Translations under genes and position numbers: made by a program | In this document: piece by piece, positions 1-43,505 of the stretch | Numbering within the stretch: the first letter of the stretch is position 1 | Layout: every line of letters starts with the position of its first letter | Origin: Parcubacteria bacterium SG8_24 | Lineage (GTDB): Bacteria > Patescibacteriota > Patescibacteriia > SG8-24 | Length of the DNA: 43,505 nucleotides | Direction: 5' to 3' | Assembly: GCA_001303185.1 (NCBI GenBank) | Contig: LJNP01000003.1 | Coordinates: 1 to 43,505 of the forward strand | Notes under the pieces: model-generated | What the model was told of the DNA's origin: nothing | Database searches by the model: none | Seen by the model: only the letters and a program-made list of their open reading frames with translations

Positions 1-822
1 CACGCCGACGATTACGATCAGTCCGGCGAACAGGCCGACATCCAGGTGCTCGCCGCCGAACACCAGGAACAGGAAAATCGGCCAGATGACGAAACCGACC
101 TCGCCCTCGGCGCCGAGCGCCACCATGGACCAGGTCATATCCCGGTAATCACTCGAGAAAAGACGGCGGAAAGTCTCGAAAAAACCGAACTCGTAACGCA
201 CCCGGACCCGCGGCAGGAAGGCCAGGGGGATGAGCGACAGGAGTATCACCACGATGCCGACCAGGAAGGCCGCCCCGTAACCGTAGGAGGCGATCAGCAC
301 CCCTCCCAACATCGGCGCGCCGATGCCGATCAGCTGCTGGGCCGCATAGAATATGCCGATTTGCCGTCCCCTCTTGCCCTTCGTCGAGAATTCGGCGAAA
401 TCGACATGAAACGGCGCCCAGTAGAAACAGTTGAAGACGCCGAGGGAGACGACGATGATGCCCAGCATGAGCCAGGGATGGAAGTCGGGGCGGGTCGCCA
501 GGGAGAACGAGGTCACGTAGAAGACCACCCAACCGGCCGTGCCGACGACCATGCTCGGTATGAGCCCTATCCGCGAGAATATCCGGGCGGCCCAGACGAA
601 AAGCGGCAGGCGGATGAGACGCGATATCAGGAACCACAGGAGGACCTTGGACAGGCTCAATCCGAAGAACTCGTAAAGGAAGATGGGGAAGAATATCCAG
701 ATGAGGTTCGACGCAGCGAAACCCAAAAGACGGTTCGTCGCCAGCGAAGGCAGGGCTCCCAGATGCCTGACGTCGAACCGATGGGAGGGTGGTGTCTGTT
801 TCTGATGTCCGAAAAACCGCAT
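1..822 (-). CDS. MFS transporter, 5' part (runs off the window start; not in the ORF track)
   Basis: Manual translation from ATG 822: MRFFGHQKQ...LIWIFFPIFLYEFFGLSLSKVLLWFLISRLIRLPLFVWAARIFSRIGLIPSMVVG...KGKRGRQIGIFYAAQQLIGIGAPMLGGVLIASYGYGAAFLVGIVV. Many TM helices and an MFS motif-C-like G-x-x-x-G-A-P-x-L-G-G. Confidence 0.8.
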   Translation of the reverse strand, partial: MRFFGHQKQTPPSHRFDVRHLGALPSLATNRLLGFAASNLIWIFFPIFLYEFFGLSLSKVLLWFLISRLIRLPLFVWAARIFSRIGLIPSMVVGTAGWVVFYVTSFSLATRPDFHPWLMLGIIVVSLGVFNCFYWAPFHVDFAEFSTKGKRGRQIGIFYAAQQLIGIGAPMLGGVLIASYGYGAAFLVGIVVILLSLIPLAFLPRVRVRYEFGFFETFRRLFSSDYRDMTWSMVALGAEGEVGFVIWPIFLFLVFGGEHLDVGLFAGLIVIVGV

Positions 823-978
823 AGGGCCATTGTACAACCCTGGGGCCGACAACGGAACGTCCGGACCTTCGGGTCAGTAAAAAAGAAACCCCCCATGAAC
901 CTGGGAGGCAGAGACGATGTCGTCTTTTTCGCGGGCCGGTCGATGGCCTGTCGACGGCTCCGGATGATGCCGGTCCGG

Positions 979-1500
979 TCACCGCCTCTCGCGGTAGGCC
1001 AGGTCTTCCCGTAACGCCCGGACCAGCTCATGGAGCGTCGTCGCCCCGAGCAGGCCGGAAGGACACTCCATCGGCGCCTCGGTCGAGGCGAACCGACGTG
1101 GCGTGACGTACCGGACCAGGACGATATTGTCCTTGGTGTAGACCGCCTCGATCATGAACTTGCCGCCCCGGAACATGATGCAGGAGTCCTGTCTGGCGAC
1201 CAAGGGCATGAAACCCTTGACCTTGCTGTCCTCGACCGCCACCACCGACACGTGGCTGATGACGTTGACCTCAAGACCGATGAGCTCCGCGGGAGGCTCC
1301 TCTTCCGGAGGCGACAGGAGACGGTCGTTCAATATGAGGATATAGGCGATCAACGAAGCGGCGGCGATCACGATGATGGCCTTGCCGACCTTGATGCCCG
1401 GAGTATCCCGATGACCCTCCGGCTCCATCCGGTCCTTTTCCTTGACTTCCCGATGATTCCCGTTGCCCTCAGGCATGACGTCCTCCGATCCTGATATCAC
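979..1500 (-). CDS. hypothetical protein with one N-terminal TM helix (start may be ATG 1476)
   Basis: Hydrophobic segment AIIVIAAASLIAYILIL; upstream minus-strand TTGACA-N17-TATGGT promoter. Confidence 0.6.
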   Translation of the reverse strand: MISGSEDVMPEGNGNHREVKEKDRMEPEGHRDTPGIKVGKAIIVIAAASLIAYILILNDRLLSPPEEEPPAELIGLEVNVISHVSVVAVEDSKVKGFMPLVARQDSCIMFRGGKFMIEAVYTKDNIVLVRYVTPRRFASTEAPMECPSGLLGATTLHELVRALREDLAYRERR

Positions 1501-1661
1501 GACAGAAGATCACAATGAACATCCCGGCACCATAACTCACTGCCCGCGTCATGTCAAAGGTGTCGGCCCACCGCATGCCGACGGCCCGGCCACGACATTT
1601 CCCGGCCGCCCGATGTCATAAAAAAATCCGGCGCGCTGGACGCCGGAGTAAGGCATATATC

Positions 1662-2357
1662 TCAGGACACCAACACCAGCCATTCGCCGGTGCCGAGCTC
1701 CCGCTCCATCGGATCCTTCGTCGGATCCCGCTTCTCCCCCACAGGAATGCAGCCGGGCATGAGCTGCATCAGGGGAACCATCGCGTCCATCCTCTTCTGG
1801 TTGCCGCCGACGGCGAAACCGACGAAATAGAGCAGGGCGTGGCAGAGGTTCTTGGGCAAGGACTCGCAGAGACGGTAGCCGAAACCGGATTGCCGCAGAG
1901 CGGTCTGCAGGCTGTCCGTCAACGGACGGCACAAGGACCGGTCCAGCACCCCCCATAGGGCATCGCCGAGCGACGGGCGCTTCTGGCCCTTGATCAGGGG
2001 CTGCTTCAGCGGGCCCCACATCGTCACGTTATGCTTGGCCCACAACGCGTCGAACAGCATCCGCTCGAGCGCGTACCACAGGCCGTTCCTCTCCCGGTTA
2101 CCCGACTCACGTTCGGCATCGTCGATTGCCCGGGCGATGGAGATGAACCGCACCGCCTCGACACGACGGACGACCGCCAGGGCGATGGCCCGCTTCATCT
2201 CTACGGCATCGAATTCGTCTTCACTCTTGAGCGGATACGGCCCGTTGTCGGCCATCTTGATGAAAGGGTTGAGGTATTCAAATGCCCGGAACACCAGTGC
2301 CTGGTCGACCGCGTGCTTCTCGCAGAACTCTCGCAACTGCTCCCGATCGGTGTTCAT
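1662..2357 (-). CDS. hypothetical protein
   Basis: MNTDREQLREF...; GGAGGA SD before ATG 2357; TTGACA-N17-CATGTT upstream (2439-2467). Confidence 0.7.
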   Translation of the reverse strand: MNTDREQLREFCEKHAVDQALVFRAFEYLNPFIKMADNGPYPLKSEDEFDAVEMKRAIALAVVRRVEAVRFISIARAIDDAERESGNRERNGLWYALERMLFDALWAKHNVTMWGPLKQPLIKGQKRPSLGDALWGVLDRSLCRPLTDSLQTALRQSGFGYRLCESLPKNLCHALLYFVGFAVGGNQKRMDAMVPLMQLMPGCIPVGEKRDPTKDPMERELGTGEWLVLVS

Positions 2358-2519
2358 AGGATTATCCTCCGAAGGTTGTGATGATGGAATGAACCGCGCC
2401 ACCGGACGACTGTCTGAAGCCAGGCGGCGATACAAGTAAACATGGCATAATCGGCGCCTTTTGTCAATCCTCGGAGGAAAACTTCCGGGAGGTCCGCGGA
2501 ACAAAAAAAAGGCCGCGAT

Positions 2520-3272
2520 TCAATCCTCGATATCGCGGCCGGAGAGCACGTCCCAGACCATCCGGACGATCCGGCGGACCGCCGGATCCTCTGCCCCCCT
2601 GATGTCGGGCCGGCCACTGACAGACCATTCCAGGATGGTCTGACCCAAAGGATGGCCGTCCCACAGGAGGAAAAAGACGTCCCGACGCCGTACCAGGCCG
2701 GATCGGGTGGTGCCCCGAAGCGTAGCGACCTCCTCCGGCCGGTCGAACATCTGACGCAACGCCTCGACATCCATGCCCGGAAAAGGCGGGATGATGAGGC
2801 CGCGCTCGTTGAAGACCTCGTCCACCGCATGCTTCCTCCGGATGCCGACTTCACCGTTTCCGACCCGCAATCTTTCCCGGGTCCTCGGATGGACATGGCC
2901 GTTCCGGGCCATCAGGGCGTCGGTCTCGTCGATCAGACTCCTGACCTCATCCAGAGCCACTCCCCTCTGCCAGGCGACGAAGGAACCGCTCAGGTCCAGG
3001 AGATGCACGACCCAGGCATCCTCGAACCGGACCCCGTCCGGACGGCGGCTGACGATAATGTCATGACGCTTGCCGGAAGTGGCGCGGACGCACGGACTGC
3101 CGGCCGTCGGGTGACAGAGCCGTCGCTGGGCGACTCCCGGGATATCGGTACCGAACTTGATCACCAGATCGTAGAGGTTGGCCAATCCATCGCTGTCCAG
3201 GCCGGAGAGTGCCGGCGGAACGACGATCGGCGTGAAAGACAGGTTCTTCATAACCGGCCTCCCGGTCTCCAC
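2520..3272 (-). CDS. hypothetical protein (start 3272 GTG or 3251 ATG)
   Basis: 250-aa ORF with protein-like composition, unlike the overlapping shadow ORFs. Confidence 0.6.
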   Translation of the reverse strand: METGRPVMKNLSFTPIVVPPALSGLDSDGLANLYDLVIKFGTDIPGVAQRRLCHPTAGSPCVRATSGKRHDIIVSRRPDGVRFEDAWVVHLLDLSGSFVAWQRGVALDEVRSLIDETDALMARNGHVHPRTRERLRVGNGEVGIRRKHAVDEVFNERGLIIPPFPGMDVEALRQMFDRPEEVATLRGTTRSGLVRRRDVFFLLWDGHPLGQTILEWSVSGRPDIRGAEDPAVRRIVRMVWDVLSGRDIED

Positions 3273-3451
3273 TCCCTAAGTCATGGACCGGAGCGTCCTC
3301 ATGCAAAGATCCGTGACCACCTTATCATCTCCGACCGCCCTGTCCAATGGAAAATCCCGGGCAGTAATGACGCCGGAATGAAAAAGACACCTCGATCTGC
3401 GAGGTGTCTGGTGGACCAGGGATCGCCTGCCCAGTCAACCGGCGCGGTCGG

Positions 3452-4531
3452 TCAGGAACCCTCCTCCGTGACATCCGGATCTTTTGTCTCCGGATTCGCG
3501 GTACCGTTCTGCTTGGCGGCGCCGTTCACCTTACCGTTCCTGGACTTGACCGCTTCCGACGGGCTCTCCTTCCGGGTCTCGGGAGGCTTCTCCTCGATGA
3601 TGCGCCGATGCAGAGCGATGCATCCCTCGATGATCCGCCCCACTTCCTCCGGAGGCAGCTTGCTGCCGAGCTCACGCGGCGAACCGCCATGGTTCTTGCC
3701 GCCGCCCCAACCCTTAGTCAGGTCATCGATGCCTTCAGCCTCATTGAGGGCCAGGCAGATCAGCTTCACCGGGAAAGGGATGAACGAGGAGAGCCGGCCC
3801 AGGGCATAGTGATACCTGTCGCCTTCGGAGGCCCGCAGCTCGACATAGGCAGTGATGCCCTTGCTGGCCATGCCGAACCTGGCGTGGATACCGACGCTCC
3901 GTACCAAGGCCCAGTCCTGATAGGATCCCAGGACCTCGAAACGGGTATCGAGCTGCAGCTCCTTACCGCGCCCGAACAGGGTGCTGCGGACCCGACGGTG
4001 CATCTCCTCCACCAAGGCCTTCATGTTCCTGGCATCCATGGCTGTGAGCTCCCCGTTATGCCGGGCCTCGGTATAAGGCTCGCTGATCCAGGCCAGTTGT
4101 CTGATCAGCTGGCTGTCGCTCTTGTCGGCAGGGAAAAGCCCGGCCGACATGTCGAGGTGGTCCTCGAGACGCACCAGCTCGCGCAGGCGGGCCCGGGGGA
4201 CGTGATCCGGATACGACAGGACGTAAGTGGCCAGCACCACGTCCTGATCGCAATCGTTGAGATACAACGTCGCCTTAGGCTTGCCGTTCCTGGTCTGGAA
4301 CGTCTTATACAGCCCCAGCTTGACCAGACACAGGGCCTGTTCACAGCTGGAACGGGTCGCCATGGAGTCGACATCCTCATGATGGTTGATGTTGAGAATC
4401 AACCCATCAGGCGTCGAACGAGGCGCCCCCTTACAATAACCGTCGACAGCGATGCTGAACGGGGGATACTCGCTGCTGAAAGCGTCCCATTCCACCACCG
4501 TCCTCGGCTCGAAGATCATCTTCACTGTCAT
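3452..4531 (-). CDS. DHH-phosphoesterase-like hypothetical protein
   Basis: Motifs AVDG, NINHHE, NDCDQD, LEDHLD and C-terminal WGGGKNHGGS (DHHA1-like GGG); GGGAGGT SD; TTGACG-N17-TAAATT promoter. Confidence 0.55.
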   Translation of the reverse strand: MTVKMIFEPRTVVEWDAFSSEYPPFSIAVDGYCKGAPRSTPDGLILNINHHEDVDSMATRSSCEQALCLVKLGLYKTFQTRNGKPKATLYLNDCDQDVVLATYVLSYPDHVPRARLRELVRLEDHLDMSAGLFPADKSDSQLIRQLAWISEPYTEARHNGELTAMDARNMKALVEEMHRRVRSTLFGRGKELQLDTRFEVLGSYQDWALVRSVGIHARFGMASKGITAYVELRASEGDRYHYALGRLSSFIPFPVKLICLALNEAEGIDDLTKGWGGGKNHGGSPRELGSKLPPEEVGRIIEGCIALHRRIIEEKPPETRKESPSEAVKSRNGKVNGAAKQNGTANPETKDPDVTEEGS

Positions 4532-4744
4532 GTCTGTACCTCCCGCGACGGTCGGCGATCTCCCTGGATTCTAAAGGACTCCGGAGGCAATTTATCGCGG
4601 CGGTCTGGGGGCGTCAAGGAGGCCGGGGAGGACTCCGGCGACACGCCGACCTGACCAGGGACCGAGGCCGGCGTGGCTCCACTTGAAGTTAAAGCGGAGC
4701 CGATGCTATACTTGACGCGAAATCCGCTTAACCTGGGTCAGGGT

Positions 4745-5194
4745 ATGGCGATCCATATTCCGTTACTCAACAAAAGCGGTGAGGAGGACGTGGTCCTTTT
4801 CCCTCAAGCCGAAAAGAGATCGGCGAGCGGGAGCGGGACGACCGAGGCCGAACCGTGGCTTGAAGGTCAGGACGAAGGACAACTGGCCGTCGATGTCTTT
4901 GAGACCGAGGGGGAGATCGTGGTGAAATCGGCTATCGCCGGCGTCAAGGAAGAGGATCTGGAGGTGTTCCTGCACAATGACATGCTGACGATCCGCGGCC
5001 AGCGGACCCATGACAGCGAGCCGAGCGCGCGCTATGCGGTGCGCGAATGCCACTGGGGGCCCTTCTCCCGCTCGCTGATCCTGCCCAAAGAGATAGACGC
5101 CGACCGCATTGCGGCCACGCTCAAGAACGGGATCATGACGGTGCGCCTGCCGAAAATCGAGCGATCCAAGAAGATCTTCGTCAAGAAGCTGTGA
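4745..5194 (+). CDS. small heat-shock protein, Hsp20/alpha-crystallin family
   Basis: LAVDVFET..IVVKSAIAGV..EDLEV..DMLTIRGQR..ECHWGPFSRSLILP..IAATLKNGIMTVRLPK. Confidence 0.93.
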   Translation: MAIHIPLLNKSGEEDVVLFPQAEKRSASGSGTTEAEPWLEGQDEGQLAVDVFETEGEIVVKSAIAGVKEEDLEVFLHNDMLTIRGQRTHDSEPSARYAVRECHWGPFSRSLILPKEIDADRIAATLKNGIMTVRLPKIERSKKIFVKKL

Positions 5195-5254
5195 CGGCCC
5201 GTCCGGTGACGACGGATGACGGGCCGGGTCAGCGGACATACTGCCTCAATCTAC

Positions 5255-7222
5255 ATGAAGACGAACCGCGCCGGATCGGCCGACCTGTTACGGGCCCGCG
5301 GGGTCCGGAAGGCCGGCCGCGGTAAGAACATCAGACAAAGGGTCAGGTCACCCTTTCCGGTTCGGGGGGTGGCTGTTTTTCTGTTCATCCTGACCGCAGT
5401 CCTGATCGGCACCTTCGGACTTTTCGCCCGCCCTGGCGGATCCGGCATCGTCGAGGGGGTCTATGTCGGTCCGGTCTATGTCGGCGGCATGACCATCGAA
5501 GAGGCACGCGAGGCTATCCGGACCCACGTTGACGGGTTCTCCTTGACCTTCACTTCGCCGCTGGGTGGGGCGTCCGTCCTGCCCCCGAGAGGTGGTCAGG
5601 TACGCCCGCTGCTCTCCTTCGAGACGGAATCGGCCCTCGATCAGGCCTTCGGCATCGGACGCCATTCCAATATCCTGATGGCCGCGGCCTCCCGTCTCGG
5701 CGCCTCGATGTTCGGGAAACGTATCGCCCTGCCGCACTCCCTCGATGAGGAGCTGCTGGATACCCTGTTGCACCGGGAGATGAGCGACCTGATACGGCCG
5801 ACGCGCGAGGCCGGCCTCCGTATCGTGGTCGACGAAGATGGGAATTATCATATCGAGGTCGTACCGGAGCGGGCCGGCACGGAGATCGATGTCGACCGAC
5901 TGATCAGATTGGCCCGTCAGCGGGTCGAAACGGTATCGTCTGAACCGATTGAGGTCGAGATATCCGAACACGATCCGAGCATCCATGTCTCGGATGTCGA
6001 GCCGCTCGTATCGGAGGCCGGGCCGATCCTGGAAAGACTGCCGTTGGACGTGTCGGTCCAGGGTGAATCATGGACGATCTCCCGTCAGACCGTCGCCTCC
6101 TGGCTGATCACCTCGCTCCAAGGGGATGCCGGAGACGACGGGGTGGTCCTGACGCTGGATCGGGACAAGATGCGCAAATACCTCGAGTCGCGTGGCACCT
6201 CAATCCATACCGAAGCCAGCGACGCCGTCTTCCGGCTGGAGGACGGACGGGTCGCCGAATTCATCCCCAGCACCGAAGGCCGAAGCCTAGATCTGGAGGC
6301 ATCGATCGAGCTGCTAACACGGCTCATACTGGAGGGTAGCGAAACGGGCGGAGAAGTGGCCGTCCTGCCGATCACCACGGTCAGTCCGAAAACAGACACG
6401 GCCACCTCAAACCCGTTCGGGATACGGGAGATCATCGGGGTCGGCGAGACCAATTTCCGCGGCAGCCCCAGCAACCGAAGACATAATATTGCCGTAGGCG
6501 CAGCTACGCTCAACAATATCCTCATACCGCCCGGTGAAGAATTCTCCCTGATCGGCGCCTTGGGCGAAATCGACGCCGCGCACGGTTACCTGCCGGAACT
6601 GGTCATCAAGGAGACGGAGACCATACCGGAATACGGCGGGGGGCTCTGTCAGATCGGCTCGACCGCGTTCCGTGTCGCCCTGGACAGCGGACTCCCCATA
6701 ACCGAGCGCCGCAACCACTCCTACCGCGTCCCCTACTATGAACGCGACGGGGACGGCAATTACATCGGGCCGGGCATCGACGCCACCATCTATGATCCGG
6801 CGCCCGACTTCAAGTTCATCAACGACACCCCGGCCCATATCCTGATCCGGACGGCCATCGACGGCAACCGCCTGACCTTCACCTTCTGGGGCACGGATGA
6901 CGGCCGGACCGTGGAGATGTCCGACGTCAAGGTCTGGAACTACCAGCCGCCACCAGAGACCAAATACGTCAAGACCACGGAACTGCCGATCGGCGAAGAA
7001 AAATGCACCGAGAGTGCCCACGCCGGCAGCAATACGGCCTTCACCTATACGGTCACTTACGCCGACGACGAGAAGAAAGAGACGGAATTCGTCAGTTATT
7101 ACCGACCCTGGCAGGCCATCTGCATGGTCGGAGTCGATCCCAGCGAACTGGAAAAAGAAGAGGCCGGCGAAATCAACCCGGAGATGACCGATGTCGACAC
7201 GGCCGGAGTCACCGGTGACTGA
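5255..7222 (+). CDS. VanW family protein with N-terminal TM anchor and PG-binding-4-like repeats (start uncertain)
   Basis: NRRHNI...IPPGEEFS...YGGGLCQIGSTAFRVAL.SGLPITERRNHSYRVPYY...GIDATIY..PDFKFINDT. Confidence 0.9.
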   Translation: MKTNRAGSADLLRARGVRKAGRGKNIRQRVRSPFPVRGVAVFLFILTAVLIGTFGLFARPGGSGIVEGVYVGPVYVGGMTIEEAREAIRTHVDGFSLTFTSPLGGASVLPPRGGQVRPLLSFETESALDQAFGIGRHSNILMAAASRLGASMFGKRIALPHSLDEELLDTLLHREMSDLIRPTREAGLRIVVDEDGNYHIEVVPERAGTEIDVDRLIRLARQRVETVSSEPIEVEISEHDPSIHVSDVEPLVSEAGPILERLPLDVSVQGESWTISRQTVASWLITSLQGDAGDDGVVLTLDRDKMRKYLESRGTSIHTEASDAVFRLEDGRVAEFIPSTEGRSLDLEASIELLTRLILEGSETGGEVAVLPITTVSPKTDTATSNPFGIREIIGVGETNFRGSPSNRRHNIAVGAATLNNILIPPGEEFSLIGALGEIDAAHGYLPELVIKETETIPEYGGGLCQIGSTAFRVALDSGLPITERRNHSYRVPYYERDGDGNYIGPGIDATIYDPAPDFKFINDTPAHILIRTAIDGNRLTFTFWGTDDGRTVEMSDVKVWNYQPPPETKYVKTTELPIGEEKCTESAHAGSNTAFTYTVTYADDEKKETEFVSYYRPWQAICMVGVDPSELEKEEAGEINPEMTDVDTAGVTGD

Positions 7223-7251
7223 ACCCGGGTGACCTGAACACGAAACTTCAC

Positions 7252-7278
7252 GAAGACCGGTCACGGGCCGGTCTTTTC
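7252..7278 (+). terminator. intrinsic terminator after the vanW-like gene
   Basis: GAAGACCGGTC-ACG-GGCCGGTCTTTTC hairpin with U-tract. Confidence 0.65.
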
Positions 7279-7302
7279 GGGTGCCGGACGGTCGGGCGAT
7301 CA

Positions 7303-7484
7303 GTCACCCCATCGGTCCGGACCTTACGTAAATGAAAAACCCCAGGGATTCGCGCTCAAGAAGATCATCCCAAGGAATATTCGAGCCGGAGCCCGAAGCA
7401 CCCTTCGAATAACCCCCATGCTTGTCGTGAGCGCGAATCTCCGGGGTCTTGTGTCCACCCCCGGCACGGGCAGTCCGAGGTGAC
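7303..7484 (-). ncRNA. candidate 6S RNA (182-nt rod with central bubble)
   Basis: End-to-end pairing GUCACCUC/GGGGUGAC, AAGACCCCGG/CUGGGGUUUU, GAUUCGCGCUCA/UGAGCGCGAAUC, UAUUCGA/UCGAAUA; cUUCGg apical loop; promoter immediately upstream. Confidence 0.6.
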
Positions 7485-7489
7485 ATCAA

Positions 7490-7518
7490 ACTTTACCATG
7501 AGCCCCGAAACATGTCAA
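7490..7518 (-). promoter_or_regulatory. sigma70 promoter driving the 6S-like RNA
   Basis: TTGACA-N17-TAAAGT with extended -10 TG. Confidence 0.7.
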
Positions 7519-7681
7519 GGTATCGGCCCTGCCGGCACCGTTTCGCCAAAAATGAGCCTAAAACGGGTTCCGTTGGCCTCCGATAAGCCGGCCGCGACCC
7601 TTGACATCCGGCCTCGGTTATGTCATCATGACGCGTTGGTCGTTCCTTGGAATAACCGGATAAAAGAAAAGAGGAGGAATC

Positions 7682-7942
7682 ATGAAAACCGGTAAATTGT
7701 TGGACAGGAAATGCGATAACTCGCGGCGCGAATGCCCGCACGGTCGTGGCGGATCATGTGACTGCTGCCACGAGAACGCGGGGGCCGACCTGGGTCTCTG
7801 CATCCACGGCCTGGCGGATGACGTCGTCTGCCTCAGCTGCCTGTCGAAGGGCTGCGTCGGCGGCGGCGAGTGCAGCTGCGACACGGCGTCATCGGAAGAG
7901 ACCCGGAGACGGGTAGCGCTCTTCTGCCGCTCCTTCTCCTAG
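7682..7942 (+). CDS. small Cys-rich protein (86 aa, 12 Cys, 3 His), putative metal-binding
   Basis: GAGGAGG SD; TTGACA (7601)-N17-CATCAT promoter; CDCC, CLSC and CSC clusters. Confidence 0.65.
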   Translation: MKTGKLLDRKCDNSRRECPHGRGGSCDCCHENAGADLGLCIHGLADDVVCLSCLSKGCVGGGECSCDTASSEETRRRVALFCRSFS

Positions 7943-8184
7943 CCGCCCGGGTGTCCGGCCCGCCTGAGGTGCCCTCGTGCTCACCGCGAGGGCCCTTGCC
8001 CGAGACCTTCTCACTGAGGAGATCTCAGGCGAGAGGATGAAGTACCTTCAAGAATGATGACGGCATCGGTGGGTTCCTGACGGGACGGCCTGGGCGCCCC
8101 GACGGCGCGAGACCGACCCGGTCCCACCGACAACTGATGGAATCTCGAGTGCCCCGCCTGTTTCCTATTCCAAGGAGCTGTGAC

Positions 8185-8682
8185 ATGAATCCGACAGGAA
8201 GAAGGCCGGTGACCTTGCCGGTCCAGACGAACGAAGGAGTGTTCTGCCAGGGTATCCGCAAGGCGCCCGCGGACTCCGACCGGGAAGAAGGCCGGAGAAG
8301 ACGCGGTTCCAAGAGGGAGATCCGGATCCGCTTCGAAGAGGGCGGATTCATCCATCGGGGTCTCTTCGCCCATATCCTCCATATCATGGAGGATCGGGAG
8401 GTCGGATACTCCGAGCTTTTCGAGCGGGGTCCCGTGAGCATCGAGGCCAGCCGGACGGAAGGCGGCATCACGATGGAAGTGGCGATCGAGATCACTGCGG
8501 AAGGCGATCAGTCGCCCCGGACGGTCAGGCCCTACCTGGATGAGGTGTCCGTCGCCGAAATCGAGAAACGGGTCACCCAGATCGATGCCCTGCTCTTCGA
8601 CTATCGGCTTGACGCTGACGACGAAGCCGTCCGGACATCCGTCACATCGGGCAGTTCGACGGCGGCGACCGTCGCCCGTTGA
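8185..8682 (+). CDS. hypothetical protein
   Basis: AAGGAG SD before ATG 8185 (in frame with ORF 8137); followed by a terminator. Confidence 0.6.
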   Translation: MNPTGRRPVTLPVQTNEGVFCQGIRKAPADSDREEGRRRRGSKREIRIRFEEGGFIHRGLFAHILHIMEDREVGYSELFERGPVSIEASRTEGGITMEVAIEITAEGDQSPRTVRPYLDEVSVAEIEKRVTQIDALLFDYRLDADDEAVRTSVTSGSSTAATVAR

Positions 8683-8706
8683 ATCCCCTTTCCTTTGAAG
8701 CCGATT

Positions 8707-8737
8707 CCCGCGCCCCGCAGGCGCGGGTATTTCTTTT
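8707..8737 (+). terminator. intrinsic terminator
   Basis: CCCGCGCC-CCGCA-GGCGCGGG followed by TATTTCTTTT. Confidence 0.7.
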
Positions 8738-8841
8738 CCCCTGATGACTATGGGGGGCGGCGGCTGGGCGGCCCGGTAGACCTAAAGGACGGTCCTCCGA
8801 CGGACCGTCCTCATCCGGTCACTGCCTGAAAGGAATCGTCT

Positions 8842-9450
8842 TCAGGTGATGACCTTGTCGATCAGGCCGTATTTGATCGCCTCCTCGGCGCTCATGAAAT
8901 AATCGCGGTCCGAGTCCTTCTCCACCTTCTCGAACTTCTGGCCGGTGCGGTCGGCCAGGATACGATTGAGGGCGTCCTTCATCTTAAGTATCCGCTCAGC
9001 CCTGATCTTGATGTCGGTGGCCTGGCCTTCGGCTCCGCCCATCACCTGGTGGATCATCACTTCGGCACTCGGTAGAGCGAACCTCTTGCCCTTGGCGCCG
9101 GAGGCCAGCAGCACCGCACCCATCGAGGCGGCCATGCCCACGCAGATGGTCGCCACATCGGGTTTGATGTGGTTCATCGTGTCGAATATCGCCAGGCCAG
9201 CCGTAACCGAACCTCCGGGACTGTTGATGTAAAGCTTGATGTCCTTGGTCTTGTCCTGACTCTCCAGGAAAAGCAGCTGGGCGATGATGATATTGGCCAT
9301 CGGCTCGGTGATGACATCGCCCAAGAAGACGATACGGTCCTTGAGAAGCCGAGAATATATGTCGTAAGCCCGTTCGCCGTAAGCGGACTTCTCGATGACC
9401 GTGGGTATCAGATAAGAGCTGAGTGAATTAACGGAATAGGGATTGGTCAT
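8842..9450 (-). CDS. clpP: ATP-dependent Clp protease proteolytic subunit
   Basis: [39 protein letters not shown] (catalytic Ser), VMIHQ (His), DRDYFMSA (Asp). Confidence 0.98.
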
Positions 9451-9575
9451 AGTTTCGTGATCATCTCTATCCGAGTATAGCGCCGTTGCGACACCATGTA
9501 AACGACCGCCTTGACCGCCCCGGACCGCTGGGCTAGGGTGAGACGAAGCACCTTAAACCCGTCAAGGAGGCCGAG

Positions 9576-10256
9576 ATGAGAAACTGCCCCCGGCCAGTCA
9601 TGACCTGCCTATCCGTCCTGACCGTCGCCCTACTGTCATCCGCCTGCGGTGACGACACTCCTGATATCACGGAACTCACCATCCGCTCCGACGATATCCA
9701 CGAGGGCGTCCTGCCCGCCATCAAGGACCTCGGCACCCTGGTGAGTGTGAGCGCCAAGGACAGTTCGGGCCAGGAAGTCGATGAGCGCACCCTGGGCTGC
9801 GTCACCTGGATGTCGAGCGATAAGACCGTCCTGGACGTCAAATCGCTCGGCGGTTCGGCCATGATCAAGGGACGTGAGGACCTTTTCGATGCCCTGACCG
9901 ACGTGACGACCCTGGAAGATCTGCTGCAGACGCCGGAACCCTCGGCCACGCTGACCGCCAGCTGTGGCGAGACCAGCGACGAGATAGAGGTCCGGGTCGT
10001 GCTCAACGCCGGAGGCCTGTGGCAGATCGTCCTCGACGACGGCGCCTATGAGATCGAACTGGATCTCGCCCAGTCCGGAAGGAGACTCTTCCACGAGATG
10101 ACCGGCGCCGAAGGGACGATCGACGGCACCCGATTCATCCTCAACCAGTTCGGCTACGAACTGGACGGTCACTTCCTGGGACGGGATACGGCGTCAGGAA
10201 CCTACTCCTCATCCGGAGGCAGTACCGGGACCTGGACGGCCCAAAAGACAGACTAG
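9576..10256 (+). CDS. lipoprotein with Ig-like (Big_2-type) segment
   Basis: Lipobox LSSA-C; VTWMSSDKTVLDV resembles the Big_2 motif; AAGGAGG SD. Confidence 0.65.
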   Translation: MRNCPRPVMTCLSVLTVALLSSACGDDTPDITELTIRSDDIHEGVLPAIKDLGTLVSVSAKDSSGQEVDERTLGCVTWMSSDKTVLDVKSLGGSAMIKGREDLFDALTDVTTLEDLLQTPEPSATLTASCGETSDEIEVRVVLNAGGLWQIVLDDGAYEIELDLAQSGRRLFHEMTGAEGTIDGTRFILNQFGYELDGHFLGRDTASGTYSSSGGSTGTWTAQKTD

Positions 10257-10335
10257 TGACCTCTGGGAGGTCACTTTTTTGATCTCTTCATCCCGTCCGC
10301 CCCGTCATGCCGGGGCGGATCTCAGATGCCCGGGT

Positions 10336-11304
10336 TCAGTGGACCGACCAACGGTCCTTACCTTCGACGATCCGGCCGGTCACGGTGAAACCGGCCGCCT
10401 TCCGGTGACCCCCACCGCCGATGGCGGCGGCGATCTCCGAGACATCCACCTCCTGGGCCGTCCGTAGGCTGCCCTTGACCCTTCCGCCCGGTACCTCCTT
10501 GAGCAAGAGGACGACCTTGGCGTCGAGGAAATTATTGAGGAAATTGATGAACCCGCCCATATATTCCTCGTCCACTTCCCGCCCGCCGAGATCGTCGACG
10601 AACAGGGCGGTGGAGGCGACGCCCAGCTCCCGGTCATACTTGAGCCGGGCCAGCAGGTCCCCCCAAAGGCGCAATGCCGGCACGGGCTTGTTGCGCAGCA
10701 GGAAACGTGAGATGAGGTGCGACCTGGCGCCGCGCCGCAACAGGTCTGAAGCGACCTCGAGCGAACTGCGGGTCGTGGCCGGATTGGTGAAATTACCCGT
10801 GTCATTGAGTATCCCGGTCAGCAGGGCTGTAGCGATCTCCCGGTCGACCGGCAGATTGAAATGGTCGAAAAAGCGGTACAGCAGCTCCGACGTGGACGAG
10901 GCGTGTTCATCGACCACGTTGACGTCTCCGAACAGCCGATTGGTCTTGTGGTGGTCGATATTGACGATGCGGGGGGTCCCGGCGGGACGTCGGACGATGA
11001 GCCCGTTGATGCCGGCGTATTCCAGATCGCCCGCATCCAATACCGCGATGACGTCATAGGCCTCATCCGAAAAGACCGTCCGGTCGGTAGTGAACCGCTC
11101 CAGGCCGGCCAGGTACCGGAACTGCTGGGGCACGGGGTCGACACAGAACCCGGCGGCCGGTACGCCCAAACGGTCGCAGAATCCCAACAGGGCGCTGCCC
11201 GCCCCGAGCGCGTCCCCGTCCGGTTTGCGGTGGGCCACGACCAATACGCCCTTCGCCAGGCGCAGGCTATCGAACGCACGCTGGAAATCAAAGACGATAT
11301 CCAT
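10336..11304 (-). CDS. nrnA: DHH/DHHA1 phosphoesterase (NrnA-like oligoribonuclease / pAp phosphatase)
   Basis: HRKPDGDALG, VLD, NIDHH, GILNDTGNF, KGSLR, GGGGHRKAAG. Confidence 0.9.
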   Translation of the reverse strand: MDIVFDFQRAFDSLRLAKGVLVVAHRKPDGDALGAGSALLGFCDRLGVPAAGFCVDPVPQQFRYLAGLERFTTDRTVFSDEAYDVIAVLDAGDLEYAGINGLIVRRPAGTPRIVNIDHHKTNRLFGDVNVVDEHASSTSELLYRFFDHFNLPVDREIATALLTGILNDTGNFTNPATTRSSLEVASDLLRRGARSHLISRFLLRNKPVPALRLWGDLLARLKYDRELGVASTALFVDDLGGREVDEEYMGGFINFLNNFLDAKVVLLLKEVPGGRVKGSLRTAQEVDVSEIAAAIGGGGHRKAAGFTVTGRIVEGKDRWSVH

Positions 11305-11522
11305 ATTTCCGATGTCTCGAGCCCCCAAGGTTAGCAACGCTGTCCAGGAACGTCAACCCGGACCGACCGCCAAGACCCCGTGCCTTCGGGACAGCACACC
11401 GTGACGCCTAACCAGCCTATTGCAGATAACGCCTGACCTGCTACAATTCCGCTGGAAAGGGGCGGCACCTTGGGTCAAGGACGGCCGCCATATTCATCAT
11501 TCATCGCCGCTGAAATAGGCTT

Positions 11523-13820
11523 ATGTTCCTGCAGAAACTGGAGATGACCGGTTTCAAGTCCTTCGTGGACCGCACGGAGATAGATTTCCTGCCGCCCTCG
11601 GCCGCTTCCAAGGGCATCACCGCCGTGGTCGGCCCCAACGGCTCGGGCAAATCGAACGTGGCTGATGCTATCCGCTGGGTGCTCGGGGAACAGAGCACCA
11701 AGCTGCTGCGCGGCAAGAAGGCCGAGGATGTCATCTTCTCGGGCTCGGAGAAGAAGCCCCGCGCCAATTTCGCGGAGGTGACCATCTCCCTCAACAACGA
11801 GGATGGTCAGCTGCCGATGGACTATTCGGAGGTCTCCATATCCCGCCGCATCTATCGCGACGGTGATTCCGAGTACCTGATCAACAAGAACAAGGTCCGG
11901 CTGACCGATATCCAGCTGCTTCTGGCCCAAGCGCAGTTCGGAGCGCGGACCTATTCGGTCATCGGTCAGGGTATGGTGGACAACATCCTGATCGCCTCCC
12001 CGCAGGAACGCAAGGAATTCTTCGATGAGGCTGCTGGGGTCAAACAATACCAGCTGAAGCGCCACCAATCCCTCATCAAGATCAAGACGGCTCGGGAGAA
12101 CCTGTCTCAAGCCGAGATGCTGCTGACGGAGATCGCGCCGCGCCTCAGGTCCCTGGCCCGCCAGGCCAAACGTCTGGAGACCCGAGAGGGGCTCGAGGAG
12201 GAACTGCACGCCCTCAAACACCAGTACTACGGCAAGCTCTGGGAGCGTCTCCGGCTGCTGATCGACGACCGCCGTGCCTCGCTCGACAAGCTGGAAAGCG
12301 CCTGGAAGGACAAGGAGACGATGCGTGAGGCTGCCCAACGGGACCTGAGTGCCCTCGAAAAGGAAGAGACCGAGGCTCCGACAGACCGGTTCACCGAACT
12401 GCAGGATAGGTACGACGGCCTGGTCCAGGAACGTGCCGAACTGGAGAGTCGGCGGCTCAAGATACGGAGCGACCTGGAGGTGACGCGGCGGGTGCGGCAG
12501 GAGACTTCCGGCTCCCTCCCCCTCTCCAAGATCATCGATGAAGTCAACGAGATCGGCACGGGGCAAGACACCGCGGTCCGGCGGCTAACGTCGGCCAGTG
12601 ACCTCAAGGAAGCCCAAGCGACCATACCGGATTTCGAGAAGGTCGGGACAAAGGCCAAAGGACTGGCCACGAGACTGGAACGTCCGGCCAGTGAGCCGCC
12701 GGACCACGAGTCGGACCCGAAACTCACGGCGGAGATGGAGGGGCTCCGTCGGCAGGTCGCAGACAAGGACCGGGAGATCACGGAGATCCAGTCGGCCATC
12801 CAGGAATACAACCGCTCGGAACGCCAGAAGAAATCCAAGTTCTTCGACCTGCAACGGGAGCTGCAGCAGAAGATCGGCGTGGTGCACGACCTGGAACGCC
12901 GCCTCAACGAGGAGCGGGTGGAGATGGCCCGGCTGGATACGCGCCGGGAGGCCCTGGAAACGGAAATGGTCGCGGAGCTGGGCGAGAATGCCGACCGCAT
13001 CAAGACCGGCTTCACGGCGGACGATGAAGGCGATCCGGAGTCCTACCAACCGCGGATCCAGAAACTCAAATATCAGCTGGAACTGATCGGCGGGATCGAT
13101 CCCGAGGTGATGAAGGAATACGAAGAGACCAGGGAGCGTCATGATTTCCTGGAAAGCCAGACCAACGACCTCCGCAAGGCGATCGCCGACCTCCGAGCGG
13201 TCATCGCCGAACTGGACCTGACCATCAAGGCGGTGTCCGAAGCCTCTTTCCGCCGGCTCAACAAGAGCTTCGACCGTTACTTCAAGACCCTGTTCGGAGG
13301 CGGTCATGCCGAACTGATCCAGCTCAAGAGCGGCGGGACGGCAGATGCCGAGCCTGACGCCGAAGGGGGCGGCGACACCGACGGTCCGACAGATCAGCCG
13401 GACGATTTCGTGTCCCGAGACGTCGTCACCGGCATCGACATCAAAGCCACGCCGCCGGGAAAGAAGATCAGCAACATCACCATGCTCTCCGGCGGCGAGC
13501 GGGCCCTGACCTCGATAGCCCTCATCTGCGCCATCATGACCACCAATCCCTCGCCGTTCGTGGTGCTCGACGAGGTCGACGCGGCCCTCGACGAATCCAA
13601 TGCCGAACGGTTCGCCGCCATCCTCCAGGAACTGGCCGAAAGAACGCAGTTCATCATCATCACCCACAACCGTTACACCATGAACCGGTCCAACGTGCTC
13701 TATGGCGTGACGATGAACGATGCCGGGACGTCCCAGATCCTTTCGGTCAACCTGGAAGAGGCCGGGAAGATGAAAGGGAAGTCACGGAAAGTCCGGTCGG
13801 AGGAAATGGCGGCTGCCTGA
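11523..13820 (+). CDS. smc: chromosome segregation ATPase SMC, short form (765 aa)
   Basis: GFKSF, Walker A GPNGSGKSN, Q-loop IGQG, signature LSGGE, Walker B LDEVDAALD, FIIITH; coiled coils but no recognisable hinge. Confidence 0.9.
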   Translation: MFLQKLEMTGFKSFVDRTEIDFLPPSAASKGITAVVGPNGSGKSNVADAIRWVLGEQSTKLLRGKKAEDVIFSGSEKKPRANFAEVTISLNNEDGQLPMDYSEVSISRRIYRDGDSEYLINKNKVRLTDIQLLLAQAQFGARTYSVIGQGMVDNILIASPQERKEFFDEAAGVKQYQLKRHQSLIKIKTARENLSQAEMLLTEIAPRLRSLARQAKRLETREGLEEELHALKHQYYGKLWERLRLLIDDRRASLDKLESAWKDKETMREAAQRDLSALEKEETEAPTDRFTELQDRYDGLVQERAELESRRLKIRSDLEVTRRVRQETSGSLPLSKIIDEVNEIGTGQDTAVRRLTSASDLKEAQATIPDFEKVGTKAKGLATRLERPASEPPDHESDPKLTAEMEGLRRQVADKDREITEIQSAIQEYNRSERQKKSKFFDLQRELQQKIGVVHDLERRLNEERVEMARLDTRREALETEMVAELGENADRIKTGFTADDEGDPESYQPRIQKLKYQLELIGGIDPEVMKEYEETRERHDFLESQTNDLRKAIADLRAVIAELDLTIKAVSEASFRRLNKSFDRYFKTLFGGGHAELIQLKSGGTADAEPDAEGGGDTDGPTDQPDDFVSRDVVTGIDIKATPPGKKISNITMLSGGERALTSIALICAIMTTNPSPFVVLDEVDAALDESNAERFAAILQELAERTQFIIITHNRYTMNRSNVLYGVTMNDAGTSQILSVNLEEAGKMKGKSRKVRSEEMAAA

Positions 13821-13827
13821 GTTGAAC

Positions 13828-13855
13828 AAAAAACACCGGTATCAACCGGTGTTTT
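13828..13855. terminator. bidirectional terminator between smc and the GNAT gene
   Basis: AAAAAACACCGGT-ATCA-ACCGGTGTTTT between convergent genes. Confidence 0.8.
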
Positions 13856-13874
13856 GTATTATGAAGGCGCCGTC

Positions 13875-14291
13875 TCACAGGCAATAATCCTGCAGCGGTC
13901 CGTACCTTGCCTTGAACTTCTGCCAGTCGCGGATAACGAGCCTTCCGGGGTGCCTTTTCTTCACTCGCCTGAACAGTCCCCTCGAATGCGGGTCCCAACC
14001 GAAGGCGAAAAGCCTCTGCTCGCGCCGGAGCGCCGCTTCGAACAGGCGATCCGCCACCCCCCGACCGCGGAACCTTTCGTTGACGAAGACGTTGGCGCAT
14101 TTGCCGAAAGGCGTCGGAAAAACCATCAGCCATCCCATGACCTGACTACCGTCACTGAAGGCCACGAACGTCCTCGTTGCCGGCCTTTTACGGACGATGA
14201 AACGCATACTCCCGTTCTCGAAGGTAGCGTACAGCAGACGCCGCTGGACCTTCTTGCTCCAGGTCCGGAATGCTTTAGAGACCACTCTCAT
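13875..14291 (-). CDS. GNAT-family acetyltransferase-like protein
   Basis: Acetyl-CoA motif A VFVNERFRGRGVADRL; AAGGAGG SD; TTGACA-N17-TACGAT promoter. Confidence 0.75.
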   Translation of the reverse strand: MRVVSKAFRTWSKKVQRRLLYATFENGSMRFIVRKRPATRTFVAFSDGSQVMGWLMVFPTPFGKCANVFVNERFRGRGVADRLFEAALRREQRLFAFGWDPHSRGLFRRVKKRHPGRLVIRDWQKFKARYGPLQDYCL

Positions 14292-14505
14292 GACCCCTCC
14301 TTGTCAGAAAGAACATCCTATCGTATAACCGCGTGTATGGACTGTCAATGAGGCCGATCTTACCTCGAGCTGCACCTTGACGGAAAACCTCATCCAAAGC
14401 ATAATCCCCACTACGACAAGCCCTACTGCTGCGAGGGCCACACGGATACGGGACCGCTCATCCCTAACCCCGGAGCCGCCCTGAATCGAACTTAAACCAA
14501 GGAAC

Positions 14506-14886
14506 ATGATAGTCATCAGACTTTCCCGAGTGGGCAAGAAGAAACAGCCGACCTACCGCATCGTGGTCCAGGAGAAACAGCGTGACCCCTGGGGCACTTC
14601 TCTGGAGATACTCGGCCACTACAACCCGCGCACCAAACCCAAGACCGTCTCCTTAAAGGAAGAACGGGTGCGTCACTGGCTGGCCCAAGGTGCCCGACCG
14701 ACGCCGACCGTGCATAATCTGCTGGTCGATGCCAAACTGATCGAAGGGTCGAAAGTCAAGGCGACCCAAGGAGAACAGAAGAAGCGGCAGGAGGCGGCCC
14801 GAAAGAAAGCCGAAGAGGCCCCCAAAGAGGCGGCAGTGGCCGCCGAAGCCCCTTCGGCCGAAGACGCCCCGACCGAAACGTCCTGA
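14506..14886 (+). CDS. rpsP: 30S ribosomal protein S16
   Basis: MIVIRLSRVGKKKQPTYRIVV...LGHYNP...WLAQGARPTPTVHNLL plus an Ala/Glu-rich tail. Confidence 0.97.
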   Translation: MIVIRLSRVGKKKQPTYRIVVQEKQRDPWGTSLEILGHYNPRTKPKTVSLKEERVRHWLAQGARPTPTVHNLLVDAKLIEGSKVKATQGEQKKRQEAARKKAEEAPKEAAVAAEAPSAEDAPTETS

Positions 14887-14911
14887 TCCGACGGTCGATT
14901 ACCGGATGACA

Positions 14912-14935
14912 GACGGCCCCTCTGGGGGCCGTTTT
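14912..14935 (+). terminator. intrinsic terminator after rpsP
   Basis: GACGGCCCC-TCTG-GGGGCCGTTTT. Confidence 0.7.
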
Positions 14936-15146
14936 CGGTTCAATCGCGATGTCCCGCCTCCGCCCGATGCCCGCAAGACGACTCCGGTTGACACTTCATG
15001 GCAGAAGAGATAGATTAAAGCCGTCCCCATGACGGGGCGGGCCCTGGCCCGAAGAATCTTTACATCACTAATCCATATTATCGCTCTAATTAATCACTGA
15101 ACGACGGTGTACTCCCCGCAATTTAGAGGGAAGCCGCCCAACCGAT

Positions 15147-15482
15147 ATGGCAGAAGATCTCAAGGATCAAGAGTTTGTTGAATACGTCGTAAAGGCGATA
15201 GTCAACCATCCGGAGGACGTCAGGGTCGAAAGGACCATCGACGAGCGAGGCGTCCTGCTCACCCTTCATGTCAACCCGGATGACATGGGTTACGTCATCG
15301 GCAAGTCAGGTCAGACCGCCCGTTCGATCCGCACCCTTCTCAAGATCGTCGGCGCCAAGGGCAACGCCCGGGTGAACCTGAAGATTTACGAGCCGGAAGG
15401 GAGCCGCAGATCCTCCCAGTATTCGGCCCCGGCACCACAGGAAGAGGAGATCGATACCTCGGCCGTGGATCTGGAGATCTGA
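15147..15482 (+). CDS. khpA: KH-domain RNA-binding protein KhpA (YlqC family)
   Basis: FVEYVVKAIVNHPEDV..DMGYVIGKSGQTARSIRTLL; canonical position after rpsP; own promoter TTGACA (14988)-N17-TAGATT. Confidence 0.93.
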   Translation: MAEDLKDQEFVEYVVKAIVNHPEDVRVERTIDERGVLLTLHVNPDDMGYVIGKSGQTARSIRTLLKIVGAKGNARVNLKIYEPEGSRRSSQYSAPAPQEEEIDTSAVDLEI

Positions 15483-15507
15483 CACAATCTCAACGTAAAT
15501 AGACCGG

Positions 15508-15533
15508 ACCCCGCATCATCGATGCGGGGTTTT
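15508..15533 (+). terminator. intrinsic terminator after khpA
   Basis: ACCCCGCATC-ATC-GATGCGGGGTTTT. Confidence 0.75.
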
Positions 15534-15642
15534 GGATATCCACCCTTGCCAAAAAGGGGGTTCCGTGGAAAGATGCCCTGACGCCCGTCGATACGGGTCG
15601 TCTGTCGCTACTCGGACCTCTGGCGTTTCAGGAGATGACACG

Positions 15643-16842
15643 ATGACCACCGATTTTACGGACCGAGACACGGCTTCGCAGTTCCTTAAACAGATGTCTG
15701 ACCATCCCCTCCTCACCAAGGAGGAGGAGTGCTGGCTGGCTAAGCTGGCCCAGGGTCGGGTCGTCAGCCGTCCGCTGAGGTTCTCGGTGGACCGTCAGTG
15801 CGGAAAGATGCGGGCCAATGACCGACCGATCCGCTCCCCGCGGACCGCAGAAGCGGTCCGTATCGTCCGCCCACATCAGGACGAACGGGTCAGCGGACGT
15901 ATCCATTTCTCGCTGAGGCTGGCCTGCCCGCTGCCCGATTTCCCTCTGGCCGGACTGGAGATCGTCATCAAACCCGCCGGCCCGGGCAAGCGTCGACCGG
16001 TCGCCCGACTGGCCTGCCGCCATCACGGGCGCTGGGGCTGGTACGCCCGGTGCGACGACGGACAGATCGATCCGGGGCGCTACATCGCCGTAGTGCAGGC
16101 CGGACCGTCGCTGCAACGTGCGGCACTCGAGGAATTCATGCGGTGCAACTACCGTCTGGTGCTCAAGATCGCCAACAAGTTCCTCTGGTCGGGGATGGAC
16201 ATGATCGACCTCTTCACCGAGGGTACCCTCGGGCTGCAGAAGGGTGTCGGACGCTTCGAGCCCGAACGGGGCTACCGTTTCTGCACCTACGCCGGACACT
16301 GGATCCGGCAGTCGATCAGCCGGGCTGTCTACAACCAGAGCCGGACTATCCGCATCCCGGTACACCAGTGGGGTCGGAACCAGAAGCTGGCCAAGAGCTC
16401 GCGTCGCGTCGCCGACAGCGATCTCTGTCCACCGGAGCTGGAGACGCTGGCCGAGGACGCCCAGATCGACCTGGAACATGCCAAAGGGACCCAGCGCGCC
16501 TTCCAGCAGACCATGGTACCGCTGGAGACGCCGATCGGTCCCGACGGCAACGGCACCCTGGCCGACGTGCTCGAGGACGATCCGGACGGCGAGAGGGATC
16601 CCCACAACCTCATCGAGTGCAGCGAACTCAACGAGAAGCTGGACTGGGCGATCGCCCAACTCGACCCTCGGGAACAGGCCATCATCAGACTGAGGTTCGG
16701 CCTGACCGATGACCGCGACCTGACCCTGGAAAAGGTGGGTAAGCGGTTCGGGGTCACCAGGGAACGGATCCGGCAGATCGAGGAAAAGGTCCTCGGGAAA
16801 CTGCGCCGCCACCTGGCGAGACAGGGCTTGACCGGCATCTAG
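15643..16842 (+). CDS. RpoD-like (group 2-type) sigma70 factor with an insertion between regions 1.2 and 2.1
   Basis: Region 1.2 FLKQMSDHPLLTKEEE; region 2 NYRLVLKIA..DLFTEGTLGL..RFEPERGYRFCTYAGHWIRQ; RTIRIPVH; region 4 LRFGL..TLEKVGKRFGVTRERIRQIE; no region 1.1; CAGGAG SD. Confidence 0.9.
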   Translation: MTTDFTDRDTASQFLKQMSDHPLLTKEEECWLAKLAQGRVVSRPLRFSVDRQCGKMRANDRPIRSPRTAEAVRIVRPHQDERVSGRIHFSLRLACPLPDFPLAGLEIVIKPAGPGKRRPVARLACRHHGRWGWYARCDDGQIDPGRYIAVVQAGPSLQRAALEEFMRCNYRLVLKIANKFLWSGMDMIDLFTEGTLGLQKGVGRFEPERGYRFCTYAGHWIRQSISRAVYNQSRTIRIPVHQWGRNQKLAKSSRRVADSDLCPPELETLAEDAQIDLEHAKGTQRAFQQTMVPLETPIGPDGNGTLADVLEDDPDGERDPHNLIECSELNEKLDWAIAQLDPREQAIIRLRFGLTDDRDLTLEKVGKRFGVTRERIRQIEEKVLGKLRRHLARQGLTGI

Positions 16843-16923
16843 GTGCCGGTCTTTTATGTTATGGTATAGACGGTGCGGTCCGGCGTGACCGGAACCCCAT
16901 CGTCCAGATAACCCTATCAGGTC

Positions 16924-17607
16924 ATGAGATTCGACATCATCACCATCTTCCCCCGGATGTTCGACAACTACCTGTCCGAGTCGATAATCAAGCGCGCCCG
17001 CAAGCGCCGGCTCTTGGACATCCGGATGCATGACCTGCGGACATGGACCACCGACCGGCACCGCTCCGTCGACGACCGGCCGTTCGGCGGCGGACCGGGC
17101 ATGGTGATGATGGTCGGCCCCTTCCACCGAGCCCTCAAATCACTGAGGATCCGCGACCGCCGGAAGACGAGGGTCATCTTGCTTTCGGCCAAAGGCAAGA
17201 CCTTCTCCCACCGGGAGGCGGTACGCCTGTCCAAGTACCGCCGGATCGTATTGTTGTGCGGCCGGTACGAGGGGGTGGACGAACGCGTGGCCCGCCATCT
17301 GGCCGACGAGGAGATCTCTATCGGCGAATACGTCCTGACCGGCGGTGAGTTACCGGCTCTGGTGGTCCTCGATGCCGTGGCCCGACAGGTGCCGGGAGTG
17401 ATCGGCAAGGCGGTCTCGCTTCAGGAGGAATCCCACGCGACAGAAGGCGTGACCGAATATCCGCAATATACCCGGCCGGCTGATTATTCGCCGGCCAAAG
17501 GCCAGCACTGGCGCGTGCCCCAGGTCCTGCTCTCCGGGAATCACAGCAAGATCGCCGAATGGCGCGCCCGGAAATCACGACACCTACCCAAAAAGAAGGC
17601 TAAATAA
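16924..17607 (+). CDS. trmD: tRNA (guanine37-N1)-methyltransferase
   Basis: MRFDIITIFP, VDDRPFGGGPGMVM, LCGRYEGVDERV, SIGEYVLTGGE, EYPQYTRP, VPQVLLSGNH. Confidence 0.98.
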   Translation: MRFDIITIFPRMFDNYLSESIIKRARKRRLLDIRMHDLRTWTTDRHRSVDDRPFGGGPGMVMMVGPFHRALKSLRIRDRRKTRVILLSAKGKTFSHREAVRLSKYRRIVLLCGRYEGVDERVARHLADEEISIGEYVLTGGELPALVVLDAVARQVPGVIGKAVSLQEESHATEGVTEYPQYTRPADYSPAKGQHWRVPQVLLSGNHSKIAEWRARKSRHLPKKKAK

Positions 17608-17623
17608 GGCCGCGACGAGGGCC

Positions 17624-17754
17624 TTGACACCCACACGGTACCTCTATATACTATCCCCTGAGCGTCCGACCTGCTTAAGCGGGCCTCCGGACAGCTCTCT
17701 TATTTTCCGCTGACCTAGGGTCTCTTGACGCTTAAGCGTCTGATGCCCTAAAAT
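17624..17754 (+). promoter_or_regulatory. tandem rRNA promoters P1 and P2
   Basis: TTGACA (17624)-N17-TATACT (17647); TTGACG (17725)-N18-TAAAAT (17749); boxA-like GGACTTTGACAA near 17782. Confidence 0.75.
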
Positions 17755-17867
17755 GCGGGAAGCCCTCGATTCGGGGGCAAAGGACTTTGACAATGCGAAC
17801 GAGACAACGAGTCACTGTCTGTTCCCAATAGTTGAGTACCCGGCGACGCGGAAGCGTCACGGGAACT

Positions 17868-19374
<1,507 letters not shown>

Positions 19375-19519
19375 CTAGGGAGTAAATCTAGCCGGAGACT
19401 CCGGTCATCGGCACACGTCATCATCCGCAAGGATGAGGCTCCCAGGTCGGTCATGGCCTCGCGCCATGGAGTCATGGGTAATACTGCAGCGGCTCTTGTC
19501 TCGTTCGCATCGCCAAAGG

Positions 19520-19544
19520 AAAAACCGCCCGACAGGGCGGTTTT
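19520..19544. terminator. bidirectional terminator closing the 16S transcript
   Basis: AAAAACCGCCC-GACA-GGGCGGTTTT, just after the 3' arm of the processing stem. Confidence 0.8.
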
Positions 19545-19556
19545 GGGTTACCGAGG

Positions 19557-20000
19557 TCAGAAACGGACGGACAGTACGGATCCGTCCTCGGCATGACGCC
19601 TGACATAGGCCTGGAGGCCCGACTGCCGCAACAGGTCGGCTACGGCGCGGGTGACCCGACGGTCGGGCGGCTTGCGTCCGTGGCGAAGATAGATCGTCGC
19701 ACGGCGACCGCCTTCGGTCGCCCGACACCAGGCGAGGACGAGCGCGCCTCCCCACAGCAGTGTCGCGACGTCCCTCATGTTCCTGATCCTCGAACGGCAA
19801 CGGGCCTCGAAGGCGGGCCAGCGCTTGCGGTCGCGGCACGGCCGGCCGAGCTTCCCGTCCGGCTCCTCGCCGGCAACGTAGGCCATGAAATCGAACATCG
19901 GGAAAAGCTGGCCTTTCTCGGCGAGCTCCACGAGAATCTTCATCGTCGCGAGCGTGTAATCCCGCTTAGCGGGATCGGAATCAGCCTGTCCGGACATCAC
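19557..20000 (-). CDS. hypothetical protein
   Basis: AGGAGGT SD; TTGACG-N17-CAAGAT upstream; converges on the 16S terminator. Confidence 0.6.
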   Translation of the reverse strand: MMSGQADSDPAKRDYTLATMKILVELAEKGQLFPMFDFMAYVAGEEPDGKLGRPCRDRKRWPAFEARCRSRIRNMRDVATLLWGGALVLAWCRATEGGRRATIYLRHGRKPPDRRVTRAVADLLRQSGLQAYVRRHAEDGSVLSVRF

Positions 20001-20098
20001 CTGAACACCTCCTGTGGGTTCGGTTCATCTAAAGGACTGCCTGATATCTTGACTGATGAGGGACTTGGCGTCAAAAAAACGCCCGAAAATGGGCGTCT

Positions 20099-20806
20099 TC
20101 AGGTCGCGGCCGGCTCCCGTCGCACGAAGGGGTACCGCACCATCAGAATATGCTCCACCGCAGTGACGCTGGGGCCGATGATCTGACCCTCGAAGTCGCC
20201 GACCGCCGCCGCCGACAGCCTCCGCCCGTCGTCACTGGGGACGATTACCGGGACCTGCACGACGGTCGGACCGTCGTAACGACGGATGAACGAGGTACCC
20301 AGCGCCGCCAGACCGTCCGGTACCGAATCGGCGTATTGCGTGGCGAACGACAGCAGGTGTGTGATGCGGGCCGGTTTCAGCCCCCTCGATTCCATGAACC
20401 GCGAGAACTGCGGCCAATCCAGATCCACCTTGATGCGGAAAAGCTGCATCCGCAGATAACGCGGTGAGTCGTCCTGCAGACGGCCGAACAGCTCCCGGAA
20501 ATCCGGCGCCACCTCGATGATACCCGCGGCCTGCGCCAGACCTTCCCAATCCGGATGACTGACCTTTTCCACCACGTAATGCCTCGGGCGTTCGAAGATT
20601 CCCTCCCAGGGCACGTCCGGACAGCCGACATCCCGCTCCGACGGGACGAACTGCTCCAGGCAGGAGGTGAGCCTCCCGTTGGCGATCGCCTGGACGACAT
20701 GAAAGTTCTCCAGGAGCCGCTTCAACTGTTCCTCCGTGGCGATACCGACCAGCTGATTGAATCTGGCATCCAGCCGGTCGATGAGCGACCAGTCCACATT
20801 ACTCAT
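20099..20806 (-). CDS. hypothetical protein (resembles a recurrent CPR family)
   Basis: GGAGGT SD before MSNVDW; motif GLKPARITHLLSFATQY...LAALGT...VPVI...GRRL; TTGACA-N17-TATTGT promoter; terminator at about 20073-20099. Confidence 0.7.
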   Translation of the reverse strand: MSNVDWSLIDRLDARFNQLVGIATEEQLKRLLENFHVVQAIANGRLTSCLEQFVPSERDVGCPDVPWEGIFERPRHYVVEKVSHPDWEGLAQAAGIIEVAPDFRELFGRLQDDSPRYLRMQLFRIKVDLDWPQFSRFMESRGLKPARITHLLSFATQYADSVPDGLAALGTSFIRRYDGPTVVQVPVIVPSDDGRRLSAAAVGDFEGQIIGPSVTAVEHILMVRYPFVRREPAAT

Positions 20807-21014
20807 GCTTGACCTCCGCTGAAAGGACCGAATCAGTCTCCATTTACTCAATGAACGTCCGGACACAATAACATCTGCTTTGAAGCCTGTCAACTCGCGA
20901 TATTTACCTTGATTTAGCCAAAAACATGATATATCCTACCCCGGTACCAAGGGTTGTCAAAATCCCTAAGCGGTGCTATATTCTTCATTGTCCGTCTGCC
21001 GGACCCGGAAGCTC

Positions 21015-21091
21015 GGGCGTGTAGCTCAGTCGGTTAGAGCGTCACACTGATAATGTGAAGGTCGGTGGTTCGAATCCACCCACGCCCACCA
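21015..21091 (+). tRNA. tRNA-Ile(GAT)
   Basis: Acceptor GGGCGTG/CACGCCC, anticodon arm TCACA-CTGATAA-TGTGA, T-loop TTCGAAT, encoded CCA; promoter TTGTCA (20954)-N17-TATATT. Confidence 0.97.
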
Positions 21092-21138
21092 CCAAGAAAT
21101 CGAACGGCCGGTCCCGTAACCGGCCGGCTGACCGATTT

Positions 21139-21630
21139 ATGATCCTGACCACTACAGACATCGTCATCCGCCTGGTGATCATCACCGTTTTGGCTGCGCT
21201 CATCGGTATGGAGCGGGAATATCACCGACGGCCCGCCGGTATCCGTACTAACGTCATGGTCGGCCTGGGCGCTACGCTCATGACTATGGCCTCCATCCAG
21301 ACGCCATCACTATGGGCTGACGTGACGACCGTCGACCCGGGTCGGATCGCGGCCCAGATCGTCAGCGGCATCGGTTTCATCGGTGCCGGCATCATCCTCC
21401 AACGAGGCAGCAAAAGGGTGATCGGTCTGACTACCGCAGCCACGCTATGGGTAGTGGCCGGACTCGGTATAGCCGTCGGTATGGGACTATACACCGAAGC
21501 GGTGGCCGCCACCATCCTGGTATTCATCACCTTCATCCTGCTGACCCGCGTGGTGGTGGCCGTCAGGTCCTATGCCAAGAGGAATCCGCCGAAATTCGAC
21601 AGCGACTTCGCGGACCTCATCGAAGAGTGA
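21139..21630 (+). CDS. mgtC: MgtC/SapB family membrane protein
   Basis: IGMERE..RPAGIRT, DPGRIAAQIVSGIGFIGAGII, GLTTAATLW. Confidence 0.92.
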   Translation: MILTTTDIVIRLVIITVLAALIGMEREYHRRPAGIRTNVMVGLGATLMTMASIQTPSLWADVTTVDPGRIAAQIVSGIGFIGAGIILQRGSKRVIGLTTAATLWVVAGLGIAVGMGLYTEAVAATILVFITFILLTRVVVAVRSYAKRNPPKFDSDFADLIEE

Positions 21631-21718
21631 AGCCGTTTCAGTATTGACGGCCCGAGGTAGCTCAGTGGTAGAGCAGTGGACAGCACCCTGAGGGGTGCGG
21701 TCGTATCATATCCGCTCT

Positions 21719-21834
21719 AAACATTTCCCGGATCGTGGTCGTGCCGAGGTAGCTCAGTGGTAGAGCAGTGGACTGAAAATCCACGTGTCGCCAGTTCAAT
21801 CCTGGCCCTCGGCACCACGATCCGGTAAATGTTT
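21719..21834. repeat. 21-bp inverted repeat bracketing tRNA-Phe
   Basis: AAACATTTCCCGGATCGTGGT (21719-21739) versus ACCACGATCCGGTAAATGTTT (21814-21834), 20/21 complementary; TCCGCT direct repeat at 21711 and 21835. Confidence 0.9.
21743..21817 (+). tRNA. tRNA-Phe(GAA)
   Basis: GCCGAGG/CCTCGGC acceptor, GTGGA-CTGAAAA-TCCAC anticodon arm, GCCAG-TTCAATC-CTGGC T-arm, ACCA. Confidence 0.97.
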
Positions 21835-21921
21835 TCCGCTGGGGCCGCGTGTCTTCAGTCCAATCCTGGCCCTCACCGCCATTCCTGAAGCGGTTTTACT
21901 TCCGACATAACATGACAATTT

Positions 21922-21997
21922 CGGGGTGTGGCCCAGCGGCTAGGGCGCCTGCTTTGGGAGCAGGAGATCGCGAGTTCGAGTCTCGCCGCCCCGACCA
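21922..21997 (+). tRNA. tRNA-Pro(TGG)
   Basis: CGGGGTG/CGCCCCG acceptor, CCTGC-TTTGGGA-GCAGG, T-arm GCGAG-TTCGAGT-CTCGC, ACCA. Confidence 0.95.
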
Positions 21998-22008
21998 ACA
22001 AAAAATGC

Positions 22009-22082
22009 GCGGGCGTAGTTCAATGGTAGAACACTAGCCTTCCAAGCTAGCCACGTGGGTTCGATTCCCATCGCCCGCTCCA
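22009..22082 (+). tRNA. tRNA-Gly(TCC)
   Basis: GCGGGCG/CGCCCGC acceptor, CTAGC-CTTCCAA-GCTAG, U discriminator plus CCA. Confidence 0.97.
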
Positions 22083-22139
22083 GCTCGAGGGACGCGTACG
22101 GAGTAGGTGTCCCGCGAGGTGGAATAACCCTGCCTTGAT

Positions 22140-22571
22140 ATGAATGATGATAGGCGACCGCAAGTAGGTGTGGCCGCCCTGATCGTCAGGGACGGCAAGA
22201 TACTTCTCGGCAAGCGACGCGGTTCCCACGGTGCCGGTAGTTGGTGCCTGCCTGGAGGCCACCTGGAGTGGAAGGAGGAACCTGCGGCCTGCGTGCAGCG
22301 CGAAGTCAAGGAAGAGACCGGTCTCGACGTGATCTCCAGCCGGCCGTTCGCCTTCACCAATGACGTCTTCGCGGCGGAAGAGAAACATTACGTGACCCTT
22401 TTCCTGCTTACCGAGGTCGCGCCAGGCGACGCCGAGCTGCTGGAGCCGGAAAAATGCGAATCTTGGGGCTGGTTTCCGGTCGACGACCTGCCTTCACCGC
22501 TTTTCCTGCCGATCCGTAACCTGATTGCCTCAGGTTTCGATCTCAGGTCATTCATCTTGGATCTCGCGTGA
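22140..22571 (+). CDS. NUDIX hydrolase (MTH2/NUDT15-like)
   Basis: RPQVGVAALI, LLGKRRGSHGAGSWCLPGGHLE...REVKEETGL (Nudix box), EPEKCESWGWF. Confidence 0.93.
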   Translation: MNDDRRPQVGVAALIVRDGKILLGKRRGSHGAGSWCLPGGHLEWKEEPAACVQREVKEETGLDVISSRPFAFTNDVFAAEEKHYVTLFLLTEVAPGDAELLEPEKCESWGWFPVDDLPSPLFLPIRNLIASGFDLRSFILDLA

Positions 22572-22649
22572 ACCGTATCGTGGCCGTAGATCCAGCCGGA
22601 CTTTGACATCGTTATCACGGACGTATCCGATCATCTTGAGGAGGTTAGA

Positions 22650-22961
22650 GTGGTTTCAATGCGTACCATGCCGGCCCGCATCGACGGGATCTGGGAGGCG
22701 TATGAGCTCTGGCGTCCCGATCCGTCCCGCAAGTCCTCCAAAAGGAGACATGTGAGATTCTTCACCCGCAGCGGCGATGCCGAGGAATACGTCAGACCTT
22801 TCGGACTCCGGGGGAGGATCCGGTTCCATCAGGCGGTCTTCTTCGCCGACGGTAGGATCTACTTGCTCCGTTCGGGTGACCCGATCGAGCTCGGCGGGCC
22901 CTCTCCGGACTTCCAAGAATCCGGGAGCCCGACGGACGGTCGGTGCGGAGACAGCAAATGA
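22650..22961 (+). CDS. hypothetical protein
   Basis: GAGGAGGT SD before GTG; ATGA overlap with the next ORF. Confidence 0.6.
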   Translation: MVSMRTMPARIDGIWEAYELWRPDPSRKSSKRRHVRFFTRSGDAEEYVRPFGLRGRIRFHQAVFFADGRIYLLRSGDPIELGGPSPDFQESGSPTDGRCGDSK

Positions 22962-23239
22962 TCCGGTTCGCGCCTGGACAGATTGACGTCTGGCGGGTGC
23001 TCCGTAGTACGGCCGAAGACGGAGTCCGTCAGGTCGTGATGGGTTATTTCTTCCAGGTCCGCAATGCCTGTAATCTGGCCCTCCGGATCAATCAGGCCGG
23101 GAACGGGCCGGCGGTAGTCAACGGCTGCCGTGCCCTCCTCTTGCCCGGCGGACTGATCCTGCCCGCTGCCGATACGGATTCCGTCAGGCCGCAGCGCTGC
23201 CTGGACGACCCTTCCGTAAGGGCTCTGCCCGATCGGTGA
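22958..23239 (+). CDS. hypothetical protein, possible paralog of the upstream ORF
   Basis: ATGA translational coupling; terminator CCCCGC-CCC-GCGGGG-TTTTTT at 23244-23268. Confidence 0.55.
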   Translation: MIRFAPGQIDVWRVLRSTAEDGVRQVVMGYFFQVRNACNLALRINQAGNGPAVVNGCRALLLPGGLILPAADTDSVRPQRCLDDPSVRALPDR

Positions 23240-23301
23240 ACTGCCCCGCCCCGCGGGGTTTTTTCTTTCGGTTAGGTCCGGTCTTGCGGTATCATGACGA
23301 G

Positions 23302-24702
23302 ATGAAGCTGACTGATATGAGACTGGTCCCGAAACCGTCACTGGCGACGTTCTGCCTGGGCACGGCCCTGGTCATCCTGCTTACCATGACCGCCTTTGTC
23401 GTCTACGGAAGGGCGGCCGACCTGGCTTCGGAAACCTCAATCCCGCCCCATCTGCCCGCCATGAGATCGCTGTTGACGGTACTGTTCATCGGTCTGACGG
23501 CGGCTGCCGCCCTCCTGATCGCCTGGCATCACCAACTGTTATCGGGGGCGAATCGGAGACTTGTGGCGCTGACCATCTCCGCCGGACTGCTGCTGATGCT
23601 GGTCGGTATCTCTTTCGCGCCGATCGGATCGGCCGACGTCTACTGGTACACGCTGTCAGGGCGCTCCTTGGTGCTCCATGGTGATAACCCTTATGCCGGT
23701 TCCCCGTTCTCACACGCCGACGACATCTTCATCGGCTATGTCGATCGGTGGGCCGACCATTCGACCCCCTATGGACCGCTGCTGACCGCCCTCACGGCGC
23801 TGCCGATACTCCTGTCCGGTAATCCCGCCATGCAGGTAAGGTTGATGAGAGCCCTGATGGTATTGGGATACGTCCTGGCCGGCCTACTGATCTTCCGTGA
23901 GCTGCGGACGTCAGGGAAGCGACGAGCCGGGACCTTCCTGGCCCTCTGGTTCATCAATCCTTTCGCCGTATTCGAGGTCGCCAATGCCGGACACAATGAA
24001 GGGCTGCTGGCCCTGCCCCTGGCCCTATTGGTCATCGGCCTCATGAGACGCGATCCAGTGCGTCCGTCGGTCGCCCTGACCGCAGCGGCCCTCATGAAAT
24101 GGTGGCCGGCCATATTAGCGCCGCTGCTCATGCGTTTCCGGCGGGCCGGCAAGAGGCGCTGGGTGATCGCTGTCACAGCCTCCATCCTACTGATGATCGC
24201 TGCGGCCGCGCCGTTCGGATCTGCCCTGATACAGGCCGTAGGCCTTCGGCATCATGTCGCCTACGATTATCCGTTCTATTTCGGGCCGGTCCTGTTCATC
24301 CTCTGGGTGATTGCCCTATCTTTTACCGCCCCGGCTGCCGCCCTCATCGCCGCCAAGATGACCGGCGGCCTGCTGTTGCTGGGTCTGCTGATCTTCGTCA
24401 TGTCGGGACTCCACCGTCGTCGATATGAAGCTGCTCCGGCTGCCCTGCTCATCTCACTGTCTTTCCTGATGATCTCGCCGTGGGTACAGCCGTGGTACGG
24501 CATCGCGCTGCTGCCTTTCTTCGCCTCCCTGAAGACCCGGACGATGTTCGTCTCGTTCATCGTGGCCGGCCTGGCCGGTTTCACCGCCTATTCTGCCTCT
24601 TCGGTCGCCGTTACCCTTTGTGCTCTGACCGCTTACGCGATCATCCGAATCTTCCTGACCGCGACGTCTCTGGCGAGTAACCCGAAACCGCGACCCCACT
24701 GA
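23302..24702 (+). CDS. GT-C polyprenol-phosphate-sugar glycosyltransferase (MptA/MptB, GT87-like; start uncertain)
   Basis: More than 10 TM helices; SADVYWY, G.NPY, TPYGPL, NPFAVFE..AGHNEG, conserved K, QPWY. Confidence 0.8.
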   Translation: MKLTDMRLVPKPSLATFCLGTALVILLTMTAFVVYGRAADLASETSIPPHLPAMRSLLTVLFIGLTAAAALLIAWHHQLLSGANRRLVALTISAGLLLMLVGISFAPIGSADVYWYTLSGRSLVLHGDNPYAGSPFSHADDIFIGYVDRWADHSTPYGPLLTALTALPILLSGNPAMQVRLMRALMVLGYVLAGLLIFRELRTSGKRRAGTFLALWFINPFAVFEVANAGHNEGLLALPLALLVIGLMRRDPVRPSVALTAAALMKWWPAILAPLLMRFRRAGKRRWVIAVTASILLMIAAAAPFGSALIQAVGLRHHVAYDYPFYFGPVLFILWVIALSFTAPAAALIAAKMTGGLLLLGLLIFVMSGLHRRRYEAAPAALLISLSFLMISPWVQPWYGIALLPFFASLKTRTMFVSFIVAGLAGFTAYSASSVAVTLCALTAYAIIRIFLTATSLASNPKPRPH

Positions 24703-24739
24703 GACCGGACCGGATTGAAAAAGGAGTGACTCGATCATG

Positions 24740-26014
24740 TCACTCCTGTTCTTCGTCGTCCGGCGACCCGGCGCTGTGGACGGCCTGGGCTGGTCTCTGG
24801 TAGACGTTCGCCCGGCCGGCTTCCCGCGGTTCAGGATGCGGCTTCCGGTAAATGGCCGGTTCCGAACCCTCCATGGTAAAGAGAACTTCGTCGCCGTGCT
24901 CCAGCGCACCGCACTCGATGCTGGTGGACAGCGGCAAGGTGACCCGCTTATGGACCACGTCCCTGAGCGGACGCAACCCATAGAGTCGGTTCGATCCTTC
25001 CTGGAGGAGAAAGGCCTTGAACTCCTCGCTGAAGTGCAGGAGCATCGGCGGGGCAGTCGTCCCGCGTCGTCCGGAGACCTTCTCCTGCTCGAGACTCAAC
25101 ATCAGTTCCAGGACCTTCAGGCGACTGGAATAATCCAGCGTCCGGAAGATGATGATCTCGCTACGCAGGCGTCCGACCAGCTCCGGAGCGAACCTCTCCT
25201 CGATCAGCTTGACCGTATCCCCGTAGATCCGCTGATCCAACAGGTCGGCGTTCTGGCTGATGTCGGACTCGGGCGTTCCGAAGCCCATCTGGTGCGACTT
25301 GCCGGCGAGCAGCTCCTGCTGACGCCGGCCTCCGACGTTGCAGGTGAGGATCACCACGCTGTTGCGGAAATCGGTGATTTCCCCGTTAGCCATGGTAAGC
25401 TCGCCGTCGTCGATGATGTGCAGCAGCAGGTTCCACAGGTCGTTATGCGCCTTCTCTACCTCGTCAAAGAGGATGACCGATAGGTAGGGGCGGTACTCCT
25501 GGTAGAAATTCGCCAGCACATCCTCCAGCTTCTTCGGATCGCGATCCCGGAACCGTTTCTCGAGGAAGGGGCGGGCCTTGACCCAGAAGTGCGGTTCGTC
25601 GATCTTCATCTGCGAGAGCATCCCCGGCTTGTCCGACTGGACATAGCCGGGCGGCGATCCGATCAGCTCGGAGACCCGGTGGCTCTCCTTGTACTTACCG
25701 CACTGGATCCTGATGAGTGGGGCATGGGGCTGGTCGGCGACCAGGCAACGTGCCAGCTCTTCAGCCATCAGCGTCTTGCCGACTCCTGTGGGCCCGGAGA
25801 AGATGAACGAACCGATGGGTCGGCGTCCGTCGCCGAGTCCGGAGTAATAGATGGAGAAACGGCGGGCCACGTGCTCAGCCGCCCTCTCCTGACCGATGAC
25901 GCGGCTCGTGAGATGGTCGAAGATCGCCTGGGTCTTCGGGCCGAATCTCTCGATCTCCACCCGCTCGGTGAAGGCGCGACTGTCACCATGCTTAAGGGTG
26001 CTGTCGTTGCCCAT
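24740..26014 (-). CDS. single-domain Clp/Hsp100 AAA+ ATPase (ClpA/B/C NBD2-like)
   Basis: RVIGQERA, RPIGSFIFSGPTGVGKT, LIGSPPGYV, ILFDEVEKAH, DFRNSVVILTCN, FAPELVGRL, YGLRPLR; AAGGAGG SD. Confidence 0.88.
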   Translation of the reverse strand: MGNDSTLKHGDSRAFTERVEIERFGPKTQAIFDHLTSRVIGQERAAEHVARRFSIYYSGLGDGRRPIGSFIFSGPTGVGKTLMAEELARCLVADQPHAPLIRIQCGKYKESHRVSELIGSPPGYVQSDKPGMLSQMKIDEPHFWVKARPFLEKRFRDRDPKKLEDVLANFYQEYRPYLSVILFDEVEKAHNDLWNLLLHIIDDGELTMANGEITDFRNSVVILTCNVGGRRQQELLAGKSHQMGFGTPESDISQNADLLDQRIYGDTVKLIEERFAPELVGRLRSEIIIFRTLDYSSRLKVLELMLSLEQEKVSGRRGTTAPPMLLHFSEEFKAFLLQEGSNRLYGLRPLRDVVHKRVTLPLSTSIECGALEHGDEVLFTMEGSEPAIYRKPHPEPREAGRANVYQRPAQAVHSAGSPDDEEQE

Positions 26015-26185
26015 GCGCGGCCTCCTTATCAGACACCATATACCGTATATCTTTGCGAAAAGCGCCACGGAAACGGCGACTTCCGTACTTGAAGGAACTT
26101 ACCTGAAGTATAACCGACCGGGACGTTTGGTCAACGTCCCGGTCATCGGTCTGCGGATCCGCTTAAACCGCAGTTTACGCTCAAA

Positions 26186-27133
26186 TCAGCGGAAAAACCG
26201 TCTGTAATAAGTGGCGGCTTTCTCCGGCGGTATGGGGTTGATGATGATGCCCGAGCCTATCTCCACCCCGGCCCAGACACTACCCCGGGGCGTGATCTTC
26301 ATGTACAGATGCTGGTCCTGATCGTAGATGATCTGGTGGAAGTAGTAGTTATACGGTAACCCGAGATCGCCGATCGCCCGCAGCGCCCGCTTAAGTGCCT
26401 TGGCCCAACTCTTCCTTTCCTGACCGTTCAGGGCCGTGATGTTGTCGAGGTGACGACGCGGCAATATCCAAAGCTCGTAATTGTGCATCGAAGCGTACGG
26501 CGTGAAGACAACTATCTGATCGTCCTCATGAACCAAACGCGGCCCGCGACTCTCCTGTCCGATCACGTCGCAATAGGGGCAGGTGCCGTGATGGAGTTTG
26601 TATTCGAAGGTCTTCTTCGATTTGTCCAGGAGGTGGGGCGGAATGAAATCGGTCGCGAAGATCTGCGAATGGGAGTGGGCGATCGAAGCGCCGGCGCGAC
26701 CGCCGTCATTCTTGAAGATGAGGATGTACTGAATCCGGGGGTCTTCGGTCAGTTCCACCGTCCGTGCCGCATAGGCCTCTAGCAGTTCGACGACGGCGCT
26801 GACCGGCAGATCATCCAGCTGCCTCTCGGGATGAGGCGTTTCGATGACGACCTCCTGGACCCCATAGGCCCGGGGATTATCGACGCTCACTGCCGGAAAC
26901 CGGTTGGACACCACCTTGATACGCCAGTCCGAACGGGGTCCGACCGTAAGCAGGGCCTTTTCCTGATCTATCTCCTCCGGACACAAGGCGCACTCCCGGG
27001 CATCTCGACGGCCATCGCGCTCCGGACGACGGACAGTATACGGACGACCGGCCCGACGCGGAGCGATGAGCACATACTTGTCCTGGATGTAATCCTTGCG
27101 CAACTCGGACCGTGGGCGTCTGGTTGAAGGCAT
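26186..27133 (-). CDS. galT: galactose-1-phosphate uridylyltransferase (GalT/HIT family)
   Basis: SELRKD..VLIAPRRAGRP, CALC, VVSNRFPA, G.QEVVIETP, FKNDG..AGASIAHSHSQ, CPYC, INPIPPE. Confidence 0.85.
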   Translation of the reverse strand: MPSTRRPRSELRKDYIQDKYVLIAPRRAGRPYTVRRPERDGRRDARECALCPEEIDQEKALLTVGPRSDWRIKVVSNRFPAVSVDNPRAYGVQEVVIETPHPERQLDDLPVSAVVELLEAYAARTVELTEDPRIQYILIFKNDGGRAGASIAHSHSQIFATDFIPPHLLDKSKKTFEYKLHHGTCPYCDVIGQESRGPRLVHEDDQIVVFTPYASMHNYELWILPRRHLDNITALNGQERKSWAKALKRALRAIGDLGLPYNYYFHQIIYDQDQHLYMKITPRGSVWAGVEIGSGIIINPIPPEKAATYYRRFFR

Positions 27134-27182
27134 AAGACACTGACGTGAAGCGTTTATGGAGAGGTCCGGTGACGGGCCGGGC

Positions 27183-27695
27183 TCAGACCTGCTGACGGTA
27201 GAACGTCCGGGTATGGGCCAAGGTGATGGCCAGAGCCAGGGCATCCGCCGCATCATCAGGCCGAGGTGTCTCGCGCAGGTTAAGCAGCATCTGCACCATC
27301 TTCTGCATCTCCTTCTTGCCGGCCCGCCCATGTCCGCAGACCGCCACCTTGACCTCGGAAGGCCCGAACTCACGATAGGGAATACGATTGTTCTCGAGAC
27401 AGAGCCGGATGACCCCGCGGGCCTCCGCGACCGACATGGCGGTCTTGACGTTCTTGGAGAAGAATATCCTCTCCAGGGCGACATGCGACGGACGGAACCT
27501 CTCCACTACCTCCTCGAGTCGGGCATACAGCTCCTGCAGCCTGGCCGCCGCCGGTAGGGCCGGCGAGGTCTGGATGCTGCCGTAGGTCAGACAGCGCTCC
27601 CGGCTGTCCTTGATCTCGATGACGCCATACCCGAGATCGGCGAATCCCGGATCCAATCCCAGATAGACGGTGCTGACCGGACGGTAAGGCGTCAT
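27183..27695 (-). CDS. ruvC: Holliday junction resolvase RuvC
   Basis: LGLDPG..GYGVI, ALERIFFSKN, ARGV, VKVAVCGHGRAGK, PDDAADALALA. Confidence 0.97.
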   Translation of the reverse strand: MTPYRPVSTVYLGLDPGFADLGYGVIEIKDSRERCLTYGSIQTSPALPAAARLQELYARLEEVVERFRPSHVALERIFFSKNVKTAMSVAEARGVIRLCLENNRIPYREFGPSEVKVAVCGHGRAGKKEMQKMVQMLLNLRETPRPDDAADALALAITLAHTRTFYRQQV

Positions 27696-28414
27696 ATGAA
27701 CTCGGCTGACGTATATATCTCGTTGACGTCCTCATCGTCATCCAATGACTCCAGAAGACCCTCCAGACTTTTCCGCTCCGCCCCGCCGACACTGACCGGT
27801 TCCTTGCAGACCCATTCCAAACCGGCCGACCCGACCTCCAGGCCGACGGCCTCGGCCGCCTCACGGATGCGGCTCAGGTCGGTGGCCGGAGCCAAGGCGA
27901 TCTGCCGCCCCTCTTCTTCGGCGATATCCTCAGTACCGGCGTCGATAAGGGCCATTTCCTGACCTTCGGTCAACGGTTGGCCCTCTTTGAGACGGATGAC
28001 GGCCCGCCGTTCGAACATCCACTGTACCGCTCCCGAACCGGCCAGGTTACCGCCGTACCTGCCGAACAGATGTTTCAGATTGGCGCTGGTCCGGTTACGG
28101 TTGTCCGTCAACGCTTCCACCAGTACGGCTATGCCGCCGGGACCGAAACCCTCATAGAGTACCTCCTCGATGTTGTCGCCTCCGATCTCACCGGTCCCCC
28201 GTTTGACCGCCTTATCGATGTTATCCTTGGGCATGTTACCGGATACCGCACTGTCGATCGCCGTACGCAACCTGAAATTGAACTCGGGGTCACCGCCGCC
28301 CTCGCGGGCCGCTACGGTGATCGCTTTGGCCAGCTTGGTGAAGAGCGCCGCCCGCCGCTTGTCGGCAGCGCCTTTCCGGTGTCTGATATTGGCCCATTTG
28401 GAGTGTCCCGACAT
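27692..28414 (-). CDS. yebC: YebC/PmpR family protein
   Basis: MSGHSKWANIRHRKG, YEGFGPGG, TDNRNRT; canonical yebC-ruvC pair. Confidence 0.97.
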   Translation of the reverse strand: MSGHSKWANIRHRKGAADKRRAALFTKLAKAITVAAREGGGDPEFNFRLRTAIDSAVSGNMPKDNIDKAVKRGTGEIGGDNIEEVLYEGFGPGGIAVLVEALTDNRNRTSANLKHLFGRYGGNLAGSGAVQWMFERRAVIRLKEGQPLTEGQEMALIDAGTEDIAEEEGRQIALAPATDLSRIREAAEAVGLEVGSAGLEWVCKEPVSVGGAERKSLEGLLESLDDDEDVNEIYTSAEFI

Positions 28415-28511
28415 AAGTCGCGTGAGCTGATGCTGAAATCCTATCATCCGCTGATGCAATTCACAACGCGCCCGGCGGCCCGCCGGATACCGACATCGCG
28501 GCCGGAAAACC

Positions 28512-28547
28512 AAAAACCGAACGGTCCGGCCGATGAGGCCGGACCGT
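28512..28547 (-). terminator. terminator after rpoC
   Basis: ACGGTCCGGCC-N5-GGCCGGACCGT hairpin, followed on the minus strand by TCGGTTTTT. Confidence 0.6.
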
Positions 28548-28574
28548 CATGACATCAATGGATGATCCCGCCCG

Positions 28575-31500
28575 TCAGGCGGTGACCTCCTCTGTCTCTC
28601 TCTCTTCGTCCGGCGTCCCCCCTTCGGCCACGCCAGATGAACCGTAACCCGTACCGGCCGGTATGAGCCGACCGATGATGACGTTCTCCTTCAGGCCTTC
28701 CAACGGATCGATCTTACCCGTGACCGCGGCATTGATGAGCACCCGGGCGGTCTCCTGGAAGGATGCGGCGGACAGGAAGCTCTGCGTCGACAGGGCTACT
28801 TTGGTGATACCCAGGAAGAGCTCGTCGGCCACCGCCCCCTTGCCGTCCTTCTCTGTCACCGCGCGGTTTTCCTCGATCAGCTGGGCCTTCTCGACTATCT
28901 CACCGGGCAGGAGATCGGTATCTCCGGCGTCCTTGATATGCACCCTGGAGAACATCTGCTTGATGATCACCTCGATGTGCTTATCGTTCAGCTTCTGACC
29001 CTGTGAGGTATAGATCGATTGCACTTCCTTTAGGATATACTTCTGTACCGCCTCCTTGCCGCGCAGGCGGAAGAGCTGCTGCAGGTCCAGGCTGCCCTCC
29101 GTCAGGGCCTGTCCGGCCTCAACCTCATCACCGGTCTTCACGAACAGGACGTAACCGGGCGGAATGATGTACTCCTTGATCTTATCCATCTGCCTGACGA
29201 CCTTCAGCTGACGTTTCTCGAGACGCGCCGTCCCGGCGGCGGTCGCCTGGACCTTGTTGCCGCTGGCCTTGACCACCACGACCTGGCCCTCCTTGACCGC
29301 ATCACCCTCCTTGACCTTGACCTCATCCTTGGATGAGAACTTATAGGTCTCGCCATCCTCTTCCGAGTAGGAGACCTTGACGATCTTATGCCCGATATAG
29401 GGCGCCAACATCTTCTGTCCCTCCGGCCCCTCGATCATCCGCCTCTCGATCTCCTCGACGGTGACCGCGCCAGAGACATCGCTCATGAAAGCCTTGCGTT
29501 TGGGCGGCCGGGCTTCGAAAAGCTCCTCGACGCGGGGCAGACCTTGCGTGATGTCGGCACCGGCCACGCCTCCGGTATGGAAGGTGCGCATGGTGAGCTG
29601 CGTCCCCGGTTCGCCGATAGACTGCGCGGCCATGATACCCACGGCCGTACCGACCTCCACCGGCTCATTGTAGGCCAGATCGTGGCCGTAGCACTTCCGA
29701 CAGACCCCCTTGGAGAGACGGCATTCCATGACCGACCTGACGTGCACCTCATCCAGATCCATATCCTTGATCTCATCGGACAACTCCCGGGTGATCAACT
29801 CGCCCTTCCTGACCACCGCCTTACCGGTCCTGGGGTCCTTGATGGCTGAGGCCAGATACCGTCCCAGGATACGGGAGAGGACCGTCTCGTTCATCTCGTC
29901 ACTTTCCTTCTTGGTGATGAGAATACCTTCGGCGTCACCGCAGTCCTCCTCGCGGATCACCACGTCCTGGGCCACGTCAACCAGACGGCGTGTCAAGTAG
30001 CCGGCATTGGCCGTCCGCAGCGCCGTATCGGAGAGACCCTTACGGGCGCCGTGCGTCGAGATGAAGTATTCCAGGACATCGAAACCGTCCTTGAAGTTGG
30101 CCTTGACCGGCAGCTCGATGATGGCGCCGGCCGGATTGGCTACGAGCCCCTTCATGCCGACGATCTGGGTGAGCTGGCCCCAGCTGCCGCGGGCCCCGGA
30201 TTCTATCATCGAGGCCACGGATCCGCCGGTCGGCAGTTTCTCCTTGGAGAGCTTGGTCACCTGGTCCTTGACGTTGGTCCAGACATCCACGATCTTGGAG
30301 TGCCGCTCCGACTGCGTCAGCAGACCTTCCTGGTACTGTTCCTCGATCTCCTCGATCTTGCGGTCCCCGCCCTCGACCAGTTCGCGCTTCTCCTTGATGG
30401 CCGGCAGGTCGGCCATGCCCCAGGAATAGCCGGAGACGGTGATGTAATGGAAACCCAGCTCCTTCATGTCGTCGAGCAGCACCGTGGTCCGTTCCCGGCC
30501 GTAGGTCTCCAGGCAGCTGCGGACGATATCGGTGAGCTTCTTGGAATCGAGCTGCTCGTTAACGTAGGGGTGGTCCTTGGGCAATACCCGGTTGAAGAAG
30601 ACCCGACCGACATTGGTCTCCACCGGCTTGGCCCCGGTCTCGAGCCGGACCAGTATCTTCTCGCGCATCTCGATCTTCCTCAGCCGGTAAGCCACGATCG
30701 CCTCCTTGGTGTCGGTGAATACACGGGGCTCCTCGCGGTCGCGCGGCGGGATGAATGACGTCATGTAATAGATGCCCCAGGCCACGTCCTTGTCTGGTTT
30801 CATGATCGGCATCCCGGTGGCCGGTTTGAGCAGGTTCATGACCGAGGACATCTTGTCCCGGGCCTCAGCCTTGGCCTCTTCGGTGAGCGGTACGTGAACC
30901 GCCATCTGATCACCGTCGAAGTCGGCGTTGAAAGCCGGACAGACCATCGGGTGGATCTGGATCGCCTTACCCTCGATCATCCGGGGACAGAATGCCTGGA
31001 TACCGAGACGGTGTAGGGTCGGGGCACGGTTCAGCAACACCAGAGAATCCTTGGTGATCTCCTCGAGGATATCCCAGACCTCCGGATGATCCTGGTCGAT
31101 GAACCGGTTGGCGCTCCTGATGTTATGGACATACCCCCGCTGGATGAGCTGGGATATGACGAAAGGCTTGAAAAGCTCGAGGGCCATCATCTTGGGCAGA
31201 CCGCACTCGTTGAGCTTGAGCCCGGGACCGACCACGATGACCGAACGCCCGGAATAGTCGATGCGCTTACCGAGCAGGTTCTGCCGGAAACGGCCCTGCT
31301 TTCCCTTGAGGATGTCGGCCAGGGATTTGAGCTGGCGCTTCTTGCCGGTAGCGGCCACGACCGTCTTCGACTGTCGGGCCGAATTGTCGATCAGGGCGTC
31401 GACCGCCTCCTGGAGCATGCGCTTCTCGTTCCTGGTGATGACCTCCGGAGCGTTGAGCTCGACCAGTTTCTTGAGGCGGTTGTTGCGGTTGATGACGCGC

Positions 31501-32510
31501 CGATAGAGGTCGTTGAGGTCGGACGCCGCGAACCGGCCGCCGTCGAGCGGCACCATTGGCCGCAGATCCGGCGGAATCACCGGTATCACGGTGAGGACCA
31601 TCCACTCCGGCCGGATCCCGTTCACCTGAAGCGAATGCATCAGCTTGACCCGGCGGACCAGCTTGTCGTACTTGGCCCCCACCGCCGCCTCCTCCATCTG
31701 CTCGTTCAGGAACTCGGCCGTCTTGTCGATGTCTATCTTCTCGAGAAGCTTGCGGATGGCACCGGCTCCGATGTCTGCTTCGAACAGGTGGCCGTAACGA
31801 AGGGACCATTCCTGGTAAGTGTGTTCCGAGATGATCTTGAGCGGTACCAGCTCCTTGAGTTCACGATCCACGGAACGGAAGTCCTCATCAAGGGCCTTCA
31901 TCTTCTCCGTCTTCACCTCGAAGGCCTGATTGAACAGCTTCTCCCGCTCCGCGTCGGATGACGCGTTCTTCTCCGCTTCGGACACGGCCCGCTTGTACTC
32001 CCCGTCGATCTGTTTCTTCTTCTGCTTATATTCCGCCTTCAGCTGTTCCTGCGTGTCCTTCTTCAGCTCCTCGTCGACGTTGGTGACGATGAAATTAGCG
32101 AAATAGATCACCTTCTCCAGGTTCTGTACCGACAGGTCGAGCACCAGGCCTATCTTGGAGGGAACGCCGCGCAGGAACCAAATATGGGAGACCGGCGCGG
32201 ACAGCTCGATGTGGCCCATGCGCTCACGGCGCACCAGGGAATGGGTCACCTCGACGCCGCACTTGTCGCAGATGATGCCCTTGTACCGCACCTTCTTGTA
32301 TTTGCCGCAATAGCACTCCCAGTCCTTGGTGGGGCCGAATATCTCTTCGGCGAACAGGCCACCCTTCTCCGGTTTCTGGGTGCGGTAATTGATCGTCTCC
32401 GGATTGGTCACCTCGCCGTAGGACCACTGGCGGATGGTCTCTGGGGAAGCGACCTTGAGCCGCACGGCATCGAAGTCTTGTATCTTGAACTGTTCGACGA
32501 TGGGATTCAT
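28575..32510 (-). CDS. rpoC: RNA polymerase beta' subunit
   Basis: CYCGKYK..CDKCGVEVT, GRFRQNLLGKR, NRAPTLHRLG, catalytic NADFDGD, GEPGTQLTMRTFH, GLKENVIIG. Confidence 0.99.
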   Translation of the reverse strand: MNPIVEQFKIQDFDAVRLKVASPETIRQWSYGEVTNPETINYRTQKPEKGGLFAEEIFGPTKDWECYCGKYKKVRYKGIICDKCGVEVTHSLVRRERMGHIELSAPVSHIWFLRGVPSKIGLVLDLSVQNLEKVIYFANFIVTNVDEELKKDTQEQLKAEYKQKKKQIDGEYKRAVSEAEKNASSDAEREKLFNQAFEVKTEKMKALDEDFRSVDRELKELVPLKIISEHTYQEWSLRYGHLFEADIGAGAIRKLLEKIDIDKTAEFLNEQMEEAAVGAKYDKLVRRVKLMHSLQVNGIRPEWMVLTVIPVIPPDLRPMVPLDGGRFAASDLNDLYRRVINRNNRLKKLVELNAPEVITRNEKRMLQEAVDALIDNSARQSKTVVAATGKKRQLKSLADILKGKQGRFRQNLLGKRIDYSGRSVIVVGPGLKLNECGLPKMMALELFKPFVISQLIQRGYVHNIRSANRFIDQDHPEVWDILEEITKDSLVLLNRAPTLHRLGIQAFCPRMIEGKAIQIHPMVCPAFNADFDGDQMAVHVPLTEEAKAEARDKMSSVMNLLKPATGMPIMKPDKDVAWGIYYMTSFIPPRDREEPRVFTDTKEAIVAYRLRKIEMREKILVRLETGAKPVETNVGRVFFNRVLPKDHPYVNEQLDSKKLTDIVRSCLETYGRERTTVLLDDMKELGFHYITVSGYSWGMADLPAIKEKRELVEGGDRKIEEIEEQYQEGLLTQSERHSKIVDVWTNVKDQVTKLSKEKLPTGGSVASMIESGARGSWGQLTQIVGMKGLVANPAGAIIELPVKANFKDGFDVLEYFISTHGARKGLSDTALRTANAGYLTRRLVDVAQDVVIREEDCGDAEGILITKKESDEMNETVLSRILGRYLASAIKDPRTGKAVVRKGELITRELSDEIKDMDLDEVHVRSVMECRLSKGVCRKCYGHDLAYNEPVEVGTAVGIMAAQSIGEPGTQLTMRTFHTGGVAGADITQGLPRVEELFEARPPKRKAFMSDVSGAVTVEEIERRMIEGPEGQKMLAPYIGHKIVKVSYSEEDGETYKFSSKDEVKVKEGDAVKEGQVVVVKASGNKVQATAAGTARLEKRQLKVVRQMDKIKEYIIPPGYVLFVKTGDEVEAGQALTEGSLDLQQLFRLRGKEAVQKYILKEVQSIYTSQGQKLNDKHIEVIIKQMFSRVHIKDAGDTDLLPGEIVEKAQLIEENRAVTEKDGKGAVADELFLGITKVALSTQSFLSAASFQETARVLINAAVTGKIDPLEGLKENVIIGRLIPAGTGYGSSGVAEGGTPDEERETEEVTA

Positions 32511-32553
32511 AGGCTTGTGGTCATGATGGCGAACGATGCGTCAGGATGGATGC

Positions 32554-36072
<3,519 letters not shown>

Positions 36073-36371
36073 AAAGAGACGTGGAGATCTCCCCTGCACC
36101 GGGGTTTTATTATTATGGTAGGTGGCGACGTGCGCCGCCCATCCTTCGTCGTGACACCCATCCTCACGACCGCTGTGGAACGATGGGCGTGGTATACAAA
36201 AATAATCCCCTGCCCTCCGTTGCTCACGAGCATCCGCAGACAGGGAAATCTCGACTCGGCCTCGATTTAGGTTATGATGCCGGTCAACATCGCGTTATTC
36301 GCTGATCCACGATGACCACCAGGAATCATCGTCATTCCTCTCTATCCTTAATAGGAGAGAAGTTCGGCATG

Positions 36372-36400
36372 ATGATACCAGATTCAATCTACACCGTCAA
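36372..36400 (-). promoter_or_regulatory. sigma70 promoter for rpoBC (about 290-nt leader)
   Basis: TTGACG-N17-TATCAT with extended -10 TG. Confidence 0.65.
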
Positions 36401-36571
36401 GTACAAAACCCCCAACTTGTCAAGTATCGACATTTTTTGCCTAAATTAAGCGTTTATTTTACGTTCTCATATCGATCGGCCAGACTCGTGACCGACCCGA
36501 CCCGACCAGACGCCGCCGGTCTGCGCCGGAACGGCCGTCCGTACGTAAAAACGGCTCCGCAGCCGGCCCGA

Positions 36572-36600
36572 TTGACAATTGCCGTCGCTTCTGTTAACGT
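36572..36600 (+). promoter_or_regulatory. sigma70 promoter for the Cys-rich ORF
   Basis: TTGACA-N17-TAACGT with extended -10 TG. Confidence 0.6.
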
Positions 36601-36779
36601 GTTATGTTCGCACGGATTCTCGACAAGTGACCAAGGAGTGCCTAACGGGATAACGCGCGACTGGAACCTGTACCTTTCACTGCGATCGCCGCAGCATCGT
36701 CCGTCCCGATGGTCGGGACGTGTCATGAGCTCGGACCAGGTGGCCCGGAAGGGCCTCCCCAACCGCAAGGAGAAGGAAA

Positions 36780-37517
36780 ATGAAAAAGAAAGGCCAAGGA
36801 CATGGCGACGGGAGGGGTGGCAACGGGGCCACCGGGAAAAACGGACACGACACGGAGAAGACCCGCTATCGGTGCCGCTCGGCGGGCTGCGAGATGAGGG
36901 GCACGGCCGACATGATGTTCAACCTGCCGTGCAATCCCGGTCGGGTGACGGAAGAGGAACTGCTGGAGAAAGTGCTCTGTCACGCCTGTGCCTCTTCTGT
37001 CGCGTCCCTTGCCGGCAAGGAGCCCCGCGACAAGGGATCTGGCGTCTTCCCGCTCAGCCGGACCTTCGAGCTCCGACGTCGGCTCAACCACCGACGGTCC
37101 GAACGGCAGAAGGAGCTCGACGACTACCGCCGCTGGGTCGAGGAGAGCAACTACCGGAGGACGATCCGTGATTATGCCATCCGGTATGCCCAGGCCGAGG
37201 TCAGCGAACTCTTCGGTGACGGCTCATTGGCCGGCTCGCTCCCCCTGCCGCGGACTTCCGCTGCGCCCGACGGGTCCCTGTGCTGCGGACTGCCGATCGA
37301 GTGCTGCGGACACCACCGTCCGACCCGGCGTTTCCTCACCGTATTCGGTGAGGTCGTCGGCATCTGCGACCGGGCTGCCAGCGTCTTCATCGACGTCTTC
37401 CGTGAGCACGAGGAGACCGAGGGTTTCCGACGGCTCCTCTCCACGTCAGATCTGGAGATGGCCCGGCATATCGCGGCCAAGTGGCTCGGTATCGGCCGGA
37501 GCGGCGCAGGCGGCTGA
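36780..37517 (+). CDS. Cys-rich hypothetical protein, putative zinc-binding
   Basis: AAGGAG SD; CRSAGC...CHAC and CCGLPIECCGHH...ICD clusters separated by a charged helix. Confidence 0.7.
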   Translation: MKKKGQGHGDGRGGNGATGKNGHDTEKTRYRCRSAGCEMRGTADMMFNLPCNPGRVTEEELLEKVLCHACASSVASLAGKEPRDKGSGVFPLSRTFELRRRLNHRRSERQKELDDYRRWVEESNYRRTIRDYAIRYAQAEVSELFGDGSLAGSLPLPRTSAAPDGSLCCGLPIECCGHHRPTRRFLTVFGEVVGICDRAASVFIDVFREHEETEGFRRLLSTSDLEMARHIAAKWLGIGRSGAGG

Positions 37518-37546
37518 AAGCGGCCCCTCTGAAGGAGACAGACGGA

Positions 37547-37720
37547 ATGGTAAGGAAACTGATCGCTGCCGCCCTGGTCATCGGAGGTGCCGCAGCGATT
37601 CTCCTGCCTGGTGGTATCCCCATCATCCTCGCCCTTCTGGCACTGCACCGGGCCAAGACGGCCCGTCTCAAGACTGAAGGCGAGCTGTCCGGCGACCCTA
37701 CCCACGCCGAACAGGCTTAG
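37547..37720 (+). CDS. small membrane protein (57 aa, helical hairpin)
   Basis: MVRKLIAAALVIGGAAAILLPGGIPIILALLALHR; AAGGAG SD; terminator follows directly. Confidence 0.6.
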   Translation: MVRKLIAAALVIGGAAAILLPGGIPIILALLALHRAKTARLKTEGELSGDPTHAEQA

Positions 37721-37744
37721 GCCCCGACCTCGTCGGGGCTTTTT
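37721..37744 (+). terminator. intrinsic terminator
   Basis: GCCCCGAC-CTC-GTCGGGGC-TTTTT. Confidence 0.8.
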
Positions 37745-37766
37745 CTTATCCACAATCCGACCCATG

Positions 37767-37795
37767 TTGACATGCCCAGAGGTCGCTTCTACAAT
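37767..37795 (+). promoter_or_regulatory. near-consensus sigma70 promoter with no convincing CDS downstream
   Basis: TTGACA-N17-TACAAT. Confidence 0.75.
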
Positions 37796-37801
37796 TCTGG
37801 T

Positions 37802-38092
37802 CATCATCGGCCGTTTCAGCTCCCCATGGTGCCTTCCGACCATCGACAGGGCGATACGCCGTCGGAACGGTTGCGAGTCCGGTTAAGCACGATCATGAAC
37901 GGGGAAAAGGTATGGCCGCGCTGCCGCCGATCTGCGCGACATGCGCAGTGACCGGGCATCTTCTGCCCGGAAAAAGACGCGGCGACCCAGGCCATCTTCC
38001 CTTCCGGGGAAGCAACCCTCTTTTGCCTTATCCCTGCCTCTGTATCGAACGCTTGTTCCGGACCCGCAACCCTTCCGGCTGGCGTATTTTTT
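37802..38092 (+). ncRNA. candidate ~290-nt structured ncRNA, family unknown
   Basis: About 30-bp closing helix (37853-37882 with 38058-38086), inner helices, two apical hairpins and a terminal U-run. Confidence 0.5.
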
Positions 38093-38168
38093 GACCTCCG
38101 GACACGTTGGTTTTTAAATAGGTAAATGGTATGCTGACCTCGGATTCCGTAAGGAAGACCTCTTGAAT

Positions 38169-40364
<2,196 letters not shown>

Positions 40365-40367
40365 TAC

Positions 40368-41105
40368 ATGACTCCGGTGACGACACAAGACAGGACAGCG
40401 ACCGATATCGGGACACTCCTGCGCACCAGGCGCGAGGAGTTCGGCCTGTCTCGGGAGAAGGTGGCCCAACAGACCGGTTTGCCGCTCAAGTACCTGGTGA
40501 CACTCGAGGAACAGGACCTGCATCGTCTACCTAACGACGTCTATACCCGGATCTACCTCAAGACCTATGCCCGTTTCCTAGGGGTGGATGATGCGGTAGT
40601 GGCCGGAACGCTGGCGCGGCTGAGACAGGTGCACCATCCTGAGGAGAGCGGCGATTTCGGTCCGGAATCGCGCCGGAAGCACCCTCGGACGTCCGTCCCG
40701 ACCAAGCATCTGCTGGTGACACCCAAACTCATCCAGCGGGCCCTCATCCTGTTCGCGGTCTGCGGTCTGGGCGTCTACCTGGTCTCCGCCGTCAAGGATA
40801 TCGTCGCGCCGCCGGAGATCTCCCTCTATAACCCTCGCGACGGATATGTCACTGCTGACAACAGCGTGATGGTCGAGGGTAAGACGGAGCGTGAGGTGGT
40901 GCTTCACATCAACGGCAAGATGGTACCGACGGATGAGGGGGGTAACTTCACCGACACGCTGGAGCTGCAGACCGGCCTTAACGTGATCAAGGTCGTCGGC
41001 ACCAAGAAACACAGCAAAGAGATGGTCATCACGCGCCGCGTGATCGTCCGGCCCTCAGACCGTCCGACAGCTTCGCTGAAGGACGTCCGGGAGGGGGGGT
41101 TGTGA
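40368..41105 (+). CDS. RodZ-like HTH (XRE) membrane protein with a C-terminal Ig-like domain
   Basis: IGTLLRTRRE..GLS..YL..LE..LP.DVYTRIYLKTYARFLGVD; one TM; PPEISLYNP.DG..V.GKTE..L.TGLNVIKV. Confidence 0.85.
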   Translation: MTPVTTQDRTATDIGTLLRTRREEFGLSREKVAQQTGLPLKYLVTLEEQDLHRLPNDVYTRIYLKTYARFLGVDDAVVAGTLARLRQVHHPEESGDFGPESRRKHPRTSVPTKHLLVTPKLIQRALILFAVCGLGVYLVSAVKDIVAPPEISLYNPRDGYVTADNSVMVEGKTEREVVLHINGKMVPTDEGGNFTDTLELQTGLNVIKVVGTKKHSKEMVITRRVIVRPSDRPTASLKDVREGGL

Positions 41106-41174
41106 CGCGGGCACTTGCCCGAACCGCGTAAAGCGGTTATATGACGACCGTTAAGTCATTCTCAATAACGCACT

Positions 41175-42257
41175 ATGGCGAACACGAATAAACAGGCCAA
41201 ACCTAAAGCTCCCGCCAAAGAGGCGGAAGCGCAGCAGGACGGACGATCGCGGGCAGTGGGAGACGCGATCGAACAGATCCGTCAACGTTTCGGCGAAGGA
41301 TCGATCATGAAGCTCGGAGAAGCCAAACGTAAGGACATCGAAGTCATCCCGACCGGCTGCCTGTCGCTCGACCTGGCGCTCGGAGTGGGCGGAGTGCCTC
41401 GTGGCAGGATCGTCGAGATATACGGTCCGGAATCTTCCGGTAAGACGACGCTGGCCCAGCATATCGTAGCCGAGGTCCAGAAACTCGGCGGTACGGCGGC
41501 CTTCGTCGACGCGGAACACGCCCTCGATCCGGCCTATGCGGCCAAGATCGGCGTCAACGTCAAGGACCTGCTGATCTCCCAACCCGACACCGGCGAACAG
41601 GCGCTGGAGATCGTCGAGACGCTGGTACGTTCCGGCGCCGTCGATGTGGTGGTGGTCGATTCCGTGGCAGCGCTCGTACCCAAAGCGGAGATCGAAGGTG
41701 ACATGGGCGACCAGCACATGGGTCTGCAGGCCCGACTGATGAGTCAGGCGCTCCGCAAACTGACCGGTATCGTCTCCAAGACCAAGACCACGGTCATCTT
41801 CATCAACCAGATACGCCAGAAGATCGGCATCATCTTCGGGAATCCGGAGACGACGACCGGCGGTACGGCGCTGAAATTCTACTCGTCGCTGCGCATCGAA
41901 GTGCGGCGCTCGGCCCAGATCAAGCAGAACGACAAGGTCATCGGCAATCAGGTGAAAGTGAAGGTGGTCAAGAATAAGGTGGCGCCGCCGTTCCGTACCT
42001 GCCAGTTCGATATCATGTATAACGAGGGCATCTCGGTGGCGGGCGACCTCATCGATCTCGGAGTCCAGACCGGGACGATCACCAAGAGCGGAAACAGCTA
42101 TTCCTGCGGGGAAGTGAAGCTGGGAGTAGGACGGGAGAATGCCCGGCTCTTCCTGCGGGACGAGAAGAAACTCATGAAGGAACTCCGCCAGACCATCATC
42201 AAGACAGTACGCGAGGCGGAGACGGCCAAGATGGCGCCGGAGAGAACCCCGGCTTAG
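41175..42257 (+). CDS. recA: recombinase RecA
   Basis: [65 protein letters not shown]. Confidence 0.99.
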
Positions 42258-42263
42258 ACCGAT

Positions 42264-42329
42264 AAAACGCCGGCCGCCCGGCCGGCGTTTTGGGCAGACG
42301 ATAAAAGCGTCCCCGTAGGGGACGCTTTT
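42264..42329. terminator. two tandem bidirectional terminators between recA and efp
   Basis: AAACGCCGGCC-GCCC-GGCCGGCGTTTT and AAAAGCGTCCCC-GTA-GGGGACGCTTTT. Confidence 0.8.
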
Positions 42330-42402
42330 GGTCGGTCCTAGAAGAAGAACGGTAATATCCGGATGAGGTCGCCGCCCGGACGGTCGGCCGCACCTTTTGT
42401 GG

Positions 42403-42966
42403 TCATTTCGCCCTCTCCACGTACAGGCCGCTCTCCGTATTGATGATGACCTCGTCTCCCTGCTCGATGAACAGCGGCACGTCAATCTTCATCCCGGTCT
42501 CGAGCGTCACTTCCTTCTTGACGTTGCCGGAAGCGGTATCGCCTTTCACTGCCGGCATCGCTTCCGTGACCTTCAGCGTCAGTTTCTTGGGCAGATCGAC
42601 GGAGAGGGGTGAACCCTCATGGAACAGCACGATGACCTCCTGACCCTCGGTCAGATAACCGCCCTTATCCCCGATTAGTTCGGCGGAGATGCCGAGCTGT
42701 TCGAAGGTCTCGTTGTCCATGAAATGGAATCCCGAATCGTCCCTATAGAGATACTGGACCGTCTTCCTCTCCAGTTCGGCCAGTTCGATCGCCTCACCGG
42801 CCTTGAAGGTATTGTCGAGGACCTTGCCGCTCTGGACGTTGCGGAGTTTGGTGCGGATGAAAGCGCTGCCCTTGCCCGGATTGACGTGCTGGAAATCGAC
42901 GACCTGATAGACGGCGTCCTTGAAGATGATGAACACGTCCTTCTTGAGTGAGGTGGTATCGGCCAT
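42403..42966 (-). CDS. efp: elongation factor P
   Basis: FQHVNPGKGSAFIRTKL (PGKG, modifiable Lys), QYLY, FMDNETFEQ, PAVKGDTA, VPLFIEQG. Confidence 0.98.
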   Translation of the reverse strand: MADTTSLKKDVFIIFKDAVYQVVDFQHVNPGKGSAFIRTKLRNVQSGKVLDNTFKAGEAIELAELERKTVQYLYRDDSGFHFMDNETFEQLGISAELIGDKGGYLTEGQEVIVLFHEGSPLSVDLPKKLTLKVTEAMPAVKGDTASGNVKKEVTLETGMKIDVPLFIEQGDEVIINTESGLYVERAK

Positions 42967-42976
42967 AATCCAACGG

Positions 42977-43505
42977 TTAATTCGTCGCTCCTTCCCCGGA
43001 GGTCGCGCCGAAGAGCTCTCCCGCGGGAAAAAACAATACGTCCCTGATGCTGGGGGCGTCCGTGAGCAACATTACCAGACGGTCCACGCCCAGGGCAATA
43101 CCGGCCGCATCCGGCATCGAACCTACCGCCTCCAGGAAAGCGCGGTCCAGCGGCGGGGTATCCTTGCCGGCCCGACGCCGCTCTTCCCGCTCCTGCACGA
43201 GACGCCGTTCCTGCTCCTCGGGATCGTTCAGTTCGGAAAAGGCGTTGGCCAACTCCAGGCCGGCACAATAGACCTCGAAACGCTCGGCCAGTCGGGGCTC
43301 GCCCGGTTTCAGGCGTGCCAAGGCAGCCATGGAGCGGGGGTAGTCATGAAGGATGGCCGGCCGCCCCTGTCCCAGATGCGGCTCGATGTCGCGCAGGAAC
43401 ACCTTGAAGAAGACGTCGTCGAAGCCGTCGTCGGGGCCGACCTCGATGCCCTCGGTCCGGGCGGCGGCGGCGAAAGCCTCCGGGTCATCGATGCCGGACA
43501 GCAGA
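42977..43505 (-). CDS. epmA: EF-P lysine ligase EpmA/GenX, 3' part (start lies beyond the window)
   Basis: DYPRSMAALARL..AERFEVY..GLELANAFSELND..EQ..R..MP..AGIALGVDRLVMLL; adjacent to efp. Confidence 0.9.
   Translation of the reverse strand, partial: LLSGIDDPEAFAAAARTEGIEVGPDDGFDDVFFKVFLRDIEPHLGQGRPAILHDYPRSMAALARLKPGEPRLAERFEVYCAGLELANAFSELNDPEEQERRLVQEREERRRAGKDTPPLDRAFLEAVGSMPDAAGIALGVDRLVMLLTDAPSIRDVLFFPAGELFGATSGEGATN

Follow-up and report, generated by a model that had tools for sequence, protein, structure and literature searches.

U-AUG starts without a Shine-Dalgarno sequence, beside a Shine-Dalgarno-led minority, in a Parcubacteria genome and its relatives

How are start codons chosen in a bacterium that retains a canonical anti-Shine-Dalgarno (anti-SD) sequence, when most of its recognisable genes carry no Shine-Dalgarno (SD) sequence? 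The question is raised by a stretch of 43,505 nucleotides of Parcubacteria bacterium SG8_24 (contig LJNP01000003.1, positions 1 to 43,505; hereafter the window), where the 16S rRNA gene (17868-19374) keeps the anti-SD that the original prediction had noted.

19365..19376, plus strand: 16S rRNA 3′ tail, anti-SD intact (CCTCCT, 19367-19372)

According to that prediction, conserved genes of the window begin with a T directly before ATG and lack a strong SD. All 16 of the genes named do have this T, and none has a 5-nt SD core within -18..-4; 16 out of 20 conserved genes, against a background of 0.22, corresponds to p=6e-8 in a binomial test, in a genome where T is indeed a minority base (19.3%). 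The 16 starts and the four remaining genes are as follows.

820..823, minus strand: MFS transporter, T(-1)+ATG (ATG 822), TANNNT box 6 nt upstream
4744..4747, plus strand: hsp20, T(-1)+ATG (4745), start supported by same-family ortholog alignment
9448..9451, minus strand: clpP, T(-1)+ATG (9450), without SD
11302..11305, minus strand: nrnA-like DHH/DHHA1 gene, T(-1)+ATG (11304), T-ATG in both relatives
11522..11525, plus strand: smc, T(-1)+ATG (11523), homology-anchored
15146..15149, plus strand: khpA, T(-1)+ATG (15147), homology-anchored
21138..21141, plus strand: mgtC, T(-1)+ATG (21139)
22139..22142, plus strand: NUDIX gene, T(-1)+ATG (22140)
27131..27134, minus strand: galT-like gene, T(-1)+ATG (27133), first ATG beyond the ruvC end
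27693..27696, minus strand: ruvC, T(-1)+ATG (27695)
28412..28415, minus strand: yebC, T(-1)+ATG (28414), fits the alignment offset to the same-order ortholog
32508..32511, minus strand: rpoC, T(-1)+ATG (32510), 43 nt downstream of rpoB
36070..36073, minus strand: rpoB, T(-1)+ATG (36072), homology-anchored
38168..38171, plus strand: ftsK, T(-1)+ATG (38169)
41174..41177, plus strand: recA, T(-1)+ATG (41175)
42964..42967, minus strand: efp, T(-1)+ATG (42966), homology-anchored
14506..14508, plus strand: rpsP, exception, C at -1, weak AAGGA upstream
16924..16926, plus strand: trmD, exception, C at -1, without SD
40368..40370, plus strand: rodZ-like gene, exception, C at -1
5216..5257, plus strand: vanW-like gene, ambiguous start, ATG 5216 (-1 G) or ATG 5255 (-1 C)

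A further 13 starts had been described as SD-led; all of these carry AGGAG/GGAGG-type cores at normal spacing, T stands at -1 only at 2357 among them, and two more SD-led starts, 1476(-) and 3251(-), can be added.

1474..1492, minus strand: SD-led start (1476) of an unannotated ORF, last of a four-gene SD-led cluster (979-4531), newly added
2355..2373, minus strand: SD-led start (2357), also with -1T
3249..3267, minus strand: SD-led start (3251), newly added
4529..4547, minus strand: SD-led start (4531), same-family ortholog SD-led too
7666..7684, plus strand: SD-led start (7682) of an 86-aa ORF
8169..8187, plus strand: SD-led start (8185)
9560..9578, plus strand: SD-led start (9576)
14289..14307, minus strand: SD-led start (14291), GNAT acetyltransferase, not an orphan
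15627..15645, plus strand: SD-led start (15643), sigma-70 family factor, not an orphan
19995..20016, minus strand: SD-led start (GTG 20000 or ATG 19997), strongest SD of the window (dG -14.1)
20804..20822, minus strand: SD-led start (20806)
22634..22652, plus strand: SD-led start (GTG 22650)
26012..26030, minus strand: SD-led start (26014), ClpX-like AAA+ ATPase, not an orphan
36764..36782, plus strand: SD-led start (36780)
37531..37549, plus strand: SD-led start (37547), 57-aa predicted membrane peptide

The main caveat is that these starts were chosen by the reader, partly through their SD, and they were therefore redefined blind to both SD and the -1 base. A home-made coding-potential caller gave 990 ORFs, of which the 935 with an upstream stop entered an analysis of the first in-frame ATG, a rule that assigns the wrong start to some genes; under it 15 of the window's 32 ORFs have -1T (12 T-ATG without SD, 11 SD-led, 2 C-ATG and 7 other). 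Genome-wide the -1 base is T in 53.2%, C in 23.7%, G in 16.6% and A in 6.5% of cases. The share of T rises to 58% at 179 starts free of any other possible start codon within 25 codons, and to 85% at 164 starts anchored by alignment to same-order orthologs (T 139, C 18, G 6, A 1), while it is 5.1% at 4692 internal in-frame ATGs, 13.5% across all 30003 NATG, and about 0.13-0.27 per position at -20..-2. Internal in-frame T-ATG is depleted (O/E 0.61), but A-ATG is depleted more strongly (O/E 0.23), so that this comparison can be read either way. The same code applied to 51 loci from outside the CPR gave -1T in 28% of 623 genes over a background of 24%, a marginal excess (p=0.006), which argues that the signal is not made by the method. 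Hence, even with a home-made caller, it is hardly credible that start choice or gene calling produced the pattern.

With the SD class set by a 5-mer criterion, the two contexts exclude each other: -1T is found at 414 of 674 SD-less starts (61%) as against 27 of 152 SD starts (18%; OR 0.14, p=3e-23). A second measure, the energy of the mRNA duplex with the anti-SD, confirms the exclusion, dG <= -7 being reached by 15.7% of -1T genes versus 40.6% of -1G genes. In the SD class the T frequency at -1 (0.18) equals that at neighbouring positions, and the SD peaks at the canonical -10..-7. Start regions of the T-ATG class are the least structured, with a mean MFE over -30..+30 of -9.9 kcal/mol, compared with -13.2 at SD starts and -17.6 in internal ATG windows. 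In the ribosomal-protein operon of contig C42, -1T marks 17 of 20 ORFs, secY alone, with a distal GAGGT core, belonging to the SD class.

The pattern recurs in relatives. The complete genome of a same-order species (G022; 914 starts) has T in 48% and C in 33% at -1, with -1T at 12% of 122 SD starts versus 54% of 718 SD-less starts; a same-family genome, sampled over 385 kb with 290 starts, has -1T at 55%, with 11% of 55 SD starts versus 68% of 220 SD-less starts. Across named CPR loci, 172 genes show 65% -1T on a T background of 33%, and of 15 Patescibacteria genomes sampled, 11 have T at -1 above the local T background (p<0.05). The exclusion of SD and -1T is clear only within the same class, distant CPR SD starts often having -1T (8 of 16 in G080; small numbers). 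The original prediction had tied T-ATG to housekeeping genes; it is instead the default start of the genome, and largely of the phylum. Judging from the gene sequences, most genes and nearly all housekeeping ones in this tiny uncultured bacterium and its relatives appear to start with U-AUG without an SD.

Transcription usually begins at a purine preceded by a pyrimidine, and T(-1)A(+1) could thus reflect leaderless mRNAs that begin at the A of ATG. Among 213 T-ATG genes at the head of their unit, TANNNT boxes do begin at -12, -14 or -15, each position accounting for about 6%, compared with 0-1% among 112 SD genes, and the window holds two candidates, smc (11523) and the MFS gene (822), whose transcript may be leaderless since its TANNNT lies 6 nt upstream. 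The profile of the 414 T-ATG genes, however, contains no fixed -10 box, and T-ATG is present in 117 of the 193 genes that follow a co-directional gene at a distance of 0-30 nt, where TANNNT falls to about 1%. Nearly the entire ribosomal-protein operon is T-ATG, and so is rpoC, whose position 43 nt after rpoB makes it operon-internal and not leaderless. With no fixed box and T-ATG common inside operons, leaderless transcription as the source of the pattern is very improbable, although a minority of genes fits it.

We consider it probable, if not strongly so, that default start selection in this genome and its relatives involves no SD pairing but a U(-1) context, next to a minority SD class. The default start region is locally AT-enriched, G-poor and weakly structured, with U directly 5′ of AUG; at -1, U comes first and C second, and purines are avoided; and the mode would operate at 5′ ends and operon-internally alike. 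Most likely, U(-1) would contact A37 of tRNA-fMet, the known "fourth base" interaction, and so steady this initiator tRNA at the start codon. The anti-SD would still be working, a minority of genes relying instead on a strong classical SD, normally spaced, with the -1 base unconstrained, rpsU (encoding bS21) being probably the one universally conserved member of this class.

As the original prediction had supposed, the initiator tRNA carries A37, here, in G022 and in all ten other CPR genomes checked (12/12). Reportedly, Esposito et al. described an extended-anticodon pairing of U(-1) with A37 in the Chlamydomonas chloroplast. In E. coli the pairing has been demonstrated by compensatory tRNA mutants (Hollerer and Jeschek, bioRxiv 10.1101/2022.05.02.490318), and this quadruplet pairing likewise joins a U directly 5′ of the start codon to A37; the effect there is small and modulates SD-led mRNAs, whereas here U(-1) is near-universal at conserved SD-less starts and lost where an SD is present. 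E. coli-type pairing with A37 does not explain why C is tolerated at -1. As C is accepted (33% in G022, and favoured at 45% in the CPR genome G067, whose initiator tRNA still has A37) and A-C cannot pair, the requirement may be for a pyrimidine rather than a purine, with a reader other than A37.

Which genes, then, remain SD-led? The contrast drawn originally, between core genes with U-AUG and orphan genes with SD, holds as a statistical trend and fails as an absolute rule. A same-order ortholog is present for 28 of 152 SD genes (18%) versus 235 of 414 T-ATG genes (57%), a lower conservation that is seen whatever the length bin, and also when only the first genes of operons are compared (16/112 versus 108/213), and in the same-family genome a Pfam match is found for 20 of 55 SD genes (36%) versus 73 of 95 T-ATG genes (77%). 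Yet T-ATG starts 36% of non-conserved genes, and an SD precedes 6.5% of conserved ones; three of the 13 supposed orphans encode a GNAT protein, a sigma-70 factor and a ClpX-like AAA+ protein, and the SD class of a relative includes tmk, gmk, and Lon-like and M50 proteases. In conserved genes the SD is not above chance (dG <= -7 in 16.0%, versus 19.2% at internal-ATG controls). SD-led genes, most of which open their transcription unit, make up about 16% overall, little lower than the 22% of mixed non-CPR controls by the 5-mer criterion, and 25% among lineage-specific genes; the genome is poor in SDs among its conserved genes but does not lack them.

Such a split could be an evolutionary residue without regulatory meaning, in which recent or fast-evolving genes retain donor SDs, functional because the anti-SD is intact, and old genes have drifted to the default. 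The conservation figures fit this, as does the flipping of SD status among order-level orthologs, only 4 of 28 of which, other than rpsU, retain it. Between family-level orthologs, in contrast, state is retained in 15 of 28 SD-SD and 61 of 90 T-ATG/T-ATG cases (9/14 and 43/55 for anchored pairs only), and the SD-SD pair list shows the -1 base free to vary; an SD kept while its neighbour drifts indicates purifying selection rather than decay. Moreover, the GC3 of SD genes is higher, not lower (0.815 versus 0.789, p<1e-6), adjacent SD gene pairs form no islands (26 versus 22.8 expected), and the best-conserved SD sits on an ancient gene, rpsU. We thus regard a mere residue as unlikely.

The rpsU gene has an extended SD before a GTG start, with a duplex dG of -16.9, as low or lower in only 3 of 935 genes. 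By eye, all 29 loci (GTG start in 24, ATG in 5) recovered from 31 order genomes searched have a purine-rich box that can pair with the 16S tail over 6 or more contiguous bases, about 5-8 nt upstream of the start, and the distant CPR genome G045 shows it too, in front of a TTG start. Regulation may be suspected: bS21 and neighbouring proteins might hide the anti-SD in mature ribosomes, which would initiate without SD, and ribosomes lacking bS21 would expose it and prefer SD-led mRNAs, allowing rpsU autoregulation and, if true, real class-specific translational control of the lineage-specific genes. Similar logic has been described for Flavobacteriia, where initiation is SD-independent, the anti-SD sequestered and rpsU SD-bearing (Jha et al., 2021, PMC7797042; Baez et al., 2019, PMC6847099). 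The universal rpsU box, set against the 4 of 28 other order-level orthologs, agrees with this, as does the presence of bS21 here and in 51 of the 61 genomes searched across the phylum; conserved genes do not avoid internal SD-like hexamers (O/E 0.91-1.01, versus 0.71-0.78 outside the CPR), a weak result with control motifs scattering over 0.58-1.17. On the other hand, occlusion is invisible from sequence, the Flavobacterium bS21 aligns weakly with that encoded here (E=0.43, residues 5-43), and the strong rpsU SD could merely offset a weak GTG start. Flavobacteriia have almost no other SD gene; the 16% here, with canonical spacing and family-level conservation, suggests that the anti-SD is routinely available. 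Gating by bS21 is accordingly a tentative and rather doubtful proposal.

SD-independent initiation is already known; the form with U(-1) is new. Resemblance to Flavobacteriia extends to a canonical anti-SD with SD-less conserved genes, ribosomal-protein genes without SD except rpsU with its strong conserved one, and weakly structured start regions that leaderless mRNAs do not explain. The differences are a single U at -1 instead of A at -3/-6/-12/-13, a sizeable, family-conserved SD-led class (~16%), another phylum (Patescibacteria), and an occlusion that is hypothetical here. The weak or unclassified start signals of GeneMarkS-2 "group X", such as many Cyanobacteria (PMC6028130), are comparable in that, there and in Nakagawa et al. 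(2017, PMC5397173), SDs are few, some SD-led genes remain, pyrimidines are enriched just 5′ of the start and structure around starts is reduced; here, unlike in those genomes, the signal sits sharply at one position, with U at 85% of anchored starts, and is anti-correlated with the SD. CPR phyla are absent from the phylum table of the latter study, and a term search of the former text did not find "Candidatus". For the CPR, Tsurumaki et al. (2022, PMC9297842) compiled ribosome features that imply SD-independent initiation: about half of the Parcubacteria have lost the anti-SD motif, bS21 is frequently absent and bS1 is short, the bS1 here having four S1 domains. That paper does not deal with start-codon contexts. 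Unlike many of those CPR bacteria, this genome retains both anti-SD and bS21.

The window is contig C36 of the source genome (G000; 1.117 Mb in 67 contigs, 61.5% G+C). This genome contains 19.3% T, and the closest named relatives of its RecA are Patescibacteria MAGs labelled Uhrbacteria, Kerfeldbacteria, Falkowbacteria, Magasanikbacteria, and Parcubacteria. It had been claimed that sixteen housekeeping genes of the window carry T (mRNA U) at position -1 of the ATG, hereafter T-ATG, while thirteen orphan genes are led by a Shine-Dalgarno (SD) motif. All candidate starts of 37 ORFs of the window were tabulated with 25 upstream bases, and the ORFs were scanned against Pfam. In this listing all sixteen named genes have T before their ATG and lack a 5-nt SD core, and the thirteen SD starts are all present in the sequence; three of the latter are not orphans, however, as Pfam identifies a GNAT acetyltransferase (14291), a sigma-70 family factor (15643), and a ClpX-like AAA+ protein (26014). 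Ortholog alignments back the starts that had been chosen for hsp20 (4745), yebC (28414), smc, khpA, rpoB, and efp, and two SD starts, 1476(-) and 3251(-), can be added to the list. The 16S rRNA does retain its anti-SD, as had been stated. The features concerned are:

979-4531 (-): four consecutive co-directional ORFs without Pfam matches, starting at 4531, 3251, 2357, and 1476, all individually preceded by a strong SD; the same-family ortholog of the first, at 4531, is also SD-led
17868-19374: the single 16S gene of the window, with an intact, canonical CCTCCT at 19367-19372 of its 3′ end
37547-37720 (+): an SD-led ORF of 57 aa, predicted to encode a single transmembrane helix, right behind the SD-led gene at 36780-37517; it is too short for our ORF caller, which missed it

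For the whole genome, 990 ORFs were called by a self-written 3-periodic Markov caller, and the first in-frame ATG past the upstream stop was taken as the start (n = 935), a rule blind to both the SD and the -1 base. T occupies -1 at 53.2% of these starts, compared with 5.1% of 4692 internal in-frame ATGs and 13.5% of all NATG, and its frequency is at most 0.27 at every other upstream position. At the 179 starts without a rival start codon within 25 codons the proportion is 58%. Starts were also anchored by reciprocal-best-hit alignment to G022, a complete genome of the same order (1,167,441 bp, L001-L059), accepting only alignments whose beginning lies no more than 6 residues into each protein, at an offset no greater than 2; among these 164 starts the -1 base is T in 139, C in 18, G in 6, and A in 1, and in their G022 counterparts T in 111, C in 42, A in 7, and G in 4. 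The enrichment thus rises with the confidence of the start, and the predicted excess persists genome-wide under independently defined starts, at 53-85% depending on the definition. An artefact of start choice is ruled out, since starts chosen blind to SD and -1 base keep the excess and non-CPR loci treated by the same method show 28%. Internal in-frame T-ATG is scarce in this genome (O/E 0.61), and A-ATG is scarcer (0.23).

With an SD defined as an exact piece of AGGAGGT of at least 5 nt within -18..-4, the two signals largely exclude each other. T stands at -1 in 414 of 674 SD-less starts, 56 of 109 with a 4-nt core, and 27 of 152 SD starts (Fisher OR 0.14, p=3e-23), and unambiguous starts give 93/134 without and 4/28 with an SD. 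The same is seen from the pairing side, where a duplex with the 16S tail of dG <= -7 kcal/mol is predicted for 15.7% of starts with T at -1, 35.1% with C, 40.6% with G, and 45.9% with A, and for 19.2% of internal-ATG controls. The SD minority is canonical in its complementarity to the 16S tail (at least 5 nt) and in its peak at -10..-7, and makes up 24.7% of non-conserved genes as against 5.2% of internal ATGs. At SD starts the frequency of T at -1 is 0.18, not above that of the flanking positions. In the profile of the 414 T-ATG genes, U at -1 is the sole strong position, and no A-rich Kozak-like context appears at -3, -6, -12, or -13, where A ranges from 0.24 to 0.35. The T-ATG start regions are AT-enriched (49% GC), G-poor, and weakly folding, with a mean MFE over -30..+30 of -9.9 kcal/mol, SD starts averaging -13.2 and internal ATGs -17.6. 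The freedom of the -1 base at SD-led starts is an argument for mutual substitution of the two signals. The best-supported reading is that SD-independent initiation is the default of this lineage, marked by an open start region and by U(-1), or failing that a pyrimidine in this position, and that a classical SD route coexists with it, serving rpsU and roughly a sixth of the genes, most of them lineage-specific and first in their unit. Three ORFs of 123-175 aa on separate contigs (a608, a659, and a922 on C45, C1, and C26) share an identical leader of ~16 nt, with T at -1 and with the strongest SDs of the genome (dG about -20); the three may be paralogs of one family, or else copies of a repeated module for expression.

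Conservation was judged against G022 and, in part, against G011, a genome of the same family; Pfam classes were scored in G011 and in the window. A reciprocal best hit in G022 was found for 432 of the 935 proteins, namely for 28 of 152 SD genes (18%), 235 of 414 T-ATG genes (57%), 67 of 137 C-ATG genes, and 102 of the remaining 232, so that SD and T-ATG genes differ with an OR of 0.17 (p=8e-17). Most genes do without an SD despite the canonical anti-SD, yet 152/935 carry a core of at least 5 nt. Pairing at dG <= -7 is found in 16.0% of conserved genes, 19.2% of internal controls, and 35.4% of non-conserved genes. Gene length is rejected as a confounder, the SD genes being less conserved in all four length bins. 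Operon position has a genuine effect (112 SD genes are first-in-unit and 21 internal); among first-in-unit genes, orthologs exist for 16/112 SD versus 108/213 T-ATG genes (p=4e-11), and among operon-internal genes the difference is not significant (9/21 versus 83/134, p=0.15). In G011, the complete SD class (55 ORFs) and 95 of the 149 T-ATG ORFs, drawn at random, were compared with Pfam at E<=1e-5, giving matches for 20/55 and 73/95, respectively (OR 0.17, p=1.6e-6). The T-ATG sample includes DnaA, DnaB, Pol I, SMC, EF-Tu, NusG, GatB, a tRNA synthetase, and six ribosomal proteins. The SD sample contains Lon-like, M3, M50, M10, and trypsin-like peptidases, as well as a cation-efflux protein, a T4SS pilin, a lytic transglycosylase, a cysteine-rich repeat protein, tmk, gmk, and RNase T. 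A bias of SD genes toward secreted or membrane proteins is modest (N-terminal hydrophobic stretch in 37.5% vs 26%). By both orthologs and Pfam, the core/accessory division of the original prediction is a real trend, but it is statistical and not absolute, as 6.5% of conserved genes are SD-led (54% T-ATG) and 35.6% of non-conserved genes are T-ATG (24.7% SD).

Both states are maintained to a certain extent between relatives. G000 and G011 belong to different genera (RecA 80% identical), and their orthologs keep the SD in 15 of 28 cases and T-ATG in 61 of 90; in the 82 anchored pairs the corresponding figures are 9/14 and 43/55. Where both members of a pair are SD-led, the -1 base varies freely. 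At the order level, between G000 and G022, only 4 of 28 SD genes have an SD-led counterpart, most of the counterparts being T-ATG. The possibility that SD genes are foreign AT-rich islands is rejected, because their GC3 is slightly higher (0.815 vs 0.789) and they are unclustered (26 adjacent pairs against 22.8 expected), which makes them unlike recent AT-rich imports.

The -1T excess recurs in related CPR genomes, as had been anticipated. Among 914 starts of G022, T accounts for 48% and C for 33% of -1 bases, with T in 12% of 122 SD starts versus 54% of 718 SD-less ones, and in the 385 kb of G011 used the proportion of T is 55%, SD starts having 11% versus 68%. Wider loci, scored by a cruder longest-ORF method, gave 65% against a local T background of 33% in 17 named CPR loci (172 genes), 67% in 12 unlabelled or otherwise labelled loci of high identity (113 genes), and 28% against a background of 24% in 51 non-CPR loci (623 genes). 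In these non-CPR loci SD and -1T do not exclude each other, 42 of 138 SD starts having T at -1, versus 28%. Samples of 80 kb from 15 further Patescibacteria genomes (53-75 genes each, hence small, and from related, non-independent genomes) yielded 79% and 57% in two of the same class, 53-62% in seven, 38-44% in five, and 24% in one GC-rich genome. The exclusion is clear only inside the class.

Leaderless mRNA, as in GeneMarkS-2 group C, would be an alternative cause of SD-less starts. The profile of the 414 T-ATG genes shows no signal of a -10 box at fixed distance upstream of the start. Nor is T-ATG restricted to the first genes of transcription units; of 193 genes that follow a co-directional neighbour at a gap of 0-30 nt, 117 are T-ATG and 17 SD, rpoC is T-ATG though it lies 43 nt behind rpoB, and in the ribosomal-protein operon of contig C42 T precedes 17 of 20 ORFs. 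On the other side, TANNNT at -15, -14, or -12 has a frequency, at each offset, of ~6% in the 213 T-ATG genes that are first-in-unit, ~1% in the 134 that are internal, and 0-1% in SD genes, which indicates that a minority may be leaderless or nearly so, in the window possibly MFS (822) and smc (11523). Leaderless initiation is therefore rejected as the main cause, on account of the profile, the TANNNT scan, and the operon-internal T-ATG genes, and is retained for this minority of genes.

As to how U(-1) is read, the obvious candidate is the contact with A37 of the initiator tRNA that the original prediction had proposed, because published compensatory mutants in E. coli give evidence for U(-1):A37 pairing, an effect that is minor and modulatory in that species (bioRxiv 10.1101/2022.05.02.490318). 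The present genomes match that quadruplet recognition in both partners, the -1 position being U-enriched (53-85% T) and the tRNA carrying A37. The initiator tRNA of the source genome (C11:11794-11868, +) has A37 in an anticodon loop ending in ...CAU-A-A, and A37 is likewise present in G022 and in ten of ten other CPR genomes checked. A covariation of the -1 preference with the base at position 37 was sought in these 12 initiator tRNAs, all of which have A37. The GC-rich (63%) Patescibacteria genome G067 (L209-L212) is a counter-example, preferring C (45%) over T (24%) at -1 with an A37 initiator; together with the tolerance of C at -1 it leaves room for another reader, and it does not favour strict U(-1):A37 pairing. 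By analogy with E. coli, the contact thus stays a candidate. The source-genome tRNA is unusual in having C33 instead of the near-universal U33, a loop found in G000, G022, and the CPR genome G071 only, U33 being present in the 9 other CPR genomes checked; in G000, moreover, A29:U41 replaces the first of the three anticodon-stem G-C pairs.

The SD route has a prominent member in rpsU, which encodes bS21. The protein is present in the source genome and was detected in 51 of 61 genomes of the phylum searched; bS1 of the source genome comprises four S1 domains, and its gene starts with T-ATG. The rpsU gene (C54:5279-5536, +) begins with GTG behind an extended SD that could pair with up to ~12 nt of the 16S tail, with a duplex dG of -16.9, a value as low or lower in just 3 of 935 other genes. 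In the order, inspection by eye shows a purine-rich box at all 29 loci found (31 genomes; L140-L168). The box is complementary to the 16S tail over an unbroken run of at least 6 bases and stands ~5-8 nt ahead of the start codon, which is GTG in 24 loci and ATG in 5; T occupies -1 in 26 of the 29. The lone rpsU locus examined outside the order, in a distant CPR genome (L190:3215-3242), has a like box ahead of TTG.

An SD-bearing rpsU is known from Flavobacteriia, where autoregulation by bS21 is proposed by Jha et al. (2021, PMC7797042). The likeness extends to the retained anti-SD, to conserved genes without SD excess, and to a strong rpsU SD that sets it apart from the ribosomal genes of C42, among which secY alone falls in the SD class, by a distal GAGGT core. 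Bacteroidetes differ in that A is favoured at -3/-6/-12/-13 there, and U at -1 here. In the Bacteroidetes system the 16S 3′ tail is sequestered by bS21, bS18, and bS6 through lineage-specific residues; bS21 of the source genome matches the F. johnsoniae chain 7jil_z over residues 5-43 at E=0.43, too weakly for the key residue to be compared. The SD class may form a regulon under the control of bS21, in line with the class-specific control originally suggested. The conserved rpsU SD speaks most strongly for this; simple occlusion is contradicted chiefly by how numerous and how normal in appearance the remaining SDs are. Conserved genes of the source genome show no clear avoidance of internal SD-like hexamers (O/E 0.91-1.01), which are avoided in the non-CPR set (0.71-0.78), in a comparison where control motifs scatter widely, between 0.58 and 1.17. 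In its fullest form, which we regard as rather improbable, the scheme would have Patescibacteria use what is in effect a four-base start signal, U-AUG in unstructured surroundings, as a general code and the retained anti-SD as a separate, switchable, bS21-gated channel, in which rpsU would be autoregulated via its extended SD and a lineage-specific SD regulon would be translated by bS21-free ribosomes. That regulon, comprising proteases, envelope proteins, and proteins of unknown function, would be switched on as bS21-free ribosomes accumulate. If true, ultra-small bacteria with few transcription factors would possess a two-channel translation system. Independently of this scheme, the family-conserved SD class is a candidate for a regulon controlled at translation, in bacteria that possess hardly any regulators, and the conserved rpsU SD in an SD-poor lineage outside Bacteroidetes suggests that feedback between bS21 and the anti-SD arose more than once or is ancient.

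Several elements of this picture have precedents. SD-poor genomes with a kept anti-SD and an SD-bearing rpsU are in print for other lineages (PMC7797042), as is a pyrimidine bias ahead of non-SD starts (PMC5397173), and some CPR are already reported to lack the anti-SD (Tsurumaki et al., 2022, PMC9297842). A description of the U(-1) start context in CPR/Patescibacteria, of its exclusion with the SD, or of the conserved rpsU SD there was not found in the full-text literature searched, which covers few subscription journals. The finding should interest specialists in translation and in CPR; a large, deeply branching radiation with U(-1) near-universal exactly where the SD is absent would be a natural test system for how the 30S subunit finds starts without an SD. 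Heterologous expression of CPR genes and CPR genetics will require the correct start context.

CPR genomes are known nearly exclusively from metagenomes, and the result is of direct use to their annotation: start predictors that reward an SD will misplace CPR starts, for which the T-ATG rule, followed by 85% of anchored starts, provides a strong and simple prior. How a start call can go astray in this genome is illustrated by the overlap, by 300 nt, of two features of the window:

26186-27484 (-): longest galT-like ORF
27183-27695 (-): ruvC

The first start of the galT-like gene past ruvC is a T-ATG at 27133, so that a longest-ORF annotation would be ~117 codons too long.

Follow-up and report, generated by a model that had tools for sequence, protein, structure and literature searches.

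A sigma-70 family gene of Parcubacteria bacterium SG8_24 raises the question of what an RpoD-like protein does with about 120 extra residues between its regions 1.2 and 2.1. The gene lies in a stretch of 43,505 nucleotides (the window, forward strand of contig LJNP01000003.1), and an initial annotation, made from the letters alone, had read its product as an RpoD-like sigma factor carrying an Ig-like domain and located where rimM normally sits. The analyses presented here lead us to favour, as a whole statement and with slightly more belief than doubt, that an Ig-like module was captured at the NCR site of an RpoD-like alternative sigma factor, where it would make extra contacts with promoter DNA. 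The parts of this statement differ in firmness: that the protein (P0001) is an alternative sigma and that its insert is genuine and conserved is nearly certain; that the insert has an Ig-like, Big_7-related fold is likely; the DNA-contact step, which we draw from charge and position, is tentative and falls somewhat short of an even chance.

The 399-aa translation of 15643–16842 (forward strand) contains all of the motifs that had been quoted from the protein, and both insert-bearing orthologues (see below) align with it from residue 1, in agreement with a start at 15643. Regions 2 (PF04542, 49 bits against a cut-off of 24) and 4 (PF04545, 64 bits against 24.1) are assigned by Pfam; regions 1.2 and 3 score under their Pfam cut-offs, yet lie at the expected places, and the AF2 model gives region 1.2 as helices 8–19 and 26–36 (pLDDT above 80) and region 3 as helical (Table 1). 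Region 4 includes the helix VTRERIRQIE, which is the same in the aligned RpoD proteins and occupies invariant alignment columns. The best sequence matches of P0001 are RpoD proteins (41–46% identity over regions 2–4, or 55–79% of the query), and the Foldseek matches of its full-length model are sigma-A chains (E about 1e-14). Between regions 1.2 and 2, about 120–128 residues have no Pfam assignment, and translation and Pfam together mark residues 38–160 as extra, which confirms the insertion of about 120 aa. The Trp dyad begins with His, as had been noted (TYAGHWIRQ); it is WW in the RpoD of the same genome and in both orthologues, HW being found in P0001 alone among the three insert-bearing proteins. 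The description of the protein as Cys-rich holds for its composition (9 Cys in 399 residues) but not beyond it: only C125 is invariant, the orthologues having 6 and 5 Cys, and on the sequences compared Cys-richness is a feature without conservation.

Table 1. Features of the rpsP–trmD segment of the window
Feature	Position	Strand	Basis
rpsP (ribosomal protein S16), first gene in cluster	14506..14886	+	Pfam Ribosomal_S16, E 2.2e-19
khpA (KH-domain protein)	15147..15482	+	Pfam KH_KhpA-B, E 6.9e-24
Perfect 10-bp GC-rich hairpin, then TTTTGG; terminator-like, between khpA and sigma gene	15508..15537	+	Inverted repeat
AGGAG, Shine-Dalgarno-like, 8 nt 5' of the ATG at 15643	15630..15634	+	Read from sequence
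Sigma-70 family gene (P0001), 399 aa, group-2-like alternative sigma with insert	15643..16842	+	Translation, Pfam, Foldseek
Region 1.2, residues 13–37	15679..15753	+	Pfam Sigma70_r1_2, 20.4 bits, E 5e-4, against 22-bit cut-off
Insert leader, basic, residues 38–70, net charge +6	15754..15852	+	Alignments of orthologues, charge computation
Insert core, residues 71–156, likely Ig-like (Big_7-like) beta-sandwich, net charge +7	15853..16110	+	hhalign, AF2, VIA-align
Region 2, residues 166–234, HW instead of WW	16138..16344	+	Pfam Sigma70_r2, E 5.3e-13
Region 3, residues 248–313, divergent	16384..16581	+	Pfam Sigma70_r3, 18.3 bits against 25.3-bit cut-off
Region 4, residues 336–388	16648..16806	+	Pfam Sigma70_r4, E 8.7e-18
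Terminator-like hairpin, 9 pairs, plus TTTTATGTTA; overlaps sigma stop codon	16830..16861	+	Terminator scan
trmD (tRNA m1G37 methyltransferase)	16924..17607	+	Pfam tRNA_m1G_MT, E 9.1e-55

Since the genome encodes a separate canonical RpoD (388 aa, with the WW dyad and without the insert, found after the dnaG C-terminus on another contig, C4), P0001 is an alternative sigma, as had been proposed together with the search for rpoD that decided the matter. It is not a primary (group 1) sigma: only 12 residues precede region 1.2, there is no region 1.1, and in a tree of regions 2–4 a tight RpoD clade (support 93/77) holds the genome's own RpoD and excludes P0001. In the same tree one trmD-linked paralogue is the sister of the two orthologues, P0122 and P0123 (82/94), and P0001 is not united with them (20% of bootstrap trees); a tree constrained to join the three proteins was better by 15.1 log-likelihood units (AU p 0.76).

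The gene order rpsP–khpA–sigma–trmD agrees with the coordinates and the Pfam matches, and a 16S rRNA gene is also among the surroundings. Farther along the window lie the genes for RNA polymerase beta (32554–36099) and beta-prime (28575–32510), and the window has sigma-70-like promoters of its own, among them those ahead of the 16S gene (17624–17652). The hairpin upstream of the sigma gene (100% complementary, with a 3-nt loop) is absent from the terminator-scan output because its T-run is short. The gene is bracketed by this hairpin and the one at its stop codon, and so probably forms a transcription unit by itself; a promoter scan found no sigma-70-type promoter between the upstream hairpin and the sigma ATG.

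The view that the sigma gene takes the place of rimM was overstated. The genome was searched for rimM, as had been advised, and the RimM models PF01782 and TIGR02273 gave no match in it even at E <= 1; moreover, none of 41 related genomes of the class gave a RimM match (10 of 14 control genomes did), and a trmD-linked sigma without the insert is common in the family. In 16 of 23 other family genomes, by a count made by hand, trmD is preceded within about 2 kb by a sigma paralogue that shares its contig and strand, in every case without the insert, and the entire khpA–sigma–trmD order was seen at five loci of the family. All 12 of the trmD-linked proteins inspected run directly from region 1.2 into region 2.1. 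They share locus and strand with P0001, but only 27–35% identity; a Q/V-W motif after the RIPV-type box is common to P0122, P0123 and a trmD-linked paralogue. In a sister family (f2), the second sigma paralogues resemble P0001 in having about 90 extra residues at the 1.2/2.1 junction and differ from it in having no linkage to trmD; the f2 insert looks helical by sequence, has no similarity to that of P0001 and is not matched by the insert HMM.

The search for other sigma-70 proteins with the same insert, also suggested at the outset, found two. Exhaustive phmmer against 1.84 billion representatives yielded P0122, a sigma matching the insert at residues 43–163 (E 3e-6), and P0123 is 63% identical to P0122 within the insert; both are metagenomic proteins of 395 aa with the architecture of P0001, and insert-bearing proteins number three in about 15 billion. 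Among the three, the insert is as conserved as the whole protein (34–39% against 34–35% identity), and the alignment of the insert with short flanks has 39 invariant columns, RWGWYAR included; the leader carries the conserved motif S-x-P-[LV]-R-[FV]-[ST]-V. An 866-nt contig of separate origin (different sample, different study) matches 15723–16588, which spans the insert, letter for letter, and in a contig 95% identical to the gene 4 of the 7 listed differences are synonymous (a weak indication from a low-depth contig). The data sets with the gene or this 95% relative are from marine sediment and sludge, and the sequencing runs listed for it include no RNA run. The insert is in frame, and its GC3 (0.76) is that of real genes here. 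It is not a mobile element, an intron or an intein: there is no second copy of its DNA elsewhere in the genome, no terminal repeats flank it (only short chance repeats), no Rfam family matches the region at gathering score, and reading of the translated sequence gave no intein junctions (Cys/Ser ... His-Asn). Separately, P0121 (2047 aa, with the insert matched in 10 stretches) is a low-complexity acidic protein with ankyrin-like repeats, and its match was judged spurious; an insert-alignment profile search further returned one genome-contig and three metagenome-contig loci, which were set aside as motif stretches of 6–48 residues with no adjoining sigma.

The Ig-like reading of the insert is carried by profile comparison. 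An HMM of the insert matched repeats arrayed in tandem within giant ORFs of two relatives, and 8 of the 18 repeats there match Pfam Big_7. When the insert profile was aligned by hhalign with these 18 repeats, the match had a probability of 84.6% (score 35.1, E 6.8e-6, 79 columns); the relatives' giant proteins had been chosen as the best insert-profile matches, which entails some selection bias, and all of their repeats were used. The replicate with the 8 repeats of a giant protein from the bacterium's own genome, which itself matches Big_7 (E 1.6e-17), outscored the comparison with the relatives (93.7%, score 43.4, E 1.9e-7, 76 columns), and the top score among 250 column-shuffle controls (100 + 100 and 50) was 15.2. 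In a search of 12,116 sequences (all ORFs of the genome plus P0122 and P0123), an HMM of the repeats only ranked P0123 (E 0.0035) and P0122 (E 0.065) right behind the own-genome giant protein, and reached P0001 itself only at E 30; the Ig link is therefore that of a three-sequence profile, made mainly via the two orthologues. No Pfam family was found in the insert of P0001 at E <= 10, nor in that of P0122 or P0123 at E <= 1: the insert lies below the gathering score of Big_7 (PF17957), and it is by profile–profile comparison that it qualifies as a remote homologue. Against the sequences of PDB chains, the insert profile gave only chance-level matches to HicB (E 0.065) and LEAFY (E 0.27).

Structure models of the insert have low confidence. 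The AF2 model of the insert, built from three sequences, is all-beta, and its 8–9 strands precede the helix of region 2.1 (pLDDT 60, pTM 0.62); it has, at low confidence, 6–7 strands in residues 71–156 and two short strands in the leader. Its best neighbours by VIA-align are FN3, the macroglobulin domain MG1 and the N-terminal Ig domain of GH9, with rmsd 2.6–2.9 over 71–85 residues and Z of 5.0–5.8, values below 8 being such as can reflect a common arrangement only. Neighbours of the ESM Atlas model include YtkA and MG2 (TM about 0.5); the ESM Atlas feature search was uninformative, with scores of at most 0.79, and Foldseek of the insert model against the PDB had no match at E <= 0.001. In the full-length AF2 model (37 sigma sequences) residues 42–137 have pLDDT below 50, the insert being unmodelled there because the other rows of the alignment are gapped. 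The initial annotation had named a helical, disordered or chimeric insert as counting against its reading; the insert is none of these, and the reading is thus not refuted. Considering the hhalign matches with clean shuffles, the all-beta model and the Ig-like structural neighbours, we regard an Ig-like, Big_7-related fold as likely, and the insert seems to have been copied from the repeats of the bacterium's own giant surface proteins.

We suggest the following course of events. In a small sub-lineage, from which three proteins are known, a module of about 120 aa would have been inserted exactly at the region 1.2/2.1 junction, consisting of a basic 33-aa leader and an Ig-like beta-sandwich of about 85 aa presumably homologous to Big_7-type repeats; repeats of the putative donor type occur in giant proteins that these bacteria secrete, including one encoded in the same genome. 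The captured domain would then have turned strongly basic: the net charge of the insert is +14, +15 and +10 in the three proteins, whereas that of the giant-protein repeats, which are acidic to neutral, ranges from -14 to +3 (mean -3.7). From its position in the holoenzyme, which we place by analogy with the sigma NCR, we infer that the insert contacts promoter DNA or a partner there. If the contact is with DNA, it would be additional to those of the sigma core and mostly electrostatic, and might stabilise open complexes or alter promoter preference; the insert could in that case be a built-in counterpart of the NCR–DNA contact of E. coli or of CarD-type factors. The genome, of about 1.1 Mb and presumably of the CPR/Patescibacteria type, gave no match to the CarD/TRCF RID domain.

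A different partner is possible, if on balance unlikely. As the initial annotation had it, the Ig-like insert may be a docking or sensor module that recruits an activator or an anti-sigma-like protein, or that clamps the beta-prime or beta subunit of RNA polymerase, and does not touch DNA. Ig-like domains typically bind proteins, the E. coli NCR also binds beta-prime, and the insert has conserved motifs of surface type (RWGWYAR, HFS). However, no candidate partner gene is linked to the sigma gene, whose neighbours are khpA, trmD, rpsP and the 16S rRNA gene, and the conserved charge of +10 to +15 is no less compatible with nucleic acid, though an acidic protein surface would suit it too. The promoter-contact reading has a stronger form, which we hold to be rather doubtful: a giant adhesin-like repeat may have been captured and remodelled from acidic to basic to serve as an Ig-fold DNA clamp built into a sigma factor. 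Ig-fold modules that contact DNA are known from eukaryotic factors of the Rel, STAT and p53 types. Were the clamp real, it would provide a sigma-borne open-complex stabiliser, or the reader of a new upstream promoter element, in a CarD-less bacterium with a minimal genome.

That the insert is a passenger domain, tolerated at a permissive site and without function of its own, is quite improbable. The 1.2/2.1 junction does take unrelated insertions (the roughly 90 residues of f2, and the NCR of E. coli sigma-70), and the rarity of the insert would suit a passenger. Yet it is conserved like the sigma core among orthologues only about 34% identical overall, its charge is shifted in one direction in all three proteins, and the synonymous differences in the 95%-identical contig, weak as that low-depth evidence is, also speak against a passenger.

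It is very improbable that the insert has another beta fold (a barrel of the reductase, elongation-factor or RimM N-terminal kind, possibly a remnant of rimM), with convergent likeness to Ig domains. The weak top rows of the Foldseek search against the PDB were FAD-binding and riboflavin-synthase beta-barrels (E about 0.1, TM about 0.3), the gene sits at the usual position of rimM, and to the eye part of the insert resembles the N-terminus of RimM. Against this, the insert aligns with Big_7-type repeats while shuffled profiles do not, and the best VIA-align rows are Ig-like sandwiches. The RimM-remnant idea itself was dropped, RimM models matching neither the genome nor the insert (no Pfam match at E <= 10), and there was no local donor because none of the 41 sampled relatives has rimM. 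Finally, the unusual abundance of Arg and Pro in the insert and its high GC2 (0.56, against 0.41 for the remainder of the sigma gene) might have marked it as a chimera of the assembly, as frameshifted sequence, or as a mobile element or intron missing from the mature protein. To the extent that sequence can decide, this has been refuted by the two orthologues of the same architecture, the identical contig from another sample, the lack of a second copy, terminal repeats or an Rfam match, and the gene-like GC3.

Returning to the captured Ig-like module, its interest lies in where it sits. Few bacterial proteins have been studied as well as sigma factors, whose known accessory parts are helical insertions (NCR), the acidic N-terminal region 1.1 and the C-terminal extensions of ECF sigmas. 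We know of no sigma in which an Ig domain occupies the NCR site, and our literature searches, taken at the level of listings and not as proof of absence, found no sigma with an Ig-like insert. An Ig-like domain placed in a sigma where the E. coli NCR touches DNA would modify promoter recognition in cis in a new way, and would also be a clear instance of a surface-protein domain taken into the core transcription machinery. The finding bears on regulatory diversification in ultra-small uncultured bacteria with few transcription factors, in which sigma paralogues multiplied beside trmD in this family and two neighbouring families gained different inserts at the same junction; in practice it is limited by rarity (three proteins) and by the want of a cultured host.

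Among known systems, the closest in position is the NCR of E. coli sigma-70 and other proteobacterial primary sigmas, a lineage-specific insertion at the same site. The E. coli NCR comprises about 245 aa, is helical and acidic overall, and belongs to the essential primary sigma. One report places it at the 1.2/2.1 junction and proposes that in other bacteria the role of its contact is filled by a transcription factor (doi 10.1101/256826). In contrast to the E. coli NCR, the insert of P0001 is about 120 aa long, predicted all-beta, probably Ig-like and strongly basic, belongs to an extra sigma and has no sequence relation to it. Lineage-specific insertions of sandwich-barrel hybrid motifs in RNA polymerase beta/beta-prime, and the C-terminal extensions of ECF sigmas, are likewise accessory folded domains acting in cis, and differ from the P0001 insert in sitting in the core subunits or at the C-terminus.

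The Big_7 (PF17957) Ig domains of giant secreted proteins and the insert belong to the same length class (about 85–100 aa) and share the pattern V-x-[IV]-x-x-P ... V-x-G-x-[IV] ... W-x-A-x-W-[ND]-S ... N-G-x-Y-x-[VA], but the insert is single instead of tandem, basic instead of acidic, cytoplasmic by context, and placed within a sigma factor. As a sigma, P0001 resembles the group 2 proteins (RpoS, cyanobacterial SigB–E, actinobacterial HrdA–D), which likewise have regions 1.2, 2, 3 and 4 (1.2 and 3 being probable in P0001, below the Pfam cut-offs) with region 1.1 absent or short, coexist with a primary RpoD and keep RpoD-like residues for -10 and -35 recognition. The regions 2–4 tree gives P0001 no resolved affiliation with respect to them, and, unlike them, it has His at the first position of the Trp dyad and an inserted domain that is predicted to be folded.

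Between its regions 1.2 and 2.1 the 399-aa sigma-70 protein P0001 carries some 120 residues (38–160) that match no Pfam family even at E ≤ 10. All strings quoted in the initial annotation are present in this translation. We place the start at ATG 15643 and not at the upstream TTG 15532, since AGGAG stands in front of the former and both orthologues, introduced below, align from residue 1. An antisense ORF (15628–17127), longer than the sigma ORF, was rejected as a gene because its codon-position GC (GC1 0.82, GC3 0.64) is the mirror image of that of real genes here (GC3 0.7–0.83).

Features of the sigma gene, its protein and the surrounding window
Feature	Position	Score	Remark
SMC-like protein, 765 aa	11523–13820 (+)		SMC_N at residues 2–737, head domains present
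Perfect 10-bp GC-rich hairpin + TTTTGG	15508–15537		upstream side of sigma gene
AGGAG	15630–15634		ahead of ATG 15643
Sigma ORF (P0001)	15643–16842 (+)		399 aa
Region 1.2	P0001 residues 13–37	Pfam 20.4 bits, E 5e-4	just below cut-off of 22
Region 2	P0001 residues 166–234	Pfam 49 bits	cut-off 24
Region 3	P0001 residues 248–313	Pfam 18.3 bits	below cut-off of 25.3
Region 4	P0001 residues 336–388	Pfam 64 bits	cut-off 24.1
9-pair hairpin + T-run	16830–16861		downstream side of sigma gene
Two near-consensus sigma-70-type promoters	17624–17754		ahead of 16S gene; TTGACA-17-TATACT, TTGACG-18-TAAAAT
16S rRNA gene	17868–19374 (+)		1,507 nt, complete, without large insertion
YebC/TACO1-family gene	27692–28513		after rpoC/rpoB
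rpoC (1,310 aa) and rpoB (1,180 aa)	28575–36099 (−)
245-aa protein	40368–41105 (+)		N-terminal HTH_25 (RodZ-type), C-terminal Glucodextran_B beta-sandwich

Among the 120 matches listed, of 7,996 to whole P0001, the best were RpoD proteins (≤ 43% identity, 60% coverage) and none covered the insert. When 1.84 billion cluster representatives were searched exhaustively by phmmer with residues 35–166, two matches other than P0001 itself reached E ≤ 0.001: P0122, a metagenomic 395-aa sigma matched over its residues 43–163 (E 3.1e-6, 33% identity), and P0121, an acidic repeat protein dismissed as spurious. A word-based search with the P0122 insert added P0123, a second metagenomic 395-aa sigma, 63% identical to P0122 in the insert; sigma-70 proteins with the same insert, which the initial annotation had thought worth seeking, were thus found. 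The three proteins are collinear, and the alignment of their inserts with short flanks has 39 invariant columns, including S-x-P-x-R, R-P, V-x-G-x-x-H-F-S, C125, RWGWYAR and G-x-Y-x-A-V-V; identity among them is 34–39% in the insert versus 34–35% over the whole protein. P0001 had been described as Cys-rich, but only C125 is invariant among the three, which gives no indication of a metal or redox centre. Constraining the three together in a tree of regions 2–4 gave a likelihood 15.1 log units above that of the tree from a quick free search (AU p 0.76), and in a careful tree P0122 and P0123 were sister (82/94) to a sigma that is linked to trmD in a member of the family.

At the DNA level, an 866-nt contig from another sample and study shows zero differences over 15723–16588. 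A 230-nt contig of a sludge metagenome (run X4, from a separate 2023 study) has 11 differences over 15837–16065 (229 nt, ~95% identical), four of the seven listed being synonymous (a weak count at low depth); given this match to the middle of the insert, a close relative of the gene exists outside marine sediment. The insert DNA occurs once in the genome, is not flanked by repeats and has a GC3 (0.76) like that of genes. Considering this composition and lack of repeats, together with conservation in two orthologues and the identical contig elsewhere, we reject a chimera, a frameshift (both raised by the initial annotation) and a mobile-element insertion.

AlphaFold did not model the insert when the alignment consisted of 37 ordinary sigmas (pLDDT < 50). 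Given the three insert sequences alone, it produced an all-beta model (mean pLDDT 60, pTM 0.62) with strands at model residues 11–16, 21–24, 38–46, 52–59, 71–77, 87–94, 98–104 and 111–119 and, after them, the region 2.1 helix. For this model Foldseek retrieved no PDB entry at E ≤ 0.001; the weak matches heading its list were FAD-binding and riboflavin-synthase barrels. VIA-align, which is independent of Foldseek, ranked highest fibronectin-III cytokine-receptor domains, the GH9 cellulase N-terminal Ig domain and E. coli alpha-2-macroglobulin MG1 (Z 5.8–5.5, where values below 8 may reflect a common arrangement only; rmsd 2.6–2.9 over 71–85 residues, model 36–128), and the neighbours of the ESM Atlas model, such as YtkA and MG2 (TM ~0.5), all fell under the bar.

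The decisive lead came from profile comparisons, which point to an Ig-like domain. When the 24 sampled genomes of the family were searched with an HMM of the three inserts, two relatives gave a match to a giant ORF, one of 1844 aa (E 0.002 per genome) and one of 1565 aa (E 0.006). Both ORFs consist of tandem ~100-aa repeats and are recognized by Big_7, the Pfam model PF17957 for a ‘Bacterial Ig domain’ (E 5.8e-25 and 2.1e-11), which 8 of 18 single repeats match and which does not detect the insert domain. Profile–profile alignment of the insert with the 18 repeats, the relatives' giant proteins having been chosen as best matches of the insert profile, gave 84.6% probability, E 6.8e-6 and a score of 35.1 over 79 columns, which covers almost all of the repeat. 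The genome's own giant protein (~1,430 aa; contig C38:11739–16085, (−), locus L082; part of its gene is masked as a short run of N) combines at least nine tandem Big_7-type Ig repeats (Big_7 E 1.6e-17) with a hydrophobic segment at the N-terminus, a Big_13 domain and a TSP3-like repeat, and eight of its repeats aligned with the insert at 93.7%, E 1.9e-7 and a score of 43.4 over 76 columns. Maximum scores in the shuffle controls were 15.2 and 14.6 (100 column shuffles of either alignment) and 13.8 (50, own-genome set), with means of 9.4–9.7 (sd 1.7–1.9), and a reversed alignment scored 12.8. In the reciprocal search, 12,116 sequences, made up of P0122, P0123 and every stop-to-stop ORF of the genome, were ranked by an HMM of the repeats alone. 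The own giant protein came first (E 5e-115, nine clear repeats), then P0123 (E 0.0035) and P0122 (E 0.065), P0001 itself reaching only E 30; the Ig signal is carried more by P0122 and P0123 than by P0001. The shared pattern, V-x-[IV]-x-x-P … V-x-G-x-[IV]-x-[FL]-S … [FI]-x-I-x-P … W-x-A-x-W-[ND]-S-x-x-[VL]-x-N-G-x-Y-x-[VA], is essentially the one that the initial annotation had picked out by eye. We therefore take residues 71–156 to be, probably, a divergent Big_7-type Ig-like domain, most likely derived from the lineage's own surface-protein repeats, the own giant protein being the likely donor type. Separately, the 245-aa protein of the window is another case in this genome of a beta-sandwich module on a helix-turn-helix protein.

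By its size and gene content the genome is probably of the CPR/Patescibacteria type. It (1.12 Mb, 67 contigs, rated 98.9% complete; the window is contig C36) has four genes matching Sigma70_r2: P0001, two short ECF-like proteins (C40 and C5) and a 388-aa protein (C4) directly 3′ of the dnaG C-terminal part. This C4 protein conforms to the RpoD consensus along its whole length, has a WW dyad and passes from region 1.2 directly into 2.1; on these features it is the primary sigma. In trees of regions 2–4 the C4 protein and the relatives' RpoD proteins form one very tight clade, outside which P0001 lies (93/77) on a long unresolved branch; P0001 is consequently an extra, RpoD-related sigma, as the alternative sigma proposed at the outset would be. 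Its promoters are probably close to the housekeeping type, since most of its positions in regions 2.3/2.4, like the helix of region 4.2 (VTRERIRQIE), coincide with invariant positions of the RpoD alignment. The HW dyad is limited to P0001, P0122 and P0123 having WW.

The sigma gene is flanked by rpsP, khpA and trmD, with the complete 16S rRNA gene directly after trmD, and the order rpsP-khpA-sigma-trmD was correctly described. The further suggestion that the sigma occupies the place of rimM holds for position, but not as a replacement peculiar to this genome, since no rimM was recognized in the sampled genomes of the lineage and trmD-linked sigmas are common in the family. RimM was found by PF01782 in none of 41 genomes (this one and 40 relatives of the same family, order and class), the same search matching in 10 of 14 control genomes, and TIGR02273 had no match in this genome at E ≤ 1. 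By a hand count comparing sigma matches with trmD matches, 16 of 23 other genomes of the family have a sigma-family match that shares contig and strand with trmD and lies at most ~2 kb upstream of it, directly adjacent in 12 of the 16; none of 13 sister-family genomes or four further genomes of the class does. The order khpA-sigma-trmD is visible entire in five loci, and three genomes of one genus lack the intervening sigma, their khpA lying directly next to trmD. Judged from these searches, the lineage is without recognizable rimM and the khpA–trmD gap is a home of sigma paralogues in this family. Several of its genomes have two or three tandem sigma copies directly upstream of trmD (L077 G011:C7; L076 G005:C27; L078 G004:C5), and in one sister-family genome three large copies stand side by side (L066, G030:C10:12000–19200; 526, 495 and 597 aa stop-to-stop); these small genomes seem to gain sigma genes by local duplication. 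In the window rplS is absent after trmD, and the SMC-like protein has a coiled coil much shorter than that of canonical SMC (~1,180 aa).

All three proteins have a strongly basic insert (net charge +14, +15 and +10); in P0001 the 33-aa leader carries +6 and the Ig core +7, the remainder of the protein being near neutral. The giant-protein repeats range from −14 to +3 (mean −3.7), those of the own genome from −9 to +3. We suggest, tentatively and from position and charge, that a basic, compact Ig-like domain projecting from sigma domain 2 at the point of the E. coli non-conserved region (NCR) may make electrostatic contacts with spacer or upstream −10 DNA, which would stabilize open complexes or shift promoter preference; the contact might alternatively involve an acidic surface on either the polymerase or a partner. 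We consider a protein-docking role rather unlikely and a mere passenger domain improbable. For other bacteria a separate factor has been proposed in an NCR-type role (bioRxiv 10.1101/256826); no CarD/TRCF RID-domain protein was found in this genome.

The searched literature listings contained no sigma with an Ig-like insert, and we know of none. Insert-bearing sigmas are rare (three proteins among ~15 billion); the host is uncultured, the fold model weak and the function inferred, and an Ig domain at the NCR site is nonetheless unexpected and testable for the transcription specialist. Sigma-70 family protein, NCR site and Big_7 domain are each known; what appears to be new is their combination.

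Finally, in 12 trmD-linked sigmas of relatives a region-1.2-like segment (…LL..EE…L…Q.GD) runs straight into region 2.1, and the extra 120 residues of P0001 fall exactly at this junction. Second sigma paralogues of the sister family (416–451 aa; L059–L065, L067–L069) have ~90 extra residues at the same junction, but these are helical-looking, conserved among themselves (e.g. F-N-P-x-x-L-x-G-x-x-L) and unrelated to the P0001 insert, which marks them, by sequence, as an independent insertion; the junction thus tolerates insertions. It is also there, according to bioRxiv 10.1101/256826, that E. coli sigma-70 carries its NCR, at the same site as the P0001 insert.

What the first reader, a model, noticed from the sequence alone, without database searches (positions are those of the whole stretch)
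21651..21881. Nested tRNA: an intact tRNA-Phe inside the anticodon-loop insertion of a second tRNA-Phe
Seen, in order: (a) an exact 30-nt copy of the tRNA-Phe 5' half, ending at the first base of the anticodon loop (21652-21681); (b) hairpin GCACCC-TGAG-GGGTGC, then GGTCGTATCATATCCGCTCT; (c) the left arm of a 21-bp inverted repeat; (d) the complete tRNA-Phe(GAA) with CCA; (e) the right arm, which overlaps the ACCA and extends the acceptor stem; (f) TCCGCTGGGG; (g) a 26/30 copy of the 3' half ending in GCCA. TCCGCT is directly repeated on both sides of the inverted-repeat cassette, like a target duplication. The outer copy lacks an anticodon and has acceptor and T-stem mismatches. Established: integrative elements leave one partial tRNA copy, not both halves around a whole gene, and no integrase is in the window. 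Inference: an ancestral tRNA-Phe with a short structured anticodon-loop insertion (intron-like) acquired an uninterrupted copy of itself within that insertion, and the outer gene is now decaying. Alternatively the outer halves refold with the inner tRNA as a processing switch, or yield a tRNA-like carrier RNA. This hints at an undescribed small tRNA-intron or tRNA-copying mechanism.
Basis: partly seen in the sequence, partly recalled or inferred. Interest (0 to 1): 0.9.

Follow-up and report, generated by a model that had tools for sequence, protein, structure and literature searches.

The report
tRNA gene nested inside tRNA gene
A complete phenylalanine tRNA gene sits inside the broken anticodon loop of an older copy of itself in a tiny-genome bacterium, and similar nested tRNA genes are common in its relatives, which points to an undescribed way in which tRNA genes get replaced.

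Summary
At window 21651-21881 a full tRNA-Phe(GAA), flanked by a 21-bp inverted repeat, lies between a 5' half and a 3' half of a second tRNA-Phe. The same architecture occurs in 3 of 24 species genomes of the family and on two further metagenome contigs, so it is inherited and not an assembly artefact.

The inner gene is the only tRNA-Phe in the genome. The outer 3' half carries uncompensated, disruptive changes in two of three lineages. The hairpin and the stems around the inner gene keep their pairing, partly through two-sided changes.

Best reading (0.6): a stem-flanked tRNA-Phe cassette was inserted into the anticodon loop of the resident gene, and the outer halves are relics. How the cassette got there is not shown.

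Relatives carry a group I intron at almost the same site, but the insert shows no intron homology.

Unexpectedly, the same layout recurs for many other tRNAs. A crude T-loop scan hit 45 of 151 genomes of the class and 16 of 121 of the phylum sample, with 0 hits for the reversed control. Five literature searches found no description.

The parts
21630..21641 (+). Outer leader arm. Pairs with 21885-21896 to close the whole nest in a stem.
   Evidence: Read. Duplex of the 30 nt before and after the outer copy: -25.6 kcal/mol, z -5.1 against shuffles. The whole-region fold pairs these ends. G020 and G022 have a different sequence here but the same complementarity (z -6.0 and -5.3).
21651..21681 (+). 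Outer tRNA-Phe 5' half: acceptor 5' strand, D arm, anticodon-stem 5' strand and first loop base.
   Evidence: 21652-21681 is 30/30 identical to inner 21744-21773. The outer 5' half is 31/31 identical to the inner gene in G020 and G022.
21683..21698 (+). 6-bp hairpin in the left spacer.
   Evidence: In G020 and G022 the fifth pair is G-C instead of C-G, a change on both sides, while the loop differs at 3 of 4 bases.
21711..21716 (+). Left copy of TCCGCT.
   Evidence: The left copy is unchanged in G020 and G022.
21719..21739 (+). Left arm of the 21-bp inverted repeat, the leader of the inner gene.
   Evidence: 95% complementary. Of 21 pairs, 16 never vary, 2 change on both sides and 3 have unpaired cells across the three genomes.
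21743..21817 (+). Inner tRNA-Phe(GAA) with encoded CCA. It is the only tRNA-Phe gene in the genome.
   Evidence: ARAGORN. Rfam tRNA 73 bits. One tRNA-Phe among 46 tRNAs in the 67 contigs. 75/75 identical to the un-nested tRNA-Phe of G003.
21814..21834 (+). Right arm of the inverted repeat. It overlaps the ACCA of the inner tRNA and forms its trailer.
21838..21843 (+). Right copy of TCCGCT.
   Evidence: It reads TTCGCT in G020 and G022.
21845..21881 (+). Outer tRNA-Phe 3' half: most of the anticodon-stem 3' strand, variable loop, T arm, acceptor 3' strand and GCCA. It is degenerate.
   Evidence: 30/37 identical to the inner copy. The changes break 3 acceptor pairs and 1 T-stem pair and alter the second base of the T loop. 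The G020 outer 3' half is identical to its inner copy over the 34-nt BLAST match (tRNA 42-75). In G022 the BLAST match is 30/31 (tRNA 42-72), and reading the alignment gives 3 differences in all.
21885..21896 (+). Outer trailer arm. Pairs with 21630-21641.

Best explanation
The locus is an inherited gene-in-gene arrangement. The resident tRNA-Phe gene lay in the conserved array tRNA-Ile ... tRNA-Phe, tRNA-Pro, tRNA-Gly. It was interrupted in its anticodon loop by about 163 bp (21682-21844). This insert carries a complete tRNA-Phe gene with its own leader-trailer stem and a small hairpin.

The inner gene took over decoding. It is presumably cut out of a long, nested-stem precursor by the usual tRNA end-processing enzymes (inferred).

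The outer halves are relics. The 5' relic stays identical to the inner 5' half, most simply through gene conversion between direct repeats 92 bp apart (inferred). The 3' relic has drifted away and is decaying.

The outer leader-trailer stem, the hairpin and the inner stem stay under selection because they are now the processing context of the only tRNA-Phe. They may also keep the inner cloverleaf from mispairing with the spare outer 5' half (inferred).

How the cassette was inserted is not shown. Candidates are break repair or capture of a foreign cassette, or a small site-specific or transposon-like insertion. The event is one instance of a process that has repeatedly nested tRNA genes into their cognates in this bacterial phylum.
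For: Reality and inheritance:
- The same architecture, at 88% identity over about 230 nt, is in G020 and G022, which belong to another genus. That makes 3 of 24 family genomes.
- It also occurs on metagenome contigs L028 and L029.
- Contigs of run X1 (which may be the source sample) bridge all junctions without differences. A contig of run X2, from another sample, bridges the inner 3' end, the right spacer, the outer 3' half and tRNA-Pro.

The inner gene works:
- It is the only tRNA-Phe of 46 tRNAs.
- It scores 73 bits and has all cloverleaf pairs in all three genomes, including an A-U to U-A swap in the anticodon stem.

The outer gene was the resident gene:
- Its leader and trailer in G020 and G022 are homologous to those of the un-nested genes of G003 and G011.
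- The order Phe-Pro-Gly is kept.

The outer 3' half is decaying:
- There are 7 differences in G000, 3 in G022 and 0 in G020. They disrupt pairing and are not compensated.

The stems are selected:
- The hairpin has 1 pair changed on both sides and the inner stem has 2. The outer flanks are complementary in all three genomes despite different sequences (z -5.1, -6.0, -5.3).
- Leader-trailer stems also flank un-nested tRNA-Phe genes in 5 of 14 relatives. In G000 no other tRNA has one (45 others, z > -1.7).

The process recurs:
Against: - The outer 5' half shows no decay at all in three lineages, and it follows the inner gene at the one position where lineages differ (T against A at stem position 2). 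Gene conversion explains this but is not demonstrated. Selection on the outer 5' half would explain it too.
- The outer anticodon stem keeps pairing in G000 through a two-sided change, A-U to U-G. Alone this is weak evidence: 7 of 37 positions changed.
- The non-tRNA parts of the insert are about 78-81% identical between genera while the outer leader and trailer are barely alignable. This fits selection, but it would also fit later horizontal spread of the insert.
- In G020 the outer halves are fully intact, so a function of the outer shell there cannot be excluded.
- No RNA data and no insertion enzyme were found. There is no integrase in the window and no reverse transcriptase in the genome.
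- Only three genomes, effectively two lineages, carry the Phe nest, so all covariation counts are small.
Confidence: 0.6

Rival explanations
1. The nest is a working RNA design. The outer halves fold into a tRNA-like shell around the inner pre-tRNA. This shell is needed for processing or stability. Alternatively, the inner tRNA acts as an 'intron': it is removed by RNase P and 3' processing, and the outer tRNA is then re-joined, for example by RtcB, or works as a two-piece molecule.
For: - The outer halves are intact in G020.
- The outer 5' half is invariant in all three genomes, and the outer anticodon-stem pair is kept by a two-sided change.
- The outer leader-trailer stem is maintained.
- G000 keeps an adjacent Archease and RtcB RNA-ligase pair in a 1.1-Mb genome.
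- Elsewhere in the class some outer genes would be perfect tRNAs if the insert were removed.
Against: - The Phe outer copy has no anticodon or anticodon loop left in any of the three genomes.
- Its 3' half carries uncompensated disruptive changes in G000 and G022.
- G000 has a full tRNA set without any outer gene.
- No splicing-endonuclease domain was found (PF01974, 0 matches at E <= 0.1).
- RNase P and RNase Z cuts would leave the spacers attached.
- RtcB is common in bacteria as a repair enzyme: it matched in 10 of 14 control genomes.
- In other nests the outer halves collect extra hairpin inserts, as dead DNA would.
Confidence: 0.2
2. The insert is what remains of a group I intron. The ancestral tRNA-Phe carried the anticodon-loop intron still seen in relatives, and an intron-less copy of the gene landed in or replaced that intron.
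For: - G014 and G008 carry Rfam group I introns (68.2 and 74.6 bits; gathering score 50) in tRNA-Phe at the same locus. They sit one base from where the outer 5' half ends.
- The hexamer TCCGCT also occurs in the 3' strand of helix P1 of both introns.
- Homing-type breaks at this site would give a reason for the location.
Against: - There is no Intron_gpI match in window 20500-22600 at E <= 1, and none in G000, G020 or G022 at E <= 0.001.
- Local alignments of both spacers to both introns score no better than shuffles: 292, 132, 284 and 273 of 300 shuffles reach the observed score.
- Similar nests occur in many tRNAs. Whether those carry introns was not examined.
Confidence: 0.08
3. The inverted-repeat cassette is a small mobile element: a tRNA-carrying miniature transposon or mini integrative element. 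It inserted at TCCGCT and duplicated that site.
For: - The terminal inverted repeats match at 20/21, and TCCGCT flanks them directly, 6/6 in G000.
- One other nest, L091, has a 4-base repeat (TTAA) at both junctions.
- In other lineages the arms around inner tRNAs have the same end motifs (CCYGCCYGCC and GGCRGGCRGG) as a dispersed palindromic repeat with 25 places in G084.
Against: - The cassette is single-copy in G000.
- The viral contig scan found nothing.
- The duplicated site is 5/6 in G020 and G022 and absent in other nests (L089, L072).
- The right arm overlaps the tRNA's own ACCA, as a processing stem would.
- Similar stems flank un-nested tRNA-Phe genes.
- No transposase or integrase lies in the window (for integrase only).
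- Random transposition would not explain why the host gene is always the cognate tRNA.
Confidence: 0.1
4. Assembly artefact or chimera.
For: Short repeats of tRNA sequence are a classic cause of misjoins in metagenome assemblies. The read evidence available here is contigs, not raw reads.
Against: - The same architecture, with its own substitutions, is present in two other species genomes and two further metagenome contigs.
- The two copies differ, so they are not collapsed repeats.
- Contigs of two samples agree.
Confidence: 0.02

Closest known systems
Bacterial tRNA genes with a group I intron in the anticodon loop (tRNA-Leu, fMet, Arg and Ile types are recalled from the literature; tRNA-Phe and apparently tRNA-Asn cases were seen here in relatives)
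   Same: An insert in the anticodon loop of a bacterial tRNA gene. Relatives G014 and G008 carry such an intron in this very gene, one base from the nest's left junction.
   Different: No ribozyme core is present. The insert holds a complete tRNA. The host gene has lost its anticodon and is decaying.
Archaeal and algal disrupted tRNA genes: protein-spliced introns, split tRNAs and permuted tRNAs (recalled; reviews seen only in the search listings)
   Same: The tRNA body is interrupted at or near the anticodon loop. Complementary flanking sequences bring the halves together. An RtcB-type ligase is present in the genome.
   Different: This is a bacterium. No splicing-endonuclease domain was found. 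No bulge-helix-bulge motif was recognised by eye. The interrupting sequence is itself a tRNA of the same identity.
Partial tRNA copies left by integrative elements, for example the tRNA-Thr fragment next to a recombinase-bearing element in Caldiarchaeum (PMC3293823, abstract read). Sublocation preference of integrases for the anticodon loop is recalled.
   Same: Duplicated pieces of a tRNA gene lie next to an intact copy, and the anticodon loop is the junction.
   Different: Both halves flank the whole gene within 230 bp. There is no element body and no integrase in the window.
Twintrons and other nested insertions (recalled)
   Same: A self-contained structured RNA gene sits inside another of the same kind.
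   Different: A twintron is removed by sequential splicing. Here nothing shows that the outer unit is restored.
Repeats carrying the 3' end of a tRNA downstream of the gene, as in the E. coli tyrT/RtT region (recalled; weak Rfam RtT hit of 23.5 bits on another G000 locus)
   Same: Partial tRNA 3' ends are repeated just downstream of tRNA genes. G000 has such repeats at other tRNAs.
   Different: Those repeats are one-sided and carry only about 20 nt of the 3' end. The Phe locus has both halves around the gene.

Membership tests
Canonical bacterial tRNA (inner gene) | Cloverleaf with anticodon loop; scores above the tRNA model threshold | tested here: met
   ARAGORN calls tRNA-Phe(GAA). Rfam RF00005 gives 73 bits against a gathering score of 29. 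All 21 cloverleaf pairs are standard in three genomes.
Canonical bacterial tRNA (outer copy) | Anticodon loop present; acceptor and T stems paired | tested here: not met
   No anticodon is present in any of the three genomes. In G000, 3 of 7 acceptor pairs and 1 of 5 T-stem pairs are broken. ARAGORN with introns allowed only pairs the outer 5' half with the inner 3' half.
Group I intron in a tRNA | Catalytic core recognised by the Rfam Intron_gpI model | tested here: not met
   No match at E <= 1 in window 20500-22600. No match in G000, G020 or G022 at E <= 0.001. Relatives G014 and G008 do match.
Group I intron in a tRNA | Sequence homology of the insert to the introns of relatives | tested here: not met
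   Local alignments score no better than shuffles.
Protein-spliced (archaeal-type) tRNA intron or split tRNA | Splicing endonuclease encoded in the genome | tested here: not met
   PF01974 gives 0 matches at E <= 0.1 in G000 (98.9% complete). The same search matched 4 archaeal control genomes.
Protein-spliced (archaeal-type) tRNA intron or split tRNA | Bulge-helix-bulge motif at both junctions | tested here: inconclusive
   Inspected by eye only. No 3-4-3 motif was seen, and no dedicated search tool was available.
Protein-spliced (archaeal-type) tRNA intron or split tRNA | RNA ligase of the RtcB type | tested here: met
   RtcB 587 bits at C17:16907-18202, with Archease at C17:16359-16757. This is not specific: RtcB matched in 10 of 14 control genomes.
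Scar of an integrative element at a tRNA gene | Integrase nearby, and one partial copy at the far end of an element | tested here: not met
   The only Phage_integrase match is on C33. Both halves lie within 230 bp of each other.
Miniature inverted-repeat transposable element | Terminal inverted repeats with a target-site duplication | tested here: inconclusive
   The inverted repeat matches 20/21. TCCGCT is 6/6 in G000 but 5/6 in G020 and G022.
Miniature inverted-repeat transposable element | Several copies per genome | tested here: not met
   One copy in G000. No viral contig match.
Nested tRNA layout seen here (5' part, stem, whole cognate tRNA, stem, 3' part) | A whole tRNA flanked by complementary arms, between copies of its own 5' and 3' parts, with junctions in the anticodon loop | tested here: met
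   Window. Comparison set. The Phe nest lacks the CCYGCC...GGCRGG arm ends that are common in the other lineages.

The most novel reading that the evidence does not exclude
Nested tRNAs are a genetic system of this bacterial phylum. Stem-bounded tRNA cassettes home into the anticodon loop of the cognate resident tRNA gene and replace it gene for gene. In fresh nests the enclosed tRNA behaves as a new kind of bacterial tRNA intron: it is cut out by RNase P and 3' processing, and the outer tRNA is recovered by further trimming and RtcB-archease ligation.
Probability: 0.12. Interest if true: 0.95.

Novelty: new variant of a known kind. Interest (0 to 1): 0.7.

Why it matters
tRNA genes are among the most conserved genes, and in these 1-Mb genomes they are single-copy. 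How they turn over is therefore hard to see.

This locus shows a replacement caught in the act. A new copy is embedded in the old one, and it is readable because the old halves still flank it. The same layout recurs for at least 14 amino-acid identities in roughly a third of the class genomes sampled. That points to a regular process, whether a mutational mechanism or a mobile cassette, and not an accident.

In my searches of the open literature it is undescribed.

It also matters in practice:
- tRNA finders report only the inner gene, or a false 'intron'.
- The repeats can break assemblies.

If the outer genes prove to be restored at the RNA level, it would be the first protein-dependent tRNA splicing in bacteria.

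Tried and rejected
**Assembly artefact.** Rejected. In one search, run X2 showed no contig over 21704-21739, and its contig over the left side ends 22 nt past the 21681/21682 junction. That is fewer than the 31 letters needed to count as bridging. This is a gap in cover, not a finding. RNA run X24 laid only on tRNA bodies with several differences, so they come from other organisms. It says nothing about expression.

**Group I intron remnant.**
- No covariance-model hit.
- Alignments at shuffle level.
- A hairpin of the G008 intron resembles the nest hairpin, but the score does not exceed shuffles.

**Multi-copy mobile element.**
- The cassette and hairpin are unique in G000.
- The viral contig scan was empty.

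**Tandem-duplication origin.** The inner leader and trailer are not copies of the outer leader and trailer, so simple tandem duplications with breakpoints in the anticodon loop do not fit.

**cDNA capture.** No RVT_1 match in G000, so a present-day reverse transcriptase is lacking. This does not exclude a past one.

**Splicing endonuclease.** Not found.

**Promoter or terminator inside the nest.** The consensus scan found none between 21600 and 21900.

**Leader-trailer stems as a general property of tRNAs in G000.** Not so. Only tRNA-Phe stands out.

**Literature.** Five searches found no report of a tRNA gene nested in a tRNA gene, and none of non-group-I tRNA inserts in this phylum.
- The preprint on new group I introns in tRNA genes had no occurrence of Phe, Asn or the phylum names.
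- The paper on rRNA insertion sequences in this group has no occurrence of tRNA.
- Supplementary files were not consulted.

**Other limits.**
- The metagenome and genome-collection scans were each used once, with one junction pattern. Variants with a different hairpin would have been missed.
Full report
**What is there**

Window 21651-21881 reads, in order:
- 21651-21681: a 5' half of tRNA-Phe. Positions 21652-21681 are 30/30 identical to the inner gene.
- 21683-21698: a 6-bp hairpin.
- 21711-21716: TCCGCT.
- 21719-21739: the left arm of a 21-bp inverted repeat.
- 21743-21817: a complete tRNA-Phe(GAA) with CCA.
- 21814-21834: the right arm, which overlaps the ACCA.
- 21838-21843: TCCGCT again.
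- 21845-21881: a 3' half, 30/37 identical to the inner gene.

ARAGORN and Rfam see only the inner gene (73 bits).

**Is it real?**

The window is contig C36 of a 1.12-Mb, 67-contig genome, G000.

The same architecture aligns at 88% identity over about 230 nt in G020 and G022. These are two species of another genus of the same family. That gives 3 of 24 family genomes, all of which were searched. A junction pattern found the same two genomes among the species-representative collection. It also found two further metagenome contigs carrying the G022 form.

The records found are titled as Candidatus Uhrbacteria and Parcubacteria-group genomes.

Contigs of public runs agree with the window without differences.
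- In run X1, which may be the source sample, one contig covers 21400-21788 and another covers 21760-21970.
- In run X2, from another sample, one contig covers 21760-22100.

These are contigs, not raw reads. An artefact is very unlikely.

**Which copy works?**

G000 has 46 tRNA genes with a full set of anticodons and exactly one tRNA-Phe, the inner gene. All 21 cloverleaf pairs of the inner gene are standard in the three genomes, with one A-U to U-A swap in the anticodon stem.

The outer copy has no anticodon loop in any genome.

Its 3' half differs between lineages:
- G020: identical to the inner copy over the 34-nt BLAST match (tRNA positions 42-75).
- G022: three differences. One breaks a T-stem pair, and CCA reads TCG.
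- G000: seven differences. They break 3 of 7 acceptor pairs and one T-stem pair and change the second T-loop base.

These changes are disruptive and uncompensated, which is the signature of relaxed constraint.

The outer 5' half, in contrast, is identical to the inner 5' half in each genome. This holds even at the one stem position where G000 (T) differs from G020 and G022 (A). Gene conversion between the 30-nt direct repeats is the simplest explanation, but it is inferred.

**What is conserved around the inner gene?**
- The hairpin keeps six pairs through a C-G to G-C change on both sides, while three of its four loop bases differ.
- Of the 21 inner-stem pairs, 16 are invariant, 2 change on both sides and 3 have unpaired cells.
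- The 30 nt before and after the whole nest are strongly complementary in all three genomes (z -5.1, -6.0, -5.3), although their sequences differ.
- In G020 and G022 these outer flanks are homologous to the flanks of the un-nested tRNA-Phe of G003 and G011.

So the outer copy is the resident gene of the locus. The order tRNA-Phe, tRNA-Pro, tRNA-Gly is conserved.

Leader-trailer complementarity also flanks un-nested tRNA-Phe genes in 5 of 14 relatives (z <= -3). In G000 it is peculiar to tRNA-Phe: z is -4.4, and all 45 other tRNAs score above -1.7. I therefore read the 21-bp repeat as a processing stem of the inner pre-tRNA, and not as transposon ends. The whole region folds far better than shuffles (z -6.7 and -7.2).

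**Introns in relatives**

In G014 and G008 the tRNA-Phe at this locus carries a group I intron (68.2 and 74.6 bits). By my reading it lies after U33, one base from the end of the outer 5' half.

Five further family genomes have group I introns next to a 5' half that by reading belongs to tRNA-Asn(GUU). The anticodon loop is thus a frequent site of insertion in this family.

Nevertheless the nest shows no intron core and no alignment above shuffle level.

**The wider pattern**

The first scan looked for a duplicated D arm 60-90 nt apart in 401 genomes of the class. Besides the three Phe nests it found two more loci.
- One, in G240, is a tRNA-Thr(CGU) between halves of another tRNA-Thr. The acceptor and T stems of the outer copy differ from the inner ones yet pair with each other.
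- Following this up gave further tRNA-Thr nests in G240, G053 and G058.

A cruder scan looked for two T loops 28-58 nt apart.
- Class sample: 71 places in 45 of 151 genomes.
- Phylum sample: 16 of 121 genomes, all 16 outside the class.
- Reversed-pattern control: no hit in any genome.

I examined 34 places: 30 loci plus L039 and L056.
- 32 have an ARAGORN tRNA over the first T loop, followed 5-35 nt later by a copy of its own 3' part.
- In 22 of the 32, that copy begins at tRNA position 31-41.
- In 16 of the 32, an upstream copy of the 5' part is at least 20 nt long. In several of the others the upstream part is itself chopped by extra hairpin inserts (read by eye).

The isotypes are Arg, Val, Thr, Pro, Ile, Gly, Asn, Leu, Ser, Met, Trp and Glu, with a Lys example.

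The inner tRNA is regularly flanked by complementary arms. In many lineages the arms end in CCYGCCYGCC and GGCRGGCRGG. In G084 these same end motifs bound a dispersed palindromic repeat with 25 places, several of them in ordinary intergenic DNA.

The two acceptor types of tRNA-Thr(UGU), GCCGCCC and GCCGACG, are outer and inner in G123 and the reverse in G240. This suggests repeated replacement between alleles.

**How it most likely works**

*Shown:*
- the layout and its inheritance;
- the inner gene as the sole tRNA-Phe;
- decay of the outer 3' half;
- maintained stems;
- recurrence of the layout.

*Inferred:*
- A cassette consisting of a tRNA with a leader-trailer stem entered the anticodon loop of the cognate resident gene.
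- The transcript is processed from the outside in, and the inner tRNA is released by RNase P and 3' trimming.
- The strong inner stem and the hairpin keep the inner cloverleaf in register against the competing outer 5' half.
- Gene conversion homogenises the repeats until they diverge too far.

*Not resolved: the insertion mechanism.*
- G000 has a single tyrosine recombinase, on another contig.
- It has no reverse transcriptase.
- It has no splicing endonuclease.
- It does have an Archease-RtcB ligase pair.

A functional outer shell, or true splicing of the inner tRNA as an intron, remains possible. This applies especially where the outer genes are intact. For the Phe nest, however, the lost anticodon and the uncompensated damage argue against it.

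**Comparison with known systems**

The nest resembles the following, without qualifying as any of them; the failed tests are listed in the membership table:
- group I intron tRNAs (same site);
- archaeal split and intron-bearing tRNAs (halves brought together by flanking complementarity);
- scars of integrative elements (partial copies);
- twintrons (nesting).

Five full-text searches found no description of a tRNA gene inside a tRNA gene.

**Limits**
- Only three genomes, effectively two lineages, carry the Phe nest.
- There are no RNA data.
- Read support comes from contigs only.
- The class-wide counts come from one narrow pattern and from partly manual reading, so they are lower bounds on frequency and rough on structure.
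- No genomes outside the phylum were scanned.

Noticed in passing
G123:C1:24709-24775 (L089), G172:C3:20026-20087 (L091), G057:C28:2175-2237 (L072), G084:C4:33733-33799 (L085), G240:C30:2143-2263 (L039), G240:C51 (L056), G053:C10 (L049/L066), G058:C3 (L051/L090) and others: Nested tRNA genes (5' part, stem, whole cognate tRNA, stem, 3' part) recur for Thr, Asn, Ile, Arg, Lys, Pro, Val, Met, Leu, Ser, Trp and Glu. A double T-loop scan hit 71 places in 45 of 151 class genomes and 16 of 121 genomes of the phylum sample; the reversed control hit 0. Some outer genes would be intact tRNAs if the insert were removed.
   Followed up: partly
G014:C4:5570-5820 (L019), G008:C101:1473-1699 (L022); G014:C2, G007:C59, G018:C1, G004:C43, G002:C43 (L031-L035): Group I introns lie in the anticodon loop of tRNA-Phe(GAA) in two relatives. 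By reading, they also lie in tRNA-Asn(GUU) in five relatives. G012:C49, G008:C26 and G006:C14 carry group I introns in what reads as 23S rRNA. As far as I recall, the Phe and Asn hosts are not among the classic bacterial tRNA intron types.
   Followed up: partly
G000 contigs C4:6737-6820, C6:10810-10849, C9:24436-24497, C10:4807-4892, C11:12061-12170, C13:43752-43832, C33:8963-8997, C43:10433-10490, C52:586-643, C62:23229-23306: A GC-rich repeat family of about 80-110 nt lies downstream of tRNA genes. At seven tRNAs (Asn, Asp, Ala-GGC, Ser-GCT, Met, Leu-TAG, Lys-CTT) a copy of at least 18 nt of that tRNA's own 3' end lies about 125-220 nt downstream of the gene, and in the cases read it follows the repeat. 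At two of them the terminator hairpin is duplicated as well. There is no Rfam family for it, only a weak RtT-like hit of 23.5 bits.
   Followed up: partly
G084, 25 places, e.g. C1:10021-10053, C2:13101-13142, C4:33575-33621: A dispersed palindromic repeat with ends CCYGCCYGCC and GGCRGGCRGG, in three size classes, lies in ordinary intergenic DNA and inside outer tRNA halves. The same end motifs flank inner tRNAs in several other lineages. The pattern had 0 hits in G000, G125, G060 and G047.
   Followed up: partly
G113:C12:109600-109900 (L043 1392-1675); G014:C2:11705-11830 (L031): One-sided versions of the nest. In G113, two to three tandem units of a tRNA-Thr 5' half plus a two-hairpin spacer lie upstream of a whole tRNA-Thr(UGU). 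In G014, a 5' half copy split in its D loop lies upstream of the intron-bearing tRNA-Asn.
   Followed up: no
G000:C17:16359-16757 and 16907-18202: Adjacent Archease and RtcB RNA-ligase genes are kept in a 1.1-Mb genome. No splicing endonuclease domain was found.
   Followed up: no
G000:C67:22140-22233 (minus strand): ARAGORN reports a 94-nt tRNA-like gene with a four-base anticodon (ggag) and no assigned amino acid.
   Followed up: no
G000:C20:15512-15587; whole genome: A tRNA-Ile(UAU) is present and only two CAU tRNAs were found, so AUA is probably read by the UAU tRNA and not by a lysidine-modified CAU tRNA.
   Followed up: no
window 21015-21091 and 21055-21630: The longest reading frame of the membrane-protein gene upstream of the nest starts inside tRNA-Ile, so its real start is probably further downstream. 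This gene is missing between tRNA-Ile and the nest in G022.
   Followed up: no

Follow-up and report, generated by a model that had tools for sequence, protein, structure and literature searches.

What lies between the end of one transcription unit and the start of the DNA translocase gene ftsK in Parcubacteria bacterium SG8_24, and what might it do? An earlier note, made from the letters of the sequence, described an unannotated, structured non-coding RNA at this position and placed it near SRP RNA, a second 6S-type RNA or a fold-back toxin mRNA. We followed up that proposal in the window (the whole 43,505-nucleotide stretch of contig LJNP01000003.1 that was analysed), in the whole assembly and in related genomes, considering in turn the boundaries and fold of the RNA, its maintenance among relatives, its likeness to known RNA classes and its possible function.

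Layout of the locus and fold of the RNA

The features of the locus, all on the plus strand, are as follows.

36780..37517, + strand: P0001, a Cys-rich (zinc-ribbon-like) protein of 245 aa; conserved, family-specific upstream neighbour
37547-37720, + strand: hydrophobic ORF of 57 aa (from the translation), closing the upstream unit (37547..37741) together with the terminator
37719-37741, + strand: canonical terminator of the upstream transcription unit (terminator scan)
37767..37795, + strand: putative RNA-gene promoter TTGACA-N17-TACAAT, 11/12 matches
37802..37852, + strand: variable 5' leader with local hairpin CCAUGGU..ACCAUCG (minimum free energy, MFE, fold)
37853-38088, + strand: folded RNA (rod and junction), about 236 nt, just upstream of ftsK
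37912-38094, + strand: 60-aa CxxC ORF within the RNA (ORF list); no Pfam match
38087..38092, + strand: U6 run directly after the closing stem (sequence)
38127..38135, + strand: extended -10-like motif TGGTATGCT, presumed ftsK promoter; below the two-hexamer threshold
38169..40364, + strand: ftsK (DNA translocase), with Pfam FtsK_SpoIIIE, FtsK_alpha, FtsK_gamma and FtsK_4TM; its ATG is in frame with a listed ORF starting at 38163

The promoter described in the earlier note is present and was the sole promoter-like site found by a promoter scan within 37400-38400, where shuffled sequences lead one to expect 0.2. Many relatives carry TTGAC(-N7-TTGAC)...TACGAT/TATAAT in the equivalent position, and a promoter-like site with at least 9/12 matches precedes the RNA at 12 of 26 loci but at none of the 26 when the orientation is reversed. 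From the -10 box we infer a start at about 37802. The 5' domain of the note folds as proposed, its hairpin appearing in the MFE structure, but it is not conserved: the distance from the -10 box to the rod ranges from 12 to 78 nt in relatives and the leader sequence cannot be aligned, which places this domain outside the conserved RNA. The leader is probably removed or functionally unimportant.

At the other end, the U6 run is likewise where the note had it and, together with the rod, looks like an intrinsic terminator, albeit one absent from the list of a terminator scan restricted to stems of up to 20 pairs and loops of 3-8 nt. A U-run of at least four follows the stem at 12 of 26 loci and at 0 of 26 in reverse orientation. 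A clear U-run is wanting in the other 14 of the 26, so that termination may be leaky and transcription might run on into ftsK. Between the RNA and ftsK, a TGnTAnnnT motif occurs at 24 of 26 loci, usually followed by an ATG opening a basic N-terminus, and the same motif precedes ftsK in the sister family, which has no RNA; in three genomes of that family the ftsK promoter motif, with a short hairpin, comes directly after the terminator of the upstream gene, and no RNA gene intervenes. Since the upstream unit terminates at 37719-37741, and since ftsK has a promoter-like motif of its own after the RNA, kept in the sister family where the RNA is lacking, the RNA is best regarded as a separate gene and not simply as a leader. 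Transcription on the plus strand from its own sigma-70-type promoter, an end at its own closing stem and U-run, and separateness from ftsK are thus strongly supported, as far as sequence can speak to them. The placement upstream of ftsK given in the note was correct and is conserved, but need not make the RNA part of the ftsK transcript.

These data bear directly on the reading that the RNA is a cis element of ftsK, the rod and U-run acting as a conditional terminator or processing site, with read-through that starts at the strong upstream promoter tuning ftsK expression. The RNA does lie immediately upstream of ftsK on the same strand at 16 of the first 17 family loci and at the later loci open to checking, and the 14 loci without a U-run of at least four would permit leaky termination. 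Against this, the promoter-like motif of ftsK is retained at almost all loci, ftsK works without the RNA in the sister family, ftsK does not come after the RNA in one genome (G014, the exception among the 17), an alternative (antiterminator) fold could not be made out, and a terminator would need nothing approaching this size and complexity. We consider a cis-acting role very unlikely.

The 299 nt from 37797 fold with a free energy of -139.1 kcal/mol, compared with -105.7 ± 5.3 kcal/mol for 200 shuffles, none of which folded as well (z -6.32), so the folding check proposed in the note came out in its favour. The opposite strand of the same stretch folds nearly as well (z -5.83), and energy alone can therefore not assign the strand. 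The MFE structure of 37853-38088 is a long imperfect rod capped by a three-way junction, with the following parts.

37853..37912, + strand: rod 5' strand (MFE helices)
37853-37867, + strand: outer stem, 5' side (MFE fold)
37853-37860 with 38081-38088, + strand: helix GAUACGCC/GGCGUAUU (MFE fold)
37861-37867 with 38073-38079, + strand: helix GUCGGAA/UUCCGGC (MFE fold)
37869-37875 with 38065-38071, + strand: helix GGUUGCG/CGCAACC (MFE fold)
37877-37882 with 38058-38063, + strand: helix GUCCGG/CCGGAC (MFE fold)
37869-37875 and 38065-38071, + strand: conserved blocks GGYUGCGR and YGCRRCC, on opposite strands of the rod
within the rod, + strand: helices UAAGC/GCUUG and CGAU/AUCG (MFE fold)
37913..37994, + strand: variable apical arm with stem UGGCC/GGCCA, UGCCGC/GCGGCG (MFE fold)
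37996..38012, + strand: small hairpin CUUCCCU-UCC-GGGGAAG, C-rich on its 5' side and G-rich on its 3' side
38013..38023, + strand: single-stranded pyrimidine tract CAACCCUCUUU, 11 nt, unpaired both in the MFE fold of the window and in those of relatives
38024..38088, + strand: rod 3' strand, comprising the pyrimidine-rich inner strand, AUCG, GCUU, the UUU loop side, CCGGAC, YGCRRCC and the outer stem

The 5' strand of the rod also carries the UU side of a UU/UUU internal loop, AAGC, CGAU and a purine-rich inner strand. The pairings of the long helix listed in the note, the two stems of the apical arm and its two hairpins (37932-37948 and 37952-37970) were all recovered. The large asymmetric pyrimidine-rich bubble of the note was not: most of it is paired, 37894-37912 with 38024-38042, and the unpaired remainder amounts to the 11-nt tract beside the small hairpin.

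Distribution, covariation and strand

A BLAST search against 60 relatives returned short matches in other members of the family; these adopt the rod fold too, and five of them served to build a covariance model (R1). Searched genome-wide, R1 found one locus per genome in 17 of the 24 genomes of the family. Inspection upstream of ftsK added three further genomes (G015, G020 and G005), all missed by the genome-wide search, and showed that the RNA is absent from this position in a fourth (G008); in a fifth (G003) the contig ends too early upstream of ftsK to tell. Taking search and inspection together, the RNA is present in at least 20 of the 24 family genomes, which are kin, so that counts across them are not independent. 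An order-wide search with R1 detected the RNA in 16 of 23 genomes of the family and in 0 of 13 of the sister family, and a class sample gave matches in 0 of 150 other genomes under strict filters in a kind of search that missed true members. The class-wide distribution is thus the one seen by a five-sequence model under strict filters and, as R1 overlooked three members within the family itself, distant homologues may exist outside it.

Two other matches were set aside. In L029, a low-GC CPR genome, a rod with GUUGCG../..GUCGCAGC ends lies upstream of ftsK, which we do not claim as a homologue because it scores at most 7.5 bits with R1 and has no Rfam match. A BLAST match at L017 was a chance match to coding-looking sequence.

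The folded RNA is 156-254 nt long in relatives, and its pairs covary, a check that the note had proposed for homologues collected near ftsK. In a MAFFT alignment of 21 sequences, 90.1% of cells in the 29 pairs of the closing stem are paired, compared with 36-47% after a shift of the partner columns by 1-3 positions; two-sided changes occur at 23 of the 29 pairs, and 0 of 500 shuffles reach the observed values. For the whole model of 62 pairs the corresponding values are 87.6% and 38-47%, with two-sided changes at 50 of 62, in an alignment of 17 forward-strand sequences (12 of them unused in model building) that was fitted to the model and so leans towards its structure. In the same model-fitted alignment, two-sided changes were seen at all 20 pairs of the inner-rod helix, the part taken for a bubble in the note, and at all seven pairs of the small hairpin, where 81% of cells are paired. 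This pattern argues that the RNA structure is under selection.

The strand can be read from the same alignments. R1 scores 202.6 bits on the plus strand of the window and 50.4 bits on the minus strand, with the same trend in relatives, and the paired columns hold 62 G-U/U-G cells against 22 A-C/C-A cells, an excess expected if the plus strand is the RNA. The note had assigned the plus strand from the promoter and U-run, which holds, and had set the wobble pairs aside as mixed, whereas across relatives they are informative; G-U pairs, promoter and U-run all favour an RNA on the plus strand.

Conservation is unevenly spread along the RNA. The rod, about 50 bp formed by pairing of both ends, varies freely with covariation in its outer ~15 bp. 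A near-invariant block consists, in order, of an A-U pair, a Y-Y mismatch, the GGCUGCGG/YGCAGCC helix, a one-base bulge and a 5-bp helix, and is followed inward by the UU/UUU internal loop and AAGC/GCUU; G20, G23, C24, G25, G216, C217 and C220 are invariant in the 21 sequences. The 5' strand from GGCUGCGG to the junction measures 38-45 nt in 14 of 21 sequences, suggesting that the length of the rod is held constant. The length of the apical arm ranges from 0 to about 90 nt; it carries one or two hairpins and is missing altogether from the 156-nt RNA of G012, so the fork of the note, although present in this genome, is the variable part of the RNA. The small junction hairpin is found in nearly all homologues, with consensus YCCCG-CUU-GGGR. 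The single-stranded tract takes the form (A)UCUUUU(C) in relatives, a motif that recurs in the alignment, while the pyrimidine tract as a whole varies in sequence and position. Reading hairpin and U-rich tract as an internal terminator was rejected, since stem and U-run are not contiguous in most members and the terminator scan made no such call.

Comparison with known RNA families

With Rfam 15 at gathering score, the window yielded only 16S rRNA and four tRNAs. At E <= 10, the region 37650-38250 gave seven weak matches, all of them off the rod: three fell on the upstream terminator, and the other four, of snoRNA type, on the minus strand of the leader. The 19 homologue loci scanned likewise (63 kb) gave 12, none on the RNA. 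These negatives extend over 4227 families, that is, over curated families only, and leave standing the proposal of an unannotated structured ncRNA. The accessible parts of the literature on 6S RNA in CPR, on SRP, ffh and ftsY in Patescibacteria/Saccharibacteria and on the discovery of structured ncRNAs contain nothing on this RNA. A gene for a previously undescribed stable, structured ncRNA is strongly supported.

The note had likened the layout to large SRP RNA, had named a MITE as something to exclude and had compared the buried ORF to fold-back type I toxin mRNAs. A rod built by pairing of both ends, whose tip region carries a conserved element, does recall 4.5S and large bacterial SRP RNA, as do the two terminal helices that the RNA has in this genome; there is also a long inverted repeat, and the 60-aa CxxC ORF has its start buried in the stem. 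Helix 8 (domain IV) of SRP RNA has a GNRA tetraloop and conserved internal loops. Here the conserved hairpin carries loops such as GCUU, GUCU and UCC, and no conserved helix capped by GNRA was seen. The SRP RNA models RF00169 and RF01854 did not match the RNA at gathering score or at E <= 10; genome-wide, RF01854 had no match and RF00169 only one of 17.5 bits in coding-looking sequence elsewhere (C13:3752-3823).

The protein partners of an SRP RNA were also sought, as the note had advised, and neither ffh nor ftsY was found. The 98.9%-complete genome gave no match to the Ffh M domain (PF02978), only two weak P-loop matches to the SRP GTPase domain (PF00448), both in ABC ATPases, nothing above 15.4 bits for ffh/ftsY with TIGR00959 and TIGR00064, and no SRP-GTPase motifs (DTAGR-type) in coding frames in a six-frame check. 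The SRP-like reading is therefore not sustained. The MITE was rejected because a 299-nt query has a single full-length copy in the 1.12-Mb genome, its own locus, all 13 further matches spanning just 14-23 nt, and because each of 17 genomes has one locus. As for a toxin, the ORF exists as listed but no similar peptide is in frame in 20 other homologues, and with no Pfam match we judge it a chance ORF. Jointly, these three identities retain a negligible likelihood.

As an observation in its own right, the 121 genomes sampled from the phylum yielded no Ffh M domain, and a closed genome of the sister family no SRP GTPase motif. In the accessible portion of PMC10768705, the ftsY/ffh genes that are named bear host locus tags. 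The absence of SRP could be of wider weight, if it holds.

A second class to be weighed is 6S RNA (RF00013; ssrS), of which the RNA might be a functional analogue, its rod mimicking promoter DNA and sequestering the RNA polymerase holoenzyme in a phylum that has no recognised 6S RNA. Both are stand-alone, single-copy RNAs of about 160-250 nt (156-254 nt here) with strong promoters of their own and ends paired into a long irregular rod, adjoining a protein gene in the same orientation. Many 6S RNAs have a 3'-bubble hairpin, and the small hairpin on the 3' side of the loop region here is reminiscent of it. RF00013 gave no match at E <= 10 on the window region, in the genome or on the 19 homologue loci, nor any match in 41 related genomes, so that the 6S niche is not visibly filled; as the model is insensitive, with only five of 14 control genomes positive, a functional analogy to 6S can still be entertained.

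The structure itself speaks against the analogy. 6S RNA has a large central bubble, single-stranded on both sides and flanked by two duplexes; it binds the polymerase holoenzyme and serves as template for a product RNA. No open central bubble is found here: between 0 and 6 bases of the 5' strand are left unpaired at the junction, and the strands of the supposed bubble pair and covary. Moreover, the arm equivalent to the second duplex of 6S RNA is dispensable, being absent in G012, sequence is most strongly conserved deep inside the closing stem and not around a bubble, and the RNA is confined to one family, whereas one would look for a core regulator in sister lineages as well. A 6S analogue is accordingly unlikely, and the suggestion of a second 6S-type RNA is not borne out, a first one not having been found either.

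Other classes share some traits with the RNA. In Y RNA, the partner of Ro60 (Rsr), the ends form a long stem that includes a helix of conserved sequence; an internal region is rich in pyrimidines, and a U-run stands at the 3' end. Unlike in that system, no TROVE (Ro60) protein was found in the genome with PF05731 (a Deinococcus control was positive), there was no Rfam Y RNA/YrlA match, and no tRNA-like module is evident. The raiA, OLE, ROOL and GOLLD RNAs and similar large orphan classes in Rfam were likewise found by conservation and covariation, lineage-restricted and of unknown function at discovery, but they have no match on the window or the 19 loci, and the RNA described here is smaller and belongs to a single CPR family. 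Retron, omega-RNA and type III antitoxin were set aside, there being no reverse transcriptase, nuclease or repeat array nearby.

Possible function and the neighbouring protein P0001

The only conserved single-stranded element of the RNA is the pyrimidine tract beside the small hairpin, and a trans-acting sRNA could use an exposed (A)UCUUUU or C-rich tract to pair with the purine-rich ribosome-binding regions of mRNAs. In some members the tract resembles the 3' tail of 16S rRNA, GAUCACCUCCUUUCU, an example being CACCUCAUCUUUCC in G002. However, the tract is variable in sequence and position, the bulk of the conservation in sequence falls within a 50-bp rod that would be superfluous for seed pairing, and the ftsK start region offers at most six complementary bases by eye, which is not significant. 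A base-pairing role is in our estimation quite unlikely.

The reading that we prefer, tentatively and as something a little short of probable, is that of a stable, structured RNA that binds protein and acts in trans. It would account for a helix conserved in sequence, irregularities that are fixed, a rod of constant length, a dispensable arm, and a hairpin and tract that are kept. On this preferred reading the RNA would be a scaffold or decoy for protein; the protein may dock on the block of conserved sequence in the rod, and the hairpin with the U-rich tract may form a second, functional site. The weight that is left by this reading and the rivals above goes to an explanation not yet thought of.

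Were a protein bound, the most economical candidate partner would be P0001, encoded just upstream. No Pfam family was assigned to it, the best match being Rtf2 RING at E 0.071. With P0001 as query, 12 of 23 family genomes gave relatives, as did 0 of 17 from elsewhere; in every case where protein and RNA were both seen, they shared a contig. An alignment-based scan of metagenome contigs located seven loci with P0001 relatives, six of them with the RNA 340-850 nt downstream on the same strand and the seventh with a different downstream region; a single-sequence P0001 scan of the metagenomes found none, and none were found in viral contigs. The AF2 model, a confident one (pLDDT 85.1, pTM 0.59), shows two Cys clusters joined by a long helix and had no Foldseek match in the PDB at E <= 0.001 (best VIA Z 4.1). 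Atlas neighbours of the protein scored at most 0.81. As modelled, P0001 is without a recognisable RNA-binding fold or convincing structural relative.

To judge by these co-occurrences, the RNA and P0001 seem to have been gained together by the family. Nonetheless, P0001 was detected in 12 of 23 genomes and the RNA in at least 20 of 24, which means that P0001 is either undetectably divergent in the rest or not an obligate partner, and as gene order is generally kept in this small-genome family, the adjacency of P0001 and ftsK may lack functional meaning. P0001 is the only lead to a partner, and a circumstantial one. That the RNA and P0001 form a new ribonucleoprotein, arisen in one CPR family, inserted between the upstream operon and ftsK and acting on a core process, is a bolder proposal that we regard as somewhat doubtful. 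If true, the particle would act on a process such as transcription, chromosome segregation/division or membrane-protein biogenesis, and would have arisen in a phylum without an SRP component in the sampled genomes and with no 6S match in 41 related genomes.

CPR bacteria (Patescibacteria) make up a large share of bacterial diversity and, to our knowledge, almost nothing is known of their non-coding RNAs. The RNA described here is large, with a clear structure, strong covariation and a conserved promoter of its own, and belongs to none of 4227 Rfam families; it appears to represent a new family, confined among the genomes searched to one family of these ultra-small bacteria. It offers a testable entry to lineage-specific RNA biology in 1-Mb genomes, in which every retained gene is likely to matter.

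SRP components in the genome and across the phylum

The SRP pathway seems, on the genome sequences searched, to be absent from Parcubacteria bacterium SG8_24 and its relatives, including the closed genome G027 of the sister family, which has ftsK and lacks the rod RNA. Neither Ffh nor FtsY was found in the SG8_24 genome by domain and family profile searches and a motif search, and covariance-model searches returned no convincing match to SRP RNA anywhere in it. PF00448 was matched in just two of the 61 genomes of relatives, each time partially (model positions 4-55), and no ORF bearing SRP-GTPase motifs was present in the 1,167,441 bp of G027. A phylum-wide sample of 121 genomes gave no PF02978 match, a zero that may reflect a blind spot of the search's first-look filter; the profile was matched in all 14 positive controls. 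The literature searched contained no mention of SRP absence in the phylum, which may already be known.

Because tRNA genes come next after the 16S rRNA gene, within ~1.6 kb (window 17868-19374 and 21015-22079; Rfam) and 23S rRNA had no Rfam match within the window, the rRNA genes, judged by gene order, appear to be unlinked.

Neighbours and promoter of the rod RNA

Three features lie in succession before ftsK in the window:

36780-37517, + strand: P0001, an orphan Cys-rich protein
37547-37720, + strand: 57-aa hydrophobic, single-pass-like ORF
37853-38088, + strand: rod RNA, candidate structured ncRNA gene

P0001 is confined to the family with the rod RNA and always lies upstream of it where both are seen; some of its relatives carry a tandem duplication of the N-terminal Cys module. 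No structural relatives were found for P0001, although its AF2 model is confident. At locus L114, a P0001 relative is likewise followed by a similar small hydrophobic ORF.

The rod-RNA promoter often contains two TTGAC boxes 7 nt apart (G009, G014, G023, G021, G004, G018, G010, G002, L115 and L116), which may represent a tandem -35 element or a regulator site.

Other structures ahead of ftsK

Regions before ftsK in other CPR lineages and the sister family include the following:

L107-L109, ~30 nt before the ftsK start: short conserved hairpin GCCUGUAAAAAUACAGGC in the 5' UTR (sister family)
L029:1215-1385: different rod of ~170 nt (low-GC CPR genome)
L043:1310-1460 and L034:1380-1500: regions before ftsK (two other CPR lineages)

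The sister-family hairpin lies directly 3' of a TGGTACAAT motif. The L029 rod, with ends GUUGCG../..GUCGCAGC, is followed by a terminator and an ftsK promoter, and was detected neither by R1, the five-sequence covariance model of the rod RNA, nor by Rfam. A common promoter (…GATTAGAGATAAT…) precedes ftsK in L043 and L034, and GC-rich, structured-looking sequence farther upstream had no Rfam match. The ftsK start codon of L043 falls inside the 3' arm of a 150-nt hairpin, which suggests that ftsK in this lineage is under translational control.
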